A DNA stretch of 64,000 bases from a virus. Its lineage: Duplodnaviria > Heunggongvirae > Uroviricota > Caudoviricetes. Positions 1 to 64,000 of this stretch are shown here, one piece after another. The stretch lies in IMG/VR virus record IMGVR_UViG_2609459792_000007; one strand, 5' to 3'. The notes under the pieces are model-generated. The model worked only from the letters and a program-made list of their open reading frames with translations. It was not told the DNA's origin and made no database searches. How positions within the stretch are numbered: position 1 is the first letter of the stretch; each line of letters starts with the position of its first letter. The position numbers were made by a program, and so were the translations under genes.

Positions 1-1160
1 ACTTCATCGGTAAAGATATTGTTTACTTCCACAGCCTGTTCTGGCCTGCCATGCTGGAAGGCAGCAACTTCCGCAAGCCGACCAACCTGTTTGTTCACGG
101 CTATGTGACGGTGAACGGCGCGAAGATGTCCAAGTCTCGCGGCACCTTTATTAAAGCCAGCACCTGGCTGAATCATTTTGACGCCGACAGCCTGCGTTAC
201 TACTACACTGCGAAACTCTCTTCGCGCATTGATGATATCGATCTCAACCTGGAGGATTTCGTTCAGCGCGTGAATGCCGATATCGTGAACAAAGTGGTTA
301 ACCTGGCCTCCCGTAATGCAGGCTTTATCAACAAGCGTTTTGACGGCGTGCTGGCAAGCGAACTGGCTGACCCGCAACTGTACAAAACCTTTACTGATGC
401 CGCTGAAGTGATTGGCGAAGCATGGGAAAGCCGCGAATTTGGTAAAGCTATCCGTGAAATCATGGCATTGGCTGACCTGGCTAACCGCTATGTCGATGAA
501 CAGGCTCCGTGGGTGGTGGCGAAGCAGGAAGGACGCGATGCCGATCTGCAGGCGATTTGCTCTATGGGCATTAACCTGTTCCGCGTGCTGATGACGTACC
601 TGAAGCCGGTACTGCCGAAACTGACTGAACGTGCAGAAGCATTCCTGAATACAGAACTGACCTGGGATGGTATCCAGCAACCGCTGCTGGGCCATAAAGT
701 GAATCCGTTCAAGGCACTGTATAACCGCATCGATATGAAGCAGGTTGAAGCACTGGTGGAAGCATCCAAAGAAGAAGTGAAAGCCACAGCCGCACCGGTA
801 ACTGGCCCACTGGCTGACGACCCGATTCAGGAAACTATCACCTTTGACGACTTCGCCAAAGTTGACCTGCGCGTGGCGCTGATTGAAAACGCAGAGTTTG
901 TAGAAGGTTCTGACAAACTGCTTCGTCTGACGCTGGATCTCGGTGGTGAAAAGCGTAATGTCTTCTCAGGCATCCGTTCCGCTTATCCAGATCCACAGGC
1001 ACTGATTGGTCGTCACACCATTATGGTGGCTAACCTGGCACCACGTAAAATGCGCTTCGGTATCTCCGAAGGCATGGTGATGGCTGCTGGCCCCGGCGGG
1101 AAAGATATCTTCCTGTTAAGCCCGGATGCTGGTGCTAAACCAGGCCACCAGGTTAAGTAA
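1..1160 (+). CDS. metG: methionyl-tRNA synthetase, C-terminal about 385 aa (5' end outside window)
   Basis: Frame is open from position 3; translation ([20 protein letters not shown]...KMSKSRGT...GAKPGHQVK) is recognisable as enterobacterial MetG including the KMSKS motif; stop TAA at 1158-1160. Confidence 0.95.
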
Positions 1161-1180
1161 TTAAACAACCTCTGTTCGCA

Positions 1181-1207
1181 ATGCCCGGCAACACGCTGGG
1201 CATTTTC
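1181..1207 (+). terminator. putative hairpin terminator downstream of metG
   Basis: atgccc-ggcaacacgct-gggcat stem-loop followed by tttc. Confidence 0.4.
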
Positions 1208-1243
1208 ATATAGACACAATCCCTTCTGATTTACGCATACCCT

Positions 1244-1258
1244 AAAACAATTTGTTTT
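1244..1258. promoter_or_regulatory. operator-like palindrome AAAACAA-T-TTGTTTT (family A)
   Basis: Perfect 15-bp dyad; overlaps presumed -35 region upstream of GATAAT at 1274-1279. Confidence 0.5.
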
Positions 1259-1293
1259 CTGCCTTTTGTTAATTGAGATAATAAGCCACATAA

Positions 1294-1309
1294 GAAAACA
1301 AATTGTTTC
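1294..1309. promoter_or_regulatory. operator-like palindrome GAAAACAAATTGTTTC (family A)
   Basis: Dyad between a GATAAT -10-like hexamer and the RBS of the 1322 gene. Confidence 0.55.
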
Positions 1310-1321
1310 GGAGTGGTTGAA

Positions 1322-1621
1322 ATGTTGAACATTACCCAAGCCTACCAGGTGGCATTGATCAGCTCATCTCATACATCAGAGGAAGATGCTCGCCGATTCA
1401 TGATCGCAAGCAATGAGCTGGATTGGGTTTCACAAATTGAGTACGGTTGCATTGTCCACGCCGGGTTACAGGACGATGACTGGAAAGATGAGTTGCGTCG
1501 ATATGGTATATCCGAGGGCGCGATTGCGAACATTCAGAAAGTACTTGATGTAGGCTTTGACTCTGTACATTTTGATTGTGGCGCACCGGTCGTTGAAGGG
1601 CTTGAGTGCTGGCAATGGTAA
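1322..1621 (+). CDS. hypothetical small acidic protein
   Basis: ORF with RBS ggagtgg 6-8 nt upstream of ATG 1322 (ORF track starts at 1313); preceded by family A operator. Confidence 0.6.
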   Translation: MLNITQAYQVALISSSHTSEEDARRFMIASNELDWVSQIEYGCIVHAGLQDDDWKDELRRYGISEGAIANIQKVLDVGFDSVHFDCGAPVVEGLECWQW

Positions 1622-1657
1622 TCCGGCAATCGCTTCATACTAGATAACGGAGAATTT

Positions 1658-1843
1658 ATGCTTAAAGAAGACTCATATCTACTAAAGGCGCTTGAAATGC
1701 GTGGCGTTGAACCTACAGTGAAAAACGCTCACGATATCTACCTTCAGTTTTCGCCAGAGCTGAAACAGCTCATAAATAAATATGGAGTGAATGACTCCAG
1801 CGTCAAAGCCATGATAGATGATGAATTAGACCATCTCATCTAA
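1658..1843 (+). CDS. hypothetical protein (61 aa)
   Basis: ORF with RBS acggag 7 nt upstream of ATG. Confidence 0.5.
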   Translation: MLKEDSYLLKALEMRGVEPTVKNAHDIYLQFSPELKQLINKYGVNDSSVKAMIDDELDHLI

Positions 1844-1859
1844 CCAAACCGTTGATAAT

Positions 1860-2790
1860 GGCGGTCACAATTTGATTCTTTTCTATAAGAATCCGTTGAT
1901 CGCCACTACTCCCCTTCCATACCCGCAATCACATCCTTAAATATCAATAAGTTATAGTTGTTTATACAATCAAGAAAACAACTGAATAACAGATCAACGA
2001 AACGTCAACGCTTTCACCCGATTTGGTCTAAAAAATTGACGTTTTCACACATCACTGCTTATACCCGTAATTCTACGCAGCAGACAGCGCCACAGCGTCC
2101 AATTTTCACCACAGACGACCCAACACACTACCAACAAAAACACACGCTCAAAATCGTTCCCGTTGCGTTACATAACCATATAAACAACTTATTTTCAGGC
2201 ATAACAAAACAACTAAATAACACATATGCCATTACCAAAAACAACCAACCTCTTTATGGCAGGCTACCGAAAAGACCCACCTCTTCTTCCCAGGCTACCG
2301 GACAACCAACCTAACTTTCACAGGCAATCCGAAAACATTCATACGCGCGATACCCACGATACGCCATTCCCCAAATAGCGAAGCACACCAGAATCACTGA
2401 AACCCCCAACGAAGCCTGTAACCGCAAGGTTTCTCTCAATCCCAAAAGACACGAAACAGAACAATCACGGGAAACGCCATTACCCAACACACGAATAACT
2501 ACAAAAGCCTTTCACGCACTCCAGACAAACACAATAACGAAAGGAATCGCCCACCTGCCATTACTCCATATACGGAGAAGAACAATCACCAAAACGACGA
2601 GAACCCCCCATAGAAGAACCACCGCAAAACGAACGAAACCACATACACCGACAGATAAAACAACACACCCAATTCACCAACAGAAATAGTCGTCGTATAG
2701 AACGTTCTGGAAGGAGTGAGCATTAACGCCTATAGAGAGGTTGAGACAGATAAAACACGAAGAAAACACAACATGTATAGCGAAGAAGCC
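1860..2790. repeat. A+C-rich, G/T-poor non-coding tract (strong strand compositional skew)
   Basis: About 900 bp dominated by A and C on the plus strand; only a low-complexity ORF (1958-2314) with no RBS; recurring caggctaccg words. Confidence 0.6.
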
Positions 2791-2899
2791 AGGTATGTAT
2801 AAGTGGGGAGGGAAGGAGGGGTGTCGCCTCCTTTTTCGTATTTATTCAACTCCTGATTTTATCCCCCGTAACACCCCTACGGTCAGCCTTCGGTCCATA

Positions 2900-3035
2900 C
2901 AGGGAAAAGGTTGCATCCCGCTACAGAAACGGCTGGGTTGCCTTCGGGGAACGGCTGGAGGTTTTCAGGGAAACGGTCGAGTTGCCTGTGTGGATTTCGG
3001 GAGAAGGCTCGATGCCGGTTCAGGAACGGTGGCGT
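2900..3035. repeat. iteron-like direct repeats G(G/A)AACGG(C/T), about 22-bp spacing, 5 copies
   Basis: cagaaacggctgg 2924, gggaacggctgg 2947, cagggaaacggtcg 2967, gggagaaggctcg 2998, caggaacggtggc 3021. Confidence 0.6.
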
Positions 3036-3364
3036 ACCGGTATAGCGAGAGGGAGAGTTGCGGCTACCCACCTGTAATGTGCGGGAAGAAGAGAGGCGCT
3101 CACGTAGGCGGACTTGCTTACCGCTGGATTCCCTCTGAATGCCCAGCTACAGCGTAATTGTGCCAGACAGTCAGCGGGTCACAATCGATTTCAGTAGGTT
3201 TTCGGGGAGGGGATTATTCTGCCCACCAGCCATCTTCGGCCACTAAATCAGAATAATGTAAAAAGTGTACTCGATACTGAACCTGAAAACTCACTGCCAA
3301 AACAACATTCACCGGAATAAAATCCTTTTTAGCCTGTGCGTTATTGCGATAATAACACCAACGA

Positions 3365-3380
3365 GAAAACAAGTTGTTTA
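3365..3380. promoter_or_regulatory. operator-like palindrome GAAAACAAGTTGTTTA (family A)
   Basis: Sits 10 nt downstream of GATAAT (3345-3350) and just upstream of RBS aagga. Confidence 0.55.
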
Positions 3381-3391
3381 AGGATTGCTTT

Positions 3392-3721
3392 ATGTTTGCA
3401 AATATCGACATCAACCAAATCAAGAAATTAACTCAAAAAGAGTTTGATCAGTTTTATGAGTTAGAAGGTTGGTCTTCCACTCTGATCAATTCGCGGTGGG
3501 TGCTTGAGCTGATGACTCGTGATGACGCACCTGCTTTGATGATCAGCGACCTGGGTGAAGATGCTGACTTTATGGATATGAGCGAATTTTGTGTGGACAC
3601 ATACAACCGCAGCCAGAAGTACTACTTCACATGCGATAGCGAAAATGACGTGATTTCTAAGGTCTATCTTCACCTCGTCCAGCATTGGGACGTTCAGGAG
3701 TTTCTTGAAGTATTCGAGTAA
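3392..3721 (+). CDS. hypothetical small acidic protein
   Basis: ATG 3392 with RBS aagga at 3380-3384; ORF track alternative start 3374 lies inside the operator; D/E-rich translation. Confidence 0.6.
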   Translation: MFANIDINQIKKLTQKEFDQFYELEGWSSTLINSRWVLELMTRDDAPALMISDLGEDADFMDMSEFCVDTYNRSQKYYFTCDSENDVISKVYLHLVQHWDVQEFLEVFE

Positions 3722-3728
3722 CCCCAAC

Positions 3729-3757
3729 CAAAGCCAGCATTGCTGGCTTAATTTCTC
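3729..3757 (+). terminator. hairpin terminator
   Basis: aagccagc-attg-ctggctt followed by aatttctc. Confidence 0.5.
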
Positions 3758-3848
3758 TATAGCCGCAGGGAAGAACCTGCATATCGCTCATGCACCTGAT
3801 CAATATGCTTTGTAGCCGTTTTCTTACTGGTATTATTTACGCCATTGA

Positions 3849-3864
3849 GAAAACAAGTTGTTTA
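3849..3864. promoter_or_regulatory. operator-like palindrome GAAAACAAGTTGTTTA (family A)
   Basis: Downstream of TATTAT -10-like hexamer, immediately before RBS acggag. Confidence 0.55.
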
Positions 3865-3874
3865 CGGAGTTGTG

Positions 3875-4186
3875 ATGAAAAAATCATTGGTTCTTGGTCT
3901 GGACAAAGACCAGAAGAGAAAAGAGAAGCCTGCGCTGGTTGCTCAATTAACTTTGCTGGACATCGTTGCCAATGGAACCTCTATTCGTCTGTTCCGTGAA
4001 ACAGCGGTGTCTTTCGATAAAAACACCTTTACTCGTTATGTAATGAATGTTCGTCGCCAGCGTGGAAAAGGCTGGGTGGCATTTCAAAGAATGTGGCCGG
4101 AACATCAGCTCGAACTGGCTTTGATGGAAGTTAACCGCGTGGCCCAGCAAGAGATTCAGAGAGCATCAGTGATGGCAATAGCCTGA
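3875..4186 (+). CDS. hypothetical basic protein
   Basis: ATG 3875 with RBS acggag; ORF track start 3845 lies inside the operator. Confidence 0.55.
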   Translation: MKKSLVLGLDKDQKRKEKPALVAQLTLLDIVANGTSIRLFRETAVSFDKNTFTRYVMNVRRQRGKGWVAFQRMWPEHQLELALMEVNRVAQQEIQRASVMAIA

Positions 4187-4220
4187 TAATGTGCAAGTGG
4201 TAATTAGTCGACAGTACGAC

Positions 4221-4249
4221 AGCCCCGCCATCCTTACGGGGCTTTTTTG
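4221..4249 (+). terminator. rho-independent terminator
   Basis: agccccg-ccatccttac-ggggct followed by tttttt. Confidence 0.8.
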
Positions 4250-4253
4250 TATT

Positions 4254-4269
4254 GTAAGTACATACTTAC
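4254..4269. promoter_or_regulatory. palindrome GTAAGTA-CA-TACTTAC (family B, TAAGTA type)
   Basis: Perfect inverted repeat directly after the terminator and upstream of the 4313 gene. Confidence 0.5.
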
Positions 4270-4312
4270 GATCATAGAATATAAAAATAACCAAAACACT
4301 ACGGAGAGTGAA

Positions 4313-4708
4313 ATGACCGTTAAACGCGAAAAACTGACAGTTGATGTTTACTATGCCTCTGAAACCGCCGAAGGTAAGAATGTGGCAAAAATCACCGTTG
4401 TTACGTACAACACCGAAACTGGTGCCGAAGTCCAGGCCAGTACGATTGTGCGTAAAGGTGATGCCTCCGGCGGCGAGTACGCGACTCAATACCAGTCCAT
4501 TCTCGATGCAACTGACCCGCTGCTGCTGAAAATCGAGAACTACTTCCGCCAGGTTGATGAAGAGGTGTTTGAAACCATGATGAATATGGTTAACACCGTA
4601 TTCGCCTCCAGCCTGAATACCAACACTACCTGGATTGGTCAGTACGGCCTGCGCATTACCTCTGGCATTCCTGCCGACACCTTAATCCCTGAAAGCGTAT
4701 TCGCTTAA
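4313..4708 (+). CDS. hypothetical protein
   Basis: ATG 4313 with RBS ggagag 5 nt upstream. Confidence 0.65.
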   Translation: MTVKREKLTVDVYYASETAEGKNVAKITVVTYNTETGAEVQASTIVRKGDASGGEYATQYQSILDATDPLLLKIENYFRQVDEEVFETMMNMVNTVFASSLNTNTTWIGQYGLRITSGIPADTLIPESVFA

Positions 4709-4720
4709 TCCTCTTTAAAT

Positions 4721-4748
4721 GGCGCGTAAACCGCGCCATTTTATTATG
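4721..4748 (+). terminator. rho-independent terminator
   Basis: ggcgcg-taaacc-gcgcc followed by attttatt. Confidence 0.75.
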
Positions 4749-4751
4749 CCC

Positions 4752-4768
4752 GATAACAATTTGTTTTC
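4752..4768. promoter_or_regulatory. operator-like palindrome GATAACAATTTGTTTTC (family A)
   Basis: Same word plus tctgcc flank as the copy at 1244. Confidence 0.5.
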
Positions 4769-4825
4769 TGCCTTATCTGATTTGTGAAAATGATTTCACT
4801 GAAGCAACTTAATAAGGAAACCATC

Positions 4826-5200
4826 ATGGGACTTGATATCTATATCGAGACGCAGCCTAAAAACGATCTGAATAACGAGGCATCCAGAAAGCAGGTTGCT
4901 TACTTCCGTAAGTTCAATGCGCTCGTTGGGTGGATGGAGCGCAACGTAGGTGAAGTCGAAAATTGTGAGCTTTTAGAATTAACGATGAATGACATTTGTT
5001 TTCTGAAGGCTCATTTGATGCACATAAACGAAAGTAATTGCGAAGAGTACTTGCCTACCCGGGAAGGTTTTTTCTTCGGCAGTCAGGAGTACGATGAAGG
5101 TTACTGGCATGATGTGGGGCAGTTGAAAGAGCTTGTGGAAGATCTGATTAAGAACCACGACTTTCACAATAACAGACTGACCTTCTGCGCCTGGTGGTAA
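4826..5200 (+). CDS. hypothetical protein
   Basis: ATG 4826 with RBS aaggaaac; ORF track start at 4784. Confidence 0.6.
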   Translation: MGLDIYIETQPKNDLNNEASRKQVAYFRKFNALVGWMERNVGEVENCELLELTMNDICFLKAHLMHINESNCEEYLPTREGFFFGSQEYDEGYWHDVGQLKELVEDLIKNHDFHNNRLTFCAWW

Positions 5201-5202
5201 AT

Positions 5203-5346
5203 ATGGGCGATTTCAAGAAACGCCTGAAGGAAAGAGCCGAGATGGTCAGAAAGCGAAACGCCTCTTCTGTCATCAGATACGCAAGGCAGTTTAGTCGCAA
5301 CAACAAATCAGTTGAGGAAAAGATCCTTAGCGTAATCGGGCGATAA
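5203..5346 (+). CDS. possible small basic protein (47 aa), below ORF-track size cutoff
   Basis: ATG 3 nt after the upstream stop; K/R-rich translation MGDFKKRLKERAEMVRKRNA...; ends just before terminator. Confidence 0.3.
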   Translation: MGDFKKRLKERAEMVRKRNASSVIRYARQFSRNNKSVEEKILSVIGR

Positions 5347-5349
5347 TTA

Positions 5350-5377
5350 TTAAGGCCACCAGCATTGGTGGCCTTAA
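5350..5377 (+). terminator. hairpin terminator, copy 1 of a twin element
   Basis: ttaaggccacca-gcat-tggtggccttaa. Confidence 0.6.
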
Positions 5378-5501
5378 ATGACTTTTAATAACCGAAGGTT
5401 AGTTTGAAACCTGGCTATCAACTTCCAGAACCTTTCTTGTGTATTCAGCCTGTATTAACTTCTTTTATGCCTTATCTACACTGCGATAATTACACCAACA
5501 A

Positions 5502-5518
5502 GAAAACAACATGTTTAC
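5502..5518. promoter_or_regulatory. operator variant GAAAACAACATGTTTAC (family A)
   Basis: Preceded by GATAAT (5485-5490) plus tacaccaac spacer as at 3345 and 5970. Confidence 0.5.
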
Positions 5519-5535
5519 GCAGTGAGGATATGCTC

Positions 5536-5817
5536 ATGACTGATTTCACCATTACCCCTAAAGCACAAAATGTATTCCTTGAATCATGGCTGGACTTGCC
5601 GGAAACAGAACAGCAAGAAATGGATCATGTGGATTATGACGAGCAGGTAAGCACGCGATTCTTCCACTTTGAGGGCTGCGTTTACGACATTGCCGACTTC
5701 ATGCGAGATGACCGCTTCCCTGAATGGCACGCCAGTTATCCACTAAACGCCTTTGCCATGCTGATGATCCGTGTGGATGATTCAGGGGATACCATCGACA
5801 TCGGTCTGCTCCACTAA
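5536..5817 (+). CDS. hypothetical small acidic protein
   Basis: ATG 5536 with RBS gagga 7 nt upstream; D/E-rich. Confidence 0.6.
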   Translation: MTDFTITPKAQNVFLESWLDLPETEQQEMDHVDYDEQVSTRFFHFEGCVYDIADFMRDDRFPEWHASYPLNAFAMLMIRVDDSGDTIDIGLLH

Positions 5818-5820
5818 AGA

Positions 5821-5848
5821 TTAAGGCCACCAATGCTGGTGGCCTTAA
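5821..5848 (+). terminator. hairpin terminator, copy 2 of twin element (loop inverted)
   Basis: ttaaggccacca-atgc-tggtggccttaa; same stem as 5350 with loop gcat changed to atgc. Confidence 0.6.
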
Positions 5849-5986
5849 ATGACCATCCTGTTTCCCGCAGGCTAAAAACACCAACCTCTTACCTCCAGGC
5901 AACCGACAAACCCACCTGTTCCCGTCCGGCTACCGCAACTTTCCACTTTGACGCCTTATTCGTACAACGATAATTAACACCAACAA

Positions 5987-6002
5987 GAAAACAATTTGTT
6001 AT
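5987..6002. promoter_or_regulatory. sigma70-like promoter plus family A operator GAAAACAATTTGTTAT
   Basis: TTTGAC (5946-5951), 16-nt spacer, GATAAT (5968-5973), then the dyad, then RBS aagga. Confidence 0.6.
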
Positions 6003-6021
6003 TTACGATAAGGAATTAATC

Positions 6022-6504
6022 ATGAATTTTATCGCTACTGTAAACGCACCCGCACATGGCAATATCGCTGTAACGTTCTCTGACATTGAAAAACGAGTAC
6101 TTGGTGCATGGCGCGACAATGAGACGGTAGAACTGTCAGCACAAGAAAAATGCATTATTGCACGCGACATCATTGGCAATCGTCGTTACTCGCGGGTATT
6201 TGAGAAAGCGTATGTGGTAAATTCTGGGTTCGGAACGTTCGTCTTTCCGGTGCGCTCCGGGCGATTCTGCCAGTCCAAGCTGATTGAGTTCGCTACGCAG
6301 ATTTCTGTCTGGATTAAAACTCAATCGTCGTTCAAATTTTCCGACGATGAAGCAGTATCGCAGGGGATGCGGATCGCCAACAATGCGATTAAATGCAAAA
6401 ACATTACGTATACCGCTGGCGTTGACACATGGAAACTGTTTTGCGCTAACTTTATGCTGAATGTATACGCAAGCAACCGCATCCACATCCTTGATGGCGT
6501 GTAA
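6022..6504 (+). CDS. hypothetical protein (160 aa)
   Basis: ATG with RBS aaggaa; preceded by promoter/operator module. Confidence 0.65.
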   Translation: MNFIATVNAPAHGNIAVTFSDIEKRVLGAWRDNETVELSAQEKCIIARDIIGNRRYSRVFEKAYVVNSGFGTFVFPVRSGRFCQSKLIEFATQISVWIKTQSSFKFSDDEAVSQGMRIANNAIKCKNITYTAGVDTWKLFCANFMLNVYASNRIHILDGV

Positions 6505-6513
6505 CTGAGAAGA

Positions 6514-6535
6514 GGGCCAGAAACGGCCCTTTCTC
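6514..6535 (+). terminator. hairpin terminator
   Basis: gggcc-agaaac-ggccc followed by tttctc. Confidence 0.6.
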
Positions 6536-6553
6536 TATAGCCACCAGCTGCCG

Positions 6554-6633
6554 CAGGGAAATTTTCAGAAACGGCGAGGAACGTATTCATGAGCCGACGG
6601 GAAACGGCCAGGATTTTTTCGGGAAACGGCTGC
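6554..6633. repeat. second iteron-like cluster TTTTC(A/G)GGAAACGGC
   Basis: cagaaacggcgagg 6566, cgggaaacggccagg 6598, cgggaaacggctgc 6620; last two exactly 22 bp apart. Confidence 0.55.
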
Positions 6634-7088
6634 ATTCGCCTTTATGTAGAAAAAACATCGGGAAGCTGGTGGAATCCAACCAGCGGTTGTCGGACAGGCG
6701 AGCGGGGAAAATTATGATGACTTTCGTCGCCTGATACATCCAGATTTCTTTCGTAGCGTAATCACATACGTGATTAAGTGGTGTGATTATGTGAAAAATC
6801 ACGCGCACATAATACGCGAGCGGACACAGAACAACACAAAATGCCGATCCGCGCCGACAAATAAACGCGGATCACATAGCAAGACTAAAAGCCAATGATT
6901 AACCATACGCTATAGCGCAATATAACGCGTTTTAAGCGCGTTAATGTGTTAAGTAATGGGTATGTACTGGCAAGGATATAAAAGCGCGTCTATGGCGTTA
7001 TTTTGGCGCTTATTTTTATGTTGTTGGAGTGAGTTAAAGACAATAAAAAACGCCCCATCATGGGCGGGTTATGGGGGGAGTATTGAAA

Positions 7089-7128
7089 AAAAAAAAAGCG
7101 CCCATGGGGGGCGCTCGATTTTATTTGT
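7089..7128. terminator. bidirectional hairpin terminator
   Basis: A-run, gcgccc-catgg-ggggcgc, T-run; ends the minus-strand 8274-7121 operon. Confidence 0.7.
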
Positions 7129-7351
7129 GTAAACTGATTTTAAATCCCATTTCTACAAACGCTTTTAACATTAAAAATATATCAGCGTCGTTCACGTCTG
7201 CTTTTTTTCGCTCCTGGTCGCTCAATAAATCAATTTTACGCGTTGTTTCATCGATAAACTCGACTGCGCGCCCAGCGTAACCAGCGATCCCAGCGATGCG
7301 ATTAACATAATATTCGTTATGGACGTTAACGCCAGCGATAAGAACAAACAT
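7121..7351 (-). CDS. hypothetical protein (76 aa)
   Basis: ORF in AT-rich minus-strand block. Confidence 0.4.
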   Translation of the reverse strand: MFVLIAGVNVHNEYYVNRIAGIAGYAGRAVEFIDETTRKIDLLSDQERKKADVNDADIFLMLKAFVEMGFKISLHK

Positions 7352-7371
7352 GATTAAGCTCCTTAAAAAAA

Positions 7372-7620
7372 TTAAATAGAATTTTGAAGTTTTCCGATTA
7401 ATGCGCTTAAACGTAAGTATTCACGTTTGCGCTTGCAATCTCGCTTGCTGTTAAGCAAATCAGAAAACGTAAAATTTAATTGGTCGCGTTGCGCGATTAA
7501 ATCATCGATTAATTCTAGTTTATAAGCGCGATACTTTGCGCGATATTCCGCGCGGATCTTGTCATAGCTGACCATTTTCAAAGCTCCTTTAAAGCGCCCA
7601 TAGTGGGCGCTTGATTCCAT
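7372..7620 (-). CDS. hypothetical protein (start uncertain)
   Basis: ORF in AT-rich minus-strand block; K/R-rich. Confidence 0.4.
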   Translation of the reverse strand: MESSAHYGRFKGALKMVSYDKIRAEYRAKYRAYKLELIDDLIAQRDQLNFTFSDLLNSKRDCKRKREYLRLSALIGKLQNSI

Positions 7621-7623
7621 TAA

Positions 7624-8274
7624 TTACGCTTTGAAAGCATCAGCTAAATAATTGTAGAAATCATTTTTAATGAAGCGATATTGCTGAGTACCAGCTTTCG
7701 CGCTCCCAGCTCCTTTGACTTTTTCAACAAGTCCAAGACGTTCGCAAAGATTGATCAACTGGTTGGCTTGAGTATAGCCAGCGTCCAATTTAATTTCACA
7801 CGCTTTTTTAGCTTCATTCATTAAATCGAAAACAGCGCCATTAGTGAACGTGTCGATCTCGTCGTTAATCATATCGATTAAAGCGAATACACGAGATCCT
7901 GACATATCAGCGACGGAATAAACACATTTGCCAGCTTTAATGGATTTAACCAGATAAACCAGTTTTTCCAGAGAATAACTATTAGTCATTGCATCACGGA
8001 AAAATACTTCTGGCGCTTGTTTGCTTGCTTTAATCGCATAGTAGAAAACAGAGCATAATTTTTCGTCTTCTACAGCGTTTACAACGTTGTTGATGAAGTA
8101 AGCAAGTTTAGTGGTCGCAGCTTGCATATTTGCTTTGTCTGCTTTAGTGTGCGTACCATTTTTATAATGTTCATTATATGTTTGAGTTGCCAGATCTGCT
8201 TTTTCGCGCAGTTCATCGGATACAATGGAAGCAGCTTCAACGATGGATTTTTTAGAAATGATAATGTTAGCCAT
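7624..8274 (-). CDS. hypothetical protein (216 aa)
   Basis: Long ORF in AT-rich block; no recognisable motif. Confidence 0.6.
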   Translation of the reverse strand: MANIIISKKSIVEAASIVSDELREKADLATQTYNEHYKNGTHTKADKANMQAATTKLAYFINNVVNAVEDEKLCSVFYYAIKASKQAPEVFFRDAMTNSYSLEKLVYLVKSIKAGKCVYSVADMSGSRVFALIDMINDEIDTFTNGAVFDLMNEAKKACEIKLDAGYTQANQLINLCERLGLVEKVKGAGSAKAGTQQYRFIKNDFYNYLADAFKA

Positions 8275-8558
8275 GATAATTTTTCCTTATGTAAATTTAA
8301 AATTTATTGTCGTTAGCGTCTTCGCTTTCGACGAGTTCAATTATCGATATGCGAAAAAAGATTGCAAGTGTTTTTTTTAAATTTTTTTGCAGGGATGAAA
8401 GTCCTAGAAATAAAAGCGAGATCGTCGAAGGTGTTCCCTAAATAAATAATTGATTGCGGCTTTAGACCTTATATATATTTAGGTTATTTGATTTGTAGAT
8501 ATAAAGAAGTGATGTGAAAAATAATAACCGGACTTAGCCGGTTATTAACCTTATAGAT

Positions 8559-8867
8559 TTATTGAACAGACTCTACAGCCTTACGATTGGTGTCAAATAG
8601 CGCATCAACGAACTGTGCCGATGACTCGCTAGATTCGCAATCCAACATTGCCCGTTCTTCATTTGCCACTTTCTTACACAGTTCCACATTCTCACCTATC
8701 GCTTTTCCTGCTTTTACGGCTGCCGAAAATTGATACATGCAAACTGATACATTCTGAGACGTTGAGCACACGTCATTCATCAGCGACTGAATGACAGGCT
8801 TATAGTCCATTGCATTTGCCGCAACTGAGCAAAGTAAAAATAATGGTGGTAACAATATCGATTTCAT
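8559..8867 (-). CDS. secreted cysteine-containing protein with N-terminal signal peptide
   Basis: MKSILLPPLFLLCSVAANA signal-peptide-like N-terminus; followed on minus strand by a terminator hairpin at 8523-8546. Confidence 0.55.
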   Translation of the reverse strand: MKSILLPPLFLLCSVAANAMDYKPVIQSLMNDVCSTSQNVSVCMYQFSAAVKAGKAIGENVELCKKVANEERAMLDCESSESSAQFVDALFDTNRKAVESVQ

Positions 8868-8870
8868 AAC

Positions 8871-9395
8871 TCAAAAAGGCAAAATTCGTTCAACCCAATC
8901 GAACAAAACAACTATTTTTCTACCGTTCTCGACACGTAGTGTAACCTGACAAGCATCTGCGCCTGCTGACACCCCCTCAATTTCACGGCCATCCGCCATG
9001 TACACCCTTATAGATTTGTTTGCTTTGTAGGCTTGGTTGCAAATTGCAAAAAAATCGCGGCGTGATGGCCGATTATCGACATAATCAGGGTGAACTGTTA
9101 GTCGACCTTTGAAATCGTGAGCGATACTGTCAACCACACCTGATTCAATTGTACTAATGCGTTCAAGTGGGAGCCTTATACGATTTTCTTTGTCAAAAGG
9201 GGCTGGGCAAAGGTCAACTTTGTTACGAGATGGCATGAGGCCATAAACGTACATGCAAAACGCCTGGCCATCTTCGAGAGTGACCCTTACAGGAATTTGT
9301 TCTCTGCGCCAGAACATCAGTAGTTTTTCAACGTTAGTGTAATCTCGCGGCCAGAGTTCAGCTTGGATACCGTAGGTAATATCTTTGGTTGTCAT
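8871..9395 (-). CDS. hypothetical protein
   Basis: ORF; likely start MTTKD at 9395 overlapping upstream stop. Confidence 0.5.
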   Translation of the reverse strand: MTTKDITYGIQAELWPRDYTNVEKLLMFWRREQIPVRVTLEDGQAFCMYVYGLMPSRNKVDLCPAPFDKENRIRLPLERISTIESGVVDSIAHDFKGRLTVHPDYVDNRPSRRDFFAICNQAYKANKSIRVYMADGREIEGVSAGADACQVTLRVENGRKIVVLFDWVERILPF

Positions 9396-9399
9396 GTCA

Positions 9400-9822
9400 T
9401 CACAGAGTTGTTGGCAGAATGTCGATGTCACCAGAATTGCTGGTGAACACCCTGAACGCTTTTGTGTCTCCATTCTTCAGAGTCGTTTCTCGCTCTTGAC
9501 GAGCGGGGTTTAGAGCACATAAACCTGCACCTTCAAGAGATGCACCCACAATTAATTCTCCGGCATTTAAATGGAAAGTCGCTTTTTCGCCTGTAGCCAG
9601 TTTTGCGACAGTTTCGCCATTGATGAAAATGGAAGCATCACATCCAGCTCCTACAAAACCTGTGTCTCTCATTACCACCAACGTAGCTGGCGCTGCGCTT
9701 TGATACTTGAACACTTTGGCCTGCGGTGCTGGTTTGGCGTCATGGATTGATATTGGACGTGATTGGCACGCGGTAAGCATCAACACTGGTAACGTTAGTA
9801 GAGGGAGAAGCGAGTATTTCAT
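9400..9822 (-). CDS. putative lipoprotein
   Basis: MKYSLLPLLTLPVLMLTAC: signal peptide with lipobox LTAC. Confidence 0.6.
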   Translation of the reverse strand: MKYSLLPLLTLPVLMLTACQSRPISIHDAKPAPQAKVFKYQSAAPATLVVMRDTGFVGAGCDASIFINGETVAKLATGEKATFHLNAGELIVGASLEGAGLCALNPARQERETTLKNGDTKAFRVFTSNSGDIDILPTTL

Positions 9823-9890
9823 GATAGTTTTAGAACAGAAAGTGAACAGTATGGGAGACTTCATCTTTGTCTCCCTAATTGATAGCGTGA

Positions 9891-10169
9891 TTATTTTAAT
9901 CTGCTTAATAGCGTTTCGAGATCTTCCTTTGTCATATTAGAGTTCTCATAGATACGCATGATTTTCTCACGAGTCTTAGCGGAAGCCCCGACAGAAGATA
10001 TAACCTTGTCAAAGTCGGCCATTGTCAATTGTTCCAGAATGGTATTTATGACTTCAGCCTTAGACATTTTGATATTTTTTTCTTTTAGTTTCACTTGAAA
10101 CTTTCCAAGTTTGTCATTGGCCTTATCAGACAATGCTACCTGACAGTAAGTTGTTTTCTTTTCACTCAT
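9891..10169 (-). CDS. hypothetical protein (92 aa)
   Basis: ORF directly downstream of helicase gene on minus strand. Confidence 0.5.
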   Translation of the reverse strand: MSEKKTTYCQVALSDKANDKLGKFQVKLKEKNIKMSKAEVINTILEQLTMADFDKVISSVGASAKTREKIMRIYENSNMTKEDLETLLSRLK

Positions 10170-10171
10170 AA

Positions 10172-11731
10172 CTAATCTCGTTTCAGAACTCCAAAATCGA
10201 ATGCTCCATCAATAGGCAATACACCTTCTGCAAAGCCAGGTGTGGTGTCGATGATGTGTTTTCGCTCATAAGAGTGAGACAACAGGTATTTGTTGCTAAT
10301 GTCAATGAAATCAGTGATAAAACACACGTTTGCCTGATTTTTTTTGGCTCGTAAGCCACGACCGACACGCTGTCTCATTTCAACTTCTGCTTTCCCACCA
10401 CCAGCAAGAATGACCGCACCAACGCTTGGCACATCAACACCAACATCCAGAATAGTCGAGCCTATTAAAACATCTATTTCACCAGACGCTAAACTATTCA
10501 GCTTTGCTTGCCTTGTCGTCTGGTTAGATTCCCCATAGATGAAATCAACTTTAAGACCTGACTCCTTCATCATCTCCATCAGGATTTGCCCGTGGCGTTT
10601 AAGACGAACCAGAGTCATGCAGTTGAGTGAATGTTGCTTATAAAGCAATGCCTCGCGCACTATGGCCTCGTTACGTCCCAAATTATACACGATCCCCAAC
10701 TGATAAGCCTTTTGGTAGGCGGTGCCCATACCAACTCTAAAATTGAGGTGTTTGTTGGCAAGTTCGGCCTTGATTCTGGCCTCGTCTGGCTTGTAGGCAA
10801 CTTTATGATAAAGGAAGTACGGCTTTGCCAGAATGCCTCGATCAATCAGGTACTTTTCTGTGACTTTAATTTCAATTCGCCCGGCCACCGCCATCAGGCG
10901 CATGTTGGCTTCCGTCGAATCCTTCATGAACGGCGTGGCTGTAAGCGCCAGACGATAGTCTGCGTTCACACATAATCTGGCAATGTCATAGAAATTAGAG
11001 CCTGAAGACTCATGCGCTTCTTCCAGAATAAGCAGAGACACACTTGAAAGGAAGCGTTTCACCAACTCCCGACGTTTGAGGTGGTAGCTCTTTTTATCTG
11101 GTGTTGCATCGCGTGGTGGTTCTTCAAGGAAACTTGCCAGAGTTTGAACTGTAGCGACGTTGATATGTCGTGATACCTGGAACTCACCCGAGCCAATGAC
11201 TCCAACCTTTTGGCCCTTTAACCACGGTTCGCCATTTTCGGCGCGGTAGTCGATGGATCTCTGGAAGTTTTCGGCCATTTGAAACATCAGAACAGAGCGG
11301 GTTGTTAAAAATAATGTCATTCGACCGATACGTGCAGCTGCTTTGCAGGCAACGTTAGATTTCCCGCCACCAGTAGCGATCTGCGCAATCATCATTCCCT
11401 CTCGAACCAGTGTTTCCACAGTCTGATCCTGATACGCATAATCAGGATTGTATGGGAATGGGTTAACCGCCGGATTTGGTTTACCAAGCGCCGGGGCTTT
11501 GTCTTTGCGGATATGAACACATTTGATGCCCGCCTTGTTCAAGTTCGCCGCTACAGGCTTGGCAAAGCCAGCAGGGAACGAGTTTTTACTCCAGTTGAAC
11601 ATCGTGCTTGTGCCCTTCCAGTCGCCAGTCTCGACTTCGTAGCTCAACATTTGCTGCACCAGTTGCTTTACCTTGTCATCTGCGCCAGAAATAAGCGCAT
11701 TTACTGCGTTAGATACAATCCGAACAGTCAT
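10172..11731 (-). CDS. superfamily 2 DNA/RNA helicase
   Basis: Walker A-like TGGGKS, motif II LILEEAH (DEAH-type), C-terminal helicase-domain-like region. Confidence 0.75.
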   Translation of the reverse strand: MTVRIVSNAVNALISGADDKVKQLVQQMLSYEVETGDWKGTSTMFNWSKNSFPAGFAKPVAANLNKAGIKCVHIRKDKAPALGKPNPAVNPFPYNPDYAYQDQTVETLVREGMMIAQIATGGGKSNVACKAAARIGRMTLFLTTRSVLMFQMAENFQRSIDYRAENGEPWLKGQKVGVIGSGEFQVSRHINVATVQTLASFLEEPPRDATPDKKSYHLKRRELVKRFLSSVSLLILEEAHESSGSNFYDIARLCVNADYRLALTATPFMKDSTEANMRLMAVAGRIEIKVTEKYLIDRGILAKPYFLYHKVAYKPDEARIKAELANKHLNFRVGMGTAYQKAYQLGIVYNLGRNEAIVREALLYKQHSLNCMTLVRLKRHGQILMEMMKESGLKVDFIYGESNQTTRQAKLNSLASGEIDVLIGSTILDVGVDVPSVGAVILAGGGKAEVEMRQRVGRGLRAKKNQANVCFITDFIDISNKYLLSHSYERKHIIDTTPGFAEGVLPIDGAFDFGVLKRD

Positions 11732-11777
11732 AAACCTCTTTCCTTAGTGCCTTTTGTATGTTATTTGGCTATTATAA

Positions 11778-11796
11778 TAAGTAAGTGATTACTTAG
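11778..11796. promoter_or_regulatory. family B motif TAAGTAAGTGATTACTTAG
   Basis: Inverted TAAGTA / TACTTA in divergent intergenic region between helicase and ParB-like genes. Confidence 0.45.
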
Positions 11797-11813
11797 TGGA
11801 TTGTAGCAATAAA

Positions 11814-12494
11814 ATGGATGTAAAAATCACGATTTTGCAGGTTGATGTTGCCAACCTTCGCCCGAATACCTGGAACACCAATTCGGTTGGTGCGCAGAAT
11901 TTTGAAAAACTGAAAGGTTCTATCGAAAAATTGGGCTTTTTTAAGCCAATTTTGGCTCGTGAACTTGAAGATGGATTTTTTGAAATCCTCGGCGGCGAAC
12001 ATCGCTGGCGTGCTGCTATTGAGCAAGGAATTTCAACGGTTCCGGTGCTTTCTGTGGGCAAAATTAGCGATGTCGTAGCTAAACAGATGTCACTGGTGGA
12101 CAACGAGCGATACGGTGAAGACGACCAAATCGCATTGCAACGCTTCATTGAAGAAATTCAGTCAGAACTTGACTATCAACTGTCTGAAATCGCCCCGTAT
12201 GACGACGAAATCTCGATGGTTTTAGCAAAAGAGGCGGCAATCGACCTTGAAGCACTGGAGGCGTTGTCTCGTGGTAGTGATGAGCCTGTCGATACCGACA
12301 AACGAGAGAAAACCGAACGTGTGGGTGCGGAACATCAGACCATGCGCTTCAAAGTAACTTTCGATGCGTCAGATCGTGTTGCAGAAACCATAAAAAACAT
12401 CATCAAAGAGCAGGCTATTAACACCGGTAATGAAATGGAGAACGCTGGTGAGGCTCTGGTGTGGCTGGTCGACTACTACAAGGAGCGTATGTAA
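11814..12494 (+). CDS. ParB N-terminal domain (ParB/Srx-like) protein
   Basis: ILGGEHRWRAA motif typical of ParB-NTD; ATG 11814 (track start 11796). Confidence 0.7.
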   Translation: MDVKITILQVDVANLRPNTWNTNSVGAQNFEKLKGSIEKLGFFKPILARELEDGFFEILGGEHRWRAAIEQGISTVPVLSVGKISDVVAKQMSLVDNERYGEDDQIALQRFIEEIQSELDYQLSEIAPYDDEISMVLAKEAAIDLEALEALSRGSDEPVDTDKREKTERVGAEHQTMRFKVTFDASDRVAETIKNIIKEQAINTGNEMENAGEALVWLVDYYKERM

Positions 12495-13162
12495 TGACCA
12501 AAAAGTTTGAAATCGTATATCGCGACCCGGCAGATCTTATTCCCTATGAGATGAATGCCAAAAAGCATGATGAACAGCAGATCAGAGATCTGGCCGCAGC
12601 CATTAAAAAGCGCGGATTTGACCAGCCAATTACGGTCGATAAGAACGACGTAATTATTACTGGCCACGGCCGCCGTGAGGCTGCAATTTTTGCTGGACTT
12701 GAGCGCGTACCGGTTATTGTTCGCGATGATCTCAGTGATGACGAGGTTCGTGCGAAGCGCCTTGAAGATAACCGACTTGCCAGCATTGATTACGATGCAA
12801 TTAAGCTACAGAAAGAGCTTGAGTCGCTTGTTCTGGACGATATCGAGGTTTTCGGCTTTGAAGAGCGTGAGTTGAATGTTCTCGTTGGCAGTATGACAGA
12901 AGAAATGGACACCGACTCGCTAGTTATCGATCTTGGCGAAGAAACTAAACGACAGAAGGATGAACACACCGAGATCAGTCGTGAAGTTGCAGCGGAAGAA
13001 GTACGTGTTGTCGACGTATTGGGCTTTAAAACGCTCCCTGCTGGCTCTGCCATTGTTGTTGGTGATTTGCTTGCCCATATGGAAGAAATGACGGGAGAAA
13101 GCGGGGTAGACGCATTTGTGGCATATGCGGAGAAGATCTCTTCCGGGGAGATGGCTGCATGA
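12494..13162 (+). CDS. ParB N-terminal domain protein, second copy
   Basis: ITGHGRREAA motif; ATG 12494 overlaps upstream stop (TAATG); RBS aggagcg. Confidence 0.7.
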   Translation: MTKKFEIVYRDPADLIPYEMNAKKHDEQQIRDLAAAIKKRGFDQPITVDKNDVIITGHGRREAAIFAGLERVPVIVRDDLSDDEVRAKRLEDNRLASIDYDAIKLQKELESLVLDDIEVFGFEERELNVLVGSMTEEMDTDSLVIDLGEETKRQKDEHTEISREVAAEEVRVVDVLGFKTLPAGSAIVVGDLLAHMEEMTGESGVDAFVAYAEKISSGEMAA

Positions 13163-13824
13163 GCAAATACATCATCAACGTATCGTTTCAGACACGCGTA
13201 AATAAAACCACGCGCACGTTGGAAATCGCTGAGTCGTTCGGGCTTGGCCTGGACGAAAAAGAGTGGACGCTTTACGACAATCTGGAGCTGGAAGTGAAGC
13301 AGGGCGATGTGGTGTACATCACCGGCCAATCCGGTTCCGGCAAATCCGTTGTGCTGCGCGAGTTGCAACGACAGATGAAGGATGAAGGGCTGTCTGTAGC
13401 CTCCATCGATGATTTTACCTTCGATAATGAGGTTAACGTCATCGATCAGTTGGGCAAAACGACCAGTGATGCGCTTGGGTTGTTATCTATGGCTGGTCTG
13501 AACGATGCATATCTGTTTGTTCGCAAGCCTTCTGAAATGTCAGACGGCCAGAAATATCGTCTCAAGATTGCCAAACTGATTGAGTCAGGCGCTAAAGTAT
13601 GGGCTGCTGACGAGTTCGGCGCTGTTCTCGACCGTGTAACCGCTCAGGTTGTGGCGTCTAACCTCCAGCGTGCCGCGCGAAAGGTTGGTGCGACGGTAAT
13701 GGTGGCGACGACTCACGAAGACCTGAAGAACGCGCTGCGCCCGGATATGCAGATCACCAAGCACTACAAAGAACGCGTGAAGGTGGAATATCACAATGGT
13801 AGTCATGATGAGGTCCATTCATGA
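13159..13824 (+). CDS. minimal ABC-type ATPase
   Basis: Walker A GQSGSGKS, signature-like MSDGQKYRL, Walker B VWAADEFG, H-loop ATTHE. Confidence 0.7.
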   Translation: MSKYIINVSFQTRVNKTTRTLEIAESFGLGLDEKEWTLYDNLELEVKQGDVVYITGQSGSGKSVVLRELQRQMKDEGLSVASIDDFTFDNEVNVIDQLGKTTSDALGLLSMAGLNDAYLFVRKPSEMSDGQKYRLKIAKLIESGAKVWAADEFGAVLDRVTAQVVASNLQRAARKVGATVMVATTHEDLKNALRPDMQITKHYKERVKVEYHNGSHDEVHS

Positions 13825-14711
13825 CGGACATCATCATTAAACGCTACCGCCCTGAAGAGTTTCCGCGTCATCTGGACTTTCTGGAGCGAATGACTGTTAC
13901 AAAGGGAACTGTAGAGGACTGGCACGCTCTTAAGTCGCTTCACTACAAAACAGACGGCAAACCTTTCGCGCCAACTTACTATCGCTGCGAACTTGATGAC
14001 CGTCTGGTGGGCGTCGTGGTTATGGCTTACCCGAAACTACTGTTGGCACCTCGCCACCGCATGTTTCCTAAGTTGAAACCAACCACTAATACCACCGTGG
14101 CTAACCAGTACTGGGGTCGGTACGTGAATAACAACTTTGCGGTGATCAGTCGCTCAGTTGTGGATACTCAGTATCGTGGCGTAGGCGTCTCTTATCGAAT
14201 GATTAACCTGGTTAGCAGGATGCATGACCGGCCAATCATTGAGATCCAGTCCTCGATGAGCAAATACAATCCCTTCGCCATGAAAGCAGGGTTTAAGTTC
14301 ATCCGCCCTGAGCGACCGAAGAGCTATGAAAGTGCACTGCGTGTGTTCCAGCGCCATTTCCGCTCCGACCCGGGTGATAACGAGGCGATCGTCAAAGAGT
14401 TGTTCGCTATGAGCGAGTCTCGTCGTCGCCGTGCGCTGCGCGATTTGGTGGCGGACTACCATAAGAACAGTTCCCTGGCAAAAGCTGGGCGGAATCGTGG
14501 CACGACGATTCAGGACATTGCCGACAGTCTGGTGGACGAGGCCAGCATTGTGAAGCTGCTCAAGGACATTCACAACCTGAGCTTTACGTCTCCGTTGTAT
14601 GGTGTGTACCGAAACCCTGACTTTGGCCGTCGACTGCCTGACACGCTGCCACTGCTGGCATTCGACAAACAACCTTTGGATAAACCGTTAGAAATTGCTT
14701 TACCAGCATAA
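13821..14711 (+). CDS. hypothetical protein, possible acetyltransferase-like fold
   Basis: Translationally coupled to ATPase; segment VVDTQYRGVGVSYRMI resembles GNAT motif A (weak). Confidence 0.5.
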   Translation: MTDIIIKRYRPEEFPRHLDFLERMTVTKGTVEDWHALKSLHYKTDGKPFAPTYYRCELDDRLVGVVVMAYPKLLLAPRHRMFPKLKPTTNTTVANQYWGRYVNNNFAVISRSVVDTQYRGVGVSYRMINLVSRMHDRPIIEIQSSMSKYNPFAMKAGFKFIRPERPKSYESALRVFQRHFRSDPGDNEAIVKELFAMSESRRRRALRDLVADYHKNSSLAKAGRNRGTTIQDIADSLVDEASIVKLLKDIHNLSFTSPLYGVYRNPDFGRRLPDTLPLLAFDKQPLDKPLEIALPA

Positions 14712-14720
14712 GGATTTGCC

Positions 14721-14987
14721 ATGACGTTAACCGACAAACAAAAGGACATCATCAAAACGCTCAATCTCGGTTATGAGCGAGGTCATCTACTTGACCTGGA
14801 CGAATTGCTTGAAGTTTTGCCGTACAAGACAACCAAGCAAAGTATCCAGTTCTCAATTCGCGCTCTGATAAAAAAGGGGCTGGTGGAGAAAGGGCATACG
14901 CGCCAACGCAGTGACAATCGCTATCACCGCCGGACTCTTGGGTTAACCACTTTAGGTCGAGCCAAAGCGAAGTTACTGGTGATGTAA
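14721..14987 (+). CDS. putative winged-helix DNA-binding protein
   Basis: 88-aa basic protein; helix-turn-wing-like segment SIQFSIRALIKKGLVEKGH. Confidence 0.45.
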   Translation: MTLTDKQKDIIKTLNLGYERGHLLDLDELLEVLPYKTTKQSIQFSIRALIKKGLVEKGHTRQRSDNRYHRRTLGLTTLGRAKAKLLVM

Positions 14988-15011
14988 TCGGTCTGGGAGC
15001 TTATTTAAAGA

Positions 15012-15066
15012 CCTGCATCTGTATATATAAATAATAAGTAACTTATTAAATATATACGGAAGCAGG
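15012..15066. repeat. 55-bp imperfect palindromic element, copy 1
   Basis: cctgcatctgtatatataaataataagtaacttattaaatatatacggaagcagg; near-identical copy at 47817-47871. Confidence 0.8.
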
Positions 15067-15102
15067 CTTCGTAAGACATGCCAGACCTAATTAAACACCC
15101 CA

Positions 15103-15144
15103 GAAAACAAGTTGGTTAGCAGATGCAGTAAACAAGTTGTTTTA
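15103..15144. promoter_or_regulatory. two family A operator copies upstream of terminase operon
   Basis: gaaaacaagttggtta (15103-15118) and taaacaagttgtttta (15129-15144), then hairpin gagcgc-atggac-gcgctc. Confidence 0.5.
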
Positions 15145-15182
15145 GAGCGCATGGACGCGCTCTGTGTGTTTTAGAGGGATCT

Positions 15183-15815
15183 ATGACGGTCGAAAAAGAC
15201 GAGGTAAAAACTCGCCTGACACCAGCGGAGTGGGCCGAAGCTGAAGCCAAATGGACGTCAGGCGAATATACACTCTCAAAGCTGGAGGAAGAGTACGGCA
15301 TTCGTCGTGAAACACTCTCCAGACATTTCAAAAAGCGAGGATTAGAGAAAGGCGCGGACTCTGTTGGGAAGATGGTTCGTGAGTCTCTTAAATCTGACGC
15401 AGAGCTTCGCGCTAAAGCCCGTGCGGAAAAGATAGAAGAACGTCGTACACGTTATGACGGCTGGGCGTATGCGTTGGGGCAGATGGTGATGGTCGAAGTC
15501 ACTACGGCCAAACGTGAGGGTAAGCCTTTAGGGGCGATTGAGGATTCTCTCAAGAGCTTACAGAGAGCCAGTAATACCCTTGCAAAATGCTTTGAAGTTT
15601 CGTCCAAAGCATTGGGCATGGATCATGCGGAAAATGACGAGGAAGAAATTCCGAACCTGGTATTTGGTGAGCTTACGCCTTCCCAGGTGGCGAAATTACG
15701 TCAGGAAGACGACGAGCCTGAAATCATCGATGACGAATTGCTTGAGACGTTGGAAGAAGAAGCTCTAAGCGAATTTGATGCGACAGATGATGGAAGTGAA
15801 GGGGAGGACGAATAA
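15183..15815 (+). CDS. putative terminase small subunit
   Basis: HTH-like N-terminus, acidic C-terminus, immediately upstream of and overlapping large terminase. Confidence 0.55.
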   Translation: MTVEKDEVKTRLTPAEWAEAEAKWTSGEYTLSKLEEEYGIRRETLSRHFKKRGLEKGADSVGKMVRESLKSDAELRAKARAEKIEERRTRYDGWAYALGQMVMVEVTTAKREGKPLGAIEDSLKSLQRASNTLAKCFEVSSKALGMDHAENDEEEIPNLVFGELTPSQVAKLRQEDDEPEIIDDELLETLEEEALSEFDATDDGSEGEDE

Positions 15816-17071
15816 TGGCAATCCCGTCCTCGCTCAGTCTTGTGCAACTGCATTCTGGACAGATGAAAGTCTTCCAGTCTCCGCATCGATTTAAAGTTGT
15901 TTGTGCTGGTCGACGCTGGGGAAAATCCCGGTTGTCGATCTCCACTATTATTCGTGCGGCGGCAAAGGAAAAAAAGCAAAGAGTCTGGTATGTCGCTCCT
16001 ACTTACCAGATGGCTCGCCAGATTTTGTGGGACGATCTACAGGAAGTTCTGCCTCGTAAGTGGGTTAGGAAAAAGAACGACACCACGATGACAATCGTGT
16101 TGAAGAACGGTTCGGAGATCGCCCTCAAAGGTGCTGATAAGCCTGACACTCTGCGCGGCGTAGCGTTGCATTTTGTAGTGCTTGATGAATTTCAGGATAT
16201 GAAGGCTGACACCTGGTACAAGGTGTTACGACCTACTCTTTCATCGACACGCGGCGGTGCACTGATCATTGGTACGCCAAAAGGCTTCTCGGAATTTCAC
16301 AAACTGTGGACTATAGGCCAGAACGTAGAGCTGCAAAGAAAGGGACAGTGGAAGAGCTGGCAGTTTGTAACTGCCGATTCTCCGTTTGTACCTACGGCGG
16401 AAATTGAAGCTGCTAAGAACGATATGGACCCGAAATCGTTCGCTCAGGAGTACCTGGCGAGCTTTGAGAACATGTCCGGGCGCGTTTACTACCCGTTCGA
16501 TCGTAACGTGCATGTAAAACCGCTTCAGTTCAACCCTCGGTTGCCTATATGGGTAGGGCAGGACTTCAACATTGACCCGATGTCTTCAGTAATTTTGCAA
16601 CCTCAGCCAAATGGTGAGCTATGGGCAATTGATGAATTGGTGCTCTTTTCCTCTAACACGGCAGAGGTTTGTGATGAGCTTGAGAGACGCTTCTGGCGCT
16701 GGAAATCACAGATAACGGTATTTCCAGATCCGGCAGGTGCTTATCGCCAACATGCTCGCGGGGAGTCTGACGTCGACATATTCAAAGAGAAGGGATTCTT
16801 ACGTGTCGATTATTCGAAAAAGCACCCGCCAATTGCGGATCGTGTTAATGCTGTTAACCGAATGCTGATGACCGCATCTGGAGATATCCGGCTGTATATC
16901 GATCCGAAGTGCAAGCATTTGATTGATTCACTGGAAAAAGTCATCTACAAGCCTGGAACACGAGATATGGATAAGACAGGTGGCATTGAGCATAGTGCAG
17001 ACGCATTGGGCTATCCAGTACATCGTAGGTATCCAGTCAAAAACCGTGTTATTCTTGGTGGTTCTCGATAG
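15815..17071 (+). CDS. terminase large subunit
   Basis: ATPase motif VVCAGRRWGKS, Walker B-like VVLDEF, C-terminal nuclease-like region; precedes portal. Confidence 0.8.
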   Translation: MAIPSSLSLVQLHSGQMKVFQSPHRFKVVCAGRRWGKSRLSISTIIRAAAKEKKQRVWYVAPTYQMARQILWDDLQEVLPRKWVRKKNDTTMTIVLKNGSEIALKGADKPDTLRGVALHFVVLDEFQDMKADTWYKVLRPTLSSTRGGALIIGTPKGFSEFHKLWTIGQNVELQRKGQWKSWQFVTADSPFVPTAEIEAAKNDMDPKSFAQEYLASFENMSGRVYYPFDRNVHVKPLQFNPRLPIWVGQDFNIDPMSSVILQPQPNGELWAIDELVLFSSNTAEVCDELERRFWRWKSQITVFPDPAGAYRQHARGESDVDIFKEKGFLRVDYSKKHPPIADRVNAVNRMLMTASGDIRLYIDPKCKHLIDSLEKVIYKPGTRDMDKTGGIEHSADALGYPVHRRYPVKNRVILGGSR

Positions 17072-17084
17072 GTAAGTAATTATC
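17067..17084. promoter_or_regulatory. family B motif GATAGGTAAGTAATTATC
   Basis: Between terminase stop and portal start. Confidence 0.45.
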
Positions 17085-17097
17085 TAAGGTTATTCAA

Positions 17098-18672
17098 ATG
17101 GAATTGAACGACAAACAAATTAAGGATCTGGTGGCGCGACGCCACCCGGAATACGAAAAGAAAAAAGAACATTGGGACTTCCTCGCCAGCACTTACGCTG
17201 GCGGGCGTGGTTGGTTTACAGACAATATCTTTCGTTACTTTAAAGAGGGAGATCAGGAGTTTAAGGAGCGAGTTGAACGTGCTTATCGCTTCAACCACAC
17301 TCGTGAGGTGGTAAACCTCATCAACAAATATCTCTTTAAAGAAGACATTCATAGAAATATCGAAGAGGCACCAGAGCAGATCCGCAATTTCTGGAAACGT
17401 GCGACTCGCCAGAATGCCTCTATTGACTCATTTATGGCCGCTATTGATTTGCAGTCGTCTATTTACGGTCGCATATGGGTTGTTGTCGATAGCACGATGA
17501 GTGGTGATGTTGAGTCAGTAGCTGACGAGAAAAAGAAAGATGCTCGCGCCTACGCCTACTGGATTTCACCTCAGCAAATGCTGGATGTGGCATGGGACGA
17601 CGACGGGAATATGTTGTGGGCGTTAATTGTGGAAGTCGCTCGTGATGACGCAGATCCTTTTACTTCTACAGGTCAGGAATACCAACGTTATCGTCTGTGG
17701 ACACAAAACGAGTGGTATCTGTTCCGTGAGGAAGTGAAGAAGGGCGCTGGTGGAGCAGGTCGCCGTCAGGCAAAAGTTATTTTAGAGGATAGCGGTGAGC
17801 ATAATCTCGGCGTAGTTCCTGTGTTTCCTGTTGATTGTATTGGAGAAAGTGAATCACCGTATTTCAGCCCATCGTTGATCGATGATATCGCTTATCTTGA
17901 TCGTGCGGTTGCAAACTATCTGTCAAACCTTGATGCCATTATTCAGGATCAGACATTTAGCCAGTTGGCTATACCGGTACAGTCGCTTTTACCTGGTGAT
18001 GAAAACCACACTAAAGTGCTTGAAATGGGCACAAAGCGAGTCTTCACCTACGATTCTGAAGGTGGAAACCAGCCGTTTTATCTGTCACCAGACCCGAAAC
18101 AAGCTCAGATGATCATCACTACGATTAAGACGGTGATTAACGAAATCTACCATTCAGTTGGTGTAGCTGGTGAGCGAACGAAGCAGGACAACGCACAGGG
18201 AATCGATAATTCATCTGGTGCCGCAAAAATGTATGACTTCCAGCGTGTAAATAGCTTGCTTGTCACAAAAGCAGAGCGTCTGGAAAGGGCTGAACGCCAA
18301 ATCATGCTACTGGTTGCGAAATGGATGGGGGTAGATCTGGACGAAGACCACTCTTTAATTGCATATCCAGAAAGTTTCGATATTCGTGGCCTTACTGATG
18401 AATTTTCTGTTGCCGAGAAACTGTCATTACTTCAGGCACCGGACTCTGTACGTCGTCACCAGATGGAAATGCTTATTGAGAAGATTTTCCCGAACATTAC
18501 TGAGGCGATGAAAAAGGAATTTGATAAAGATCTCTTGAATTTTCCTCCAAAAAATGATCTAAATACCCTTGAAAATAAGTCAGTACTTACTTATGATCGT
18601 GGTGCAGCCCAAGAAAGCGGGCAAGATCAACCCCGAGGGAATGGGGACTCATCTACTCAAGAGAACGAGTGA
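17098..18672 (+). CDS. portal protein
   Basis: 524-aa ORF between terminase and scaffold genes; RBS aaggttattcaaATG. Confidence 0.75.
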   Translation: MELNDKQIKDLVARRHPEYEKKKEHWDFLASTYAGGRGWFTDNIFRYFKEGDQEFKERVERAYRFNHTREVVNLINKYLFKEDIHRNIEEAPEQIRNFWKRATRQNASIDSFMAAIDLQSSIYGRIWVVVDSTMSGDVESVADEKKKDARAYAYWISPQQMLDVAWDDDGNMLWALIVEVARDDADPFTSTGQEYQRYRLWTQNEWYLFREEVKKGAGGAGRRQAKVILEDSGEHNLGVVPVFPVDCIGESESPYFSPSLIDDIAYLDRAVANYLSNLDAIIQDQTFSQLAIPVQSLLPGDENHTKVLEMGTKRVFTYDSEGGNQPFYLSPDPKQAQMIITTIKTVINEIYHSVGVAGERTKQDNAQGIDNSSGAAKMYDFQRVNSLLVTKAERLERAERQIMLLVAKWMGVDLDEDHSLIAYPESFDIRGLTDEFSVAEKLSLLQAPDSVRRHQMEMLIEKIFPNITEAMKKEFDKDLLNFPPKNDLNTLENKSVLTYDRGAAQESGQDQPRGNGDSSTQENE

Positions 18673-18693
18673 TAAGTAACAAAAGGAATTTTT

Positions 18694-19581
18694 ATGAATC
18701 TGTGGCAAATGCTTTTGGCCCGTCGTGGTCTGATGGATGTCGCTGAAGCGCATGAGCGTGGAGGCGCTGGCGGTGTAGCTGCTGATAATGAGCAGAGTAC
18801 ACAAGATCCTGACAAACAGGGTGAACAAAAAGAGCAGCCGAAGGGCGATGACGAATACGCTGGCATGACTCAGGAAGAGTTACTGGCCGAACTTCGTAAA
18901 ACCAAGAAAGCTGGTGCTGAACTGCTGAAGGAGAACATGAAGCGCAAAGAGAAAGAGCGCACATTGGCCGATCAGCTTGCTCAGTACGGTGATATCGATC
19001 CGGCTCGTGCTCGCCAGCTTTTAGAAGCTGAACAGGCCGCAGAAAACGCACGTCGTGAGGCGGAGCAAGCTGAACTGGAGCGTCGTGGTGAGTTCGATGC
19101 TGTTAAAAAACAGATGATCGAAGCACACCAGGCAGAGCTGGCACAGCGTGACGAACGTTATGCAGCACTGGAAAGTGAAAACGCATTACTGAAATCTCAA
19201 TTAGTCGAGATGACCGTGGGCGCTTCCTTCAGTAACTCTCTCTTCCTACGTGACAAAGTTCTGATGACCCCGGCAAAAGCCCGCGTGATCTACGGTTCTC
19301 ATTTTGAAGTGGGTGAAGACGGTAGCGTAGTGGGTTATGACAAACCGGCAGGTCACAAAGAACGAGCTGTTCTGGTTGACGGTGAAGGTAAGCCGTTGCC
19401 GTTTGAATCCGCGATTGAACGCATTGTGCGGGCAGATCCGGAAGCTGACGCATTGATGCGTAGCGAAGCCAAGCAGGGTGTAGGCTCACATTCCAAATCG
19501 ACCTACACAATATCCCAACCGAAGAACAAGTCGACTATGGATAAGTTGGCCTCCGGTCTGGGGAAAATTGGACTTAAGTAA
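18694..19581 (+). CDS. scaffolding protein
   Basis: Charged, coiled-coil-like 295-aa protein between portal and capsid genes. Confidence 0.6.
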   Translation: MNLWQMLLARRGLMDVAEAHERGGAGGVAADNEQSTQDPDKQGEQKEQPKGDDEYAGMTQEELLAELRKTKKAGAELLKENMKRKEKERTLADQLAQYGDIDPARARQLLEAEQAAENARREAEQAELERRGEFDAVKKQMIEAHQAELAQRDERYAALESENALLKSQLVEMTVGASFSNSLFLRDKVLMTPAKARVIYGSHFEVGEDGSVVGYDKPAGHKERAVLVDGEGKPLPFESAIERIVRADPEADALMRSEAKQGVGSHSKSTYTISQPKNKSTMDKLASGLGKIGLK

Positions 19582-19606
19582 CATCTAAATCAAAGGGAAT
19601 TGATAG

Positions 19607-20482
19607 ATGCCATTACTGCGTGAAGAAGCTGAAAAGCTGTCTAACAACGAACTTGAACAGGGTGTGATCGAAACTATCATCGATCGCGATGACCTGTTTG
19701 CCATCCTGCCTTTTATGAAAATTAATTCAAAGGCATATCTGTACAACCGTGAAAAAACGCTGAGTGAAGCTACCTTCATCGACGTTAACGACACCATCCC
19801 TGAAGGTGCAGCAACCTTCGAAGAATGCGTTGCGAAACTGCGTATTCTGGCTGGTGACGTAGACGTTGATAAATTCCTGGCGACCACTATGGCCGACACC
19901 AACAACCAGTTGGCTATTCAGGTTCGTCAGAAAGTTAAAGGTCTGGCTCGTGCGTTCCGTCGCAACCTGATTTTGGGTGACTCCAGCTCCAACAACAAGG
20001 CGTTTGACGGCATTCCACGCCTGATGCACGCAGATCAGAAGATCGATATCGCCGGTGCATCTATGACTTTCTCTATGTTCGACGAACTGGTCGATGCGGT
20101 GAAAGATCTTGGTGCTGACTGCATCATGATGCGTTCAGAGCACCTGCGTGCTTACCGTGCGCTGCTGCGTACAGTAAACGTAGGTCCGTCTGAAATCATG
20201 ATGGAGAACTTCGGTCGTCCGATGCTGTGTCATAACGGCGTTCCGTTCATCATCAACGACTTCATCCCGACCGATTCTGGCAAAGCAAGCATCTACTGCC
20301 TGCATCTGTCAGAAGAGAACGGCGTTACTGGTCTGTATGGCGGCGACAACGCAGGTATCGTTGTTGAAAACATTGGTACTGTACAGAACAAAGACGCAGT
20401 ACGTACCCGTGTGAAGTGGTACTGCTCTCTGGCGAATAAGCACGATAAGGCTATCGCTGCACTGACCAATGTAAAAATTTAA
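19607..20482 (+). CDS. major capsid protein
   Basis: Position after scaffold; RBS aaagggaattgatagATG; size consistent with a capsid subunit. Confidence 0.7.
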   Translation: MPLLREEAEKLSNNELEQGVIETIIDRDDLFAILPFMKINSKAYLYNREKTLSEATFIDVNDTIPEGAATFEECVAKLRILAGDVDVDKFLATTMADTNNQLAIQVRQKVKGLARAFRRNLILGDSSSNNKAFDGIPRLMHADQKIDIAGASMTFSMFDELVDAVKDLGADCIMMRSEHLRAYRALLRTVNVGPSEIMMENFGRPMLCHNGVPFIINDFIPTDSGKASIYCLHLSEENGVTGLYGGDNAGIVVENIGTVQNKDAVRTRVKWYCSLANKHDKAIAALTNVKI

Positions 20483-20493
20483 TCAGTGAAGTA

Positions 20494-20507
20494 GATAAGT
20501 AATTATC
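20494..20507. promoter_or_regulatory. family B motif GATAAGTAATTATC
   Basis: Same word as at 17067; sits between capsid stop and hairpin. Confidence 0.45.
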
Positions 20508-20515
20508 TATGTTAA

Positions 20516-20541
20516 AGGGTGGGCTATACGCCCACCCTTTT
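20516..20541 (+). terminator. rho-independent terminator after capsid gene
   Basis: gggtgggc-tatac-gcccaccc followed by ttttt. Confidence 0.8.
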
Positions 20542-20555
20542 TGTAGGAGCGAGAA

Positions 20556-21476
20556 ATGCCAGAACAAAAGATGAAGATTACGGAAGAGGCATTTTCGGAT
20601 TTTACGGGGCATATGTGCCGTGCCGGATTTACCAATTCTATCTCCGATGAACCTTTAACCGAGCGACAACAAAGTCAGCTATCTGCTTGTTTGCAGGCGG
20701 TTCCCTTCTCCCGATCCGTAAACATAACCCCGGCTTCACCGTCAGTTTTGGTTGGGAAAACTGTTCAACTTAGTGCAGGTATTACTATGGGTAAGAGTGC
20801 CAGTTCATTCACCTGGAAGTCAGCCAATGATCAAATTGCAACCGTCAACGGCACTGGATTAGTAACTGGCGTAGCACCAGGCAAAGTGAAAATTACCGCA
20901 ACTGATCAGGAAACCCAGCTTTCCGCGTCAGTGGAAGTCACCGTAAATCCGGTAGCCGTTCAATCCGTAACGGTAACGCCAGACTCAACCTCTGTTGAGA
21001 AAGGGAAATCAGTCAGTCTGAAAGCGAATGTTCAGCCGTCAAATGCGACGAATAAGGCAGTTACTTGGTCTTCCAAAAATGAAGACAAGGCAACGGTAGA
21101 CCAGAGCGGGAACGTTACTGGTGTAGAAGTTGGCACTGCGACGATTGAGATCGTTTCCCAAGATGGCAGCAAAAAGGGAACTGCAACGGTGGAAGTAACT
21201 GCGCCTGTTGTGGCTGTTACCGGCGTCGAAATCGACCCAAATAGCACAACCGTTGAGGCAAACAAAACTGTTCAGCTGACCGCAAATGTCGAGCCGGCAG
21301 GAGCAACAAATAAAACCGTTACTTGGGAATCCAAAAATACCGAGTTTGCAACGGTGGATAGCGAAACCGGTGTTGTAACTGGCGTTGCGGCTGGTACTGC
21401 CACAATCGAGGTTACTACCCAAGATGGTAGCCACAAAGCGACAGCGACCGTAGAAGTCACTGCTGCACAGGAATAA
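20556..21476 (+). CDS. Ig-like (BIG2-type) domain protein, likely capsid decoration
   Basis: Three repeated Ig-like segments (VTVTPDSTSVEKGKSVSL..., VEIDPNSTTVEANKTVQL...); follows capsid gene. Confidence 0.65.
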   Translation: MPEQKMKITEEAFSDFTGHMCRAGFTNSISDEPLTERQQSQLSACLQAVPFSRSVNITPASPSVLVGKTVQLSAGITMGKSASSFTWKSANDQIATVNGTGLVTGVAPGKVKITATDQETQLSASVEVTVNPVAVQSVTVTPDSTSVEKGKSVSLKANVQPSNATNKAVTWSSKNEDKATVDQSGNVTGVEVGTATIEIVSQDGSKKGTATVEVTAPVVAVTGVEIDPNSTTVEANKTVQLTANVEPAGATNKTVTWESKNTEFATVDSETGVVTGVAAGTATIEVTTQDGSHKATATVEVTAAQE

Positions 21477-21520
21477 TCAATATTGGGCGGCGAAAGCCGC
21501 CCATGTAGAGAGAATGCGTT

Positions 21521-21955
21521 ATGAAACCAGCAAAAATTGTTTTATTAGAACCGCAATTTTCCGGTTATTCGGGAATGTTGTGCGGCGTTCAGTTCGAGAA
21601 CGGGGTGTCCGTAGCGGAGTTGCCTTTTATCGATCAGCAAAGGATTTGTGCCTCAATGCGAGCATCAACAGTCGAGGGCAAAAATGTTTCTCCGTCTGCC
21701 GCATACAGTGATCGTGGCGAGTTGACCGCAGACCTGATTACCGAGCCAGCAGCACCTGACATTGTGCCAATGAAACGTGGGACACCAGATGAACCGGCCA
21801 AACAGATCCAGACTTTCACACGAGAAGAGTTGGAGTCAATTGCAGACAATGAAGGCATTGCCGGTCTACGTGTGATTGGTAATCAGGTTGGTGTCAAAGC
21901 GAAAGGAATTGTCGAGATGATTGAAGGCATCCTGAAAGCACAAGGCGGTGAGTAA
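21521..21955 (+). CDS. hypothetical head/neck protein
   Basis: ORF in morphogenesis block; preceded by hairpin gggcggc-gaaa-gccgccc at 21486-21503. Confidence 0.5.
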   Translation: MKPAKIVLLEPQFSGYSGMLCGVQFENGVSVAELPFIDQQRICASMRASTVEGKNVSPSAAYSDRGELTADLITEPAAPDIVPMKRGTPDEPAKQIQTFTREELESIADNEGIAGLRVIGNQVGVKAKGIVEMIEGILKAQGGE

Positions 21956-22788
21956 TGGCGCAGATCGACTCGTATCGTAGCGGTGAAGCTGTTTCCCTTT
22001 CATTTGCCTTCAACGTGCTGGATATCGAATCTGCTACCTACACAGTAAAGGACAGCACCGGGGCTATTCTCGTTGATGGCGAGCCGCTAGAAATTACCAG
22101 CGGTCAAATGTCGATTCCGGTTGTCGTGTCGGCTGAATATAACCAGCTCTCTGAGAAAGAACGCGATCTGCGGTACGTCATTGTGAAGGCTGTTGCATCG
22201 GGTCTGACGCATGAAGAGCGGCAAATGTATGTTCTGCTGAATAGTTTTGAACTGTCGATACCAGAACAGTCGTTTGCAACTGTCGCTGATGCTCAAATGC
22301 AGGCGATCGATATGCTGAATGGGGACACTTTGCTGTCGGATGGTGAAGGCTTAATGCGCAAGCGTCTCATTGAGGCTACCAGACGAATTAAAACTTTACC
22401 GTTCTCAATCCGCAAAATTCTACGTATCGACTTTGACCGATACGATCGCCCTCAAAATATGCTGAATGTGTATGACATTCCGTGGGGAGCAGATGGAGCG
22501 TACCGGCATGATTTAGTCGATTGGGAAAAGATGACGCAGGAGAAGTTTGAAGAGTTCCCTGACTACTTCAAAGAAGCGTTGATGCTTGCCGTTGTCAACG
22601 AAGCGTGTGAGATCGCAAATGGCAATGATGTTGCCGCAGCACGAGAGGATGGCATTTTGTCAGAGTCAATCGGTGAAACAACCAACATGTACCGTACCGG
22701 TAAAGCTGCAAACGTTCATGTGGCTCGCAGTACCTGGCGCTTGCTGGTCAGTTACATCAACAACCGTATGATTGTTCGCCGTGCGTAA
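21955..22788 (+). CDS. hypothetical head-tail joining protein
   Basis: ORF translationally coupled to upstream gene. Confidence 0.5.
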   Translation: MAQIDSYRSGEAVSLSFAFNVLDIESATYTVKDSTGAILVDGEPLEITSGQMSIPVVVSAEYNQLSEKERDLRYVIVKAVASGLTHEERQMYVLLNSFELSIPEQSFATVADAQMQAIDMLNGDTLLSDGEGLMRKRLIEATRRIKTLPFSIRKILRIDFDRYDRPQNMLNVYDIPWGADGAYRHDLVDWEKMTQEKFEEFPDYFKEALMLAVVNEACEIANGNDVAAAREDGILSESIGETTNMYRTGKAANVHVARSTWRLLVSYINNRMIVRRA

Positions 22789-22867
22789 CGCCAGTCGCAT
22801 TATTTACTTTTGGTCGAAAGGGTTTTTGGCCAGTAATGAGAGCGACCGACAACAACAGAGAGAGAGC

Positions 22868-23212
22868 ATGAATATTTCGTGGCAAACAGAAATTGCGATC
22901 TACCGCTTTGGCGCAAAGAACGTTTACGGCGAGGCGCAATTACAATTCGTCAGGAAGACGAATGTCGGCGTGGTTAAGTTCGAACAGAGTAATGAGAAAT
23001 CGTCAGTTCGTGCTGATAGCTCTGGTAGTCGTGGTAAGGCGAGTCTGGAGCTGTTTGATGCTGTGTTAGTTGTCCCTTTAGAAGCGGCTGTACAACTTGA
23101 TGATGTGCTGATCCTTGAAGGTCAAAAATTAAAGGTGTCCAGTGTTCATCGCCGCTGGGGGCTACGAGGAAGACCTGGGCATCTTGAAGTAGGGGCGAAT
23201 ATATGGGTCTGA
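22868..23212 (+). CDS. hypothetical head-tail protein
   Basis: ATG 22868 after RBS gagagagag; track start 22772 overlaps upstream gene. Confidence 0.45.
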   Translation: MNISWQTEIAIYRFGAKNVYGEAQLQFVRKTNVGVVKFEQSNEKSSVRADSSGSRGKASLELFDAVLVVPLEAAVQLDDVLILEGQKLKVSSVHRRWGLRGRPGHLEVGANIWV

Positions 23213-23676
23213 AATACGATGCGCATCAGTTCAAACGTGCGGGGAATCGACTCAACAACAGCCAGAAAGCATTTAAGCGATATCTTATCCGGGACATGGA
23301 AAAGCTGGCGCGTTTGGTTGAGCGTCTCAGCCGTGCAATGGCCCCGCTGGAAACCGGATCTCTGGAGACAGCCATCTTTGCCAGGGTGATTAAAGAAGGT
23401 TATTCAGGGCTGCGTATTGAGCTTTCTGTGTCTGGAGCAAAACCACGTCAGGGGCATCCGGGCGTAGAAGTAGGTGACTATGCTAAGTACATGGAGCTGG
23501 GTAAATACCGACTCGGTTATCTTTCTCGAATGAAGAACGTGACAAACCCACCAATTGCCGGTGTTAAACCCCGTGTTGGGCCACACTTTCTGGAAAGAGC
23601 GGTGGAAATTAGCGAGAAGCAGTTCTCAGAAGCGATTCTTGAGGCTGCCAGAAAAGCCGGATTTACGAGAGGTTAA
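23203..23676 (+). CDS. hypothetical head-tail protein
   Basis: ORF overlapping upstream stop. Confidence 0.5.
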   Translation: MGLKYDAHQFKRAGNRLNNSQKAFKRYLIRDMEKLARLVERLSRAMAPLETGSLETAIFARVIKEGYSGLRIELSVSGAKPRQGHPGVEVGDYAKYMELGKYRLGYLSRMKNVTNPPIAGVKPRVGPHFLERAVEISEKQFSEAILEAARKAGFTRG

Positions 23677-23677
23677 T

Positions 23678-24061
23678 GTGTTTATTGAAGCGTTTGCAAG
23701 TTTGATGCAGAAGGCAAAGATTGGCACGGTCGGGACTGACATTTTCTGTCACTACTTGCCTGCCAATGTGAAATCTGGCGTCCTGCTTATTAACCCAAAT
23801 ACCGGCATCAGCATCGATCATGAGCTACAGGGCTTTTATCACGAATCATTCACAATCATTGTGCGTGGTTCGTCAATTACTACGACGGTTGAGAAAGCCC
23901 ATAAAATCATTGAGATGTTTCCAGTAGAGGAAACGGAATCTGGTGGTGTTTATTTTCGACTTGTACGACCGATGGCGATGCCAATCATTTATCCCAAAAA
24001 TGATGGGGCATTAATAGAAGCAGGCATTCCTGTTGAATTTGCTGGCTATTTATTGAATTAA
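23678..24061 (+). CDS. hypothetical tail completion protein
   Basis: GTG 23678 two nt after upstream stop, RBS gagagg. Confidence 0.5.
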   Translation: MFIEAFASLMQKAKIGTVGTDIFCHYLPANVKSGVLLINPNTGISIDHELQGFYHESFTIIVRGSSITTTVEKAHKIIEMFPVEETESGGVYFRLVRPMAMPIIYPKNDGALIEAGIPVEFAGYLLN

Positions 24062-24066
24062 CTCAA

Positions 24067-24086
24067 TTAGTAAGTATATACTTACT
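24067..24086. promoter_or_regulatory. family B perfect palindrome TAGTAAGTATATACTTACTA
   Basis: 20-bp perfect dyad just upstream of major tail gene. Confidence 0.5.
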
Positions 24087-24134
24087 ATTAGCGCAATGAA
24101 TGCGTAGAATTAACGGAAAAAGGAGTTTTCCATC

Positions 24135-24882
24135 AATGTCTAATACCCATGTAAAAAACATCAAACTTGGTGCCTGTAAGGTATCGTTTGGTGGTGTGGA
24201 TTTGGGTTACACCAAAGGTGGTGTTCAGGTTGAAGTAGCCACTGAAACGCTGAAAGTCACCGTCGATCAGTTGGGGCAGACCGTAATTTCCGAATTAGTT
24301 CAGGGGCGCAACATTACCATCACCGCGCCTCTGGCTGAGTCTGTACTCCAAAACATGGTTGACCTGATGCCTGGTTCTACTCTGAGCGAAGATGACAACT
24401 CTGTCACGATCACATCTGCACAGGGCGTTAACCTGATTGATGTGGCGAAGGAGCTGGTTCTGACTCCGCAGGACACCACCGACTATGTGTTGACCATCCC
24501 GAAAGCGGCAACCGCGGGCAACTTCACTATGACCTACCAGTCTGATGATGTTCGTGTGTTCTCTGTTCAGTTCAGCGCATACCCGGATGATGAAGGCGTT
24601 CTGGGCAAAATGAGCGGTCCTAAACCGGTAAAAACTGTGTCGATCTCACCGGAATCTCCAACCGTAAAAGCTGGAGAAACTGTGCAACTGACAGCCGAAA
24701 TCACTCCAGCTGATGCCGCAGACAAAACCGGTGTTTGGGAATCCGAAGACCAGGAAAAGGCCACGGTAGATCAAACGGGTCTGGTACGTGGTGTGGCGCA
24801 GGGTTCTACAAATATCTCCTTCACCAGCAATAGCGGTGGTAAGAAGGCAACTAAGTCAGTAACGATTAACCCCGCAGATTAA
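24135..24882 (+). CDS. major tail protein with C-terminal Ig-like domain
   Basis: ATG 24135 with RBS aaaaaggag; C-terminal BIG2-like segment VSISPESPTVKAGETVQL...; followed by terminator. Confidence 0.7.
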
Positions 24883-24895
24883 TCAGTAATTAAGC

Positions 24896-24923
24896 AGAGG
24901 CTCAGGATGGGCCTCTCTTTTAA
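24896..24923 (+). terminator. rho-independent terminator after major tail gene
   Basis: agaggctc-aggatg-ggcctct followed by cttttaaaa. Confidence 0.7.
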
Positions 24924-24937
24924 AAGGATTTTAACCA

Positions 24938-25255
24938 ATGACCAAATTACTCGATCTCGATTCCATTCTGCCTCCGAAGAAAAGCATCAAATTTGGCGGT
25001 CAGGAATATCCCATCGTTGAAATGACGGTAGGTCTGTTCGTTTCCATCAAGCAGATGGAAGGCAAAGATCTCATGAACATGTCTCCTGTTGAGCAAGTGA
25101 CAGCTTATGCAGATCTGGTTCGTAAGGTTATCCCTTCAGTACCTGACGAAGTTCTTGAAAAACTGACTGTTCCGCAACTCCAGCAGATCTTCACCTTCGC
25201 TATGGAAGTGATTGATGAAGAAAACGAAAAAGCGGCTGGCGAAGGGGCAAAGTAA
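24938..25255 (+). CDS. tail assembly chaperone (G-like)
   Basis: Small acidic ORF immediately before tape measure gene. Confidence 0.6.
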   Translation: MTKLLDLDSILPPKKSIKFGGQEYPIVEMTVGLFVSIKQMEGKDLMNMSPVEQVTAYADLVRKVIPSVPDEVLEKLTVPQLQQIFTFAMEVIDEENEKAAGEGAK

Positions 25256-25605
25256 TTTCCCGCGATGAATCCGGGACAAGGACCGTCTCAATAGATCTCG
25301 GATTCTATTTCAGTCGTGTAGTTGCTCACTACGCCGTGTCGCCATTAGAGCTACTGAACGTTCCTCTCACGATGTTCTGGATGCTCAGTCGCAATATAGA
25401 CCGTCTGCGTGCGGAAGAGGATGTCCGCAACTTACAAGTCGCTCGTGCGTCCCAGGCGGATGGCGAGGCTGTGAAGGCGTTCATGGAGGGTTTGCAACTC
25501 AGGATTGGAAGACCAGTCGTAACAGATAAAGTCTACGATCCAAGCCAGGATAAGGCAGACCCTGACGCCAAAGAGCAACTGATGCAAATATTTGGCAGAG
25601 GATGA
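24938..25605 (+). other. putative G-T fusion via programmed -1 frameshift
   Basis: -1 frame is open from 25219 to 25605 overlapping the end of G; A-rich stretch gaa-aaa-gcg at 25226-25234 could allow slippage. Confidence 0.4.
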
Positions 25606-25612
25606 CAAGGGA

Positions 25613-28600
25613 ATGTCACAAAACGTAGAGTTTATCCTGTCGCTGGAAGACAAACAGTTTACAGCGTCAATCGATCGTGCGGGGAAACTGCTTACTCGAT
25701 TTGGTGAGCAGGTAACAAAGCCTGCTCAAAAAATCCAAACCTTTGAACGCTCTTTGGGTTCGGTCGCCCGTATCATTGGCGTTCTGGAAAGCAAGCTCGA
25801 TTCTACGGCAGATAAACTACAGGATGTAGCTGCCGGTTTTGAGCTTGCTTCAGATGCTACGCGTAAAATGCGTGGCAACATCACCAGCCTCAATTCTGGT
25901 CTTAAAGCCCTGATTGAGCGCGTCGATACGACAACTTCTTCAGTAGATAAACTCACCGCGTCATTACGTAAAGTGCAATCAGAGCTAAATGATTTCTCTG
26001 ATTGGGCGACCTATGCAAGCAAAAGCGCAAGCCGCTTTGGTACGGAGGCCAAAGAAGCCTCTGCGTCCGTGAGTGGCATGAATACGCGCCTTAATACCAC
26101 GACGAAGCGACTCAGTAATTGGGGTGTCACAACGAGTCAGGCTGCCGAGGGACTGAAAAAGGTTCGTGAGCAGATGGACGAAGTTATCGGACGTCAGCAA
26201 CTGATTAGCAAGCCGGTACGCGTTCGTACATCTGGAAGTGGCGATGGTGGTAGCGGGCGGCGTAGCGGCGCTTCTGGCCATAGCGGTAAAAGTAACGAAG
26301 GAGGTATGTTCTCTGGCCTTCGTGGCAACATTTTCCTGCTTGGCGAGATCGGAGATGCAGCCAGAACGGTTACTGACATCATGTTTGGGTGGCAGAAGCC
26401 TATTGTTGAAGCTGCGGCCGAAATGGAACGTATGCGGGTGATGCTTCGAGGGTTGAATAAGGAGAAGTCCAACCCGGGCCAGGCTGCCGCTGATGATATG
26501 AAGTACATCGTAGACATGGCGCAAAATGCGCCGTTCGCGATGCAGGCGTTAACAGATTCCTTCGTGAAGTTTCGTTCTGCTGGCTTAGATCCAACCGATG
26601 GTTCTCTGAAGGCGCTGGTGGACTCCGTTGCTCGTTTTGGTGGTGATAGTGAGCTGTTGAAACGTGCGGCTGTGGCCGTTCAGCAGATGTCCGGTAAGGG
26701 CGTTGTGTCAATGGAAGAGCTACGTCAGCAATTAGGTGAAGCCGTTCCTAACGCGATGCAGGCAATGGCAGACGCCGCAGGCATCACTATGGGGGAACTG
26801 ACTAAAGCCGTTGCCAGCGGTACGGTTGAGGCAAAACAGGCGTTGTCTCTGATGTTTGTTGGTCTGCGTGCGGAGAATGAGAACGCAGCGAAAGACATGA
26901 TGCAAACCTACACAGGTGCGCTGGCGCAACTTCAGACGTCATTCACGTTATTTGCTGATCGGGTTGGTCAGGCCGGATATCTGGATTCTCTATCGAAGGG
27001 GATGAAAGAACTGGCTTCAATCATGAATAGCGCCGAAGGGATTTCGTTTGCCAATTCTTTAGGCTCGGGGTTAACGACGGCAATCGATGGGTTGCGTCAG
27101 CTTGCTCAATGGTTAGCAAAGAACCAAGAGCTGGTAATTAATCTCGGTAAGGTCGTGGCCGCGATGGTTGCGTTCAAACTGATGCGAGCAGGGATCATGG
27201 GGGTAGTTGGCGCAGGCAGCCAGATGGTTAGCACCTTTGCCACGATGGCGACCGCCATACAGACTCCATTTAACCTCGGCGCTACAGCAGTAACCCGATT
27301 CAATCGTGCGGCACGTATGGGGCTGGCTCCGATCCCCTCTCTTATTTTCGCCATCCGTGGGGCGATTACGGGGCTTAAAGGCGCTTTTGCTGGATTAACG
27401 GCGTTCATTGCAGCAAACCCTATAGGGGCAGCATTTACAGTTGCCACTGTAGCTGTTGCTGGCCTAATCACGTACATGACCATGCTCCGCAGCGAAACTT
27501 CAAAGGTCGTTGACGAGATTAGGAAAATACCAGAGGCGATGACGGCGGCCAAACGTGCACAAATGGCCGACCGCGCAGAAAAGCTCGAAAAGCAGATTCT
27601 TGCTGATCAACGAGCATTAAAAACTGGTGAGGGTGTTAATTACGTATCTAACTCTGCCGGTGTTATTACTCACAAAGAGTCGAAGGCTGACATCGAAGCA
27701 CGCCTGAAAAAAAATCAGGAAGAGTATCAAAAGATAACCGGCACGATAGCTCTTGGTGACGGCGCTGTAGCAAAGCGTTTGGCTAAAGAGGCTGCCGAAT
27801 CTCAGATTGAGAAAATTCGAGCGGAAAACCAGATTTTCGCGGCAACATTCGTGAAAGCCCGGCAGGAGGCTCTGGATAAGATCCAGAAAATCAATGATGA
27901 CGGTTCACTTTCAGATGACGAAAAGAACAAGCTATTGGCACCGTTACGTGAAACGGTAAACAAAAGCTATCTGGAGCCTGCGCAAAAACTGGTTGATTCA
28001 CTTTCTTCTCGTAAGAATGCGACCGAGAAGCAAATTGCGACTCTTAATGATCAGCTTGAAAAAGCCAAAAAGGATGGAAATACCGAGCAGATCCAGAAAC
28101 TGCAAGGCAGTATTCGTGGTTATCAGGAGCATTTGGAAGCCGTTGCTCAGGAGCTGACTCAGGCAGAGTTCGAGAGAGATAACGCGGCCAAAACTGGTAA
28201 GGGCGTAATGTCAAACCAGGGGACTGTTCTTGGGTTAGGTACAACTGATAAAGCTGCTCAGAAGGCGTTGGCGCAATATATGCGAAACCAGATGGATTCT
28301 GCGACTTATCAGCGTACTTTGCCTGACGGCACTCCGATGATGGACTTCGAAGGTAAGCCGATTATTGGGCCTAAACAACTCAAGACGCAGCTTAATTTGC
28401 AGAAAGCATCCAGTGCCAGCTCTCTGGAGAAAATGAGCGATGAAGAGCGTGCCGCAGCCATTGCCGCACTTACTAAAGCTCGTGAACAGGATGCAGCAGC
28501 TGCCGAGAAAGCAGCCCAACGATCAGCTAACGCCTCGCAGCGTGCGGCCAAGAAGGAACAGGCAGCGCAACAGAAACTGGCAGCCGGATACCAGAAGGCT

Positions 28601-30184
28601 CTGGACAAAGCTGATCAGCTTATGGGGCAAATGGGTGAAAGCTCTAAGGCTACGGTATCGTTTGATCAGTCTCTTCGCGATACAACGAAATCGCTGACAG
28701 ATTTGGCTAATGCGGTACCTAACGAGTTCATCACTCAAGAGATGATCGACAAGGCGAAAAAACGTCTTGAAGACCTCAAAAATGCGACACCTGAATATCG
28801 CGAGATGTTTAATCGCCGCAATGTTGAGCAGATGATCTCCACTTGGGCACCGGAGGCGGATTCCATTATTAGTGCTGGCTATACGCCGTCTCGCGAAGAG
28901 AAAGTTGCTGATTTCGAAGACACCTACAACCGCAATCTCAAAGCGTTGATAGAACTTCGTGATAAGGCGTCTGATCCTAAAGTTGTGGCGCTTTATACAA
29001 AGAAAATCAATCAACTGATTGCTGCTGGCAATACCGCGCTTATTAAAGAGACGGGGACTGCGACGCAGAAGTTGGCACTGGAATACGAAAATCTGGCAGA
29101 GCAGATCGAAAGCACCTGGACTGATTTGTTTAGTGGCTTAACTGATGTCCTGACTGATTTCGTTATTAACGGGAAGATGAGCTTCTCCAGCCTATCTCAG
29201 TCCATTTTGAAAGATATCACCAATATGGTCGTGAAGTCGCAGATCACGCTGCCTCTAATGAACATGTTGGGGATGGGAACCACCGCAGCTGGTAGTTCAC
29301 AGAGTGGTAATTTGCTCACCGGGGTTGCTTCCGCAGTTGCCAATCAAGGTGTGCGCATAAGCAACACTGTTAATGGCGACAAGTCGGTAGGAGAAGCCAC
29401 GAAGGAGACGTCCAGTTCGGTAACTGGATTGGGGCAAACGACACAGCAGACCACCAGCGCAATTGGCACAGCAACAAATGCGATTGGTAGCTGGGTATCA
29501 GGGCTATTTAATAGCACCGAAGCCAAAGATGCTGAGACAAAAGCAGTGAAGGACTCCATCTTCTCGATGCAGAACCTCAGCTCTGTTACCGGCGCTCTGT
29601 CTGCCGCGTTTGCAATGCTTGGAGCTAATGCTTCCGGCTCTGGTAATAAGTGGTTGAATTTCGGCGCGACAGTTGCATCTGGTTTGGTTTCAGTATGGGC
29701 TGGTGGTGGATTCGATGGATTGATGTCCGGTTCTTCTGGCTCAACTTCCGGGTTCAACAATCTGACCAGTTCTGCTGCCGATGGCACGAATGGTATTCCT
29801 GCAATTCCGAAGTTTGCAAATGGTGGCATATTCGGAAAAGACGGCGTGATCCCGCTCCGGGCATACCAGAAAGGCGGTATCGCCAACTCACCTCAATTGG
29901 CGTTGTTTGGGGAAGGCGATATGAATGAGGCGTATGTTCCATTGCCTGATGGTCGAACAATCCCTGTAACGCTCAGTACCGATGGTATGAGTGGAGGAGG
30001 AAATGTTCTTTCTCCTGTATCAATTGAGATCAACGTCCATAGTGACGGTAGCACAACTGAATCCGGCGATACAGAAAGCATATGGAACAATGCCGCTCAA
30101 CGGATGAAAGCAATCGCGCTTGAGACTATCGCTCAAGAGAAACGCCCTGGCGGATCACTCAACCCAAACACTCAACGTAACTAA
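25613..30184 (+). CDS. tail tape measure protein
   Basis: About 1520-aa mostly alpha-helical protein downstream of G/GT; ATG 25613 with RBS aaggga. Confidence 0.85.
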   Translation: MSQNVEFILSLEDKQFTASIDRAGKLLTRFGEQVTKPAQKIQTFERSLGSVARIIGVLESKLDSTADKLQDVAAGFELASDATRKMRGNITSLNSGLKALIERVDTTTSSVDKLTASLRKVQSELNDFSDWATYASKSASRFGTEAKEASASVSGMNTRLNTTTKRLSNWGVTTSQAAEGLKKVREQMDEVIGRQQLISKPVRVRTSGSGDGGSGRRSGASGHSGKSNEGGMFSGLRGNIFLLGEIGDAARTVTDIMFGWQKPIVEAAAEMERMRVMLRGLNKEKSNPGQAAADDMKYIVDMAQNAPFAMQALTDSFVKFRSAGLDPTDGSLKALVDSVARFGGDSELLKRAAVAVQQMSGKGVVSMEELRQQLGEAVPNAMQAMADAAGITMGELTKAVASGTVEAKQALSLMFVGLRAENENAAKDMMQTYTGALAQLQTSFTLFADRVGQAGYLDSLSKGMKELASIMNSAEGISFANSLGSGLTTAIDGLRQLAQWLAKNQELVINLGKVVAAMVAFKLMRAGIMGVVGAGSQMVSTFATMATAIQTPFNLGATAVTRFNRAARMGLAPIPSLIFAIRGAITGLKGAFAGLTAFIAANPIGAAFTVATVAVAGLITYMTMLRSETSKVVDEIRKIPEAMTAAKRAQMADRAEKLEKQILADQRALKTGEGVNYVSNSAGVITHKESKADIEARLKKNQEEYQKITGTIALGDGAVAKRLAKEAAESQIEKIRAENQIFAATFVKARQEALDKIQKINDDGSLSDDEKNKLLAPLRETVNKSYLEPAQKLVDSLSSRKNATEKQIATLNDQLEKAKKDGNTEQIQKLQGSIRGYQEHLEAVAQELTQAEFERDNAAKTGKGVMSNQGTVLGLGTTDKAAQKALAQYMRNQMDSATYQRTLPDGTPMMDFEGKPIIGPKQLKTQLNLQKASSASSLEKMSDEERAAAIAALTKAREQDAAAAEKAAQRSANASQRAAKKEQAAQQKLAAGYQKALDKADQLMGQMGESSKATVSFDQSLRDTTKSLTDLANAVPNEFITQEMIDKAKKRLEDLKNATPEYREMFNRRNVEQMISTWAPEADSIISAGYTPSREEKVADFEDTYNRNLKALIELRDKASDPKVVALYTKKINQLIAAGNTALIKETGTATQKLALEYENLAEQIESTWTDLFSGLTDVLTDFVINGKMSFSSLSQSILKDITNMVVKSQITLPLMNMLGMGTTAAGSSQSGNLLTGVASAVANQGVRISNTVNGDKSVGEATKETSSSVTGLGQTTQQTTSAIGTATNAIGSWVSGLFNSTEAKDAETKAVKDSIFSMQNLSSVTGALSAAFAMLGANASGSGNKWLNFGATVASGLVSVWAGGGFDGLMSGSSGSTSGFNNLTSSAADGTNGIPAIPKFANGGIFGKDGVIPLRAYQKGGIANSPQLALFGEGDMNEAYVPLPDGRTIPVTLSTDGMSGGGNVLSPVSIEINVHSDGSTTESGDTESIWNNAAQRMKAIALETIAQEKRPGGSLNPNTQRN

Positions 30185-30226
30185 CTATCGACTGCCCCGA
30201 CCGGGGCAGTCTCACAAGGATGTGAG

Positions 30227-30562
30227 ATGGAAAGACAAACGTTTAATTGGTATCCAGATTACGAATCTGAAAAAAGCGTAAAACCGAATGTAACGGTACT
30301 TAATTTTGGTGATGACTACGAGCAGCGACAGGCTCAAGGTCTTAATCGTATTAAAGAAGAATGGTCGTTAACCTTTACCAGATCATACAACGAAATTAAT
30401 GCAATCGATGACTTCCTGACTGAGCGAGCAGGCGTTGAGTCGTTCTATTGGGTTAATCCAAGAGGAAAACGGATTGTAGTTGTATGTGACAGTCATACGG
30501 TCAAGCGATATCAGGGGTACTGTGTCTTAACTGCTACATTCAGACAAGTATTTGAGGCTTAA
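30227..30562 (+). CDS. minor tail protein (lambda M-like position)
   Basis: First ORF after tape measure; preceded by hairpin gactgcccc-gacc-ggggcagtc at 30189-30210. Confidence 0.6.
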   Translation: MERQTFNWYPDYESEKSVKPNVTVLNFGDDYEQRQAQGLNRIKEEWSLTFTRSYNEINAIDDFLTERAGVESFYWVNPRGKRIVVVCDSHTVKRYQGYCVLTATFRQVFEA

Positions 30563-30611
30563 GTATCTGGATAAGTAAGTACTAATTTACTATCATTGTG
30601 GCGCTGACAGG

Positions 30612-31343
30612 ATGTTAGCGCCTACTTATTTCAAGGATGAAACAATGGGAATTAAAGCTGATATTCAGAGCTTATCTCCCTCTGCACTCATTGAGTTGTT
30701 CGTACTGGATATGTCGAACACAACTTCAGGGGGGAAGTTATTCTTCCACGCCGGAACAAACGAACTGATGCAACCGGTCGTCTGGCAAGGAGTGACATAC
30801 GAGCCGTGGCCAATCAAAGCATCAGGCTTTGACAAAACTGGCCAGGGAACGTTGCCACGTCCAAAAATTCAGGTATCGAACTTTGCCGGAACCGTCTCTG
30901 CGGAAGTTCAGGCGAACGACGATCTTGTTGGCTGCCGCATTATTCGCAAGATGACGCTGGCTCGCTTCCTCGATGCCGTTAATTTTAAAGACGGCAACCC
31001 AACAGCAGATCCAAACCAACATTTCCCGGATGAAATGTGGTTTATCGAACAGAAAACTCTCGAAACTCATCAGGTTGTCGAGTTTGAATTGTCCAGTGTG
31101 TTCGATTTGATGGGGGTGCAACTGCCGTATCGTCAGATCATTAAAAACACCTGCCCGTGGAAATACCGAGGGCCAGAATGCGGCTATACCGGTCCATATT
31201 TCGACAAAAATAACCAGCAGACGTCTATGTCTGGTGCGGATTACTGCACAAAACGTTATGACGCCTGTAATGCGCGTCGGAATTATTTTGCCGACGGTGT
31301 GATCCATTTTGGCGGATTTATTGGAGCTACGCGGTATGGGTAA
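30612..31343 (+). CDS. minor tail protein (lambda L-like position)
   Basis: 243-aa ORF with several cysteines; start may be ATG 30645. Confidence 0.6.
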   Translation: MLAPTYFKDETMGIKADIQSLSPSALIELFVLDMSNTTSGGKLFFHAGTNELMQPVVWQGVTYEPWPIKASGFDKTGQGTLPRPKIQVSNFAGTVSAEVQANDDLVGCRIIRKMTLARFLDAVNFKDGNPTADPNQHFPDEMWFIEQKTLETHQVVEFELSSVFDLMGVQLPYRQIIKNTCPWKYRGPECGYTGPYFDKNNQQTSMSGADYCTKRYDACNARRNYFADGVIHFGGFIGATRYG

Positions 31344-32133
31344 TAAAGCAATCCCTGAGCTTGGCTCTGACGTTATGCAGCAAATCTATCTCTGCGCCAT
31401 AAATCGCTACCCTAATGAAGCGTGTGGCTTTCTGGTTAGAACTAATGGCGACAAATATCGCTTTATGGAAGCGCGGAATGTTTCGGAGAACCCGCAGAAC
31501 ACTTTTGTAATGCACGTTGACGACATTATGGCGGCAGAGGATGCGGGTGATGTTATCGCAATCTGGCATTCACATACTGATGAATCAGCAGAAGCATCTG
31601 ATGCCGATCGTGCAGGCTGTGAAGCGACGGAAGTTCCGTGGATGATTCTGGCTATTCGCAAGAATGTTGAGGGAGATGCCCCTTTCCATTTTAGCGAGAT
31701 GAATGTGATCACACCTGATGGTTTCGAAATGCCATACCTGGGCAGACCGTATGTATTTGGCGTATTCGATTGCTGGATGTTGTGTCGGGACTATTTGAAG
31801 CGTGAGTTTAACGTCAAACTAAACCCGAACGCACACCTGCATATTCCATCGTGGTACACCGGCGATAACGACATTCTCGATCAGAACTACCGAAACGAAG
31901 GATTGGTACGGCTTGCGCCCGGAACAGAACCTCAACGTGGGGACGTCTTCTTTATCCAATACGGAAAAATGCCTGACCACTGTGCGGTTTATATCGGCGA
32001 TGGAATGATTCTTCATCACCAGATCGACCGCCTTAGTTGTCGTGCTTATTACGGCGGGATGTATCAGAAACATACGACGCATCACTTGCGTCACAGAGAC
32101 TTGCTCAAGGGAGATGAGACGTGTCTGAGTTAG
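31309..32133 (+). CDS. tail tip assembly protein (lambda K-like; JAB/MPN plus NlpC/P60)
   Basis: JAB-like motif HSHTDESAEASDAD and Cys/His pair (DCWMLC ... HCAVYIGDGMILHH). Confidence 0.7.
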   Translation: MADLLELRGMGNKAIPELGSDVMQQIYLCAINRYPNEACGFLVRTNGDKYRFMEARNVSENPQNTFVMHVDDIMAAEDAGDVIAIWHSHTDESAEASDADRAGCEATEVPWMILAIRKNVEGDAPFHFSEMNVITPDGFEMPYLGRPYVFGVFDCWMLCRDYLKREFNVKLNPNAHLHIPSWYTGDNDILDQNYRNEGLVRLAPGTEPQRGDVFFIQYGKMPDHCAVYIGDGMILHHQIDRLSCRAYYGGMYQKHTTHHLRHRDLLKGDETCLS

Positions 32134-32711
32134 TTCATGTGCAGCTTGGCGGCCCTATGGCCAAACATTTTGGCCGCCACTGGCATCTAAAGGTGCGCAA
32201 TACAAAACAGGCTCTGGATTTAATTGAGGCCAACAAGCCAGGGTTTAAAGCATGGATGAAGCGCAACATCAAAACCTATGACAGATACCACATCCAGATC
32301 ACCAATAAACAGGGCCACAAGTGGTCTGTGGACGAGAGTGAATATCAGATGATGGGGCAGTCTGACAATATTGCAAAAATCCGCATTACCCCTGTTCCGC
32401 GAGGAAGTGGTGGATCTGCTTTTGGATGGTTTCAGACGGTTGTTGGAGCAGTATTAATGGTTGCCTCGATATGGGTGCCCGCTCTTGCGCCTCTCGGTTT
32501 GTCACTGATGATGGGCGGTATAGCGCAAATCATATCTCCGCAAGCCACTAACGAAAGTGTGAGGCAGGCGGATAACTCGAACTCTTATTACTTTGATGGA
32601 CCTCAAAACACAACAAACCAGGGGAACCCTGTACAGCTTATCTATGGCGAGGAAATTTTAGTTGGCTCACAGGTCGTGAGTTCTTCTATCACCATCGACC
32701 AGCTTATGTAA
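32121..32711 (+). CDS. tail assembly protein (lambda I-like)
   Basis: Position between K-like and J-like genes; hydrophobic central segment. Confidence 0.6.
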   Translation: MSELVHVQLGGPMAKHFGRHWHLKVRNTKQALDLIEANKPGFKAWMKRNIKTYDRYHIQITNKQGHKWSVDESEYQMMGQSDNIAKIRITPVPRGSGGSAFGWFQTVVGAVLMVASIWVPALAPLGLSLMMGGIAQIISPQATNESVRQADNSNSYYFDGPQNTTNQGNPVQLIYGEEILVGSQVVSSSITIDQLM

Positions 32712-32722
32712 TCAAGGATTTT

Positions 32723-35700
32723 TTGGACATGGAACAGTTCAAGAAGAAAAAATTACCGCTTCTTATTGCCGGTGCTGGTGGCAAGAAAAGTAAAAGCTCC
32801 AGCCGTACCCCGGTTGAAGCTGATGATACTGTCAATTCTCGTGCTATGGCAGCCATCCTCGACCTTCTTGGCGAGGGGGTTATCGGTGGCCTGGTAAATG
32901 GCGCAAAGTCGATCTTCATCGACGATTTACCGATCTTGAATGAAGATGGCTCTTCCAACTTCAGCGGTATTACATGGGATTTTCGTGACGGCTCACAAGA
33001 CCAGACGCCAATGGCTGGTTTTGATTTTGTTGAAACGCCTAAGTCCGTAAATATTCAGCTTAAAAAAACACACGACGTTACGGTTTCAATCGATAACGAT
33101 GAAGCTGATCGCGTTCGTGTCATCATGAAATTCCCCTCTTTACGTAGCGTTGATAAAAGCTCTGGCGATACAAATGGCACTACGGTGAAGTACAAATTCC
33201 AGATCGCCAACGGAGACGCAACATTTTCTGATGTAGTGGCAGAAGGTGAGAAAAGCGTTGATATCACGCTAACGGCAAAGAAAACAGGCGTGTATTACCG
33301 TAGCTATGAGCTGAAACTACCTAAGCCTGGTCGTGCATACAAGGTTAGGGTGATTCGTCTTACAGATGATAACAGTAGCCAGTACCTCTACAACGACACA
33401 TGGGTTGATTCCATAGGTGAGATTGTCGACACGCCAATGAACTACCCTAACTCTGCTCTTGTTGGCTTGAAGGTCAATTCAGAGCAGTTTGGTAGCACAA
33501 TGCCTTCCCGTTCGTATTTGGTGCGCGGTATCAAAATCCGAGTACCGTCAAACTACAACGAATACACCAATACTTATGTCGGCGTATGGGACGGTACTTT
33601 TAAGCTGTTGTCTTCTTCAAACCCTGCGTGGATTCTCTACGATTTGCTTACCAATACTCGGTATGGTCTTGGGCAATTTGTGTCGGAATCCATGATTGAC
33701 CTCGGCCAGCTCTACCAGATTGGTCGATATTGTGACGAAGAGGTCGATGATGGCTTTGGGGGTAAAGAGAAACGCTTTGCAATCAATACGCAGATCACCA
33801 GTCGACAAGACGCATACCGATTAATTCAGGATATTGCCGGTGCATTCCGCGGCATGGTGTTTTGGGCTGGTGGCATGGTTAACATCATGCAGGATAGCCC
33901 ATCAGATCCGGTAATGATGTTTACCAACTCCAACGTCAAAGATGGACTGTTTACCTATAAAGGTTCTGCGCGTAAAGATCGCCCATCCGTTGCGCTCGTA
34001 ACCTACAACAACAAGGAGGACGGTTATAAGCAAAATATCGAGTACGTTGAAGATCAGGACGCAATGCGCCGTTATGGTGAGCGTAAAACAGAAGTCGTAG
34101 CATTTGGATGTACAAGCCGAGGCCAGGCTCACCGAGTTGGTTTGTGGCTTTTGTATACCGCCAGAATGGAGTCGGATGTAATTACATTTACTGCCGGCTT
34201 AGACGCCTCATTTCTGATGCCCGGTGAAACCGTTCTGATTCAGAACAAATATCGTGCAGGTAAACGTAACTCCGGTCGAATTGTGGAGTTTACCAAAAAC
34301 AGCATCACTCTCGATGCGCCTGTGTCGTTAGCTAAAAGCGGCAGCTTTATTCGGATATTGAATCAGGAAGGCAAAATCGTTGAACGTGATGTTCTTGAAA
34401 CTGGCGAAAACATAACAAAGGTTACGTTTTCAAAAGCTCTGTCGTCAGCGGAAACGCCTGTTTTGAACGGTGTCTGGACAATTACAGAACCAGATCTCGA
34501 ACCTATGCGCGTTCGCATCGTTAACATCGCGCAGGGGGAAACGCCGGGTAGCTTTGACATCACCGCTGTTGAGAACAATCCGTCTAAATATGAGGCAATC
34601 GACAATGGTGCAACGCTTATCCCGCAGAATACGACGGTATTGGACCCGACTTACTCTAAGCCATCTAATTTGCAAATCACTGAAGGGACTTATCTCTCAA
34701 GCCCGGGCAACCTGTCAGTAAAACTGACTGCAACATGGGAAGGAAAATCTCCAGAGTATTGGATCAGTTGGCGACGTTCTGATGAAAACAATGTATCGAA
34801 CTGGCAATCGGCGCGTGTAACCGAAGAGCAATACGAAATCGTTAATGTCGCGGAGAATGGACGCTACGACTTCCAACTGTATGCGGTTTCATTCAACGGT
34901 AAAAAAACAGAGATTATCAGTACCGTTTATCAGGTGTTGGGCACAATGACACCGCCGGATGCCCCAACGTCATTAACGGCCGTTGGAGACTATCGTAATG
35001 TGATACTGAATTGGGTTAATCCAGATTCGGTAGACCTTGATCACATTAATGTTTACGCATCCCAGACCAACAATCTGGATACGGCGAAACTGATCGCAGA
35101 GTCTGCAAGCACCACCTTTACACATGCTGGTCTTGGGGATAGCGAAACGTGGTATTACTGGGTTCGAGCATCGAACAAGCGAGGTATGTTAAGCCCTCCG
35201 AACTCAAACTTGGGTACAGAGGCGACAACTCGCGATGTACTGTCGTTCCTGGCTGGCAAAATTACATCTTCCGAGCTTGGTCAGGCTCTGCTTGAGGACA
35301 TCAACAGTAAAGCCTCTCAAGAAGCAGTTGACGAGTTAAATGAGCATATCAACCAGAGCGTCGAATCTTTGGAGGGGTCGGTAAACGACGTTAAGGAAGA
35401 TATAGCTGAATTAGATAAGCAGTTCAGCGATAACCTCGCGGGTTTTGAAATAAAATTCAACGAGCGTAGCGATGCTTTGGAGAACGCACAAACCGAGCTT
35501 AAAGGTGAGGTTTCGGCAACGATCGACAAGGTCAATGAAGCGTTTGAAAAAATTGATGCTACTGATGCTGCAATTGTTGAAATCGAAAACACCGTATCTG
35601 AACACGATAAAGCTCTCGCTAATACAGTCGAGGCAATAAAGGCTGCAAGAGACGAAGCGGCGGCTCTTATTGCTAAGGAAAGCGAGGCTCGTGTAGAAGG

Positions 35701-37453
35701 TGATGCCGCAAACGCTAAACAACTGGAAGTGTTGCAGTCGACGGTAGAGGAAAGTTCCGCAGCTGTTGAAGAAATGAAAAAGACGGTTGCAGAGGTCGAT
35801 CGTGCCAGTGCAGAACTGACTACGAACATTGAGGCGTTAGCCAAAACAAATATTGACCTGGCTCTTCGTCAAGATGAAGACCAGCACAAGCAGATGGTCA
35901 ATAACGCGAAGATCGCAACAACACAGAAAACCTTTGCTGATGATATGTCTGCAATGGCCACGAAGGTTGAGGAAATTCGCGTAGAAATTGGCGAAGACAT
36001 TAAGGCCAGTATTCTGGAAGAGTCCACCGCTCGTGCCGATGGCGATGAAGCGTTGGCAAAGCGTGTCACTCAGCTGCAATCTAAGTTTGAAGGAGATATC
36101 AGCGCGGCGATTAGTACAGAACAGGAGGCTCGTACATCTGCCGATGAAGCTTTGACGAAACAAATAACTCAGCTTGAGTCGAAAGTAAGCAACGATATTG
36201 TCGCAGCCATTAAGGAAGAGCAAGAAGCCCGAGCAACGGAAGATTCGGCTCTGGCAAGCCAGATCACCCAACTTCAGGCAAAAGTTGATGATGATATTTC
36301 TGCTGCAATACGCAGTGAGCAGGAGGCGCGTGCGAGCGGAGACTCTGCGTTAGCTAAACAAATAAACCAGCTTCAAGCAAAGGTTGACGGTGATATATCC
36401 GCCGCCATCACTCAGGAGCAGGAGGCCAGAGCAAGTGCTGACGAGGCGCTCTCACGAGAAATTAACAGCCTGCGGGCGCAGACCGGAACTGACATTGCCG
36501 CAGCCGTTGCTGTAGAGACAAAGGCAAGGACTGACGCCGATAGTGCATTGTCCAGCCAGATTACATCTCTTACAGCAAAAGCTAATGATCTCGAGGCGTC
36601 TCTTGCCAAAGAAACAACGGCTCGTGCAGATGGCGATACCGCTTTAACAAAAGAGGTTTCAAGTTTAAAAGCACAGACTGCGAAAGATATTAGTGCGGCC
36701 GTTGCAGTGGAAACGCAGGCTCGAACTGATGCTGACTCGGCGCTATCGTCTCAGATCACCAAGCTGACCTCTCAATACAAAGAGGATATTAAAGCGGCTG
36801 TAGCAACCGAAACGAAAACGCGTACAGAGCAAGATGCGGCACTGGCGACTCAAATCACAAACTTAGAGTCTCAAACAGCAGCCAACATTTCTGCGGCGGT
36901 CACAACTGAAACGACAGCGAGAACGCAGGCAGATAATGCACTAAGTGGGCGAATCGATACTCTGAAAGCAGAGGTGGATGGAAATACCGCGACAATTCAA
37001 CAGCAGGCAACAGCCATTGCTGATACCAACAAAAAAGTCTCAACCGCGTGGACGTTGAAAATGGAGACTTCAACGAGCGGAGGGCAGAAGTATGTTGCCG
37101 GTATTGCGCTTGGTATCGACACCACCGGTCTTTCTCAGTTTTTGGTGCAGGCGGACAGATTTGGTTTGGTCAACTCTGTTAACGGGAAGATCACCACGCC
37201 ATTTGTTATCGAAAACAGTATCGCCTATATGAATGGTGCGTATATCAAGGATGGCACAATCACCAATGCAAAAGTAGGCGATCTGCAATCTACCAATTTT
37301 GTTAGCGGTAGATCTGGATGGCGGTTCGGCAAAAATGGAACGCTTGAGATCAACGGTAATAGCGGCGGCAATGGGCGACTGGTCATAAATGGTCAGCGGA
37401 TTGACGTTTATGACGATAACAACGTCCTACGAGTAAGAATTGGCCTTCTGTGA
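32723..37453 (+). CDS. tail tip / host specificity protein (lambda J-like) with internal tandem repeats
   Basis: 1576-aa ORF after the M/L/K/I-like series; central block of about ten 33-aa repeats. Confidence 0.8.
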   Translation: MDMEQFKKKKLPLLIAGAGGKKSKSSSRTPVEADDTVNSRAMAAILDLLGEGVIGGLVNGAKSIFIDDLPILNEDGSSNFSGITWDFRDGSQDQTPMAGFDFVETPKSVNIQLKKTHDVTVSIDNDEADRVRVIMKFPSLRSVDKSSGDTNGTTVKYKFQIANGDATFSDVVAEGEKSVDITLTAKKTGVYYRSYELKLPKPGRAYKVRVIRLTDDNSSQYLYNDTWVDSIGEIVDTPMNYPNSALVGLKVNSEQFGSTMPSRSYLVRGIKIRVPSNYNEYTNTYVGVWDGTFKLLSSSNPAWILYDLLTNTRYGLGQFVSESMIDLGQLYQIGRYCDEEVDDGFGGKEKRFAINTQITSRQDAYRLIQDIAGAFRGMVFWAGGMVNIMQDSPSDPVMMFTNSNVKDGLFTYKGSARKDRPSVALVTYNNKEDGYKQNIEYVEDQDAMRRYGERKTEVVAFGCTSRGQAHRVGLWLLYTARMESDVITFTAGLDASFLMPGETVLIQNKYRAGKRNSGRIVEFTKNSITLDAPVSLAKSGSFIRILNQEGKIVERDVLETGENITKVTFSKALSSAETPVLNGVWTITEPDLEPMRVRIVNIAQGETPGSFDITAVENNPSKYEAIDNGATLIPQNTTVLDPTYSKPSNLQITEGTYLSSPGNLSVKLTATWEGKSPEYWISWRRSDENNVSNWQSARVTEEQYEIVNVAENGRYDFQLYAVSFNGKKTEIISTVYQVLGTMTPPDAPTSLTAVGDYRNVILNWVNPDSVDLDHINVYASQTNNLDTAKLIAESASTTFTHAGLGDSETWYYWVRASNKRGMLSPPNSNLGTEATTRDVLSFLAGKITSSELGQALLEDINSKASQEAVDELNEHINQSVESLEGSVNDVKEDIAELDKQFSDNLAGFEIKFNERSDALENAQTELKGEVSATIDKVNEAFEKIDATDAAIVEIENTVSEHDKALANTVEAIKAARDEAAALIAKESEARVEGDAANAKQLEVLQSTVEESSAAVEEMKKTVAEVDRASAELTTNIEALAKTNIDLALRQDEDQHKQMVNNAKIATTQKTFADDMSAMATKVEEIRVEIGEDIKASILEESTARADGDEALAKRVTQLQSKFEGDISAAISTEQEARTSADEALTKQITQLESKVSNDIVAAIKEEQEARATEDSALASQITQLQAKVDDDISAAIRSEQEARASGDSALAKQINQLQAKVDGDISAAITQEQEARASADEALSREINSLRAQTGTDIAAAVAVETKARTDADSALSSQITSLTAKANDLEASLAKETTARADGDTALTKEVSSLKAQTAKDISAAVAVETQARTDADSALSSQITKLTSQYKEDIKAAVATETKTRTEQDAALATQITNLESQTAANISAAVTTETTARTQADNALSGRIDTLKAEVDGNTATIQQQATAIADTNKKVSTAWTLKMETSTSGGQKYVAGIALGIDTTGLSQFLVQADRFGLVNSVNGKITTPFVIENSIAYMNGAYIKDGTITNAKVGDLQSTNFVSGRSGWRFGKNGTLEINGNSGGNGRLVINGQRIDVYDDNNVLRVRIGLL
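35990..36980 (+). repeat. about ten tandem 99-bp (33-codon) repeats inside the J-like gene
   Basis: Repeating EQEARxxADxALxxQITxLxxKVxxDISAAI units. Confidence 0.8.
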
Positions 37454-37482
37454 TGGTAGAAAAAAATATTTATATCGGTAAA

Positions 37483-37525
37483 AATAAGTAGGTACTTACT
37501 TAATGGTGGGCAAGGATAGCCCACC
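37483..37525. promoter_or_regulatory. family B motif plus GGTGGGC hairpin upstream of fibre gene
   Basis: aaataagtaggtacttactta then ggtgggc-aaggata-gcccacc, then RBS aaggag. Confidence 0.5.
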
Positions 37526-37546
37526 AAATCAAGGAGCATATTCAAC

Positions 37547-40500
37547 ATGTGGTACAGGGAAGGTACTATCACATTTACACAGGGTAGTAATACTCTGGTT
37601 GGGGTTGGGACAGCCTGGAACGTAACAGCTAATGGTGTGTTGCCGGGGATGATCGTCATTGGCCCCGACAATAAGCTGTATGAGATCAAGCGCGTAACAA
37701 GCGATACGAACATTGTTCTCTCAGAACCTTATACCGGTGAAACTCAGTCTGAAGTTCCGTGCCGAATCATTACTACCTATGAAGGCGACTTAACACAGTT
37801 TAGCGCGCGCTTTACCGCGCTAATGTCGCGTATGTCGGCTGATTCCAAGTCCATGCGTAGTTGGTTGACTGCTCTGGATGAGGTGACAATCGAGCGTGAA
37901 GACGGTACAGAAGTGACCGTTAAGCCGCTGATGCAGATCGTCAACGAGCACAACGAAAACGTTGAGTGGTATAAAAATAACACTGACGCGATTGATGCCG
38001 CTGGTGACAAAGCTCGTGAGGCGGCGGCCAGTGCTGCCGCAGCAGCAGAAAGCGCCAATACCGCTGGAGAAAAAGCATCTCAAGCGTCTCAAAGTGCATC
38101 CGCTGCGGCATCCTCACAAAGTGCCGCAAGTGCGAGTGCAACTGCTGCGAAAAAATCTGAAACGAACGCAGAATCAGCATATCTATCGGCAGCAGAATCA
38201 GCGTCTGTAGCGTCGACCAAAGCATCGGAGGCAGCAACATCTGCGTCCAGTGCCTCTGCATCTAAGGATGCAGCCAAAGCATCAGAGACTAACGCTTCAT
38301 CGAGTGCAAACGCGGCTGCATCATTTGCAACAGAAGCTGAAAATTCGTCTAAGGCAGCAAAAGCGTCAGAGACAAACGCAAAAGCATCTGAAACGGCAGC
38401 CGGGCAGAGTGCATCGTCTGCAAACAGTTCGAAATCTGCGGCAGAAGCGTCAGCAAGCGCAGCCTCAGCAAGTGCGGATAGTGCTTCATCAAGTGCAACT
38501 GCGGCAGGAAAATCTGCGGAAAGCGCGTCGTCATCAGCGACAACAGCTACCGCAAAAGCGACTGAGGCGACGAATCAGGCTACAGCTGCTAAAAATTCAG
38601 CATCGGCAGCAAAATCCTCTGAAACAAATGCAAAGGCTTCTGAAGATAATGCCGCTTCCTCTAAAGAGGCAGCTGCTGAATCTGCAAGTTCTGCGTCTGC
38701 ATCAGCCACCTCGGCATCTGCTTCAAAAGATGAGGCGACCAAGCAGGCATCAGCTGCGAAGGGGAGTGCTTCAACGGCATCCACGAAAGCAACAGAGGCG
38801 GCAGGTAGTGCGACGGCTGCATCTCAGAGCAAAGCTGCTGCTGAATCCGCTGCGACCCGTGCAGAAGCTGCCGCTGATCGTGCTGAAGAGATCGCCGGTG
38901 CAGTTGCGATGGAAGACGCAAGCCTTACCACCAAAGGTGTTGTGAAACTTAGCAGTGCTGTCGATAGCACCAGTGAATCGCTGGCCGCAACGCCAAAGGC
39001 AGTTAAAGCAGTCAATGACAATGCGAACAGCAGGGTGCCATCTAACCGAAAAATTAACGGGAAAGCACTGACTGCGGATATCACATTAACGCCGAAAGAT
39101 ATTGGTACTTTAAATTCAATAACGATGTCTTTCTCTGGCGGGGCCGGGTGGTTCAAACTGGCTACTGTTACAATGCCACAAGCGAGTTCCATCGTTTACA
39201 TCGCATTGATTGGTGGCGCTGGTTACAACGTCGGCTCCCCACATCAGGCAGGCATTTCAGAACTGGTTCTACGAGCAGGCAATGGAAACCCCAAAGGGAT
39301 TACAGGTGCTTTGTGGAAGCGTACAGCTGTCGGATTAACGAATTTCGCCTGGATCAACACATCCGGCGATACATATGATATTTACGTTGAAATTGGCAAT
39401 TATGCGACGAGTGTAAATATCCATTGGGATTGTACTGCAAATGCGTCAGTTTCTATTTATACATCGCCAACATATTCAGCGAGTAAGCCTTCCAGCGTTA
39501 CCGATGGTGTTGTTTATACGTTGTATAGCACACATCAGAAACCGACGCCGTTAGATATTGGAGCACTGCCAACAACCGGAGGAACAGTTTCAGGTCCGTT
39601 GTCTGTTACTGGTGGGATCACCGGAACATTAAATGGTAATGCAAGTACAGCAACGAAATTGCAGACGGCAAGATCTATCGGTGGAGTTGTTTTCGACGGT
39701 TCTGCAAATATTAACCTTCCAGGTGTAAACACTACGGGTAATCAGAACACCACTGGTAATGCTGCAACTGCTACAAAACTTCAGACGGCACGCACAATTG
39801 GCGGGGTAGCATTTGATGGCAGTGTCAATATCGACCTGCCGGGCGTGAATAAAGCAGGCAATCAGAGCACTACCGGCAATGCTGCAACCGCTACAAAACT
39901 ACAGACAGCGCGTACAATCAACGGTGTTAAGTTTGATGGTTCTGCGGACATAACGCTGACTCCTGCGAACCTTGACGTATACAGCAAAAGCGAAATAGAC
40001 AATAAAAAAGGGATGAGAAAATACACTTTTTCAGCGCCTGCAAATGCAGTAAGCGGTAAGTGGTATCCTATAGTCTTTCGCCGATCTGGAGGCAGTACCG
40101 ATGAATTAGCCTCACGAGTTGTGATAACTACTTATTCCTCAGCTGGCGGATACGCCATGAATAATTGTGAATTTAATGGGTTTGTTATGCCTGGCGGTTG
40201 GTCTGATCGCGGTTCATATGCGGCTGGTTTTTTCTCAATATATTCTACTGCTGAGCGAGCTATACACTCGATTATTTCAAGTGTGAAAGATGACGATTTG
40301 TGTAGTGTATTTTACGTTGAAGCCAGAGCATTCCCTATCAAGATATTTGCTGAGGAGGGCTTGAACGTAATTGTTCCAACGGCTGATTATGCAGTTGGTC
40401 AAACCACTTATAAGTGGGGGGCAACTGATCCTTTATCAGAAAGTACGAATGCACAGATAATTTTGGACTTTAAAAATGGACGAGGTTATTACTGTTCACA

Positions 40501-41704
40501 TCCATTTATTTCAAGTCTTTCAGGAAATGCTGCTACAGCAACGAAATTGCAGACTGCAAGAACTATCGGCGGCGTGGCCTTCGATGGATCTGCGAACATA
40601 AATTTGCCTGGTGTAAACACGGCAGGTAATCAGAATACAACGGGCAACGCGGCTACTGCTACGAAGTTGCAAACAGCGAGAAACATCAATGGTGTTAAGT
40701 TTGATGGCTCAGGCGATATCAACATTAATACATTGGTATCTCGTGGCCGAGTTACGGCGTTAAGCGGCTCTACTCAAGGCACTGCTGGCATTCAAATGTA
40801 CGAGGCGTACAACAATAGTTATCCGACCACGTATGGCAACGTATTGCACATGAAAGGTGCGAGTGCTGCTGGTGAGGGCGAGTTGCTTATTGGCTGGAGT
40901 GGTACGAGCGGTGCACATGCGCCGGTTTTCATTCGCTCCCGAAGAGATACCACTGATGCGGCATGGTCAGCGTGGGCGCAGGTATATACCGCTAAGGATT
41001 CAATCCCTGGTGTGAATACAACCGGTAATCAGAACACTACTGGTAATGCCGCAACCGCCACAAAATTGCAGACAGCAAGGAAAATTGCTGGTGTGGCGTT
41101 TGATGGCTCTGCCGATATTACTTTGACTGCGGCTAACCTTAATGCTTACACGAAAACAGAGGTAACAAACCTTCTAAGTTCCTATGCAAGCAGATCATCA
41201 CTGACAGGCTATAGTGGCAACCTGGATATTATTGCTGAAACACTGGTTGTCAAATCAGGCGGTAGTGGAGGGTTTGCTATATGGGATATTGGCACAACTA
41301 CTAGCGGTGCCAATATGTACATTGATCCAAACCCAGGTATCAATACAGTTTGGCGTTCAACATCTTCAAGGCGCTATAAAAAGGATATTGAAACATTACA
41401 AGATCGATATGCTGATGAACTTTTGTCATTAAGACCTGTTTGGTATCGTTCAATTTGTCGAGGTGACCGAAAGGATTGGGGGTATTACGGCCTTATTGCT
41501 GAAGAGGTTGGTGAGATTGCCCCGCAATATGTCCATTGGCGTGAACCAACAAATAATGATTCTCCAGAAGATATTTCCTCCAATGGTATGGTCGCTGAAG
41601 GAGTGATGTATGAACGTTTGGTTGTACCACTCATTCATCATATTCAGCAATTGACCAAAAGGGTTGAGGAGCTTGAAAAGAAGTTAAATTCACCTAAAGA
41701 ATAA
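37547..41704 (+). CDS. long tail fibre with C-terminal intramolecular chaperone (peptidase S74-like)
   Basis: 1385 aa; Ala/Ser-rich segment; repeats NTTGNQNTTGNAATATKLQTAR; C-terminus ...DWGYYGLIAEEVGEIAPQYV... typical of autoproteolytic chaperone domains. Confidence 0.8.
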   Translation: MWYREGTITFTQGSNTLVGVGTAWNVTANGVLPGMIVIGPDNKLYEIKRVTSDTNIVLSEPYTGETQSEVPCRIITTYEGDLTQFSARFTALMSRMSADSKSMRSWLTALDEVTIEREDGTEVTVKPLMQIVNEHNENVEWYKNNTDAIDAAGDKAREAAASAAAAAESANTAGEKASQASQSASAAASSQSAASASATAAKKSETNAESAYLSAAESASVASTKASEAATSASSASASKDAAKASETNASSSANAAASFATEAENSSKAAKASETNAKASETAAGQSASSANSSKSAAEASASAASASADSASSSATAAGKSAESASSSATTATAKATEATNQATAAKNSASAAKSSETNAKASEDNAASSKEAAAESASSASASATSASASKDEATKQASAAKGSASTASTKATEAAGSATAASQSKAAAESAATRAEAAADRAEEIAGAVAMEDASLTTKGVVKLSSAVDSTSESLAATPKAVKAVNDNANSRVPSNRKINGKALTADITLTPKDIGTLNSITMSFSGGAGWFKLATVTMPQASSIVYIALIGGAGYNVGSPHQAGISELVLRAGNGNPKGITGALWKRTAVGLTNFAWINTSGDTYDIYVEIGNYATSVNIHWDCTANASVSIYTSPTYSASKPSSVTDGVVYTLYSTHQKPTPLDIGALPTTGGTVSGPLSVTGGITGTLNGNASTATKLQTARSIGGVVFDGSANINLPGVNTTGNQNTTGNAATATKLQTARTIGGVAFDGSVNIDLPGVNKAGNQSTTGNAATATKLQTARTINGVKFDGSADITLTPANLDVYSKSEIDNKKGMRKYTFSAPANAVSGKWYPIVFRRSGGSTDELASRVVITTYSSAGGYAMNNCEFNGFVMPGGWSDRGSYAAGFFSIYSTAERAIHSIISSVKDDDLCSVFYVEARAFPIKIFAEEGLNVIVPTADYAVGQTTYKWGATDPLSESTNAQIILDFKNGRGYYCSHPFISSLSGNAATATKLQTARTIGGVAFDGSANINLPGVNTAGNQNTTGNAATATKLQTARNINGVKFDGSGDININTLVSRGRVTALSGSTQGTAGIQMYEAYNNSYPTTYGNVLHMKGASAAGEGELLIGWSGTSGAHAPVFIRSRRDTTDAAWSAWAQVYTAKDSIPGVNTTGNQNTTGNAATATKLQTARKIAGVAFDGSADITLTAANLNAYTKTEVTNLLSSYASRSSLTGYSGNLDIIAETLVVKSGGSGGFAIWDIGTTTSGANMYIDPNPGINTVWRSTSSRRYKKDIETLQDRYADELLSLRPVWYRSICRGDRKDWGYYGLIAEEVGEIAPQYVHWREPTNNDSPEDISSNGMVAEGVMYERLVVPLIHHIQQLTKRVEELEKKLNSPKE

Positions 41705-41764
41705 ACAACTTCAATCGGGGCTGGAACTAAACCAGCCCCTGCTTAAAAGTATAAGGATATATTT

Positions 41765-42019
41765 ATGAGCTATGGTGCACAGGTTTGGTCGCCATCAAGA
41801 CAGGAGATGGTCGATGCGTTGGCCCCTGTTTATTACCTCGATTATTTTACTCCCTCTGGTTCTGGAAGTAGAACATATGAGGTTGAGGCGGGATTGGGAA
41901 TCGACTATTACATAATGGACGTAACCAATGGGAAATACACAAGTCTTACGGTTTCTGGAAATACCATTTCATGGTCTGGAGCTAGTGGCAATTTAAACAT
42001 ATTGGTTTTTCAAAAATAA
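41765..42019 (+). CDS. hypothetical protein (84 aa)
   Basis: AT-rich ORF after fibre gene; RBS aaggatatatttATG. Confidence 0.5.
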   Translation: MSYGAQVWSPSRQEMVDALAPVYYLDYFTPSGSGSRTYEVEAGLGIDYYIMDVTNGKYTSLTVSGNTISWSGASGNLNILVFQK

Positions 42020-42627
42020 TGTACGGAAGCAAGATATATCGATCTGACGGGAAGGTCTGGATGTCTCCTTCTTTGTCTCCTATCGTTTTTCAGAGAAAGC
42101 AGGTTGTTTCTTTGTCTGGCGGGACAGAGTTTAACACCCAAATATCTCCAGATCGTTCACCGATGATTTTTGTTGCCTATTCGAAAGCTGTTTCATTAAT
42201 AGCCAACAGAATAGTGCGTAACAACCAGGTGATTTACAGTTTCGGAGGTCAGGGTAGCGACTCTAGTGCCACGATATACGTATTTTCGAAAGGTATAGCC
42301 AAAAAAGAAACTTGGGGCATGAGTTTTTTCAATGCGCGAGGAGAGGAGATCTATAATACGGCAAATATCCCACTTTCATTTACCTTTCTTAATAATACGG
42401 AGTGGAACAGTTCTGGAGGGCATGTTTTTGATTACCCGCCAGCGATAATCCCAACATATGCAAATGTGTTCGCGGTTCCAGTACCGGGCGGGGCCATGAC
42501 AATGGTTTATGGATATGCGGCATATGGAAATACTGTTAGTTCCATATTCGTAAACCAACTTAATGGCGGCCATAGTTTTAGCGTAAATGGCAGAGTACCG
42601 GTAATAAATAGAAATCTGTATAACTGA
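42019..42627 (+). CDS. hypothetical protein (202 aa)
   Basis: AT-rich ORF coupled to upstream gene. Confidence 0.5.
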   Translation: MYGSKIYRSDGKVWMSPSLSPIVFQRKQVVSLSGGTEFNTQISPDRSPMIFVAYSKAVSLIANRIVRNNQVIYSFGGQGSDSSATIYVFSKGIAKKETWGMSFFNARGEEIYNTANIPLSFTFLNNTEWNSSGGHVFDYPPAIIPTYANVFAVPVPGGAMTMVYGYAAYGNTVSSIFVNQLNGGHSFSVNGRVPVINRNLYN

Positions 42628-42637
42628 TGAGTAAACG

Positions 42638-42868
42638 ATGAAAAGATTATTTCTAACAATAGCTGTTGTTCTCTCTCTTACTGGCTGTCAGAAATTGCCG
42701 ACACCCATATGTTATGGTGAGGCTATCATTGGTGGACAGGAGACAGTCATACCTATATATGCTGTTAAAAAGGTTAACGGCTATACCTTATACAAAGCGG
42801 GTAGCATCTATAACTGGCGATGGGTTGGAGTAGGTGCTTTCTCATCAGTGCGTTGCAATGCTGAATGA
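42638..42868 (+). CDS. small lipoprotein
   Basis: MKRLFLTIAVVLSLTGC: signal peptide with lipobox LTGC. Confidence 0.6.
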   Translation: MKRLFLTIAVVLSLTGCQKLPTPICYGEAIIGGQETVIPIYAVKKVNGYTLYKAGSIYNWRWVGVGAFSSVRCNAE

Positions 42869-42888
42869 TAAGTAAGTACACACCTACA
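42864..42888. promoter_or_regulatory. family B motif GATAAGTAAGTAC
   Basis: Upstream of lysis genes; followed by TTGACT -35-like hexamer at 42925. Confidence 0.45.
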
Positions 42889-42949
42889 ACAAAAGGGTGA
42901 AATGTGATATAAATCCGCCATCCCGATTTGACTTTTCATGGAGGAAAAC

Positions 42950-43273
42950 ATGTCGAACGAGATGGCGGGCGTTACAACAGAGCAAGTTGAGCGTATTGCC
43001 GCGATCGTTGCTCGGGAGGTTGTTGGCAAATTAGGTAAAGAGCTACGTGAAGAAATTGGCCAGGAGGTCAATGATCAGCTGAAAACCTACTTTGGTGATA
43101 TGACCCCGGCGCAACATAGTATTCAACACTCCAATCTGGACAAACTCCTTAACCGGTTAGATTCCATCTCCAGTGGGTTCTTTGGCGGCATTGTTTCTAA
43201 AATAACGTCGTTCATTATTACCGCACTGCTTTTGGGGTTAGCCGCGTATGGCGTAAAAAATGGACTGCAATAA
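42950..43273 (+). CDS. putative holin-like membrane protein
   Basis: Single C-terminal hydrophobic helix (ITSFIITALLLGLAAYGV); first gene of lysis cluster; start uncertain (42938 or 42950). Confidence 0.4.
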   Translation: MSNEMAGVTTEQVERIAAIVAREVVGKLGKELREEIGQEVNDQLKTYFGDMTPAQHSIQHSNLDKLLNRLDSISSGFFGGIVSKITSFIITALLLGLAAYGVKNGLQ

Positions 43274-43286
43274 CAGGAGATCAAGG

Positions 43287-43979
43287 ATGAAGACTCCGAG
43301 AGGCATTCGTAATAATAACCCCGGTAATCTTGATAAAGGATCACCGTGGCAAGGTCTGGTTGCGAATCCAGACGAACCGCGTTTTTGCACGTTTAAAGAC
43401 CCTGTTTGGGGGATTCGTGCGCTGGCGGTGACTCTAATTACCTACCACGACAAACGTCGCGCAAAAGACGGCTCAAGTATCGATACCATTCGTGAAGTTA
43501 TTGAACGTTGGGCACCGCCGAATGAAAACAACACTGACGCCTACATTAATGAGGTGTCTAAAGCCGTTGGTGTAACCGCAGACATGATCATCGATCTGCA
43601 TGATTACGACATCCTTCGACCTTTGGTTGAGGCAATCATTCGCCACGAGAATGGCCGGGGTCCGCTAAAAACGCTGAACACCTGGTATGCGGCAGAAGTT
43701 ATTGAGGAAGGTCTGCGTCGAGCTGGCGTTGTTAAGCCGGTGAAAACCGTGAAGGCTGTTCCTGTAACTAAAGAAACAGCAGGCGCAACTGTTACAGCAG
43801 GTATTGGTCTGGCGCAACTGGCCGATGTTATGCCGCAGGTTTCCGCTGCTATGGATAAGGCACAAGGCCATATCTCTAGCGGGGATACAGTACGCATCAT
43901 CTTCGGTATTGCCACTATTGTTGTGGCCGGATTCATTGCCTGGTCGCAGGTAAGAAAACACCAGAAAGGGATGGTCTAA
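43287..43979 (+). CDS. putative endolysin with C-terminal membrane anchor
   Basis: ATG 43287 with RBS caggaga; position between holin-like and spanin genes; C-terminal hydrophobic helix; catalytic class not assignable. Confidence 0.45.
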   Translation: MKTPRGIRNNNPGNLDKGSPWQGLVANPDEPRFCTFKDPVWGIRALAVTLITYHDKRRAKDGSSIDTIREVIERWAPPNENNTDAYINEVSKAVGVTADMIIDLHDYDILRPLVEAIIRHENGRGPLKTLNTWYAAEVIEEGLRRAGVVKPVKTVKAVPVTKETAGATVTAGIGLAQLADVMPQVSAAMDKAQGHISSGDTVRIIFGIATIVVAGFIAWSQVRKHQKGMV

Positions 43980-43980
43980 T

Positions 43981-44232
43981 ATGCTAGGCAGCCTGATGAC
44001 AAAGCTAAAAGTTGCTTTGATTACGCTGGCTGCCGTTCTTTTCGTTCTGGTCGGCGCTTACACGATGGGCGGGAATGCAGCACGACGAGCAATGGAAGAG
44101 AAGGCAAAACAGGAAGACAGAAAACGACTTCAAAGCACAGTGGACGTCAAAAATGAAACACTTGATGAGTTACGGCGCAAGGATGCTTCTTCTGTTCATC
44201 ATGAGTTGCACAATAAGTGGTTGCGTGATTAA
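43981..44232 (+). CDS. i-spanin (Rz-like)
   Basis: N-terminal TM helix then charged periplasmic region. Confidence 0.6.
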   Translation: MLGSLMTKLKVALITLAAVLFVLVGAYTMGGNAARRAMEEKAKQEDRKRLQSTVDVKNETLDELRRKDASSVHHELHNKWLRD

Positions 44233-44383
44233 GCCTCAACCCGCTGGTGTGCTTTTCTGCGATGCGGCTACACCGCTATACATCAGCCGTGATGATCTCA
44301 TGACCGAAGAGACTGAAAGAGAGGTGCTTTTTCACAATATGATAGGGGAGCGATTGTGTGGATGGGGCAGAAAAGTACCATAA
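44153..44383 (+). CDS. o-spanin (Rz1-like lipoprotein), overlapping i-spanin in another frame
   Basis: MKHLMSYGARMLLLFIMSCTISGC lipobox; begins inside i-spanin gene. Confidence 0.55.
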   Translation: MKHLMSYGARMLLLFIMSCTISGCVIKPQPAGVLFCDAATPLYISRDDLMTEETEREVLFHNMIGERLCGWGRKVP

Positions 44384-44560
44384 CAGAAGAGGAGTTTTCT
44401 AACATAAAATTTGCATATTATTAGAGCACAAGGTAGATTTGGCACATGGATGTCAAGTAAATCATCCCTTGCATTAATGCTGCGACGCATACTCGTAGCC
44501 TCTAAACCCTGACAAGGGTCGCCGCTATGACATTAAGTTAATACCGGCTAAGGTGGACAC

Positions 44561-44944
44561 ATGCTGAACGAAAAACGTTCTATACAAACAATTCGCGATT
44601 GCACGAGTGTTATCGCAACTCATGTGCTGAATAAGCGCAAACTTGAGGTGCGTAAACTTAACAACGATGCGACTGCGCCAAAAGACACTCGCTTCATCGT
44701 AACTTTCAAAGACGATGTTGAGAATGCTGGTGCCAGTGTAAAACCGTTGGCTGAAGCGATTTTCCTGAACGATCGTGTTCGTTTCATTGTGAAGCCAGCA
44801 AAACAATACCCTGAATTAGCACGGTTTAGTGACCAATTCTCTGAAATTATTGAGAGTGCAATTCGCCGCTTTCTTAATACTCATGGTAGCATTGTCAGCA
44901 ATACAACTGCTGATGGTACTGCTCTAAGATGGCACCTACACTAG
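44561..44944 (+). CDS. hypothetical protein
   Basis: ORF with RBS aaggtggacacATG. Confidence 0.5.
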   Translation: MLNEKRSIQTIRDCTSVIATHVLNKRKLEVRKLNNDATAPKDTRFIVTFKDDVENAGASVKPLAEAIFLNDRVRFIVKPAKQYPELARFSDQFSEIIESAIRRFLNTHGSIVSNTTADGTALRWHLH

Positions 44945-45681
44945 AACGCACATACTCTAAAAATCTTTATGAGTTTCCTCACCGTGGGGAAACTCGCGTT
45001 TCACGTTTTGGCTACCTCATCAACGAAGCATCGCTTTTCAAAATATCTGAAATAACCATTATCGAGCCTGATGATGATATCTGTCTGTATATCCTGATGG
45101 AGAAAGTTGGAGCACGAGATCAGGGTGAACTGATGGACTTCATTCTGGACAGAGGCGAAGATGGAATGTCTGATTCGGACATTATTCAAGCAATTCTGCG
45201 TTCCGACATGCTCGATCAGAGCAGAAACACGATAGCAGGCAGAATTGCATTGCGTGAATACACATTCATCGAGGATGGGGTAGAGATTGACTGCTATCAG
45301 ATTGCAGGTGTTGAAACAGAAAGAGCAATAAGGCAAAGGGGACTGTGCAACCTCACGTATCGCTTCCTCCTTCATTGGTACGAACATCTTGTCTGTGATT
45401 ACAATCAGACCATTCCTGGCGCAAAAATCTGGGCCGGTCCATTAATGCGAACAGGTGATGTAAGAATTTACAACGCAAAAACTGAGACGTTCGAGGATGT
45501 GTTAGGCGAATATGGGATGGGAAAAGAAACCGGCTTTTTGCCGTGGAACAGAGGATTGTTACTTGATCCAGAATTAAGCTCTTGGTTTCCAAATAAGGTG
45601 CAAGTTAACGTTGAGAAATTTATCGTACTTATCATCTCCCGCAAAACAAGAACCCCAGTTGGTTTATATCTAAAAGATTAA
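44929..45681 (+). CDS. hypothetical protein (250 aa)
   Basis: ORF followed by terminator. Confidence 0.55.
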   Translation: MAPTLERTYSKNLYEFPHRGETRVSRFGYLINEASLFKISEITIIEPDDDICLYILMEKVGARDQGELMDFILDRGEDGMSDSDIIQAILRSDMLDQSRNTIAGRIALREYTFIEDGVEIDCYQIAGVETERAIRQRGLCNLTYRFLLHWYEHLVCDYNQTIPGAKIWAGPLMRTGDVRIYNAKTETFEDVLGEYGMGKETGFLPWNRGLLLDPELSSWFPNKVQVNVEKFIVLIISRKTRTPVGLYLKD

Positions 45682-45685
45682 CAAT

Positions 45686-45708
45686 TAGGCGACTTCTGTC
45701 GCCTTTTT
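45686..45708 (+). terminator. rho-independent terminator
   Basis: aggcgac-ttct-gtcgcct followed by tttttt. Confidence 0.8.
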
Positions 45709-45807
45709 TGTTAACAGCCATTGATTCTCGCCTAAAAATTCTAAGGCAGCACCTACCATTTAACCTTTACACAGCAGCCGTAGGCATTTAGGCTATATCA
45801 CATATAA

Positions 45808-45823
45808 GAAAACAAGTTGTTTC
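45808..45823. promoter_or_regulatory. family A operator GAAAACAAGTTGTTTC upstream of partition operon
   Basis: Dyad between promoter-like sequence and RBS of ParA-like gene. Confidence 0.55.
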
Positions 45824-45857
45824 AGACAATAATAATAGACGCAAAGGGAACTCTCCA

Positions 45858-46526
45858 ATGACCAAGATCTTTGTGGTTGGCGGCACAAAGGGCGGGCCTG
45901 GCAAATCCACCGTTGCCCAGCAAATTGCCGTTTGCCTGAAAGTCAAAAAGAAGAAGAAGGTTTATATCACTGATATAGATATTCAGCGCACGACAACAAG
46001 CTGGTGTGAAGACCGTCGACAGAACGAAGACCTTGAGCTGATTCCTTTTGCATACGTTCAGGATGACATCATTAAGCACCTAAAATCGCTTCAGGGTAGA
46101 GCTGAGTTTGTAGTGGTAGATGCTGGTGGCTTTGACTCCGAAATTCAGCGACAAGCGATGCTGATGGCCGACGTTATCATTATCCCGCTTCGTCCTAAGC
46201 GTCGTGATTTGAAATCTCTGCGTGACATCGATCCTATTATCGACAATGTTCGTAATGTAAACGATAAAGTGAAGGTCCGCGCGGTCATGAACCAGTGCCC
46301 GGCTTTGCCATCACAAGTGTCTCGCATTCTGGCGGCTAAAGAGATTGTCGAGACGTTTGGCATCGAGTCTGCGCCAGTCAATCTATATAACCGCAACGTC
46401 TACGATGATGCGGAAGAGTCAGGTCGTTCTATCTTTGAAATGACCGGTAGCGAGCGCGACAAAAAGGCGGAAGCCGAGTTTGAAGAATTTGTAGATTATC
46501 TGTTGAGTCTGGAGGAAGAAGAATAA
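45858..46526 (+). CDS. ParA/MinD-family partition ATPase (small type)
   Basis: Deviant Walker A GGTKGGPGKST; about 220 aa. Confidence 0.8.
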   Translation: MTKIFVVGGTKGGPGKSTVAQQIAVCLKVKKKKKVYITDIDIQRTTTSWCEDRRQNEDLELIPFAYVQDDIIKHLKSLQGRAEFVVVDAGGFDSEIQRQAMLMADVIIIPLRPKRRDLKSLRDIDPIIDNVRNVNDKVKVRAVMNQCPALPSQVSRILAAKEIVETFGIESAPVNLYNRNVYDDAEESGRSIFEMTGSERDKKAEAEFEEFVDYLLSLEEEE

Positions 46527-46885
46527 TGTCCATGAAAATGGGTGACCTAGCAAAGCGCAAAGAGCCTGATGCACCGGCTAAGAACACAACTCCTTTGCGC
46601 CAACCAGTCAGACCACAAGGACGCCCGACTCGTGGCAAAGAGAAAATTAAAAGCCGCACTATGTCACTGGAAGACGAATACTTCGAGCTTCTGGAAATGA
46701 TGAAGTTTATCCCTCGTTTCGAGAAGTTCACCCGCTCTGATGTGATTCGTGCTGCTATTTTCCATCTGGCAGAGAAGTCACCGCAGGAAATCGAGGACAT
46801 CGTGAAACTTAACGAGGCGATCACCGCTGCCGATGTCACGATGCGTACCGATGAAATCAAACGAGAGTTGATGAAGAAAGGTTAA
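46526..46885 (+). CDS. putative partition centromere-binding protein
   Basis: Coupled to ParA-like gene (ATGTCCATG overlap); basic N-terminus and ribbon-helix-helix-like C-terminal half. Confidence 0.5.
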   Translation: MSMKMGDLAKRKEPDAPAKNTTPLRQPVRPQGRPTRGKEKIKSRTMSLEDEYFELLEMMKFIPRFEKFTRSDVIRAAIFHLAEKSPQEIEDIVKLNEAITAADVTMRTDEIKRELMKKG

Positions 46886-46890
46886 AAATC

Positions 46891-46921
46891 ATGCATTGGC
46901 GCGTACATTGCGCCAATGCAT
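46891..46921. repeat. perfect 12-bp inverted repeat atgcattggcgc-N7-gcgccaatgcat
   Basis: Directly downstream of partition operon, between convergent genes. Confidence 0.7.
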
Positions 46922-46937
46922 AACTACAGTGTCAGCT

Positions 46938-47705
46938 TTATGCCGCGCTAACACTATGTTCAGTCCTAACCACCCCAACCTTCACAAAAGGGCTACCGTA
47001 GCTTGGTGGCTTCTTGATTAATTTGCCTACATACAGTTTTCTAATATGCTCATCGGCTATTCTGCCAACAAATTCATATCGTTTTGTGTCGGGGCCAAGA
47101 GCTATATCCCTTGTAAAGTACTGCTGAGAACCGGCTTTGACCCAGCATTCAATCTGATAAACTTCCATTATTAGCCCACCATATGTAGCGTAGGCATATT
47201 TGAGATTCTCGTCTCTTGGAACCTTTGCCCATACGCCACGCGTAGCTTCATATAATGCCAGAGCGGACATTCCTGATTTGTAGGTGCTGTTTAGCAGGAA
47301 GGCAAGACCGGCGTGCTCAGGAGCAATTTCAGTTTCCTCTTGCAGCACTAAGTGATGGTAGGCGTCCAGTGATATTCTGCCCATCATGGAACCACTTCCT
47401 CGAACCTTATTCGTAAGCTCTCCGACCCCCATAAGGTCGATGCATGTCGCCTCAACAAGTTTGGCTGTGGTTTCATCCATACCATGACGAAGAATATCTA
47501 TGCCTAATTTTTTATTAGCCAAAAGTTCTTTGATCCGCATGGATTTGGGAGAGTCATCGGGATACTTGATGTGATCGAGACAACGAGTCGATTTGCCTTT
47601 TCCTATGTAAAACGGTCTTTTCATCTTGTCTTCTGTATCATAGAGACAGTAAACATAGTATTTAGCCTTATCCAAGGATCTCGCGTATACCGATAAATCG
47701 TCCAT
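46938..47705 (-). CDS. GIY-YIG nuclease domain protein
   Basis: N-terminal YYVYCLY ... FYIGKGK motif. Confidence 0.6.
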   Translation of the reverse strand: MDDLSVYARSLDKAKYYVYCLYDTEDKMKRPFYIGKGKSTRCLDHIKYPDDSPKSMRIKELLANKKLGIDILRHGMDETTAKLVEATCIDLMGVGELTNKVRGSGSMMGRISLDAYHHLVLQEETEIAPEHAGLAFLLNSTYKSGMSALALYEATRGVWAKVPRDENLKYAYATYGGLIMEVYQIECWVKAGSQQYFTRDIALGPDTKRYEFVGRIADEHIRKLYVGKLIKKPPSYGSPFVKVGVVRTEHSVSAA

Positions 47706-47816
47706 TATTGCATCTCTTAGCTACTGACTAATGCGTTCTATTTTACACATAAGTTTTTAATCAATTTAACAGGCTCAAAGTGTAGAGCTTCTGGGCGTCT
47801 AAGACGACAAGTTATG

Positions 47817-47871
47817 CCTGCTTCTGTATATATAAATAATAAGTAACTTATTAAATATATACGGAAGCAGG
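47817..47871. repeat. 55-bp imperfect palindromic element, copy 2
   Basis: Identical to copy at 15012 except one base (cctgcTtctg vs cctgcAtctg). Confidence 0.8.
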
Positions 47872-47952
47872 TCTTTTAAAAGACACCACCAGAACAACTC
47901 CCTTCCGTTTCCACTTCCAAAAACTGCCACCAGTCGCTATCATCCGCTCATT

Positions 47953-47976
47953 GTGATAAGTAAGTAACTACCTACC
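47953..47976. promoter_or_regulatory. family B motif GATAAGTAAGTAAC
   Basis: About 25 nt upstream of the 47988 gene. Confidence 0.45.
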
Positions 47977-47987
47977 AGGTGAGCCAC

Positions 47988-48728
47988 ATGAGCCAAATCT
48001 TTTTCGATACCATCGACAACGACCAGTACGACTTCATGACAGAGTGGAATACCGCTGTTATGGACAAGTGGGTCGCTGAAAACATTGGTTTGTCGCGCTG
48101 TAAAGACGAGGCTGAACTCTTCGAGACGAAGTGGTTTGATTACCGCGACATGCATCCTCTCATGGCCACCTGTCTTTTTACGGAGGCATACAAACGTCAG
48201 TACTCAAATATCATGCTGACGCACGGTCGCGAACACTTTGAAACAGCTCCGTTCACCACCGGGTTAAAACGCCTGCCTTATCAGGAGTTGTCGACTGCCA
48301 ATAAAACGTCGCTATGGAAAGCACGCCAGTTTGCGGATCGCTATTGCTGCTCATACGACTATTTTATCTCCACCGTTCTTTCCGCAGCTGCACGACGGCT
48401 GTGGGACAAGCTGCCGCGCCCACAGCATTTATGGCAGCCAGAGCTGGTTGAGATATTCGAAGAGAAATTAGCCAGACGCGCAACAACCCGTCTGGATGAC
48501 TCTCTGGTTAGTTTTAAGCATATGGGAGACATGCAGTTCAACCCGATTCAGGAAAGCTATTTTGAGTGGATTCTGGAGCGTTTACGCGCCATCCCCCGCA
48601 GCAAGCGCATACGCGCAATTTTCTCCGCTATCTGGCTAATGGAAATCGTTCCAGAGCGCCTTATTTCCGCCCACTTTCCAGAAGAACTGGAAGAAGCACG
48701 GCGGTTTATTGATCCCCTATCTAATTAA
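47988..48728 (+). CDS. hypothetical protein upstream of replicative helicase
   Basis: ATG 47988 with RBS aggtgag; position suggests a replication accessory role. Confidence 0.55.
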   Translation: MSQIFFDTIDNDQYDFMTEWNTAVMDKWVAENIGLSRCKDEAELFETKWFDYRDMHPLMATCLFTEAYKRQYSNIMLTHGREHFETAPFTTGLKRLPYQELSTANKTSLWKARQFADRYCCSYDYFISTVLSAAARRLWDKLPRPQHLWQPELVEIFEEKLARRATTRLDDSLVSFKHMGDMQFNPIQESYFEWILERLRAIPRSKRIRAIFSAIWLMEIVPERLISAHFPEELEEARRFIDPLSN

Positions 48729-48737
48729 CTAATACTA

Positions 48738-48753
48738 GAAAACAATTTGTTTA
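48738..48753. promoter_or_regulatory. family A operator GAAAACAATTTGTTTA upstream of helicase gene
   Basis: Dyad followed by RBS aaaggaaag. Confidence 0.55.
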
Positions 48754-48771
48754 AAAAACAAAGGAAAGCAC

Positions 48772-50112
48772 ATGACCGAACTTTGCCATACAGGACGCGG
48801 GCTGTCCGAAGAGTTTGATGAAGATTTCCAGAACAGACTGACGGCATATTTTTGTCGTGATCACGAGTTTCTTACTCGTGCGGGAGATCTGGTTGTGCCT
48901 AGCCAATTTGCCAATGCGGCCAATGCCATATTGGTTAATATGGTTTCGGGCTATTACCGTATGTACAAGAGCGCGCCCTCTTCATCTGCAATTCTGGATA
49001 TGCTTAAGCGTGCGAAACGCGATAAGACTATCCGTGAGGAACTATTCGCCGATGTTGTTGCTGCGTTTAAGCGCATCCTTGCAGAAAAATTGTCCGATAC
49101 CTCGTACATGGTTGACCAGGTATCAACCTTCGCAAAAAGCGTAGCGTTTGATGATGCTCTGATTAAGGCTGCTGAACTGAAAGAGAAAGGCGACTTTCAG
49201 GGGGCGATGGCAATCATGGCCAAGGTTCAGCAGATTGGATCGAACGAAGCGACCGGAATCTATGACTACTACACCTCCGCAAGTGAGCGATTGAAAGCGC
49301 GTGAATATGAGGCTTCAGAGGAGTATGTGCCAAACAGCATTACAACTGGACTCCCTCTGCTCGATAGGTTGCTGTACCAAAAAGGCTGGGCGAAGCGTGA
49401 AATGGTGCTCTTCATGGGGTTCGCTAAATCCGGTAAATCGACCGCAATGGGTGAGTTTTCCATAAACGCAACGCTTGCTGGCTACAATGTTCTGTATCTC
49501 TCGCTGGAGGTTCACACCAACATTTTGTCCGACCGTTTTGATGCAAGATTGTCGGAGACGGAAATGTCCAAGTTGGTGGAACGGCGCGATGAAGTTCATC
49601 GTAAGTTGGCAGAGTTGGGAGCCTCTAAGGGGATTGGTAGTTTGTGGGTTGTTGAGCGTCCGTCAGGAAGTATGTCACCGGCAGATCTGGACCGTATGCT
49701 TAACAGCATGAAAGCCAACGGCATGGTGCCTGACATGGTTGTTGTCGACTACGCAGATTTGATGCGTGCCAGTTATGACCTTCGTGATGATCGCGCCAAC
49801 ATTCGTAGTATCTACACCGATTTACGTGCTCTTTATGACAAGCATAACGTTGCTGGTATCACGGCGTCGCAAACAAACCGTGAAGGTGGCGCGTCAGAAG
49901 TTGCCACAATGATGCACGCTGCCGACAACATCGAAAAAGTACGTATTGCTGACCTGGTAATAACGATCAACAAAACCGAAGAAGAAGAAGCGAAAGGAGA
50001 GGCTCGTCTCTACTTTGCTGGTTCGCGTAACCAGCAGGGAGGGATCAGCATTCGCGTTAAACAAAACCTCGAACAAATGCGCTTCATTGAGCGGATCTTA
50101 GACGTTACCTAA
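48772..50112 (+). CDS. DnaB-family replicative helicase
   Basis: RecA-like C-terminal domain with Walker A GFAKSGKST and Walker B VVVDYADLM. Confidence 0.75.
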   Translation: MTELCHTGRGLSEEFDEDFQNRLTAYFCRDHEFLTRAGDLVVPSQFANAANAILVNMVSGYYRMYKSAPSSSAILDMLKRAKRDKTIREELFADVVAAFKRILAEKLSDTSYMVDQVSTFAKSVAFDDALIKAAELKEKGDFQGAMAIMAKVQQIGSNEATGIYDYYTSASERLKAREYEASEEYVPNSITTGLPLLDRLLYQKGWAKREMVLFMGFAKSGKSTAMGEFSINATLAGYNVLYLSLEVHTNILSDRFDARLSETEMSKLVERRDEVHRKLAELGASKGIGSLWVVERPSGSMSPADLDRMLNSMKANGMVPDMVVVDYADLMRASYDLRDDRANIRSIYTDLRALYDKHNVAGITASQTNREGGASEVATMMHAADNIEKVRIADLVITINKTEEEEAKGEARLYFAGSRNQQGGISIRVKQNLEQMRFIERILDVT

Positions 50113-50121
50113 AAAATAAGC

Positions 50122-51375
50122 GTGGAGAACACCTCCACGCTTGATTCATTGGTGAAACAACTTTTCTTTTGCCAAACCACAAAAGAAAAACACATGAGCC
50201 TTTATGTTATATCAACATTTAGGTTGGTCACAATATTGCCTGTTAAAAGTGGAATTATCGTGAGCGAGCTGAAAGAGCTAATTACCGAATTAGATTTTGA
50301 ACAATGGTTGGACACTGAAGGTATCGTTTATCGACGTGGAGGCGTGAGTGCTCGCGGTCGTGAAGTGAATATCAAGGAGTGTCCGGTATGCGGCAGCTCC
50401 AACTGGAAGGTATATTTCAATCTGACCAGTGGCGTCGGCAAATGCTTTGCTGGTGATCATCCCGAAGAGATTCAGTTCAATAAGCTGGTCTTCCTCAAGC
50501 ACTACAGCGGTAAATCACGACGACAGTTCGAGGAATATGTGCAGAACGCTCTTCTTTCCCAGGGGTGGGCACCAAAGAAAGAAGAGCTAGTGCTTGCAAG
50601 CACAGTCGAGTTAGAGGGGCCAGTTGCACTCCCTCGTCATTACGAGCTTCCTATAGATGGCCGTCTTCCAGACTATCTGGTTGAACGAAACATATCACCT
50701 GAAATGGCAAAGTATTTTGACCTACGATACTGCGTCGAAGGCAAGCACGCTTATGTAGATCCGTATACAGATCAGGTAAAAGGGCAGATATTCGATATGC
50801 GAGTACTGATACCGGTTTACGATCTGGATGGGGTAATGAAGACATTTCAGGGACGAGACATTACCGGTACAGCAGAACGCCGCTACCTCTTTCCTATGCA
50901 GCTTCCAGCTTCAGGTAAATTTCTCTACAACGGCCATAATGCAGTCGGCAAACAGACTGTAGTTGTCTGTGAGGGTGCGTTCGATGTTATGGGGGTCAAA
51001 CGAGCTATTTTCGACGAAGAAACATTACGTGATTACGTGGAGCCAATAGGAACGTTCGGGATGCATCTATCTGGTAACACCACTCAGGATGCAGAAGATC
51101 AGTTAGGCGCGTTCCTGACGCTCAAGGCGCGTGGGTTACGTAATGTGATCATGATGTGGGATAGTGAAAAGCAAGCTATACGCAACACTATGGCCGCAGC
51201 CAGGCGACTGACCAGTATCGGTCTTAATGTCAAAGTTGCGTGTTTGGGTGAGGAAGGACTCGACCCGGGCGGTGCAACGCCAGAACAAATTATCAAAGCC
51301 TATTATCGGGCAAAACCGTATACCAAACAGTTGGAGTTGCAAAGCAAGGTTTTGGGCATTAAGGCGCTATCGTAA
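50122..51375 (+). CDS. DNA primase (zinc-binding plus TOPRIM)
   Basis: CPVCGSS...KCF zinc-ribbon-like segment and TOPRIM-like VVVCEGAFD; start codon uncertain. Confidence 0.7.
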   Translation: MENTSTLDSLVKQLFFCQTTKEKHMSLYVISTFRLVTILPVKSGIIVSELKELITELDFEQWLDTEGIVYRRGGVSARGREVNIKECPVCGSSNWKVYFNLTSGVGKCFAGDHPEEIQFNKLVFLKHYSGKSRRQFEEYVQNALLSQGWAPKKEELVLASTVELEGPVALPRHYELPIDGRLPDYLVERNISPEMAKYFDLRYCVEGKHAYVDPYTDQVKGQIFDMRVLIPVYDLDGVMKTFQGRDITGTAERRYLFPMQLPASGKFLYNGHNAVGKQTVVVCEGAFDVMGVKRAIFDEETLRDYVEPIGTFGMHLSGNTTQDAEDQLGAFLTLKARGLRNVIMMWDSEKQAIRNTMAAARRLTSIGLNVKVACLGEEGLDPGGATPEQIIKAYYRAKPYTKQLELQSKVLGIKALS

Positions 51376-51386
51376 CAAGTGCCGCT

Positions 51387-51410
51387 AAAATAAGTAGATG
51401 ATTACTTATC
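51387..51410. promoter_or_regulatory. family B motif, reverse orientation
   Basis: aataagtagatgattacttatc. Confidence 0.45.
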
Positions 51411-51450
51411 TTTCTGTAAGAATACTTTCATCTGTTAGCTAGGAGTTGGT

Positions 51451-52233
51451 ATGAAAGACGAAATTCACAAATTAGCCTGCGACATCATTGATAAAACTGG
51501 TTTAGAAATCAGCGAGAGCAATCGACTAGACATCATTGAAAAAGCGGTAAAAACAGCAATGGATCATATCGCCACTCGTTTGGTTGAGATCCCGCTACCA
51601 GGGCTACCTTATCTGAAAGTTGAGTTACACGTATGGGGTGAACCTTCTTGTGCACGGCGTTCTGCATTAGTTGTTTTTATTAGCAAAGAAAACCCGCTCA
51701 GTCTTAAAGTGCAGGTTGGTGCATGGATGGATGGCAAAGTGATCTACACAAATACCGTTTTTTGTGCGCCAAACGACAGTATTATTGAAGAGGCTATTCA
51801 GGAATCACTTCTAACTATGCATAGCTTAGTTTTGCTGGAAGACAAGCAAAACTACGAAGAGTACTTACGGTCGATAAAAGGTGAGAGAACATTGTCACTT
51901 AGAGCCGATTTCGTTACCCCGACAAACCTGTTGGAAGTCTTGCTTAATAAAGGGGCTAATGATGCCGTAAATGTAATCAGAGAGAGTGAGTATGCGTCTC
52001 TTTGCGACATGTGCAAAAGCCAGTTGGATCTGGTGCATATCGTTATTGATGCTGGGAAGGCATGTGATGGCGTAATGGCGGAATTTGCTGGGAAGATGGT
52101 CAGGATTGCTAACGAATTACCGATGATAGAGCAAGAGGCTAAATCATACGCCACCAATCATGTCACAGAGCTTCTTGTCCCCTATCGCTTAGAAAGCAAT
52201 CAGCGCAAGATGATTAGCTGGGGAAGTTGGTAA
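51451..52233 (+). CDS. hypothetical protein (260 aa)
   Basis: ORF with RBS aggag. Confidence 0.55.
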   Translation: MKDEIHKLACDIIDKTGLEISESNRLDIIEKAVKTAMDHIATRLVEIPLPGLPYLKVELHVWGEPSCARRSALVVFISKENPLSLKVQVGAWMDGKVIYTNTVFCAPNDSIIEEAIQESLLTMHSLVLLEDKQNYEEYLRSIKGERTLSLRADFVTPTNLLEVLLNKGANDAVNVIRESEYASLCDMCKSQLDLVHIVIDAGKACDGVMAEFAGKMVRIANELPMIEQEAKSYATNHVTELLVPYRLESNQRKMISWGSW

Positions 52234-52265
52234 TCTCTCCGCGCGTCGTTTTTTTACGCAAACAA

Positions 52266-52285
52266 TGATAGGTAAGTACAAGATT
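52266..52285. promoter_or_regulatory. family B motif GATAGGTAAGTAC
   Basis: Ends about 12 nt before the ATG of the 52290 gene. Confidence 0.45.
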
Positions 52286-52289
52286 ATTT

Positions 52290-52772
52290 ATGGCGATAGT
52301 TGTGAAAGCTGATTTGTCAAAAATCCCCTCTATTTCAGGAAATAATGGTTATTCACTTCGTTGTGAGGAAGTAAAGATAAACGGTGAGTCGGCATATTGC
52401 AGTTACTCCGTTTGCCAGCACACCATTCTTGCCTTCAAAGAAAACCGTCTTCCTCGAACTTCTTTCCAGTCGTGCGCAACCGCTATTAAAGCAGGCAAAT
52501 GCAAGGCGTTAAAAATGATGGTTGAAGAGATTCGTAAAGGAGAATCTCTGTATTTCGAAGATATGACCGCACTCATTAAGGAGGTTGAAGAACGGAATAA
52601 ACAAGCCAGAACTATAAAACGAAAACGTGACAGTGTAACGATTAATAGCATGGTTAAGAAGAGCGCCACATCACAAACAGCGATCACTGACGTGTATGCG
52701 GCGTTGCTTGAAGAAACAACAAAAGAAACACATGAGCAAATCGATCAACATATGGAGGCAAAACAACAATGA
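52290..52772 (+). CDS. hypothetical cysteine-containing protein
   Basis: ORF between primase and ligase genes. Confidence 0.5.
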   Translation: MAIVVKADLSKIPSISGNNGYSLRCEEVKINGESAYCSYSVCQHTILAFKENRLPRTSFQSCATAIKAGKCKALKMMVEEIRKGESLYFEDMTALIKEVEERNKQARTIKRKRDSVTINSMVKKSATSQTAITDVYAALLEETTKETHEQIDQHMEAKQQ

Positions 52773-54091
52773 AAAAGTTGATCGCACTTAAGCATAAGCT
52801 GGACGAAATGAAAGCTATGGGAACCAATGCAAAAAAAGAGGCATTGGCCAACATGGATGACTTTGAACAAAGCATGGTTTCATTGATGCTCAACCCTTTC
52901 ATCCGTTTTGGGGTAAAGAAATACAAAGTGGCAGAGCCGCTTAGTGAGTCCGTCCCAAGTGACGAAAAAGCCATTGATGTACTGAATAAGCTGGCCTCTC
53001 GCGAGCTGACGGGGAACGCAGCAATAGTTGCTGTTGAGTCTATCGTAGCGTCAATGTGCGCCGATGGGCAGGACGTGTTCCGTCGTTTCCTCTTAAAAGA
53101 CCCGAAAGCAGGTGTTGGGATTAGCCTATGCAACAAGGTTTTTGAGAATCCCATTCCGAAATTCGAGGTGCAGCTGGCGTCACCGTATAAAGAAAAAGGC
53201 GACAAATACCCCTTCAAGCCAAATCCTAAAGCAAAATGGCCGATGATTGGCAGTCTTAAGCTCGATGGTTTGCGAGTAATTTGCGAGGTTATTGTTGACG
53301 AGGAAGAGGTTAACTTCCTTTCTCGTACTGGTAATCCAATCACGTCTCTCGATCACCTAAAGCCAGCAATGCTCGAATTAGGCAAACTTTCAGGCCACAA
53401 ACACATCTTCTTCGATGGTGAAGGAACAGCCGGTTCATTTAACCAGTCCGTATCTGCATTGCGCAAAAAGAACGTGCAGGCAATTGGCGCTATTTATCAT
53501 GTTTTCGACTTCTTCCTACCGGAATGGCGGGCACAGGCTAAATCCAAAGAGTATGCAAAGACAGGTATGAAGCTGAAAGAGCGCCTGGCTATGCTGGTGG
53601 CGTTGTTCAAAAACGATCGCAGTGAAGGCTACGGACAAGACATTCACCTGCATCCGTTCTATATCATCCATAGCCACGAAGATTTCATCGAACGCTTTAT
53701 GAAACGCCTGGACGATAACGAAGAAGGGGAGATGGGCAAAGATCCGAACTCTGTTTACGAGTTTAAACGTACCCGCAGCTGGTGGAAGTTAAAAGACGAA
53801 GATTCAGAAGATGGTGAAATTATCGACTTTGAGCCGGGCGACCCGGACTCTGGTTTTGCCAACACACTTGGAAAAATTGTTATTCGTCTTGAAAACGGCG
53901 TCATCGTTCGTGCGAGCGGCATTAAGCATAAATATCTGGACGAGATCTGGAACAACAAAGAGAAGTACCGTGGTCGTATTGTTGAGGTTCATTGTCACGA
54001 GAAAACGCCGGATGGCAGCTTACGCCACCCACGACTGAAATGGCCGCGTTGCTTACGCGATACAGAAGATCGAATCGGAGATAAAGAATGA
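52769..54091 (+). CDS. ATP-dependent DNA ligase
   Basis: Adenylation motif KLDGLR (SLKLDGLRVICEV) and downstream nucleotidyltransferase-like motifs. Confidence 0.8.
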   Translation: MKKLIALKHKLDEMKAMGTNAKKEALANMDDFEQSMVSLMLNPFIRFGVKKYKVAEPLSESVPSDEKAIDVLNKLASRELTGNAAIVAVESIVASMCADGQDVFRRFLLKDPKAGVGISLCNKVFENPIPKFEVQLASPYKEKGDKYPFKPNPKAKWPMIGSLKLDGLRVICEVIVDEEEVNFLSRTGNPITSLDHLKPAMLELGKLSGHKHIFFDGEGTAGSFNQSVSALRKKNVQAIGAIYHVFDFFLPEWRAQAKSKEYAKTGMKLKERLAMLVALFKNDRSEGYGQDIHLHPFYIIHSHEDFIERFMKRLDDNEEGEMGKDPNSVYEFKRTRSWWKLKDEDSEDGEIIDFEPGDPDSGFANTLGKIVIRLENGVIVRASGIKHKYLDEIWNNKEKYRGRIVEVHCHEKTPDGSLRHPRLKWPRCLRDTEDRIGDKE

Positions 54092-54267
54092 TGCTCGGCT
54101 GGATGATTGCATTTTTAGCGGTTGGTTTTTTAATCGGTATTGTGGTGATGTCCAGTTGCATCAATGACTACATTAAAAGCGGTGTTATAGAACGACGCGG
54201 TCGTATTTATCGCATTGTAGAAATAACCCACACAGTGAAGGAGATTAAGGATGATCGTATTAAGTAA
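54088..54267 (+). CDS. small membrane protein (59 aa), not in ORF track
   Basis: ATGA overlap with ligase stop; N-terminal TM helix; C-terminal RIYRIVEIT resembles the ORF at 54463. Confidence 0.35.
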   Translation: MMLGWMIAFLAVGFLIGIVVMSSCINDYIKSGVIERRGRIYRIVEITHTVKEIKDDRIK

Positions 54268-54466
54268 GCGGGAGAAGGAAACGCTTCATGAAATCAGTAA
54301 GTGGCCGGAGTTCCCTGAGTACTGGAAGCCTAAAACGCGGGCTAAGTTAGAGCGGTTAGGGTTGGTTGCAAACGTTTCTGAAACGTGGTGTTCGGCCAAC
54401 TACCAGTTAACTGATAAAGGGAAAGTATTGCTACAGCAATTAGTAGAATCAGGAGCGTTAAAATGA
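54251..54466 (+). CDS. hypothetical protein (71 aa)
   Basis: ORF with RBS gaaggag. Confidence 0.45.
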   Translation: MIVLSKREKETLHEISKWPEFPEYWKPKTRAKLERLGLVANVSETWCSANYQLTDKGKVLLQQLVESGALK

Positions 54467-54615
54467 TTCCATACATCTCATTAGCTTTTATGGGTGGCTT
54501 CCTTATTGGCTTCGGCATCTGTCGTGATTTAATTAAGCAGGAACTTAAAACCAAAACACTGTGCATCGGAAAGCGTGTGTATCGGGTAGTTCATGAAACA
54601 AAGGTTAGAAAATGA
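54463..54615 (+). CDS. small membrane protein (50 aa), paralogue-like, not in ORF track
   Basis: RBS aggagcg; starts with the ATGATTCCATACATC word; TM helix then RVYRVVHET. Confidence 0.35.
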   Translation: MIPYISLAFMGGFLIGFGICRDLIKQELKTKTLCIGKRVYRVVHETKVRK

Positions 54616-54902
54616 GCAATTTAACTTCTTGGGACTGGTGGTTGGTCACCTATTTCTTAGCGGCTGGAGTAGCATTCGCCTTTTACGTAGGTCAGTTAGT
54701 CGTAAAACTGTTGCTGATTAAATTTGCTAGTCATAAACGTATCGATGATGGTCTGTGGCGTCTTGGCACCTTGGTGGAAACTCGCTACGGGCAACTTAAG
54801 GAGAACGAAACCATTACTATCCAAGCGAAACGATTCACTGCCACCATCACAAGAACACCTAGTCGTAGAGTGGCCTTGATCAAAAAAGTCACAACCGAAT
54901 AA
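54612..54902 (+). CDS. membrane protein (96 aa)
   Basis: N-terminal TM helix WWLVTYFLAAGVAFAFYV. Confidence 0.45.
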   Translation: MSNLTSWDWWLVTYFLAAGVAFAFYVGQLVVKLLLIKFASHKRIDDGLWRLGTLVETRYGQLKENETITIQAKRFTATITRTPSRRVALIKKVTTE

Positions 54903-54910
54903 AAATACAA

Positions 54911-54933
54911 TGATAAGTATTTACTTACTTATC
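54911..54933. promoter_or_regulatory. family B motif GATAAGTA-N7-ACTTATC
   Basis: Inverted GATAAGT arms at the start of the structured region before the tRNAs. Confidence 0.45.
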
Positions 54934-55681
54934 TTATATGTATAAGATGACTTTGTTTTCGTTGAGACGCGACTGTTTGAACTTAAATACAAGTGCAAAC
55001 GAAGAAGTCTATCTGGCAGTAGCCTAATAAGCCAAACACCAGCGAGGTCAGTTTCCAGCCTCGTTACCGAAATGGGACACACTGAGCGAGTGTGATTGCA
55101 GAACGCAGGAGGGAACATTCATGTTCCCTCCGATGAAGTAACAGAATGGGCGGTTGGTATATTTTCAACTCCATATGACTCCCGGATTCTTAGCCACTGA
55201 CCGCCCATTCTGTTACGTCATTTTGTTCAATTATGTCGTTTATACTGGGTTAAAAAGCGGCGACGTAGCCCGGCTGGTATGGTCAGCCAGCACACAACGT
55301 TGAGGCCATTACATTTTTATCAATTCTAAGGTTCTATTCACAGAGATACCGGCGAGCGTTGATATGTAACATGTTGGGCAAACATTCAATCGGAGTAGTG
55401 GCCTCAACGTTGTGAAAATAGGATAGTTGTGTAGGTTTAACCACTGTTGCCATTGGTACCTGTTTTCACAACAAATGATTCCATACATCACATTGTATAA
55501 ATTACAAAGTAGGTGCTGTCCTCAGAAACATCATCTACTTAAATAATTTGCCTTCTACTATTGAGCGAAGTCGAAAGCGTCTGGCACTAACGAAAAGTGC
55601 AAGTAGCGGTGCGTTTCCTGGCAGAAACTAACACCGCCGCGATTGGCACTGTTGAGTAATAAATACTGGCAGTGCTGAATT

Positions 55682-55756
55682 GATGGTGTAGCTCAGCGGT
55701 AGAGCAGTTGGCTGTTAACCAACTGGTCGGTGGTTCGAATCCACCCACCATCGCCA
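55682..55756 (+). tRNA. tRNA-Asn (anticodon GTT)
   Basis: Manual cloverleaf: acceptor gatggtg/caccatc, D arm gctc-agcggta-gagc, anticodon loop ctGTTaa, T loop ttcgaat. Confidence 0.85.
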
Positions 55757-55761
55757 ATTTA

Positions 55762-55848
55762 GGGGAGTTAGTCCGTAGAGGTAGCGGGGTAGACTGTAAA
55801 TCTACTGTCATGGAGACTCGGGTGGTTCGACTCCATCACTCCCCACCA
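55762..55848 (+). tRNA. tRNA-Tyr (anticodon GTA), long variable arm
   Basis: Acceptor ggggagt/actcccc, anticodon stem-loop gtaga-ctGTAaa-tctac, long variable arm, T loop ttcgact, 3' CCA. Confidence 0.7.
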
Positions 55849-55852
55849 AATT

Positions 55853-55928
55853 GCCGGTTTAGCTCAGTTGGTAGAGCGCCTGCCTTGTAAGCAGGATGTC
55901 AGCGGTTCGAGTCCGTTAACCGGCACCA
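55853..55928 (+). tRNA. tRNA-Thr (anticodon TGT)
   Basis: Acceptor gccggtt/aaccggc, D arm gctc-agttggta-gagc, anticodon loop ctTGTaa, T loop ttcgagt, 3' CCA. Confidence 0.8.
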
Positions 55929-56152
55929 ATACAACGATAAGATCATTACGGTTAATCGTCGTTCATGTGCACAATGACTGGTCGAAAGGTAGTGATCTTA
56001 CCGTTGTGGTGGATTCGCAGACTGATGCGATAGCTTTCTTGGATGTTAGGGAAATGCGGCCGCAAATCTTCCCTTTCGCGAGCGGTGATCGTCCGTAGTC
56101 CTAATTGGCTGCACCGTATGCCGGAGATTCAGTACCGGCCACCACAACGGCC

Positions 56153-56239
56153 GGAGAGTAGGGAGCATGGTGCTCAAGCGGTCTTGAAAACCGTCCCATT
56201 GCGCAAGCGATGATGGTTCGATTCCATTACTCTCCGCCA
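56153..56239 (+). tRNA. tRNA-Ser (anticodon TGA), long variable arm
   Basis: Acceptor ggagagt/actctcc, anticodon stem-loop gcggt-ctTGAaa-accgt, long variable arm, T loop ttcgatt, 3' CCA. Confidence 0.7.
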
Positions 56240-56396
56240 GACACAGCGTTGAGCGGTTTGGCCTTTTAATCAACTCGATTAAGACTCCGCTAACATAAAC
56301 CAGACCGCTCAACGCTGTGATAGACAATTACGGCAGACGTTCTTAACCATAGCTTGCTAACATCCTAGCAACACTTTTTTTCAGCGCAAAATTCAA

Positions 56397-56423
56397 AGGG
56401 GCTTCGGCCCCTTTTTTGCAACT
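56397..56423 (+). terminator. rho-independent terminator after tRNA cluster
   Basis: aaaggggc-ttcg-gcccctttt followed by ttgc. Confidence 0.85.
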
Positions 56424-56460
56424 GAAAGAGTCAAGTCTACGAACTTTGTAGGGAGAAATA

Positions 56461-56811
56461 ATGACCAGCAAAGAGAACACACCACTAAAAGTCACCCCTG
56501 AACACATTGAACAACTCATTCAAAGTGAACATTATTTCACTGCATATGATGCCAGCCACGGGGATAACTTCATCTCTGTTTACAATTCAAAAACAGATAT
56601 CGACAAAGGTCATGAGTCGTTAAAACTCTTAACGTTCTGCGTTATGGTTCTCAAAAATGGATATACCGTAACGGGAAAATCTGCGTGCGTAAGACCAGAA
56701 ATCTTCAACTTTGATGTTGGTCGTGAGTACGCTCGAAAAGATGCTATCGATCAAATCTGGCCCCTGGAAGGCTATCTCCTGAAGCAAAAGTGGCATGAGG
56801 CAAAGCAATGA
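56461..56811 (+). CDS. hypothetical protein (116 aa)
   Basis: ORF with RBS gggagaaataATG; coupled to glutaredoxin gene. Confidence 0.5.
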   Translation: MTSKENTPLKVTPEHIEQLIQSEHYFTAYDASHGDNFISVYNSKTDIDKGHESLKLLTFCVMVLKNGYTVTGKSACVRPEIFNFDVGREYARKDAIDQIWPLEGYLLKQKWHEAKQ

Positions 56812-57053
56812 CGATCACTATCTACGGACGAGATAACTGCTCATACTGCAAACGTGCGGTCGAGCTGGCGAAGCAACTAAAGGGACATGGCTACGGTGAT
56901 TATGAGTACATAGACATCACCACTGCCGGTATCGACAAGAAAAAACTAAGTGAAATTGTTGGTAAACCGGTAGAGACTATCCCCCAAGTACTGATCGATG
57001 GTCAACCGATTGGCGGATACACAGAACTGGCTGCATACGTCAGCACCCTCTGA
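56808..57053 (+). CDS. glutaredoxin-like (NrdH-type) redox protein
   Basis: CSYC active-site motif near N-terminus; 81 aa. Confidence 0.75.
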   Translation: MTITIYGRDNCSYCKRAVELAKQLKGHGYGDYEYIDITTAGIDKKKLSEIVGKPVETIPQVLIDGQPIGGYTELAAYVSTL

Positions 57054-57131
57054 TTTTAACGGCTCACAGGAGCCGTTTTTATTACCACCAAACTCACTCC
57101 CATTTCCCTTAAAATTCAAAAAACAACGTCA

Positions 57132-57164
57132 AAATGATTCCATACCTACTATGTATGGAATCAT
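57132..57164. other. candidate site-specific recombination site: perfect 13-7-13 inverted repeat
   Basis: AATGATTCCATAC-ctactat-GTATGGAATCATT, 100 bp upstream of tyrosine recombinase gene. Confidence 0.55.
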
Positions 57165-57217
57165 TAGTGAAAATGAGTTACTTTTACTCTTGATCCTATA
57201 AGAATCTATGCCTAATA

Positions 57218-57237
57218 TACTGTTTACTTATACAGTG
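57218..57237. promoter_or_regulatory. LexA-box-like sequence upstream of recombinase gene
   Basis: TACTGT-ttacttat-ACAGTG fits CTGT-N8-ACAG; 27 bp upstream of ATG 57264. Confidence 0.45.
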
Positions 57238-57263
57238 AATCGGCGTAACTCGGTGATTGTCAT

Positions 57264-58367
57264 ATGAAAAATAGCTTTGACAGAGCACGCGCTGCGGAGA
57301 ACACCTCAAAAGAGGCGATTGAGTATCTCGAAAGAGCATCTCAAATGCAGGCCGTTATGATCTCGCAGGTTAGCATTGATATGAGATTCTCGGACGCATT
57401 CATGTTATTCACTCGCTTATCTCTGCTGATAACCAGACGTCGGCCAGAGATCGCTGTTCATTGTATTTTGATACATGTTTTGCCGCACATTGCCGATGTA
57501 AAAGTAAGTGACATTAATAGGTTCATGGTGAACCAGCTGGTCAACCCACTAATACTGGATGGCAAAATTGTTATGGGCCGCCGCGTTTTCTCTCTGATGA
57601 AACAGTTCCTTAGCTGGTGCGCCTTCCAGGGGATGATAGACGTGTCACCGTTAAACGATATGTCACTAAACAAAGTTGCCGGTGGCGCAAAGCCCACACC
57701 TCGCGAGCGGAAGCTGACCGACGCAGAGGTATGGGTGTTCTGGAATATATGGGACTACTTCAATGTGTGCGCTGGTACAAAATGGGCGGCCAGGCTGTGT
57801 CTTGTATCAGCAAGACGACCTGACGAAGTACTGCGGGCTAAAAAAAGTGAGTTCAATCTTAAGCGTGGGGTTTGGAATCAAGGCAAGAGAAACAAGTCAG
57901 CACGTGAGCATTCGCTGCCTTTAAGCACATTAATGCGCACATGCATTGAAGAGTTGTTCGAATACGGTAAAGACAGCCAGTGGCTCGTGCCTTCGAATAA
58001 AAAAATCGGGAAAGACCTTCCTATGTCTAAAGTGGCAATAGCCCAGGCATTACGTCGTATTCTGGAACGACCAGAACTGATGGAGCTTGAGCCATTTACA
58101 CCCCGAGATTTGCGCCGTACTGCGCGTAGTTACTTCCCAGCATTAGGCATAAGCCAGGAGGTATCACGCAAAATCATGAACCACAGTCTTGAGGGGATAG
58201 ATCGGGTCTACGACCGGCACGATTATATGGACGAGATGCGAGACGCCTTAGAAAGTTTCTCGACGTACATCGCATCAATCGTAGAGCAACCGGATTTAGA
58301 CGAAATTGACCACAAATTCAAGGGAGATCGTCTATCAACAGAGCTTATTCGTGTAAATTTTTCATAG
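57264..58367 (+). CDS. tyrosine recombinase / integrase family protein
   Basis: C-terminal catalytic-domain-like residues (ARRPDE, DLRRTARSY, MNHS, RVYDRHDY). Confidence 0.7.
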   Translation: MKNSFDRARAAENTSKEAIEYLERASQMQAVMISQVSIDMRFSDAFMLFTRLSLLITRRRPEIAVHCILIHVLPHIADVKVSDINRFMVNQLVNPLILDGKIVMGRRVFSLMKQFLSWCAFQGMIDVSPLNDMSLNKVAGGAKPTPRERKLTDAEVWVFWNIWDYFNVCAGTKWAARLCLVSARRPDEVLRAKKSEFNLKRGVWNQGKRNKSAREHSLPLSTLMRTCIEELFEYGKDSQWLVPSNKKIGKDLPMSKVAIAQALRRILERPELMELEPFTPRDLRRTARSYFPALGISQEVSRKIMNHSLEGIDRVYDRHDYMDEMRDALESFSTYIASIVEQPDLDEIDHKFKGDRLSTELIRVNFS

Positions 58368-58748
58368 AGACTTTATGGCCTCAACAACCTTTTGTGATGC
58401 GCCTTTCTCTTTACCGAATCGCTCGTTATACGCAGCAAGAACCTGTTTTTCGTCCTCGTTAAGAGGAGCGGTGCCTTCTTTGTATAAAAATGCTGCGAGT
58501 TCAGGTTGGCGTTCTTCCAGCACCATCATCATAAGACGACTTGGTTCAATACCCAGCGCCAGCGCCAGCGGACGAACCTTATCGATAGGCAAAGGAATTT
58601 TGCCACTTTTAATTAAAGAAAGGTTGTTGGCATTTTTATAACCAATAAGTCTGGCTATTTGGGCCTGACTCATAGGTGAGGATTCAATCAGCCCTGCGAT
58701 AAAAGCAGCATAGCGACTTTCTATAAATTCAATCTTGTTGTCAGACAT
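58362..58748 (-). CDS. XRE-family helix-turn-helix transcriptional regulator
   Basis: HTH-like segment SQAQIARLIGYKNANNLSLIKSGK in a 128-aa protein. Confidence 0.7.
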   Translation of the reverse strand: MSDNKIEFIESRYAAFIAGLIESSPMSQAQIARLIGYKNANNLSLIKSGKIPLPIDKVRPLALALGIEPSRLMMMVLEERQPELAAFLYKEGTAPLNEDEKQVLAAYNERFGKEKGASQKVVEAIKSL

Positions 58749-58786
58749 TGTTACAACCTTTGCGCGTTTAATTCTCTCTGGTAAGT

Positions 58787-58800
58787 GCTTACCGATATTA
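58787..58800. promoter_or_regulatory. palindrome GGTAAG-TG-CTTACC upstream of regulator gene
   Basis: Perfect dyad about 40 bp upstream of the regulator start; related to family B. Confidence 0.45.
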
Positions 58801-58999
58801 CATCAAAGGTTAGGGTTGTAAAGCTATTATCATTTTTTTCGGCAGGCACTTGTAAGACCGAGCAAAGGTCCATGCATGGAGAAAAACTAGCCCAAAATAG
58901 GTAAGAAAATTAACTTGCATCTGATATAGATGTATTCAGTATTGATACAAATTTTAGTAGTATTCCTTACCATAGTATAAGTTAGAATGGATTGATTGA

Positions 59000-59212
59000 A
59001 TGAAAACCACTATTTCCAGCCTAATCGCTCTTGAGATCGGACACGTACAGAAATTAGCTGATGAGTGTGTAGCTGACATCCTCACCGATCTACCGAATGA
59101 GCAGATTCAGGTTGGTGTGAATGACACAACTGGCTTTATATTCGAACTTAACAACAAACGCTTCACGCTTCTCAATACCGGCTCCGGGTCTTTAGCCGTC
59201 AGAATCTGTTAA
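59000..59212 (+). CDS. possible small protein (70 aa)
   Basis: ORF in AT-rich intergenic region; followed by hairpin ctgcgcgaa...ttcgcgcag. Confidence 0.3.
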   Translation: MKTTISSLIALEIGHVQKLADECVADILTDLPNEQIQVGVNDTTGFIFELNNKRFTLLNTGSGSLAVRIC

Positions 59213-59310
59213 CCCCTCTTCTCCCTGCGCGAATGGCTTAGTTCCCTGTTCGCGCAGTGCTACATTAAACACACTAGTAAATAATTTGTTTTCATAACAA
59301 AGGATTAGCC

Positions 59311-61419
59311 ATGTCTAAAAAACGTTCCATCAAAGAGGTTCAGGACTTCCGTGACAGTGTAAAACGAGTAGTCGCTCTCCTTTCAGGTAAAAACATCCCT
59401 GTTGCAGAACGAGGGGACGACGCTTATGTACGCTATAACGATGATGGAGAGCCAATTCTCGTAAACATCCCATCAATCCCGGATAACGCAACACCGGCAT
59501 TGATGAATGCTGTGCGCGGATTTCTCGATCATGAGGTTGCTCACATTTTGTTTACCGATATTCGTGTGTCCAACAAAATGAGAGAAAAAGGACGCGTTCC
59601 TTCCTGGTCGCTATGGAATGCCTTAGAAGACGTGTTCATCGAGCGAAAAATGGGTCAGGTCTTTAACGGAACAAGACGTAATCTGATGGCAACTCAGCGC
59701 CTTATAATCGAAAAAGTCTTTAAACCAAAGGCTTCAGAGGCTATTGCTTATTGTGGCAAAGATCAGCGCGCGCTTTTTCTAAACTTCTTTCTCTGTCCGG
59801 TTGTAAGAGCCTGGGATGGCCAAGCACCGTTCGTAGATTTCATGGATGAATATTGGCCTGTCATTGAGAAACCAATTTCATTATTAAAAGAACATGGTAT
59901 CGATGTGGCCGTGCGTAACATGTCTTGCACCGAGGATTGTGTAAAGGTGGCTGCGACCATAGCTAAGATCCTCAAAGACACTGAAAGTGAAAGCAAAGGT
60001 AAGGAGTCAGCTCCGGGAAAAACTTCCGATCCTTCAGACGCTGACCAGACGGATGCCTCTGGAGAAAACAATGAAGACAACGAAGATCATGAGACACCCT
60101 CATCGTTAGATAATCACAAATCTATTAAATCAGAGTCACATAGTAAGCACAAACATGATAATAACGACAGTGATGATTCAGATAATCCTGAATCATCAGA
60201 AACAATATTCGATGATACAGAAAATGATAAAGCGGTATCAGATTCTGATGCTTCTGATAACGCGGCGTCAGAATCATTAACCGCTGACCACGAAAAAAGA
60301 AAAACGACAGAAGACGGCTCTTCAGACATTCCAACTCCGTCAAAAATGAGTCTGGAAGAGGCTTTAGAGGAGTTGGATAGCATGGAAGATGAAGTCGGAG
60401 GCATGACAGAAGATGCGCTATCCGAAACGATTAAAAGCGAGTTAACAGAAAGCTCGAAAAGCGAATACAGGCCATACAATCGCTCATACGACTTCATCGG
60501 CTCGATTGATCAGGCAGAAGCCCATATCAAACGGCTTATTAAAACATTCTCCGATATTGATTTAGGTGGATATCCAATCAGCCGTTATCGCATCGTTCCT
60601 GAAGGCAACCAACTCTTCGACAAATATATTGAAAAGCACCTTTCGTCAGGTGTTTCGTCGACGCTGGCAAAAGACCTGGAACGTGCAATAGCAAGCAGAA
60701 ACAGAGTTCAGTTTATACCTGGCCAGCGTCGGGGGCGCATTCATGGTTCAAGTATCTACAGATTAACAATGAATGATGATCGCGTGTTTCGTAAAAAAGA
60801 AGAATCTAAAGCCGTTAACGCCTGTGTTCAACAAGTGATTGATTTATCGGGTTCAATGAGTGGCGAAACGATAAAACTAGCTCTTGCAAGTGCATATACC
60901 ATCGCCGATGCACTTGATCGAATAAATGTTCCCAACATTATCACCGGCTTCACTACATTTGGCAGTCATATGGCAGCAGGAGAACTTAAGGCTATCAAAT
61001 ATGAGTTCTCTCGCTTTGAATCTTTAATGCTACCTATCATCAAAAATTGGAATGAAAAAGCAAATTCTCGCGAAGTTCGCTCACGTATGGGGTGCGTAGG
61101 CTACACATTCCCACTTCTTAATAACGTGGATGGTGAAAGCATAGCCAGCCTTGCATCGTTATTTTCCGGTCGCTTGGAGGACAGGAAGATCATGCTTGTT
61201 CTGAGCGATGGCGCGCCGTGGGCTGTTGGGAGAGGTTTTGACGCCCATTTGCGTTCGGTTACGAAGCAAATTGAAACGCAGACTGACATTGATTTGATGG
61301 CAATTGGCATCATGACTGATGCACCGGAGAGATTTTACGCAAATCATGCCCTGGTAACTAGTGTTGATAGTCTTGGTTCATCTGTAGTTACTGAACTATC
61401 TCGTATCATTTTGAAGTAA
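59311..61419 (+). CDS. CobT-like von Willebrand factor A domain protein with acidic linker
   Basis: MIDAS-like motif VIDLSGSMSG; long D/E/S-rich low-complexity region. Confidence 0.65.
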   Translation: MSKKRSIKEVQDFRDSVKRVVALLSGKNIPVAERGDDAYVRYNDDGEPILVNIPSIPDNATPALMNAVRGFLDHEVAHILFTDIRVSNKMREKGRVPSWSLWNALEDVFIERKMGQVFNGTRRNLMATQRLIIEKVFKPKASEAIAYCGKDQRALFLNFFLCPVVRAWDGQAPFVDFMDEYWPVIEKPISLLKEHGIDVAVRNMSCTEDCVKVAATIAKILKDTESESKGKESAPGKTSDPSDADQTDASGENNEDNEDHETPSSLDNHKSIKSESHSKHKHDNNDSDDSDNPESSETIFDDTENDKAVSDSDASDNAASESLTADHEKRKTTEDGSSDIPTPSKMSLEEALEELDSMEDEVGGMTEDALSETIKSELTESSKSEYRPYNRSYDFIGSIDQAEAHIKRLIKTFSDIDLGGYPISRYRIVPEGNQLFDKYIEKHLSSGVSSTLAKDLERAIASRNRVQFIPGQRRGRIHGSSIYRLTMNDDRVFRKKEESKAVNACVQQVIDLSGSMSGETIKLALASAYTIADALDRINVPNIITGFTTFGSHMAAGELKAIKYEFSRFESLMLPIIKNWNEKANSREVRSRMGCVGYTFPLLNNVDGESIASLASLFSGRLEDRKIMLVLSDGAPWAVGRGFDAHLRSVTKQIETQTDIDLMAIGIMTDAPERFYANHALVTSVDSLGSSVVTELSRIILK

Positions 61420-61432
61420 TTAAAACAGCCTT

Positions 61433-61457
61433 AATGATAAGTAACTACTTACCATAG
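61433..61457. promoter_or_regulatory. family B motif GATAAGTAACTAC
   Basis: Between the CobT-like and CobS-like genes. Confidence 0.45.
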
Positions 61458-61514
61458 TTAATGGTATATTTATATAAGAACTTGAACGCTCATTAGAGAA
61501 CAAAGGAAAAGCGC

Positions 61515-62750
61515 ATGACTACTACTGCACTGCAAAATGATAAAAATCCTTCTGATTACCTTGTTTGCAAGTGGTGCGGCAAATCATTTCACTATTTTAA
61601 GTCCCATGTAGCCAATGGTAATTGCGAGGGCATTCCTGAGTCAGTAAAAGATGCCGATCCTGACACCGTACTGAAAATGTACACAACGCAGTTTCCAGAT
61701 GAACCAACGCTATCGAAAAAGGCACTTGATGCAATTCAAGCTAAACGTGCCGAGCAAAAAAGCGAAATGGCGAAATCTTCTGGCTTGACCAGTAGCCCAG
61801 GCTACACAGGCACAGTTGAGTACAAGACAGATCTGGTCGCAGCTCACGAACTGCTAAACGTAACGGTGGAAGAACTCGGAACAAAACGTGGGACGCCGCT
61901 CATGGTTAGCGTCAACGTCAATACGCCGTATCCAGAGTTCGTTCCAGAAGTGAAGAAGGGCTACGTATATGGCGACTTCGAACTTATCAAAGATATTTTC
62001 ATGATGCTTGAACTTGGCATACCTGGCTATTTGTGGGGTCATGCAGGAACAGGCAAATCGTCATTGCCTACACAGCTATGTGCTTTGCTCAATCGTCCGT
62101 TGATCCGTGCCCAACATACAGCATCAATGGAAGAGGCACATGTTACGGGGCAAATTCTGGCGCGTGATGGCTCTACGTATTTCGAGCCTGGCTTGCTTGC
62201 GCTCGCAATGAAGCATGGCTGGGTTTACCTCGCGGATGAATACGACTTTGCGTTTCCACAAATTCTTGGCGTGTATCAGCCAGTGCTGGAAGGTGAGGCG
62301 TTGGTCATCAAAGAGGCAACTCCAGAATGGCGTCGCATTACTCCGCATGAACGGTTTGCTTTCATTGGCACTGGCAACACAAACGGTTCTGGTGATGAAA
62401 CCGGCTTGTACCAGGGTACAAACATCCAGAACGCCGCGAACTTTTCACGTTTTGGCATCGTTTCGAATGTGAAATACATGAGCAAAGAGGCAGAGATCAA
62501 CATGTTGATAAATGCCGGTATCGTGGATGAATACGCAGAAAAGATGGTTAAGTTTGCCGGTATCGTTCGCGATGGATACGAAGAACACCTTATCAGTCAG
62601 CCAATTGGCCCTCGTGAACTTTTGTTGTCGGCCAAGATTGGAATGATGCGAGGCGACTTTGTGACAGGTATTGAGCGTTCTTTCATTAACAAACTCCCTT
62701 CAGCTTCTGCACAAGCGGCTCGTGAAGTTGTTCAAAAAATATTTGGTTAA
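61515..62750 (+). CDS. CobS/MoxR-like AAA+ ATPase
   Basis: Walker A GHAGTGKSS, Walker B VYLADEYD. Confidence 0.7.
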   Translation: MTTTALQNDKNPSDYLVCKWCGKSFHYFKSHVANGNCEGIPESVKDADPDTVLKMYTTQFPDEPTLSKKALDAIQAKRAEQKSEMAKSSGLTSSPGYTGTVEYKTDLVAAHELLNVTVEELGTKRGTPLMVSVNVNTPYPEFVPEVKKGYVYGDFELIKDIFMMLELGIPGYLWGHAGTGKSSLPTQLCALLNRPLIRAQHTASMEEAHVTGQILARDGSTYFEPGLLALAMKHGWVYLADEYDFAFPQILGVYQPVLEGEALVIKEATPEWRRITPHERFAFIGTGNTNGSGDETGLYQGTNIQNAANFSRFGIVSNVKYMSKEAEINMLINAGIVDEYAEKMVKFAGIVRDGYEEHLISQPIGPRELLLSAKIGMMRGDFVTGIERSFINKLPSASAQAAREVVQKIFG

Positions 62751-62929
62751 TCGTGCGTAAAGGATGTTTCGGCTCTCTTATCGCTGCTTCTGAAACTGGT
62801 AAGGCTTGTCTGGTGTGTCCAGACAAGCCCGATTGTCACCAATCAGCAAAAGAAGTTGCGATTTCGATGCATGGGAAGTTCGTAGGCTTCCCCAATGACA
62901 AAATCAAAAAACCAGAAAGGTAAAAACAC

Positions 62930-64000
62930 ATGAAGGCACTGATGGTTCGAACTGACTTCTCACTTGGGGAGTCGGCTCTAAAAGCAGAAAACGCGGTGAA
63001 GATTGCCAGAGAAGCTGGCTACACCGCTGTAATTTCAGCAGATAGCATGAATATTGCGAGCGTTATTCCACTACAACGTGCCGCTGGTGACGACATGGCG
63101 GTTATTTGTGGTGTGAAACTAAACATTGTTGATGATCCCACATACGAGCACCGGGCTAAACTTGCTAAAGAATCTATGAGATGTATGGAATCATTAGAGC
63201 GGGGACGTAACTACTCGTTTACCGCTCTAATTAAAAATGAGCAAGGATATCGCGACATCTGCGAACTAATGACGGCGGCCAACACACGAGAACAGTTCTA
63301 CTTTGTACCGCGTCTCTCGCTCGAACAGTTGGTTTCTACATATGCCAAAGGCAACATCATCCTGCTTACTTCCGACATCGGTAGCGTGTTCCAACGCAAC
63401 GATTTTGCAAAAATCATAAGCACACTGATTACAGCGGGTGGAAAAGACAACTTCTATAGTGTGGTTTATCCGCACCCTACCCCATTCTACGACCAGATTA
63501 ACGTCCGGGCGATGAAAGTCGCCAGCGCATTGAAAATAGAGCCAGTGGCGTTCTATCCCGCTTATTACGAATCGATCGACGATGCAGACATTAAAGACAT
63601 TGCGCACATGGTTACGAACAACATAAAAATCGACCAGCCGCATCGTCTGCGTATCCCCCACCAGCGAGATAACGCCGTCAATGGTCGCCGCCATCTCCTT
63701 GAGGCGCTTAAAGCCTTCTCCGTTCGCATGGATGTGCCGGTAACAGCTGCAATGGCCTCAACAACGCAGGACTCCATTATCGAAGCCTGTACATGGCGCT
63801 GGCATGAATTGCCACCAGCACTGCCCAAGATGGCAGACGACGAGCCTGCAACGCTGATGAAACTGGCTGTTGCAGGGCTGCGCAAACGTCTTACCACAAA
63901 AGAGTTTGGCTACACACCACCGGCTTCTGAGAACAGGGTTTATGTTGAGCGACTTAAGTACGAAATGGACACGCTTACTCGCCTGGGATTTTGTGGTTAC
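62930..64000 (+). CDS. DNA polymerase III alpha-like protein, N-terminal PHP region (3' end outside window)
   Basis: Open frame from ATG 62930 (RBS aaagg) to window end, absent from ORF track because it has no stop; layout resembles DnaE N-terminus. Confidence 0.6.
   Translation, partial: MKALMVRTDFSLGESALKAENAVKIAREAGYTAVISADSMNIASVIPLQRAAGDDMAVICGVKLNIVDDPTYEHRAKLAKESMRCMESLERGRNYSFTALIKNEQGYRDICELMTAANTREQFYFVPRLSLEQLVSTYAKGNIILLTSDIGSVFQRNDFAKIISTLITAGGKDNFYSVVYPHPTPFYDQINVRAMKVASALKIEPVAFYPAYYESIDDADIKDIAHMVTNNIKIDQPHRLRIPHQRDNAVNGRRHLLEALKAFSVRMDVPVTAAMASTTQDSIIEACTWRWHELPPALPKMADDEPATLMKLAVAGLRKRLTTKEFGYTPPASENRVYVERLKYEMDTLTRLGFCGY

Follow-up and report, generated by a model that had tools for sequence, protein, structure and literature searches.

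What are the short direct repeats at 2900-3035 of this phage-like DNA, and does their arrangement mark an origin of replication? A first-pass annotation, made from the sequence alone, had described them as five copies of the core GGAAACGG at 22-bp spacing and had read them as iterons bound by a replication initiator. Here we analysed the locus in the context of the whole 64,000-nucleotide (64-kb) stretch of the Caudoviricetes record IMGVR_UViG_2609459792_000007, hereafter the window, and of its relatives. Positions 1800-3400 of the window match Escherichia phage Cyrano, the phage-plasmid of strain LF82, at 96%, and also CMS-2020a and PhiR41_1. A further 840 PLSDB plasmid records match at 66-77% identity, from Klebsiella, Escherichia, Enterobacter, Salmonella (including pHCM2), Citrobacter and Cronobacter, in which this stretch is mostly unannotated; phage SSU5 also matches the locus. 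On the basis of these matches to Cyrano, CMS-2020a, PhiR41_1, SSU5 and pHCM2-type plasmids, we take the element to be a ~108-kb E. coli phage-plasmid of the SSU5/pHCM2 type, and the sister plasmid pEC881_2 (109 kb, 96% identical) was used for comparison. Partial matches to the locus in large Klebsiella plasmids are IS-flanked fragments and were set aside. The variable accessory region of the window contains a partial methionyl-tRNA synthetase gene, metG (51-1160, plus strand), which is adjoined in relatives by an ApbC/Mrp-like gene, outside the window. Phage-plasmids of the SSU5/pHCM2 type are frequent in clinical Escherichia, Salmonella, Klebsiella and Enterobacter, and some carry resistance genes; almost nothing is known of how they switch between plasmid life and the lytic mode. 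A search of the literature on SSU5/pHCM2 origins, iterons or sRNAs found nothing on the array locus.

The repeats form an array (array 1) of six direct motif copies on the plus strand at 2903-3029, with the consensus CRGRAAMGG(C). The copies start at 2903 (GGAAAAGG), 2925 (AGAAACGG), 2947 (GGGAACGG), 2969 (GGAAACGG), 3000 (GGAGAAGG) and 3022 (AGGAACGG), so that successive starts are 22, 22, 22, 31 and 22 nt apart. The 22-bp spacing first described therefore holds for most of the array, but there are six copies rather than five and one gap measures 31 nt; similarly, a common core is indeed repeated, but as the degenerate consensus, the exact GGAAACGG being present in only one of the six copies, that at 2969. 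The string GRAAMGG occurs 16 times on the plus strand of the window, with five occurrences within 2904-3023 and four within 6520-6623. In 5000 local, dinucleotide-preserving shuffles of 2880-3060, it was found 0.21 times on average and three times at most, and the observed five were never reached (0/5000). A position weight matrix (PWM) derived from ten sites has ~12-13 informative positions, roughly TTCRGGAAACGGCTGG, and gives the array copies 15-25 bits, no other site in the window reaching more than 13.8 bits. Since the spacers are unlike each other, standard repeat searches largely miss the array: TRF reported no tandem array at this position and a generic repeat finder returned a single pair at 44-nt spacing.

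A second cluster of the same short core, array 2, lies 3.6 kb away at 6519-6630, in the same orientation. Its strong copies are at 6519, 6567, 6600 and 6622, and weaker copies are found outside or between them at ~6547, 6578, 6660 and 6704, the spacing to the weak copies being 27-28 and 37-38 nt (imperfect helical phasing). In the first 100 kb of the 109-kb pEC881_2, the two arrays are the only clusters of the motif. Array 2 follows g7, the last gene of the rightward early operon, in an intergenic region between convergent genes, and its first motif copy forms the loop of the g7 terminator hairpin (6513-6537, plus strand; GGGCC-AGAAAC-GGCCC-TTTCTCT). In other lineages the stem of this terminator reads GGGGC/GCCCC or GCGTC/GGCGC around a constant (G/A)GAAAC, i.e. 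the loop is kept with covarying stems across four lineages. Array 1 also follows a terminator-like hairpin with a T-run (2810-2837, plus strand), seen both in a scan and in the alignment, which ends ~65 nt upstream of the array and is kept in relatives through G-U-compatible changes. Both arrays are thus found directly behind terminator hairpins, either before the next promoter or where transcription units converge. The remainder of the convergent intergenic region beyond array 2 (6740-7120) is conserved across lineages and is dense in ACGCG/GCGC-containing inverted repeats and GATC sites; it also contains an A12 run (7085-7097) and a back-to-back pair of terminator hairpins.

The first-pass annotation had named absence of the repeats from relatives as the outcome that would count against it, and the opposite was found. 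Both arrays are present in every relative with enough sequence, the Serratia lineage L060/L061 excluded: in Escherichia, Salmonella (pHCM2 and SSU5), Enterobacter, Kluyvera and Klebsiella, as well as in a 145-kb K. quasipneumoniae element and in metagenomic contigs. The spacing pattern of array 1 recurs across ~45 related loci, as 22/22/22/31/22 in Escherichia, Salmonella, Enterobacter and Kluyvera and as 22/22/22 in Klebsiella; one relative (L059) shows a 26-nt spacing, and the distant relative L062 has a period of ~11-12 nt. Spacings between strong sites are mostly multiples of ~11 nt (22, 31-33, 44) and, together with the period in L062, fit sites lying on one face of B-DNA. Cores are better conserved than spacers, with identities of 0.90 versus 0.57 between E. 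coli lineages A and B and of 0.73 versus 0.34 between E. coli and Klebsiella. Unit number also changes, PhiR41_1 being without exactly one 22-nt unit and L039 without about three. Conserved cores and spacing, diverging spacers and changing unit number together are the mark of selection on short sites and on the distance between them. Array 1 is therefore a genuine conserved cis-element, and it makes up, with array 2, a pair of phased arrays that delimit the early-gene cassette.

The two arrays bracket the early operon, a run of small plus-strand genes at 3392-6504 that match only PHROGs of no assigned function. The distance between the arrays ranges from ~1.5 to 4.5 kb among relatives, indicating that they flank a variable cassette region. 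Array 1 ends ~310 nt upstream of the first early promoter, in which a palindrome comes after an invariant extended -10 element, TTGCGATAAT. This palindromic, operator-like site, AGAAAACAAnnTGTTTA, precedes most early genes. Allowing up to three mismatches, it occurs 31 times in the window against ~3 expected, including at 1244, 1293, 2181, 3364, 3848, 4753, 5501, 5986, 15102, 15127, 45807 and 48737, mostly just downstream of TTGCGATAAT and before early genes and the ParA-like gene. It looks like the operator of the early promoters, and it is probably the operator of a global repressor.

Upstream of array 1 lies an 850-bp, A+C-rich, conserved non-coding tract (1852-2700, plus strand), the skewed tract beside which the repeats had been correctly placed at first reading. 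The tract has a GC skew of -0.4 to -0.5 and an AT skew of up to +0.58, and shows 66-73% identity from E. coli to Salmonella and Klebsiella. Within it are repeats of the GCCATTAC type at 2228, 2363, 2476 and 2557 (~4-6 copies of a GCCATTAC(C/T)..ACGGAGAAGAAC-type repeat), three 31-nt tandem repeats (2239-2330) and one operator-like palindrome (2181-2197). Its left edge at ~1852, marked by an accessory-gene insertion in pUTAK-6-1, is a hot spot of such insertions. As RNA, the tract would be unstructured and an ideal Rho-loading (rut-like) region. The array locus as a whole belongs to a ~1.4-kb non-coding block that is conserved across genera and is usually unannotated or mis-annotated as hypothetical ORFs. 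A separate motif, (C/T)GTATAG(A/C)GAR with a purine run after it, is found beside the arrays and the terminator, at 2696, 2730, 2775, 2799 and 3040 (plus strand) and at 3753 and 6531 (minus strand), and is kept in distant relatives (for example, CCGTTATAGGGAG in L062). It resembles the promoter start of single-subunit RNA polymerases (TATAG plus GGGAGA); no such polymerase was found among the annotated genes in the first 100 kb of pEC881_2.

As the first-pass annotation had also proposed, the repeats lie outside any convincing gene. Indels of 1, 1, 2, 9, 10, 21 and 22 nt separate relatives inside the array, the Klebsiella copies have stops in all three plus-strand frames, and PGAP leaves the array stretch unannotated in most plasmids. 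An ORF over array 1 (2741-3157) is annotated in Cyrano as CYRAN_104, and two phage records place hypothetical CDSs over the A+C tract and the array (Cyrano, OV696614, 94381-94737 and 95227-95631; PhiR41_1, PV340561, 30643-31029 and 31554-31823). These CDSs are very likely spurious because their frames are not conserved and expression is at background. Indeed, in RNA-seq of LF82, the host of Cyrano, expression of the array ORF is close to background (log2 ~3-4.6; PMC9928086) and that of the ORF over the A+C tract is at the floor (PMC9928086, S1 table), with an accessory gene just upstream standing ~6-fold over local background (PMC9928086). The array region is nearly silent in the lysogen. RNA structure was also sought. 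There was no Rfam match at E<1 over 1500-4500, the RNAalifold consensus of 12 diverse sequences was very weak (21 pairs, -10.9 kcal/mol over 214 columns), and folding of the array showed no excess over shuffles on either strand (z = -0.32 and -0.20). On the results of Rfam, RNAalifold and the single-sequence folds of both strands, we rejected a structured RNA at array 1.

Which protein might recognise the motif? One candidate is encoded 2.2 kb from array 2 by an FljA-family gene (8871-9392 or 8871-9473, minus strand; 'repressor of phase-1 flagellin'; Pfam PF03614, E 2.5e-84), the product of which has a predicted fold of two tandem Sm/Hfq-like domains. The gene belongs to the core set of SSU5-like phage-plasmids and is found in all array-bearing relatives, including the Klebsiella plasmids; between elements that are otherwise close and keep one and the same motif, its alleles vary in identity from 100% to 28%. 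For the translation block that FljA exerts on fliC, PMC2652032 cites Bonifield and Hughes (2003) and Yamamoto and Kutsukake (2006); our literature search found no papers describing FljA binding, and FljA-like genes, sought in other phage groups as an independent test case, were absent from the phage collection. A second candidate is a 216-aa protein (p216; 7624-8274, minus strand) with a C-terminal winged-helix DNA-binding domain. It is the weaker candidate because it is kept in the Serratia relative that is without both arrays. That lineage (L060/L061) retains the 216-aa protein, a DEAD-box helicase and the A+C block; it is without the FljA-family gene, g7 and both arrays, and no small gene was called after p216. 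The g7 gene (6022-6504, plus strand; 160 aa, PHROG 1641), directly upstream of array 2, thus co-occurs with the arrays as well. Because this Serratia lineage is also without g7 and the small genes that otherwise follow p216, co-occurrence cannot single out FljA.

A likeness to the known FljA target was also noted. In the 5'UTR sequence of E. coli fliC, a hairpin GGGU-GGAA-ACCC can be read, and the array 2 unit GAGCCGACGGGAAACGG, as found in the E. coli lineage, has an 11-mer plus GAAAC in common with this UTR. The 11-mer is absent from pHCM2 and the Klebsiella relatives, which read GAACCGAAGGG, and by our estimate ~1.6 such matches are expected by chance in the window. The array PWM does not recognise the fliC UTR (best score -0.4 bits). 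We therefore regard the likeness as a lead rather than a test; striking as the shared 11-mer looked, a link to fliC through it is weakened by its absence from other lineages and the failure of the PWM on the UTR.

How, then, should the arrays be read? That they reflect chance composition, or part of a small protein gene such as the ORF 2741-3157 (CYRAN_104), is scarcely credible: open frames are present, in keeping with the G-richness of the stretch, and two phage records call a hypothetical CDS there, but the frame-breaking indels, the Klebsiella stops and the mostly missing PGAP annotation speak against coding and the shuffles exclude chance. It is also very improbable that the arrays belong to a structured non-coding RNA acting as a CsrB/RsmZ-like GGA sponge. 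The regular GGA-containing repeats and the UUCG-type tetraloop sequences nearby would suit such an RNA, but the GGA motifs lie outside hairpin loops and neither Rfam, nor conservation of structure, nor folding of either strand lends it support. As to replication, the arrays are not the plasmid replication origin. In pEC881_2, repA, encoding an initiator of the RepB family, is located at 82,246-83,460, and directly downstream of it are the RepA iterons, 11 copies of (G/C)RTATGCTRTCAGCGGT in two groups (83,459-83,997, equivalent to 33459-33997 of L009). Together they lie ~34 kb from the array locus, outside the window, and the iterons share nothing with GGAAACGG; RepA iterons were accordingly rejected as the identity of the arrays. 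There is hardly any probability left for the arrays as an extra set of RepA iterons, a copy-control or handcuffing locus like incA of P1, for which only the generic direct-repeat arrangement at ~22 bp can be cited, against the true and unrelated set of 11 beside repA. The iteron-like arrangement itself stands, as direct repeats in one orientation, about two helical turns apart and non-coding; the claim that they bind an initiator fares less well, with repA and its own iterons so far away and no initiator-type gene beside either array among the flanking genes.

That the arrays form an origin used in the lytic mode deserves separate consideration. On that reading they would serve a phage-mode initiator as iterons, the two clusters working like ori and crr of phage P4, a precedent for a bipartite origin, and the A+C tract would be the unwinding or R-loop zone. 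The iteron-like architecture, in which an 8-12-bp core is grouped into two clusters separated by 3.6 kb, agrees with this, as does the adjacent 850-bp tract with its strong GC skew. Moreover, a DnaB-like helicase, a primase, DnaE and RNase HI are all encoded by the element itself, although no lytic origin is annotated. We nevertheless consider it unlikely. Neither array adjoins an initiator-type gene, and the genes for the DnaB-like helicase and the primase are separate and lie far from both. DnaA boxes show no enrichment (5 in the 64-kb window versus 7.5 expected, none beside array 1), and no marked AT-rich unwinding stretch is found next to array 1, the GC content being 0.55-0.59 over the array and 0.43-0.47 in the flanks. 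The arrays sit directly after terminators, on either side of a hypervariable early-gene cassette. No origin emerges from cumulative GC skew, but such mapping is uninformative here because gene orientation dominates the skew. Two further roles for the locus were rejected. A partition centromere is unlikely since the ParA/MinD-type ATPase gene (45858-46526) lies ~40 kb from the arrays. A packaging site or genome end does not agree with the internal position of the locus in the SSU5 record (90.4-91.7 of 103.3 kb), an observation that bears on packaging rather than on an origin; the terminase genes are ~12 kb from the array locus.

A reading at the RNA level is possible, although on the doubtful side. 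The plus-strand string (G/A)GAAAC(GG) would be read in transcripts by the FljA-family tandem-Sm protein, the transcripts being early-operon 3' ends and read-through of both terminators, and the arrays would be regulatory targets or decoys. Binding might affect 3'-end stability of the early-operon mRNA, termination, or titration of the protein, loosely like CsrA/CsrB. In its specific form, in which the arrays are transcribed on induction and serve the FljA-family protein as RNA target or decoy in a CsrA/CsrB-type pair, we hold the idea to be doubtful. What speaks for an RNA platform is the FljA-family gene so close to array 2, its retention in every array-bearing relative, and its absence from the lone lineage, Serratia L060/L061, that is without both arrays. 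Klebsiella is non-motile, so that keeping an FljA-family gene in its plasmids makes a phage-borne target plausible. Every motif copy also reads in the same sense as the transcription units on either side, the g7 terminator loop GGAAAC with its covarying stems recalls the fliC 5'UTR hairpin, and GAGCCGACGGGAAACGG shares its 11-mer plus GAAAC with that UTR. A passage in PMC2652032 states that FljA proteins block translation of fliC mRNA. Against an RNA platform, the PWM and the lineage distribution of the 11-mer weaken the fliC likeness, most copies are outside hairpins and structure is not conserved, and the arrays follow terminators and show hardly any transcription in lysogens. Furthermore, the motif remains constant over the full range of divergence of the FljA-like protein, and the same Serratia lineage is without g7 and the small genes after p216. 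If true, however, an RNA pair of this kind would link phage early-gene control to a regulator otherwise known only as a flagellin translational repressor and would explain why the gene is retained in plasmids of non-motile Klebsiella; an FljA-like Sm protein that reads the arrays would give the family a second, phage-internal function.

The interpretation we favour, tentatively and at somewhat less than even probability, is that the arrays are double-stranded DNA sites for an element-encoded protein and act as a boundary or regulator of the early cassette. The motif is clustered, in one orientation and in two arrays only; cores and spacing are under selection and spacers are not; whole units have been lost and RNA structure is lacking; the arrays sit behind terminators and are near-silent in LF82 RNA-seq; and the segment between them is the variable cassette region of 1.5-4.5 kb. 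All of these favour DNA sites. We infer that a sequence-specific protein of the phage-plasmid would bind the double-stranded DNA of both arrays, cooperatively along one helix face in array 1 and its twin. The resulting nucleoprotein complexes, possibly bridged into a loop, would bound and regulate the early-gene cassette, insulating it on its upstream side from accessory genes that are transcribed constitutively and on its downstream side from the convergent operon, and may help to silence it or to time its expression. Several observations weigh against DNA sites. The nearest co-occurring nucleic-acid binder, of the FljA family, has an RNA-binding fold and precedent, and the only clear DNA-binding fold nearby, that of the 216-aa protein, is kept in the array-less Serratia relative. 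Phasing is imperfect in array 2 (27-28 and 37-38 nt) and in L059 (26 nt). A motif copy in a terminator loop with covarying stems would be equally natural for an RNA-level signal. Whichever protein reads the arrays, finding it would open a way into early-gene control of the SSU5/pHCM2 family, perhaps also into its lytic replication, and would correct spurious CDS calls.

To conclude, we compare the arrays with systems that they resemble in part. Like the operator of FljA in the 5'UTR of fliC mRNA, they contain the string GGAAAC and display one copy as the loop of a hairpin; GAGCCGACGGG..GAAAC is common to the UTR and to one E. coli-lineage unit, and an FljA-family gene is nearby. However, the arrays are multi-copy, mostly unstructured and placed behind terminators rather than by a ribosome-binding site or in a 5'UTR, and their PWM fails to recognise the fliC UTR. 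With sponge RNAs of the CsrB/RsmZ type they have in common many GGA-containing repeats at regular short intervals, but not the hairpin presentation, an Rfam match or an abundant transcript in LF82 RNA-seq (PMC9928086). Centromere arrays such as parC/ParR of R1 and tubC/TubR of pBtoxis are read by RHH or winged-helix adaptors; here the ParA/MinD-type ATPase is ~40 kb away, no TubZ or ParM gene was seen among the flanking genes checked, and the winged-helix protein persists in a relative without arrays. The origin iterons of plasmids, i.e. the RepA, pi or TrfA sites of pSC101, R6K, RK2, P1 and F, are alike in being non-coding, multi-copy direct repeats in one orientation at ~22-bp spacing, but the arrays conserve only ~12-13 of the 22 bp per unit and are without an adjacent cognate initiator gene, DnaA boxes or an AT-rich DUE. 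The RepFIB-type iterons of the element itself are likewise similar in their direct-repeat arrangement and differ in sequence and in site, ~34 kb off. In ori and crr of phage P4, two clusters of the octamer TGTTCACC are bound by the alpha primase-helicase. The P4 iterons occur in both orientations, whereas the arrays keep to one and no alpha-like initiator was identified in the element; the two systems are nevertheless alike in having a short 8-bp core, in its grouping into two clusters kilobases apart, and in residing on an element of the phage-plasmid type.

Follow-up and report, generated by a model that had tools for sequence, protein, structure and literature searches.

Operator-linked single-gene cassettes of an SSU5-like phage-plasmid encode small acidic proteins that may act at entry to inhibit host defence or a different host protein

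Among described systems, the closest to the locus considered here include small, acidic, single-domain DNA mimics such as T7 Ocr (gp0.3), the product of the first gene behind the early promoters at the entering end of its genome, and plasmid ArdA, both elongated helical proteins that are produced first when the element enters and that bind and inhibit type I restriction enzymes. Comparable control circuits are the global regulons of phage P1 (C1), IncP-1 plasmids (KorA/KorB) and pSM19035 (omega), in which a short palindromic operator recurs at many scattered promoters serving partition, replication and accessory genes. Phage morons, single genes that are inserted among others together with a promoter and terminator of their own, are defined by their expression from the repressed prophage. 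Further, conjugative plasmids carry anti-defence islands in their leading regions (Samuel et al. 2024, PMC11541004).

We compared with these systems three small acidic proteins, A, C and H, encoded within 4.5 kb of a 64,000-nucleotide stretch of caudovirus DNA (hereafter, the window), which represents an SSU5-like E. coli phage-plasmid with 97.8% identity to phage Cyrano/pLF82. Phage-plasmids of the SSU5 group are common in clinical Escherichia coli, Shigella, Salmonella, Klebsiella and Yersinia, and move between strains and genera. The preliminary description had placed the three genes behind the first promoters next to an element boundary. That placement fell away: the 3' part of metG (methionine-tRNA ligase; 1-1160, plus strand), considered as a flank of host chromosome, was rejected as such, as apbC-metG is annotated within both phage Cyrano and plasmid pTLYA-2 and is thus the element's own. 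Moreover, all 260 places matched in 245 E. coli genomes lie on plasmids and none on a chromosome. Because metG is not host chromosome, the genes do not follow the first promoters beside a boundary; they are internal to a circular phage-plasmid, 9-14 kb from terS (which begins at 15183). Unlike Ocr, they have no known association with the genome end that enters the cell first.

The acidic trio belongs to an array of nine single-gene cassettes (A-I) spanning 1322-6504, all on the plus strand. The proposed ORFs proved to be real: A (1322-1621; 99 aa), C (3392-3721; 109 aa) and H (5536-5817; 93 aa) each have a good ribosome-binding site, with the start at 5536 backed by the alignment of homologues and that at 1322 by a Pfam match to residues 12-99. 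For A, F and H, RefSeq and ENA annotate different start codons. As had been described, the proteins are short and D/E-rich, with 17.2% (A), 20.2% (C) and 21.5% (H) acidic residues, net charges of -11, -14 and -15, and computed pI values of 4.30, 4.21 and 4.11, respectively. The 80 non-overlapping ORFs of the window served as the reference for acidity, with a median D+E content of 12.3% (90th percentile 17.1%) and a median pI of 6.2 (5th percentile 4.48). As they fall beyond both percentiles, A, C and H occupy the extreme acidic tail of the element. In comparisons with orthologues, H had a dN/dS of 0.10, and both C and A one of 0.15 (A against SSU5_105), at dS of 0.9-2.5; full-length homologues occur in hundreds of plasmids, and the PHROG families (phrog_5003 for A, phrog_1845 for H) match the ORFs end to end. 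These patterns indicate that A, C and H are genuine genes under purifying selection. Their small size and the discordant annotated starts are all that speaks for the reading that they are not genes and that their acidity is an accident of composition; the conservation pattern refutes it, and with ribosome-binding sites, promoters and terminators also in place we put its probability next to nil.

The other members of the array vary more in charge. B (1658-1843; 61 aa, pI 4.88; phrog_11467) is probably co-transcribed with A; its sub-threshold match to the T7 gp5.9 RecBCD inhibitor family (PF25708) was discarded, with 17.0 bits against a cut-off of 24.5 and 17 residues aligned. D (3875-4186; 103 aa, pI 10.5; phrog_5125), E (4313-4708; 131 aa, pI 4.48; phrog_2473), F (4826-5200; 124 aa, pI 4.75, net charge -11; phrog_7971) and G (5203-5346; 47 aa, pI 11.3; CYRAN_109), which is translationally coupled to F, also lie within 3392-5817. 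The basic protein D is a candidate DNA-binding protein kept in SSU5 and in the relative L005 (37% identity to the L005 homologue). Cassette I (6022-6504; 160 aa, pI 9.2; phrog_1641) is the most widely conserved of those behind the operator described below (10 loci). Terminator hairpins follow C (3731-3749), D (~4221-4248), E (~4720-4745), G at the end of the F-G unit (5350-5377), H (5821-5848, near-identical to that after G) and I.

Between B and C lies a conserved stretch of ~1.5 kb (1850-3390) with no credible ORF and no RefSeq CDS, showing 67% identity to SSU5; it returned no Rfam match and no excess folding, and its plus strand is rich in A+C over 2000-2750. It contains three 30-bp repeats (2244-2328) and one degenerate operator (2182-2194). 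Three further 30-bp direct repeats, ACCnACCTnTTn5CAGGCwAC, cluster on the plus strand at 5852-5933, and both clusters are positioned likewise in SSU5.

That the acidic genes lie behind promoters was confirmed, each of the three having a promoter-like module of its own directly 5'. This portable module of ~55-75 bp is present at five cassettes (A, C, D, H and I). It pairs an extended -10 element, TGnGATAAT, with a palindromic operator of 16 bp, AGAAAACAAnTTGTTT, which sits after the -10 and ahead of the ribosome-binding site. At A (1245-1308, plus strand, as are all the copies that follow), an inverted operator (1245-1260) covers the -35 and is followed by the extended -10 TGAGATAAT (1274-1282) and the operator AGAAAACAAATTGTTT (1293-1308), the inverted repeat having 16-nt arms that are 100% complementary. 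The corresponding elements are TGCGATAAT (3345-3353) and AGAAAACAAGTTGTTT (3364-3379) at C, TGGTATTAT (3828-3836) and an operator at 3848-3863 at D, TGCGATAAT (5482-5490) and AGAAAACAACATGTTT (5501-5516) at H, and GATAAT (5969-5974; the TG is missing) and AGAAAACAATTTGTTA (5986-6001) at I. The F-G promoter (4753-4791) features an inverted operator over the -35 (4753-4769) and the extended -10 TGTGAAAAT (4783-4791), with no operator copy downstream. Thus, C, D, F-G, H and I are flanked by their own promoter modules and terminators in the manner of morons; no promoter module or operator copy was recognised at E, which has a terminator, and no terminator at A-B, which has a promoter module.

The operator also recurs far from the array. 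Two copies precede terS (15105-15142; gene 15183-15815), and single copies precede parA (45810-45822; gene 45858-46526), a DNA helicase gene (48740-48752; gene 48772-50112) and, with one mismatch, the gene for a 702-aa CobT-like protein (59279-59291; gene 59311-61419). Counting the core AAACAAnTTGTTT with up to one mismatch, we found 13 copies in the window, where chance would give 0.45. Relatives are enriched too: 14 kb of SSU5 contain 9 copies (0.10 expected), and 12 kb of L005, which has a C homologue of just 31-33% identity, contain 8 (0.12 expected). The copies always lie just 5' of gene starts, and no other DNA is as well conserved between distant relatives as the promoter module (75-88%). 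A single operator at many promoters of one element, far above chance, indicates from sequence that the cassettes, parA, the helicase gene, the CobT-like gene and terS constitute one element-wide regulon, in which A, C and H are co-regulated by virtue of their common operator. Across the window and the fetched loci, 9 of the 11 recurrent small cassettes directly behind the operator encode proteins with pI <4.8. The arrangement parallels those of P1 C1, KorA/KorB and omega, from whose operators AAACAAnTTGTTT presumably differs in sequence; unlike in those regulons, the operator here moves as part of a complete promoter cassette, employed repeatedly before interchangeable single genes. Candidate repressors include the 119-aa protein encoded after parA, the basic protein D, and an XRE-type repressor (58362-58748); neither the first of these nor D matched a Pfam family.

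The membership of this regulon bears on two other readings. On one, A, C and H would be plasmid-establishment or maintenance factors that modulate the replication, partition, copy number or SOS response (as PsiB-like proteins or adaptors) of the incoming plasmid; the operator shared with parA, the helicase gene and the CobT-like gene is consistent with it, as are the iteron-like 30-bp repeats that bracket the cassette region next to the conserved non-coding stretch. On the other, they would be ordinary proteins of the lytic cycle (replication or recombination accessories, assembly chaperones or lysis-lysogeny regulators) that are acidic by chance, with which the operator copies 5' of terS are consistent.

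Published RNA-seq of LF82/Cyrano lysogens gave normalised counts of 7.5 for A, 12.8 for C and 6.7 for H, compared to a local background of ~9.6 and 95.8 for the repressor (PMC9928086, S1 Table). Hence, by those data, A, C and H are transcriptionally off in the established, resident form of this near-identical element. In the same lysogens G is ~6-fold above background, and parA, despite lying behind an operator copy, is ~5-fold above it, so repression is not all-or-none. This contrast weighs against a maintenance role, since A, C and H are at background in the stably maintained plasmid whereas parA is expressed. In macrophage samples their transcripts rise together with many other Cyrano genes, a point in favour of the lytic-cycle reading.

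The same data bear on a reading in which the resident plasmid expresses A, C and H for host benefit or addiction, as lysogenic-conversion morons, antitoxins or immunity proteins. The genes come with a promoter and terminator of their own, by which a moron is formally defined, and small acidic proteins are typical antitoxins; moreover, A belongs to DUF5983, members of which are regularly encoded downstream of the CbtA toxin (PMC10790755). Being at background in Cyrano lysogens, however, the three are not lysogenic-conversion genes, and the authors' own list of morons includes G (CYRAN_109) and CYRAN_102 but omits A, C and H (PMC9928086). Further, no toxin-like partner is adjacent to them and PADLOC recovered no match to a defence family, and we consider this reading quite improbable.

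The preliminary description had found no direct similarity evidence in the translations. For A, this no longer holds: residues 12-99 are a member of Pfam DUF5983 (PF19419; E = 7.5e-13, 49 bits against a gathering cut-off of 27). The statement stands for C and H, which have no Pfam match at E<=1. DUF5983 genes also occur in CP4-type islands (e.g., of the CP4-44/CP4-57 type) beside cbtA/cbeA, unlike A, which stands alone behind the operator without them. Remote homologues of C occupy the equivalent array in other phage-plasmids, with DUF5983 and a DUF4942 protein as neighbours. H persists throughout the SSU5 group, in six or more genera, and its domain also turns up in 102 large plasmids, the majority of them conjugative or mobilizable. 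In MOBH plasmids, it forms the C-terminal domain of a 197-aa protein of net charge -30, encoded beside mobI and the Lar restriction-alleviation gene in an array that runs in one direction from mobI. The net charge is -13 to -15 in members of the C family that are only 25-35% identical, and -10 to -15 in the H family outside the 197-aa version. A, C and H belong to three unrelated families whose conserved common property is strong net negative charge.

These distributions bear on each reading in turn. The H domain in conjugative plasmids is compatible with establishment factors; however, C is limited to Escherichia/Shigella elements and replaced elsewhere by the 31-33% identical versions, a turnover atypical of core maintenance genes, and no similarity to PsiB, Ssb or partition proteins was found in Pfam. 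We regard that explanation as unlikely. The persistence of H across the SSU5 group at low dN/dS is what lytic-cycle proteins would show, but the H domain in non-phage MOBH plasmids and the A family in CP4-type islands are both divorced from any lytic cycle; in addition, single-gene promoter-terminator cassettes that are swapped between relatives are typical of accessory rather than core genes, which makes a lytic-cycle role more unlikely still. Like the leading-region islands, the array consists of small, mostly uncharacterised genes on one strand that are presumed to be expressed at entry, and the H domain adjoins mobI and Lar in MOBH plasmids. Unlike them, it does not lie beside an oriT on the first-transferred side of a conjugative element but resides in a non-conjugative phage-plasmid (220 of the 229 plasmids carrying C are typed as non-mobilizable), with neither an oriT nor a single-strand promoter. 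The window's own array contains no recognised anti-defence gene, Lar adjoining only the distant H homologue of MOBH plasmids.

We then asked how far the proteins themselves resemble known inhibitors, using the profile searches and structure prediction that the preliminary description had proposed. Apart from assigning A to DUF5983, the only Pfam hit of the three at E<=1, the searches of Pfam, NCBIfam and PHROGs joined none of them to Ocr, ArdA, KlcA, gp5.9 or any other known anti-defence family. In particular, none is a member of the Pfam families ArdA or Antirestrict (ArdB-KlcA), and the PHROG assignments are all of "unknown function". Their charge density, -11.1 (A), -12.8 (C) and -16.1 (H) per 100 aa, falls far short of that of Ocr (-23.9; 29% D+E) and at most reaches the level of T7 gp5.9 (-15). 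Sequence comparison recovered no relatives of solved structure for A, C or H. The model of H is of low confidence (pLDDT 65) and has no PDB match, whereas C is predicted to adopt a mixed alpha/beta domain rather than the elongated helical form of Ocr and ArdA. The C model aligned with AcrIIA13b (PDB 7ENI) at 5% identity with a score below the usual level for a confident fold, and NTF2/cystatin-like folds scored nearly as high. To our knowledge, E. coli has no type II-A Cas9, so any AcrIIA13-like protein would have to have a different target there. In AcrIIA13b, acidic charge is arrayed along the beta-sheet, mimicking the PAM duplex and blocking SauCas9 (PMC13147308). Unlike this, the predicted C domain carries its acidic residues mostly in loops and helices (3 of its 22 D/E are in predicted strands), with no comparable negative charge along the sheet face.

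Taken together, A, C and H each form a genuine single-gene cassette, transcribed independently, within an accessory-gene array of an SSU5-like phage-plasmid. They had been put forward as having the typical position and character of DNA-mimic anti-defence proteins, and hence as candidate anti-restriction or host-takeover factors. The position does not apply; the character does, in that the charge is conserved and the genes are silent in lysogens. The candidacy itself remains plausible from the charge, the co-regulation and the array with Lar, tempered by the lack of a match to an anti-defence family and the low charge density. Small acidic proteins also work as antitoxins, chaperones and regulators. 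The best reading, in which A, C and H are candidates for inhibiting, at entry, host defence or a different host protein, would run as follows. In the resident state, a putative repressor encoded by the element would occupy the operators. When naked DNA enters a repressor-free cell, or upon induction, the cassettes would fire in a burst; such a burst on entry, followed by shut-down, is what a repeated-operator regulon predicts. This logic would be that of the P1 C1 and IncP KorA/KorB regulons and of the zygotic induction of plasmid leading-region genes, and the timing would match that of Ocr and ArdA, which are likewise small, acidic and single-domain. The products would then most likely work stoichiometrically, by attaching to basic host proteins that bind nucleic acids and so blocking them. 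Candidate targets are the nucleases of restriction or other defence systems, or a further host factor that stands in the way of establishment. We hold this combination of a regulon bursting on entry with products that inhibit host defence or other host proteins to have somewhat less than an even chance of being right. Known anti-defence systems are reportedly rare in SSU5-group phage-plasmids (bioRxiv 10.1101/2025.09.12.675607), which leaves an open niche for such functions.

A bolder version, which we consider doubtful but worth stating, is that the array is the phage-plasmid counterpart of a leading-region anti-defence island: a store of interchangeable small acidic inhibitors from a dozen or more unrelated families (A, C and H, joined in relatives by six or more others behind the same operator), silenced by one element-wide repressor and released in a burst on entry, with at least one of them disabling a defence nuclease as a novel mimic of nucleic acid. 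If this were true, the portable promoter-operator module would furnish a search handle for new anti-defence genes in Enterobacteriaceae. In any case, a generic guess based on small size and acidity has become a testable unit, namely a conserved 16-bp operator/promoter cassette marking co-regulated accessory genes, with a strong bias toward small acidic proteins, shut-off in the resident plasmid and, through H, a link to mobI-adjacent arrays in conjugative plasmids. Even if the proteins are not defence inhibitors, the regulon would still be the first described global control circuit of the SSU5-group phage-plasmids.

The nine single-gene cassettes designated A to I (1322-6504) include three that code for small acidic proteins: A (1322-1621; 99 aa, D+E 17.2%, net charge -11, pI 4.30), C (3392-3721; 109 aa, D+E 20.2%, net charge -14, pI 4.21) and H (5536-5817; 93 aa, D+E 21.5%, net charge -15, pI 4.11). 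The preliminary description had singled these out as short and D/E-rich, and this is borne out against the 80 non-overlapping ORFs of the window, whose D+E content has a median of 12.3% and a 90th percentile of 17.1%, and whose pI has a median of 6.2 and a 5th percentile of 4.48: all three are extreme on both counts. A ribosome-binding site was found for each, and dN/dS ratios of 0.10 for H (against both the related phage-plasmid SSU5 and a more distant relative) and 0.15 for both C and A mark them as real genes; the chance that these ORFs are not genes is thus negligible. The interval 3392-5817 further holds the basic D (pI 10.5), E (pI 4.48), F (pI 4.75) and G (5203-5346; 47 aa), which is very basic (pI 11.3) and translationally coupled to the acidic F. 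B (1658-1843; 61 aa) comes next after A, at a position where the near-identical phage-plasmid Cyrano has a different, coiled-coil gene, and the basic I (160 aa) comes next after H. Comparison of A, C, H and F with hhalign as potential diverged paralogues found no relationship, and at the level of sequence profiles the four are mutually unrelated.

Over positions 1200-6600 the window shares 97.8% identity with Escherichia phage Cyrano (the phage-plasmid pLF82; OV696614). Of 5426 complete E. coli genomes, 245 have a match to this segment; there are 260 matching places, each of them on a plasmid of about 100-115 kb and not one chromosomal. The acidic genes had been placed beside an element boundary; no such boundary exists. 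In Cyrano and the plasmid pTLYA-2, genes for an S24 peptidase, ApbC (Mrp/MinD-like) and a full-length metG precede the A/C/H region, and the metG fragment at 1-1160 is therefore the element's own and not host flank. SSU5 lacks metG at the corresponding position. We also observed, from 1-1160 and the sequence upstream of it in loci L001 and L002, that the element's own full-length metG (methionine-tRNA ligase) adjoins the genes for the apbC/Mrp-like ATPase and the S24 (LexA/UmuD-like) peptidase. From metG, the window runs through the cassette array, a leftward block (a FljA-like gene and a helicase), ParB-like nuclease genes, terS (15183), structural and lysis genes, parA (45858), a helicase (48772), tRNAs and an integrase to an XRE-type repressor (58362-58748). 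The three adjacent tRNA genes (55682-55925; Rfam scores 75.5, 43.5 and 74.9 bits) are annotated as Asn, Thr and Ser in Cyrano. The FljA homologue (200 aa; 8871-9473, - strand) matches Pfam Flag1_repress with E 2.4e-84 and has a weak Hfq-like C-terminal signal; FljA is the Salmonella repressor of phase-1 flagellin, of which a homologue is thus encoded here on a phage-plasmid of E. coli.

The acidic genes, which are off in lysogens, belong to a regulon: many promoters have one and the same palindromic operator placed over their start region. A repeat search revealed a module of 55-76 nt 5' of A, C, D, H and I, and a related module 5' of F. When aligned, it shows a weak -35, an extended -10 (TGnGATAAT; TGGTATTAT at D, with the TG missing at I), a spacer of 10-12 nt, the operator AGAAAACAAnTTGTTT and a ribosome-binding site. 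The operator core, AAACAAnTTGTTT, is perfectly palindromic; at A there is an extra inverted copy across the -35 region, and at F an upstream inverted copy only. Allowing at most one mismatch, we found 13 copies of the core in the window as against 0.45 expected, a number that no shuffle equalled. Eight of the 13 fall within 1245-6001, seven of them at cassette promoters and one, degenerate, in a non-coding stretch (2182-2194). The remaining copies immediately precede terS (two copies, 15105-15142), parA (45810-45822), the helicase gene (48740-48752) and a 702-aa CobT-like gene (59279-59291), which points to a single putative element-wide regulator. A simple sigma-70 scan did not flag the cassette promoters because their -35 hexamers are weak; we interpret them, from the alignment, as probable extended -10 promoters. 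Hairpin terminators lie 3' of C, D, E, G, H and I, and two near-identical 28-nt hairpins (5350-5377 and 5821-5848; TTAAGGCCACC...GGTGGCCTTAA) flank the H cassette, as would be expected had the cassette and its terminator been inserted or duplicated as one unit.

The array is recognizable well beyond the near-identical elements. The homologous 14 kb of SSU5, which lacks F and G, has nine operator cores as against 0.10 expected, fronting the homologues of D, H and I as well as other small genes. In phage-plasmids whose C homologue is just 31-33% identical, eight operator copies (0.12 expected) front C-like, D-like and I-like genes and a gene for a 561-aa DUF4942 protein. The distant elements differ in gene content while conserving the promoter module better than any other DNA (75-88%); the module thus behaves like a portable front end for cassettes. 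In the distant relatives L005-L010, the DUF4942 protein is encoded by the array's first operator-controlled cassette (e.g., 614-2299 in L005), at the place occupied by metG in the window. Conservation extends to a stretch of about 1.5 kb (1850-3390) devoid of credible ORFs: the equivalent gap in SSU5 is 67% identical, and a gap with operator copies in it is also present at this place in distant relatives. Its + strand is strongly A+C-rich at 2000-2750 (GC skew -0.23, AT skew +0.30). A structured RNA was considered for 1850-3390 and rejected, there being no Rfam match at the gathering threshold or at E<=1 and no folding beyond that of shuffles on either strand. Six 30-bp direct repeats in the same orientation (ACCnACCTnTTn5CAGGCwAC; 0.18 expected), three at 2244-2328 and three at 5852-5933, bracket cassettes C to H; they look iteron-like, and both clusters are kept in place in SSU5 and Cyrano.

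The state of these genes in the resident plasmid can be read from published RNA-seq of the Cyrano lysogen E. coli LF82 grown overnight in LB (normalised counts, S1 Table; PMC9928086). The putative repressor (CYRAN_45) has a count of 95.8, which the authors place 10-fold over local background (PMC9928086), setting that background at about 9.6. The counts of A (CYRAN_101; 7.5), C (CYRAN_105; 12.8) and H (CYRAN_110; 6.7) are close to this value, and the three are therefore silent in the resident plasmid; parA (CYRAN_28), G (CYRAN_109) and I (CYRAN_111) have counts of 49.8, 57.9 and 25.5, respectively (PMC9928086). The sole gene of the window's array over the authors' moron cut-off is G, about 6-fold above background, with F at background; A, C and H are absent from their moron list (PMC9928086), and we consider it very unlikely that they are morons or antitoxins. 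In macrophage samples the signal of all three rises about 4- to 20-fold, together with that of many other Cyrano genes, and ciprofloxacin induces Cyrano 39-fold (PMC9928086). That the acidic proteins are ordinary players in the lytic cycle appears distinctly unlikely to us.

The preliminary description had cast the three as candidate anti-restriction or host-takeover factors with the character of DNA-mimic anti-defence proteins, to be checked by profile searches and structure prediction. The former succeeded for A and returned no Pfam or NCBIfam match for C and H: scans of the nine cassette proteins against Pfam, NCBIfam, PHROGs and PADLOC recovered DUF5983 for A only, their PHROG families are all labelled 'unknown function', and no array protein matched a PADLOC defence model. 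By its profile match A is a DUF5983 protein, a family whose genes follow that of the CbtA toxin in CP4-type islands (PMC10790755; bioRxiv 10.64898/2026.06.09.728211). For B, a gp5.9-like RecBCD inhibitor was rejected as sub-threshold (17 bits against a cut-off of 24.5, over 17 residues only). Sequence searches of the PDB, run with A, C, E, F, H, I and the profile of H, yielded no credible match; C did match a 'multicystatin', but this was discarded, as not one stretch passed by itself. Structure prediction fared well for C, with a confident AF2 model (pLDDT 84.9, pTM 0.79), and poorly for H (pLDDT 65), the model of which returned nothing from the PDB with Foldseek. The C model had no match in BFVD at E<0.001. 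Its predicted order of secondary-structure elements is that reported for AcrIIA13b, an acidic PAM-duplex mimic (PMC13147308), with a weak score; unlike in AcrIIA13b, just 3 of its 22 acidic residues are in strands. The C family is very small, with 22 clusters in a profile search and nine matches when 1.84 billion representatives were scanned exhaustively. It is found in 229 PLSDB plasmids, 221 of them from Escherichia and 220 non-mobilizable.

H is present in 758 PLSDB plasmids from Klebsiella, Escherichia, Citrobacter, Enterobacter, Yersinia and Salmonella, and its C-terminal 40 residues are near-invariant. Many RefSeq, UniRef and nr records name it 'ABC transporter', which looks like a propagated annotation error, given its 93 aa and lack of Pfam/NCBIfam matches. 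By profile comparison (probability 98.1%, E 7.5e-14), the whole H domain corresponds to residues 109-196 in a protein of 197 aa that has a net charge of -30 and a pI of 4.05. We found this protein in 102 large plasmids; Citrobacter is the source of most, and 83 are typed conjugative or mobilizable. One of them is the 280-kb conjugative plasmid pCFR-4109 (NZ_CP026234; typed MOBH), where about 27 small genes, most of them unannotated, follow one another in a single direction starting from mobI (645-17821). Besides the 197-aa protein, they encode a DinG helicase and a Lar restriction-alleviation protein (Pfam E 4e-11); this mobI-side array may be the leading region. A role for A, C and H as plasmid-establishment factors is in our estimate unlikely.

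Acidity itself is a conserved trait: C-family members at 25-35% identity all have net charges of -13 to -15 and pI 4.05-4.33, and H-family members have net charges of -10 to -15. It also extends to the genes behind the operator. A strict promoter-plus-operator pattern recovered only six short loci from viral contigs and an operator-only scan 120 stretches; as many of the latter were single chance matches in unrelated contigs, we used only clusters recurring in at least two loci. Our census covered the ORF immediately following each operator copy, both in the window and in every locus fetched (mostly the viral-contig stretches). Nine of the 11 operator-linked small-protein clusters that recurred have pI <4.8, namely A, C and H plus a further six that include a TerB-like protein. 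The basic D and a 144-aa protein of pI 5.8 make up the remainder; the basic I, at 160 aa, falls outside the small-protein set. One 'cluster' was dismissed as a chance match inside a T4-like portal gene. Pfam searches with the further operator-linked small proteins matched only the TerB-like and DUF7238 proteins. Per 100 aa, H (-16.1), C (-12.8) and A (-11.1) compare with values computed from the T7 record of -23.9 for Ocr and -15.4 for gp5.9. By the tests applied, none of A to I is a member of the Ocr, ArdA, KlcA, gp5.9 or any Acr family.

In the mechanism that we propose, a putative element-encoded repressor would bind the operator; upon entry into a repressor-free cell, or upon induction, all cassettes would fire together, and the acidic products would then bind basic host proteins. 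Such a burst would follow the logic of the P1 C1 regulon, IncP KorA/KorB and the zygotic induction of plasmid leading regions (PMC11541004). Taking the target to be a defence system or some other nucleic-acid-binding protein of the host, we hold this reading tentatively, at somewhat less than an even chance. Candidates for the repressor are the basic D, the XRE-type repressor, which has a weak HTH match in Pfam, and the 119-aa protein encoded after parA (46526-46885). Pfam searches with the latter, an 88-aa protein encoded before terS and others detected no DNA-binding domain. The 119-aa protein is annotated in Cyrano as 'RelE/ParE putative toxin', with no Pfam match either way; by eye, its basic N-terminal tail, short strand and two helices make it look like a ribbon-helix-helix centromere-binding partner of a small ParA.

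Surveys find almost no known anti-defence genes in the SSU5-type phage-plasmid group (bioRxiv 10.1101/2025.09.12.675607). Our literature search for SSU5 together with anti-defense gave no results. Small acidic inhibitors made at entry are a well-known principle; the novelty lies in the families, in the promoter-operator cassette with its portability, and in the bias towards acidic products across the entire set of genes linked to the operator. The small acidic cassettes are a well-framed and testable lead rather than a surprise.

What the first reader, a model, noticed from the sequence alone, without database searches (positions are those of the whole stretch)
4254..61457. Family B: GATAAGTAAGTA / TAAGTA-N-TACTTA motif at the head of many operons
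Sixteen or more intergenic copies (4254, 11778, 15036, 17067, 20494, 24067, 30569, 37483, 42864, 47953, 51387, 52266, 54911, 58787, 61433) precede portal, tail, fibre, lysis, replication and CobS-like genes. Several are paired with a hairpin. The word does not match a sigma70 -10 hexamer, so it probably marks an element-specific promoter class or a global regulator site.
Basis: seen in the sequence. Interest (0 to 1): 0.7.

Follow-up and report, generated by a model that had tools for sequence, protein, structure and literature searches.

The report
Dispersed repressor operators of a phage-plasmid
The repeated TAAGTA word is one half of a 22-base palindrome that sits on ordinary promoters at the head of about 25 gene blocks of an SSU5/pMT1-type phage-plasmid, and it is most likely the binding site through which the element's own repressor keeps the viral genes silent while it lives as a plasmid.

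Summary
The window is an SSU5-like phage-plasmid, 98-99% identical to E. coli phage Cyrano/pLF82. The "word" is half of a 22-bp dyad, RATARGTAAGT|ACTTACYTATY. It has 15 copies in the window and 20-25 per genome. Fourteen of 16 sites lie in the 15% of the window outside ORFs. Sites occupy orthologous positions in Cyrano, SSU5, Klebsiella pJN2-26 and Yersinia pestis pMT1. The arms do not co-vary, so this is a protein-read DNA dyad, not an RNA hairpin. It is not a new promoter class. Conserved sigma70-type -35/-10 pairs overlap the dyad in many different registers, with the dyad centre from about -36 to +15. That pattern fits steric repression, not activation. Published lysogen RNA-seq shows the best of these promoters silent in culture and partly de-repressed in macrophages. 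Distant relatives carry lineage-specific versions at syntenic places, for example TCAGTCAGT|ACTGACTGA in Acinetobacter. The likeliest binder is the XRE-type repressor next to the integrase (58362-58748, minus strand). Its own promoter is followed by a core dyad, and its recognition helix changes Asn to Arg only where TAAG becomes TCAG. Binding itself is inferred, not shown. The closest analogues are P1 C1 operators and mycobacteriophage L5 stoperators. I found no description of this circuit in the literature.

The parts
4249..4270 (.). Variant dyad GTATTGTAAGTACATACTTACG. Its left arm is altered so that it forms a -35 hexamer: TTGTAA (4252-4257), 17 bp, TAGAAT (4275-4280). Next gene starts at 4313; a terminator hairpin lies just upstream.
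   Evidence: orthologues in SSU5 (93164) and Klebsiella pJN2-26 (28030) keep the dyad plus TAATAT/TAGTAT 4 bp downstream
11776..11797 (.). Dyad in the divergent gap between the UvsW-like helicase (minus strand, start 11731) and ParB (plus strand, 11814). On the minus strand it reads dyad followed by TATAAT. On the plus strand TGTAGCAAT lies 4 bp downstream.
   Evidence: orthologue in pMT1 at 16177
17067..17088 (.). Dyad that overlaps the large-terminase stop codon and lies 10 nt before the portal ATG (17098). No convincing sigma70 promoter is found here.
   Evidence: orthologues in SSU5 2030, pJN2-26 40579, pMT1 21709, and the Acinetobacter variant at 67371 at the same junction
18574..18595 (.). 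Dyad inside the 3' end of the portal ORF. It fills the spacer of the best sigma70-like promoter found in the first 20 kb: TTGAAA (18569-18574), 17 bp, TATGAT (18592-18597).
   Evidence: 10 of 12 matches; score 12.8, the same in all four genomes
20490..20511 (.). Dyad between the major-capsid-protein stop codon (20482) and an intrinsic terminator hairpin (20513-20540).
   Evidence: the same arrangement occurs in SSU5, pJN2-26, pMT1 and Acinetobacter (71081)
24065..24086 (.). Dyad with a TATA centre, overlapping TTGAAT (24053-24058), 18 bp, TATACT (24077-24082). It lies upstream of the tail protein gene (ATG about 24137).
   Evidence: score 10.3 in four genomes; RNA-seq shows an upward step of 2.5 log2 at the orthologous Cyrano gene 12
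30570..30591 (.). Dyad overlapping TGGATA, 17 bp, TATCAT (30568-30596). It is followed by the hairpin at 30600-30622 and then the minor tail protein L gene.
37483..37504 (.). Near-perfect dyad AATAAGTAGGTACTTACTTAAT, followed by the hairpin at 37505-37525 and the tail fibre gene (ATG 37547).
42867..42888 (.). Dyad with a good left arm and a degenerate right arm, upstream of the holin/lysis genes. The SSU5 orthologue is a perfect 22-bp palindrome, TGTAGGTAAGCGCTTACCTACA.
47955..47976 (.). Dyad in the predicted 5' leader of the first gene of the replication block (ATG 47988). It lies downstream of TTCCAA, 17 bp, TATCAT (-10 at 47938-47943) and directly before the ribosome-binding site.
   Evidence: the same promoter is conserved in SSU5 and pJN2-26
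51389..51410 (.). Dyad 4 bp upstream of an extended -10, TGTAAGAAT (51415-51423). Next gene starts at 51451.
   Evidence: the orthologous Cyrano gene 34 stands 2.4 log2 above its upstream neighbour
52267..52288 (.). Dyad with a good left arm only, ending 2 nt before the ATG at 52290.
54912..54933 (.). Best-scoring dyad in the window, GATAAGTATTTACTTACTTATC. Its centre provides a -35 hexamer, TTTACT, for TAAGAT at 54943-54948. It lies upstream of the tRNA cluster.
58781..58794 (.). Core-only dyad GGTAAGTGCTTACC. It sits immediately downstream of the repressor gene's own promoter on the minus strand (TTTACA 58822-58817, 16 bp, TAATAT 58800-58795), at about -6 to +8.
   Evidence: the arrangement is conserved in pJN2-26 (90498)
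61436..61457 (.). Dyad upstream of the CobS-like gene (ATG 61515), with an extended -10, TGnTATATT, at 61465-61470.
58362..58748 (-). Candidate dyad-binding protein: a 128-aa XRE/Cro-type helix-turn-helix (HTH) repressor, the homologue of CYRAN_45. It is convergent with the integrase gene.
   Evidence: (HTH_19, phrog_8); expressed at about 10 times the element's median in the lysogen

Best explanation
The motif is a 22-bp dyad-symmetric operator with ideal sequence GATAAGTAAGT|ACTTACTTATC. A dimeric helix-turn-helix (HTH) regulator encoded by the element reads it. The most likely regulator is the XRE-type repressor next to the integrase (58362-58748, minus strand). About 25 copies per genome lie on host sigma70-type promoters at the heads of transcription units for structural, lysis, replication, recombination and nucleotide-metabolism genes. 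A few other copies, such as the terminase/portal junction, have no recognisable promoter and may act as roadblocks to transcription. A bound repressor would occlude RNA polymerase and so keep the whole lytic programme silent while the element replicates as a plasmid. Loss of repressor activity would fire all units at once. What is shown: the dyad, its statistics, its intergenic placement, its conservation, the overlapping directional promoters, and the co-varying lineage-specific variants. What is inferred: that the bound protein represses, and that it is this particular protein.
For: (1) The site is read as DNA, not as RNA structure. Identity between the two arms of one site equals identity between arms of different sites (7.2 vs 7.4 and 7.6 vs 7.6 of 11; permutation p = 0.87 and 0.51). 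G/T and A/C mispairs are equally frequent.
(2) The site is conserved. There are 15-22 sites per genome in Cyrano, SSU5, pJN2-26 and pMT1 at orthologous intergenic positions. Orthologous dyads are 87% identical, against 55% for the 30 bp on either side.
(3) Promoters overlap the dyad. Sigma70-like scores near the dyads are higher on the gene strand than on the opposite strand. The best promoter of each site family is conserved across genomes but sits in a different register in each family. Examples are TTGAAA-17-TATGAT with the dyad in the spacer, TTTACA-17-TAGTAT with the -10 in the dyad centre, TTTACC/TTTACT -35 hexamers made from the dyad itself, and a dyad in the 5' leader. Local departures from the dyad consensus create these hexamers.
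(4) Expression data agree. In LF82 RNA-seq (PMC9928086, table S1) genes behind the best promoters are at the floor in culture (genes 56 and 60 at 2.32 log2) and rise 3.6 log2 above their upstream neighbours in macrophages. Upward steps of at least 2.3 log2 occur at 5 of 22 dyad boundaries against 4 of 76 others (Fisher p = 0.025). The repressor gene, the gene divergent from it (homologue of CYRAN_46, 59000-59212) and the integrase gene rise together.
(5) The regulator link. The repressor gene's own promoter is followed by a core dyad, and this is conserved in Klebsiella. The protein family occurs only in these roughly 100-116 kb elements. The predicted fold is of the Cro/C1 HTH type.
(6) Motif and protein co-vary. 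Acinetobacter relatives carry about 30 TCAGTCAGT|ACTGACTGA dyads at syntenic places, and each position-weight matrix finds 0-1 sites in the other group. The repressor's recognition helix begins with Asn in every TAAG lineage and with Arg only in the TCAG lineage. The Klebsiella STEFF_14 lineage keeps the helix and the half-site but has a shorter protein (101 aa) and a different half-site spacing. Between the two Klebsiella lineages the repressor (39% identity) and the FljA-like protein (34%) are the most diverged candidates, while the 88-aa candidate DNA-binding protein at 14721-14987 (homologue of CYRAN_123) stays at 82%.
Against: No binding or transcript 5'-end data exist. Phage SSU5 lacks the integrase/repressor module yet keeps 22 intact dyads. 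This is explained only by assuming a recent, isolate-specific deletion; none of 822 related plasmids shares that junction. Most sites lack a good -35, and about two thirds carry a TAnnnT hexamer at dyad positions 19-24. In one Acinetobacter lineage the dyad abuts TATAAT at nearly every site. Both features also fit an activator-dependent promoter class. The expression test used a threshold chosen after seeing the data, and the overall distribution of steps is not shifted (Mann-Whitney p = 0.51). The Asn/Arg correlation rests on a single evolutionary event. The operator at the repressor's own promoter is only a weak core copy. The helicase operon next to dyad 11776 is expressed in the lysogen. 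A second dispersed dyad, AAACAA-N-TTGTTT, exists, so the pairing of regulator and site could be the other way round.
Confidence: 0.55

Rival explanations
1. The dyad is the recognition site of an element-encoded activator, or part of a specialised promoter. It would replace the -35 element at a class of lytic promoters, as the inverted repeat does at Lpa-dependent late promoters of phage P1.
For: The -35 position is not conserved in a fixed register. TAnnnT is found at dyad positions 19-24 in about two thirds of sites. In Acinetobacter lineage 2 the dyad is followed directly by TATAAT, and both Acinetobacter lineages encode a weak sigma70-region-2-like protein. Sites without a -35 stay silent under partial de-repression.
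Against: The best conserved promoters sit in many different registers relative to the dyad. Full sigma70 promoters with the dyad in the spacer or on the -10 are silent in the lysogen. The outer TATCAT is mirrored on the non-coding side, so it is part of the palindrome. A copy sits at about +1 of the repressor's own promoter. No sigma-like protein was found in the enterobacterial elements.
Confidence: 0.18
2. The dyads are loading or silencing sites for one of the two ParB-like proteins (11814-13162). They would work like the KorB operators of IncP plasmids or the dispersed centromeres of phage N15.
For: A dyad lies directly upstream of the parB-like operon. ParB_N domains are present. The sites are numerous and dispersed.
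Against: Both ParB-like genes are at background in the lysogen. They are 66-68% identical between Klebsiella lineages whose dyad spacing differs. The sites coincide with promoters, not with a partition locus. The ParA gene lies elsewhere (45858), behind the other dyad family.
Confidence: 0.08
3. The palindrome acts in RNA as a hairpin. It would serve as a processing site, a stabiliser, or the target of a translational repressor such as the FljA-like protein (8871-9395, minus strand).
For: Several copies lie 0-17 nt before a start codon. An FljA-family protein (PF03614) with a weak Hfq-like hit is encoded in the window.
Against: There is no selection for arm complementarity, and no excess of G-U over A-C mispairs. 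Only about 65-69% of arm positions pair. Several copies lie in promoter spacers, upstream of the predicted transcript start. No FljA homologue was detected in the Acinetobacter relative that keeps the system.
Confidence: 0.05
4. A host global regulator binds the sites. The outer GATAA...TTATC resembles a Fur box.
For: Outer-arm similarity to the Fur consensus, recalled from memory and not tested here.
Against: Different variants occur in elements of the same host species: the 22-bp versus 18-bp forms in Klebsiella pneumoniae, and TCAGTCAGT versus GTAAGCGCTTAC in Acinetobacter baumannii.
Confidence: 0.03

Closest known systems
Mycobacteriophage L5 / Cluster A repressor gp71 and its stoperators (PMC9283540, PMC6550527, PMC5712189)
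   Same: One immunity repressor has some two to three dozen binding sites spread through short intergenic gaps of both early and late gene blocks. The site motif co-evolves with the repressor between lineages. A lytic deletion derivative (D29) has lost the repressor but keeps the sites, as SSU5 does here.
   Different: Stoperators are asymmetric 13-bp sites read by a monomer, and they work mainly by stopping elongation in an orientation-dependent way. Here the site is a 22-bp dyad, presumably read by a dimer, and it mostly overlaps promoters. The proteins are unrelated, and the host and element type differ.
Phage-plasmid P1 C1 repressor with dispersed operators (my own knowledge; the P1 genome paper was not readable here)
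   Same: A plasmid prophage of about 100 kb in which one repressor controls many scattered operons through operators that overlap promoters.
   Different: The P1 operator is an asymmetric 17-mer, ATTGCTCTAATAAATTT. It has no match in the window with up to 3 mismatches. C1 is not an XRE-type protein. P1 late genes are switched on separately by Lpa, whereas here structural and lysis genes carry the same dyad as replication genes.
434/P22-type Cro/CI and restriction-modification controller C-protein operators
   Same: The predicted fold of the candidate regulator matches this class. The embedded 14-bp unit TAAGTA-N2-TACTTA has the size of a 434-type operator.
   Different: Those systems use a few clustered operators at one immunity or control region, not about 25 sites across the genome.
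LexA regulon
   Same: A palindromic operator overlaps many unlinked promoters at variable positions, and the repressor gene is autoregulated.
   Different: The dyad does not match the SOS box. A true SOS box is present separately, upstream of the integrase gene.

Membership tests
L5-type stoperator system | Many repressor sites dispersed through intergenic gaps of the whole genome | tested here: met
   15 copies in the window and 20-25 per genome; 14 of 16 in the 15% of the window that is non-ORF
L5-type stoperator system | Asymmetric 13-bp site in one orientation relative to transcription, read by a monomer | tested here: not met
   The site is a 22-bp dyad; its column frequencies are mirror-symmetric
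L5-type stoperator system | The repressor is a gp71 homologue | tested here: not met
   Searches with the candidate protein give only weak HTH_19 and phrog_8 matches, and its homologues occur only in SSU5-type elements. No direct comparison with gp71 was run
L5-type stoperator system | Bound sites block elongating RNA polymerase | not testable with these tools
   This needs in vivo or in vitro transcription assays
P1 C1 operator regulon | Operator consensus ATTGCTCTAATAAATTT | tested here: not met
   No match with up to 3 mismatches. The consensus was recalled from memory
P1 C1 operator regulon | C1-family repressor protein | tested here: inconclusive
   The ten candidate regulators scanned against Pfam and PHROGs gave no hit named as a C1-family repressor. 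The whole proteome was not scanned
Cro/CI (XRE) HTH repressor with a dyad operator | Helix-turn-helix DNA-binding domain of the Cro/C1 type | tested here: met
   HTH_19 hit at E = 0.0015, below Pfam's cutoff. AlphaFold model with mean pLDDT 76. Best fold matches are C.BclI, C.AhdI, Stl, SinR and P22 c2, with TM-scores to the target of 0.7-0.8 but Foldseek E-values of 0.02 or worse
Cro/CI (XRE) HTH repressor with a dyad operator | Dyad-symmetric operator overlapping the regulated promoters and the regulator's own promoter | tested here: met
Cro/CI (XRE) HTH repressor with a dyad operator | Physical binding of this protein to this site | not testable with these tools
   Only indirect evidence from co-variation is available
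P1 Lpa-type late promoter | Inverted repeat at a fixed distance upstream of a -10 hexamer, with no -35 | tested here: inconclusive
   TAnnnT is found at dyad positions 19-24 in about two thirds of sites, but the best conserved promoters use other registers
LexA/SOS box | CTGT-N8-ACAG | tested here: not met
   The dyad has no such core. The only good SOS box in the window is at 57218-57237
Known RNA family | Match to an Rfam covariance model | tested here: not met
   Only three tRNAs reach Rfam's gathering scores in the window

The most novel reading that the evidence does not exclude
The SSU5/pHCM2/pMT1/pKpn super-group of phage-plasmids, including relatives in Acinetobacter, may be governed by a genome-wide silencing system of the stoperator type. 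In it, one small XRE repressor would read about 25-30 dyads made of 4-bp-periodic repeats. Each 22-bp site would then offer overlapping binding registers (TAAG-N2, -N6 and -N10-CTTA). Lineages would change immunity specificity by shifting the spacing or a single base of the repeat unit. Copies without a promoter (terminase/portal junction, downstream of the capsid gene, upstream of the fibre gene) would act as roadblocks, or would double as entry points placed inside terminator stems. If true, the motif variant would define superinfection-immunity groups of these clinically relevant plasmids.
Probability: 0.25. Interest if true: 0.65.

Novelty: new member of a known kind. Interest (0 to 1): 0.5.

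Why it matters
SSU5-type phage-plasmids include pHCM2 of Salmonella Typhi, pMT1 of Yersinia pestis, pLF82 of adherent-invasive E. coli and many carriers of resistance genes in Klebsiella, Enterobacter and Acinetobacter. I found no description of their lysis-lysogeny control in the searchable literature. A defined operator, a candidate repressor and a map of about 25 controlled promoters would make the circuit directly testable. It would also predict immunity groups from sequence alone, and explain why SSU5 itself behaves as a lytic phage. The mechanism itself, a repressor with many operators, is familiar.

Tried and rejected
1. RNA hairpin. I tested arm co-variation and the asymmetry of wobble mispairs (G-U versus A-C). 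Both were negative. Rfam finds only tRNAs.
2. Fixed-register promoter element. The information profile of 64 aligned sites shows no strong fixed -10 or -35 beyond the palindrome.
3. Scan of viral contigs for the core GGTAAGTACTTACC. It gave mostly chance matches plus SSU5-like contigs and was not informative.
4. Other candidate binders: the 88-aa protein at 14721-14987 (homologue of CYRAN_123), the 71-aa protein at 54251-54466 (homologue of CYRAN_37), the FljA-like protein and the ParB-like proteins. The 88-aa, 71-aa and ParB-like genes are silent in the lysogen, and the FljA-like gene is only about 2-fold above the element's median. The 71-aa protein and FljA were not detected in the Acinetobacter relative. 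The 88-aa protein is too conserved between lineages whose motifs differ. Sequence searches against the PDB for these proteins gave nothing.
5. FljA literature. It gave no usable operator sequence.
6. The P1 genome paper could not be read, so the P1 comparisons rest on memory.
7. Host-factor reading (Fur-like). Rejected because variants differ within one host species.
8. The sigma-like protein of the Acinetobacter relatives has no detectable homologue in the enterobacterial elements.

Full report
WHAT THE WINDOW IS. Two 10-kb sections of the window match Escherichia phage Cyrano (OV696614, the phage-plasmid pLF82 of E. coli LF82): 15000-25000 at 99.6% identity and 47000-57000 at 97.7%. The same sections match Salmonella phage SSU5 at about 80-81%, and the first also matches Klebsiella phage-plasmids at about 78%. 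Window position 15050 corresponds to Cyrano position 1. Nearly all genes run on the plus strand.

THE OBSERVATION. The word is real and far above chance. GATAAGTAAGTA with up to 2 mismatches gives 21 hits against 3.6 expected. TAAGTA-N2/N6-TACTTA with up to 1 mismatch occurs at 12 loci against 0.9 expected. Aligning the copies shows a 22-bp dyad, RATARGTAAGT|ACTTACYTATY, often extended to AAT...ATT. It is made of 4-bp-periodic TAAG units. A symmetric position-weight matrix (PWM) finds 16 sites in the window, 14 of them in the 14.7% of the window outside ORFs of at least 80 aa. The composite of the window plus the rest of Cyrano holds 22 sites scoring at least 18. 58787 is a core-only copy. 15036 is a shortened copy in the loop of a separate long-hairpin repeat.

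DNA SITE OR RNA HAIRPIN. Within a site, the two arms are no more alike than arms taken from different sites (permutation p = 0.87 and 0.51). G/T mispairs are no more frequent than A/C mispairs. Each half-site therefore matches a consensus independently, which is the signature of a protein dimer reading double-stranded DNA. Rfam finds only three tRNAs in the window.

CONSERVATION. SSU5 has 22 sites scoring at least 18, Klebsiella pJN2-26 has 20, and Yersinia pestis pMT1 has 15 in the 100 kb scanned. They lie at the same gene junctions in each genome: terminase/portal, portal 3' end, after the capsid gene, before the tail, fibre, holin, replication and CobS-like genes, and others. Orthologous dyads are 87% identical, against 55% for the flanking 30 bp on each side. 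That comparison is ungapped and the sites were pre-selected by the matrix, so it is an upper-bound contrast.

RELATION TO PROMOTERS. The consensus scan's best hit in the first 20 kb is TTGAAA-17-TATGAT at 18569-18597. The dyad fills its spacer. A scored search around every dyad in four genomes shows that each site family has its own conserved sigma70-type promoter, with the -10 hexamer at a different dyad position in each family:
- Position 8: TTTACA-17-TAGTAT, Cyrano gene 60.
- Position 13: TTGAAT-18-TATACT, window 24065.
- Position 19: TTGAAA-17-TATGAT/TATCAT, window 18574 and Cyrano gene 56.
- Position 22: TTGATA-17-TAACAT before the ribonucleotide reductase gene, and TGGATA-17-TATCAT at window 30570.
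- Position 27: window 4249.
- Positions 30-32: TGTAAGAAT at window 51389, and TTTACT-17-TAAGAT at window 54912.
- Position 36: TTTACC-17-TATCTT.
- Position -2: TTGCCA-17-TGnAAAAAT.
- Position -16: window 47955, where the dyad lies in the 5' leader.

Local departures from the dyad consensus are what create these hexamers. Scores are higher on the gene strand than on the opposite strand of the same palindromic sites (Wilcoxon p = 0.013, 2.6e-5, 0.0014 and 0.015). A binding site whose centre ranges from about -36 to +15 fits steric repression. It does not fit an activator or a promoter element, which need a fixed geometry. A few copies have no convincing promoter: the terminase/portal junction, downstream of the capsid gene, and upstream of the fibre and holin genes.

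HAIRPINS. The GC-rich hairpins after 20490, 30570 and 37483, and after the reductase-gene dyad in Cyrano, begin a few bases after the dyad. Where a promoter is predicted, the transcript start would fall inside the 5' arm of the hairpin. Read-through transcripts from upstream could then terminate while newly started transcripts escape. This is an inference. The RNA-seq drop after the capsid gene (7.6 to 4.6 log2) is consistent with termination there.

EXPRESSION DATA. Table S1 of the LF82 study (PMC9928086) gives per-gene values for Cyrano. In culture the element is almost silent. The repressor gene CYRAN_45 is at about 10 times the median. Genes behind the best dyad promoters are at the floor. 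In bacteria inside macrophages for 6 h, steps of at least 2.3 log2 above the upstream neighbour occur at genes 12, 34, 56, 60 and 81, all directly behind dyads. That is 5 of 22 dyad boundaries against 4 of 76 others (Fisher p = 0.025). The threshold was chosen after seeing the data, and the overall distribution of steps is not shifted (p = 0.51). Gene 60 has only 39 bp of upstream spacer, filled by the dyad, so its promoter must overlap the dyad. The repressor gene, the gene divergent from it (CYRAN_46) and the integrase gene rise in the same samples, as expected for an autoregulated repressor that is inactivated at the protein level.

WHICH PROTEIN. I compared the candidate DNA-binding proteins. 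The XRE-type protein at 58362-58748 fits best, for these reasons:
- Its own promoter (TTTACA-16-TAATAT, minus strand) is followed at once by the core dyad GGTAAGTGCTTACC. Klebsiella has the same arrangement.
- Homologues occur in 961 plasmids, in the rows shown almost always beside the integrase gene, and the contigs that carry them are almost all 100-116 kb.
- Its model is a Cro/C1-type helix-turn-helix (HTH) domain. The best fold matches are restriction-modification controller proteins, Stl, SinR and P22 c2, with weak E-values.

Distant relatives provide a co-variation test:
- An Acinetobacter element (NZ_CP140436) is syntenic and carries about 30 dyads aATCAGTCAGT|ACTGACTGAt at the same kinds of junction, including three weaker ones beside its repressor homologue.
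- The two matrices are mutually exclusive: 0 and 31 sites in Acinetobacter, against 15-22 and 0-1 in the enterobacterial genomes.
- The recognition helix starts with Asn in every lineage that has TAAG half-sites, and with Arg only in the TCAG lineage.
- The Klebsiella STEFF_14 lineage keeps the helix and the half-site but uses only the 14-18-bp spacing, and its repressor is 27 residues shorter at the C-terminus.
- A second Acinetobacter lineage uses GTAAGC|GCTTAC.
- Variants differ between elements of the same host species, which excludes a host factor.

The other candidates fit less well. Both ParB-like genes, the 88-aa protein at 14721-14987 (homologue of CYRAN_123) and the 71-aa protein at 54251-54466 (homologue of CYRAN_37) are silent in the lysogen. 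The 88-aa protein is 82% conserved between lineages whose motifs differ.

THE MAIN DIFFICULTY. SSU5 lacks the integrase, repressor and divergent-gene module yet keeps all its dyads. None of 822 related plasmids shares SSU5's junction. The deletion is therefore private to that isolate's lineage, and it may be why SSU5 grows lytically. Mycobacteriophage D29 is a known parallel: it has lost its repressor and kept its stoperators (PMC5712189). This explanation remains an assumption. If the dyads are needed during lytic growth, the activator rival gains weight.

COMPARISON WITH KNOWN SYSTEMS. In function the system resembles the dispersed C1 operators of P1 and, more closely, the stoperators of L5-type mycobacteriophages, whose motif also co-evolves with the repressor (PMC6550527, PMC9283540). 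It is not a member of either family. The P1 operator word is absent, and the site here is a dyad rather than an asymmetric 13-mer. I found no description of a regulatory circuit for SSU5-group elements, including in a 2024 review.

VERDICT. The finding is real, strongly conserved and regulatory. It is best read as the operator set of the element's master repressor laid over ordinary promoters (confidence 0.55). It is a new member of a known kind, of moderate interest, and readily testable.

Noticed in passing
window 1245, 1296, 2182, 3367, 3851, 4754, 5504, 5989, 15105, 15130, 45810, 48740, 59279: A second dispersed dyad, AAACAA-N-TTGTTT, has 13 sites with up to 1 mismatch against 0.45 expected. 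Each lies about 25-55 nt before a start codon (TerS, ParA, helicase, CobT-like and small genes). In most of the 11 copies inspected a -10-like word (GATAAT, TAATTA and similar) ends some 7-9 nt upstream and AGA directly precedes the dyad. There are 17-20 copies per genome in SSU5 and the two Klebsiella lineages, 6 in pMT1, and only chance-level hits in the Acinetobacter relative. This is probably the operator of a second global regulator.
   Followed up: partly
window 57218-57237: A good SOS (LexA) box, TACTGTTTACTTATACAGTG, lies directly after TTGATC-17-TAATAT and upstream of the integrase gene (57264-58367, plus strand). It is conserved in Cyrano, Klebsiella (TACTGTATATAAACACAGTA) and pMT1. 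The integrase gene converges on the repressor gene and overlaps it by 6 nt, so SOS-driven transcription could interfere with repressor expression. That would be a possible route to induction.
   Followed up: partly
window 15012-15072 and 47816-47871; Cyrano about 78083-78140: A three-copy family of long hairpins (about -31 kcal/mol), CCTGCWTCTGTATATATA...TATATACGGAAGCAGG. Their loop holds a shortened dyad, AATAAGT-AAC-TTATT. They lie at module borders (before TerS and before the replication block) and may be strong terminators or insulators.
   Followed up: partly
window 8871-9395 (minus strand): A protein that strongly matches Pfam Flag1_repress (FljA, repressor of phase-1 flagellin; E = 2.5e-84), with a weak Hfq-like hit. 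It is conserved in Cyrano, SSU5, Klebsiella and pMT1, and is about 2-fold above the element's median in the lysogen. Its role in a phage-plasmid is unknown.
   Followed up: partly
window 30600-30622: The hairpin after the 30570 dyad keeps the loop ACAGGATGT. Its stem is GGCGCT/AGCGCC in E. coli, SSU5 and pMT1, but CAACGT/ACGTTG in Klebsiella. These are compensatory changes, which suggests a functional RNA or DNA structure.
   Followed up: no
L004 (SSU5) about 42600-42760, compared with window 56150-59310: SSU5 lacks the glutaredoxin-integrase-repressor-small-gene block that all 822 related plasmids carry at this place. SSU5 looks like a virulent deletion derivative of a temperate phage-plasmid.
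   Followed up: partly
L136 34899-35564 and L132 8306-8989 (Acinetobacter relatives): A protein of about 220 aa with a weak, sub-threshold match to Sigma70 region 2 follows the CobS-like ATPase gene in both Acinetobacter lineages. No homologue was detectable in the enterobacterial elements.
   Followed up: partly
window 57135-57165: A conserved inverted repeat, TGATTCCATAC...GTATGGAATCA, lies upstream of the integrase promoter and is also present in Klebsiella and pMT1. It could be a terminator or a recombination site.
   Followed up: no
window 8561-9916 and 44365-47807, compared with Cyrano: In these stretches the window has no detectable similarity to Cyrano, or only one short matching block (45751-46883). 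They include the region around the FljA-like gene and the toxin-antitoxin/ParA region. This is mosaic accessory content.
   Followed up: no
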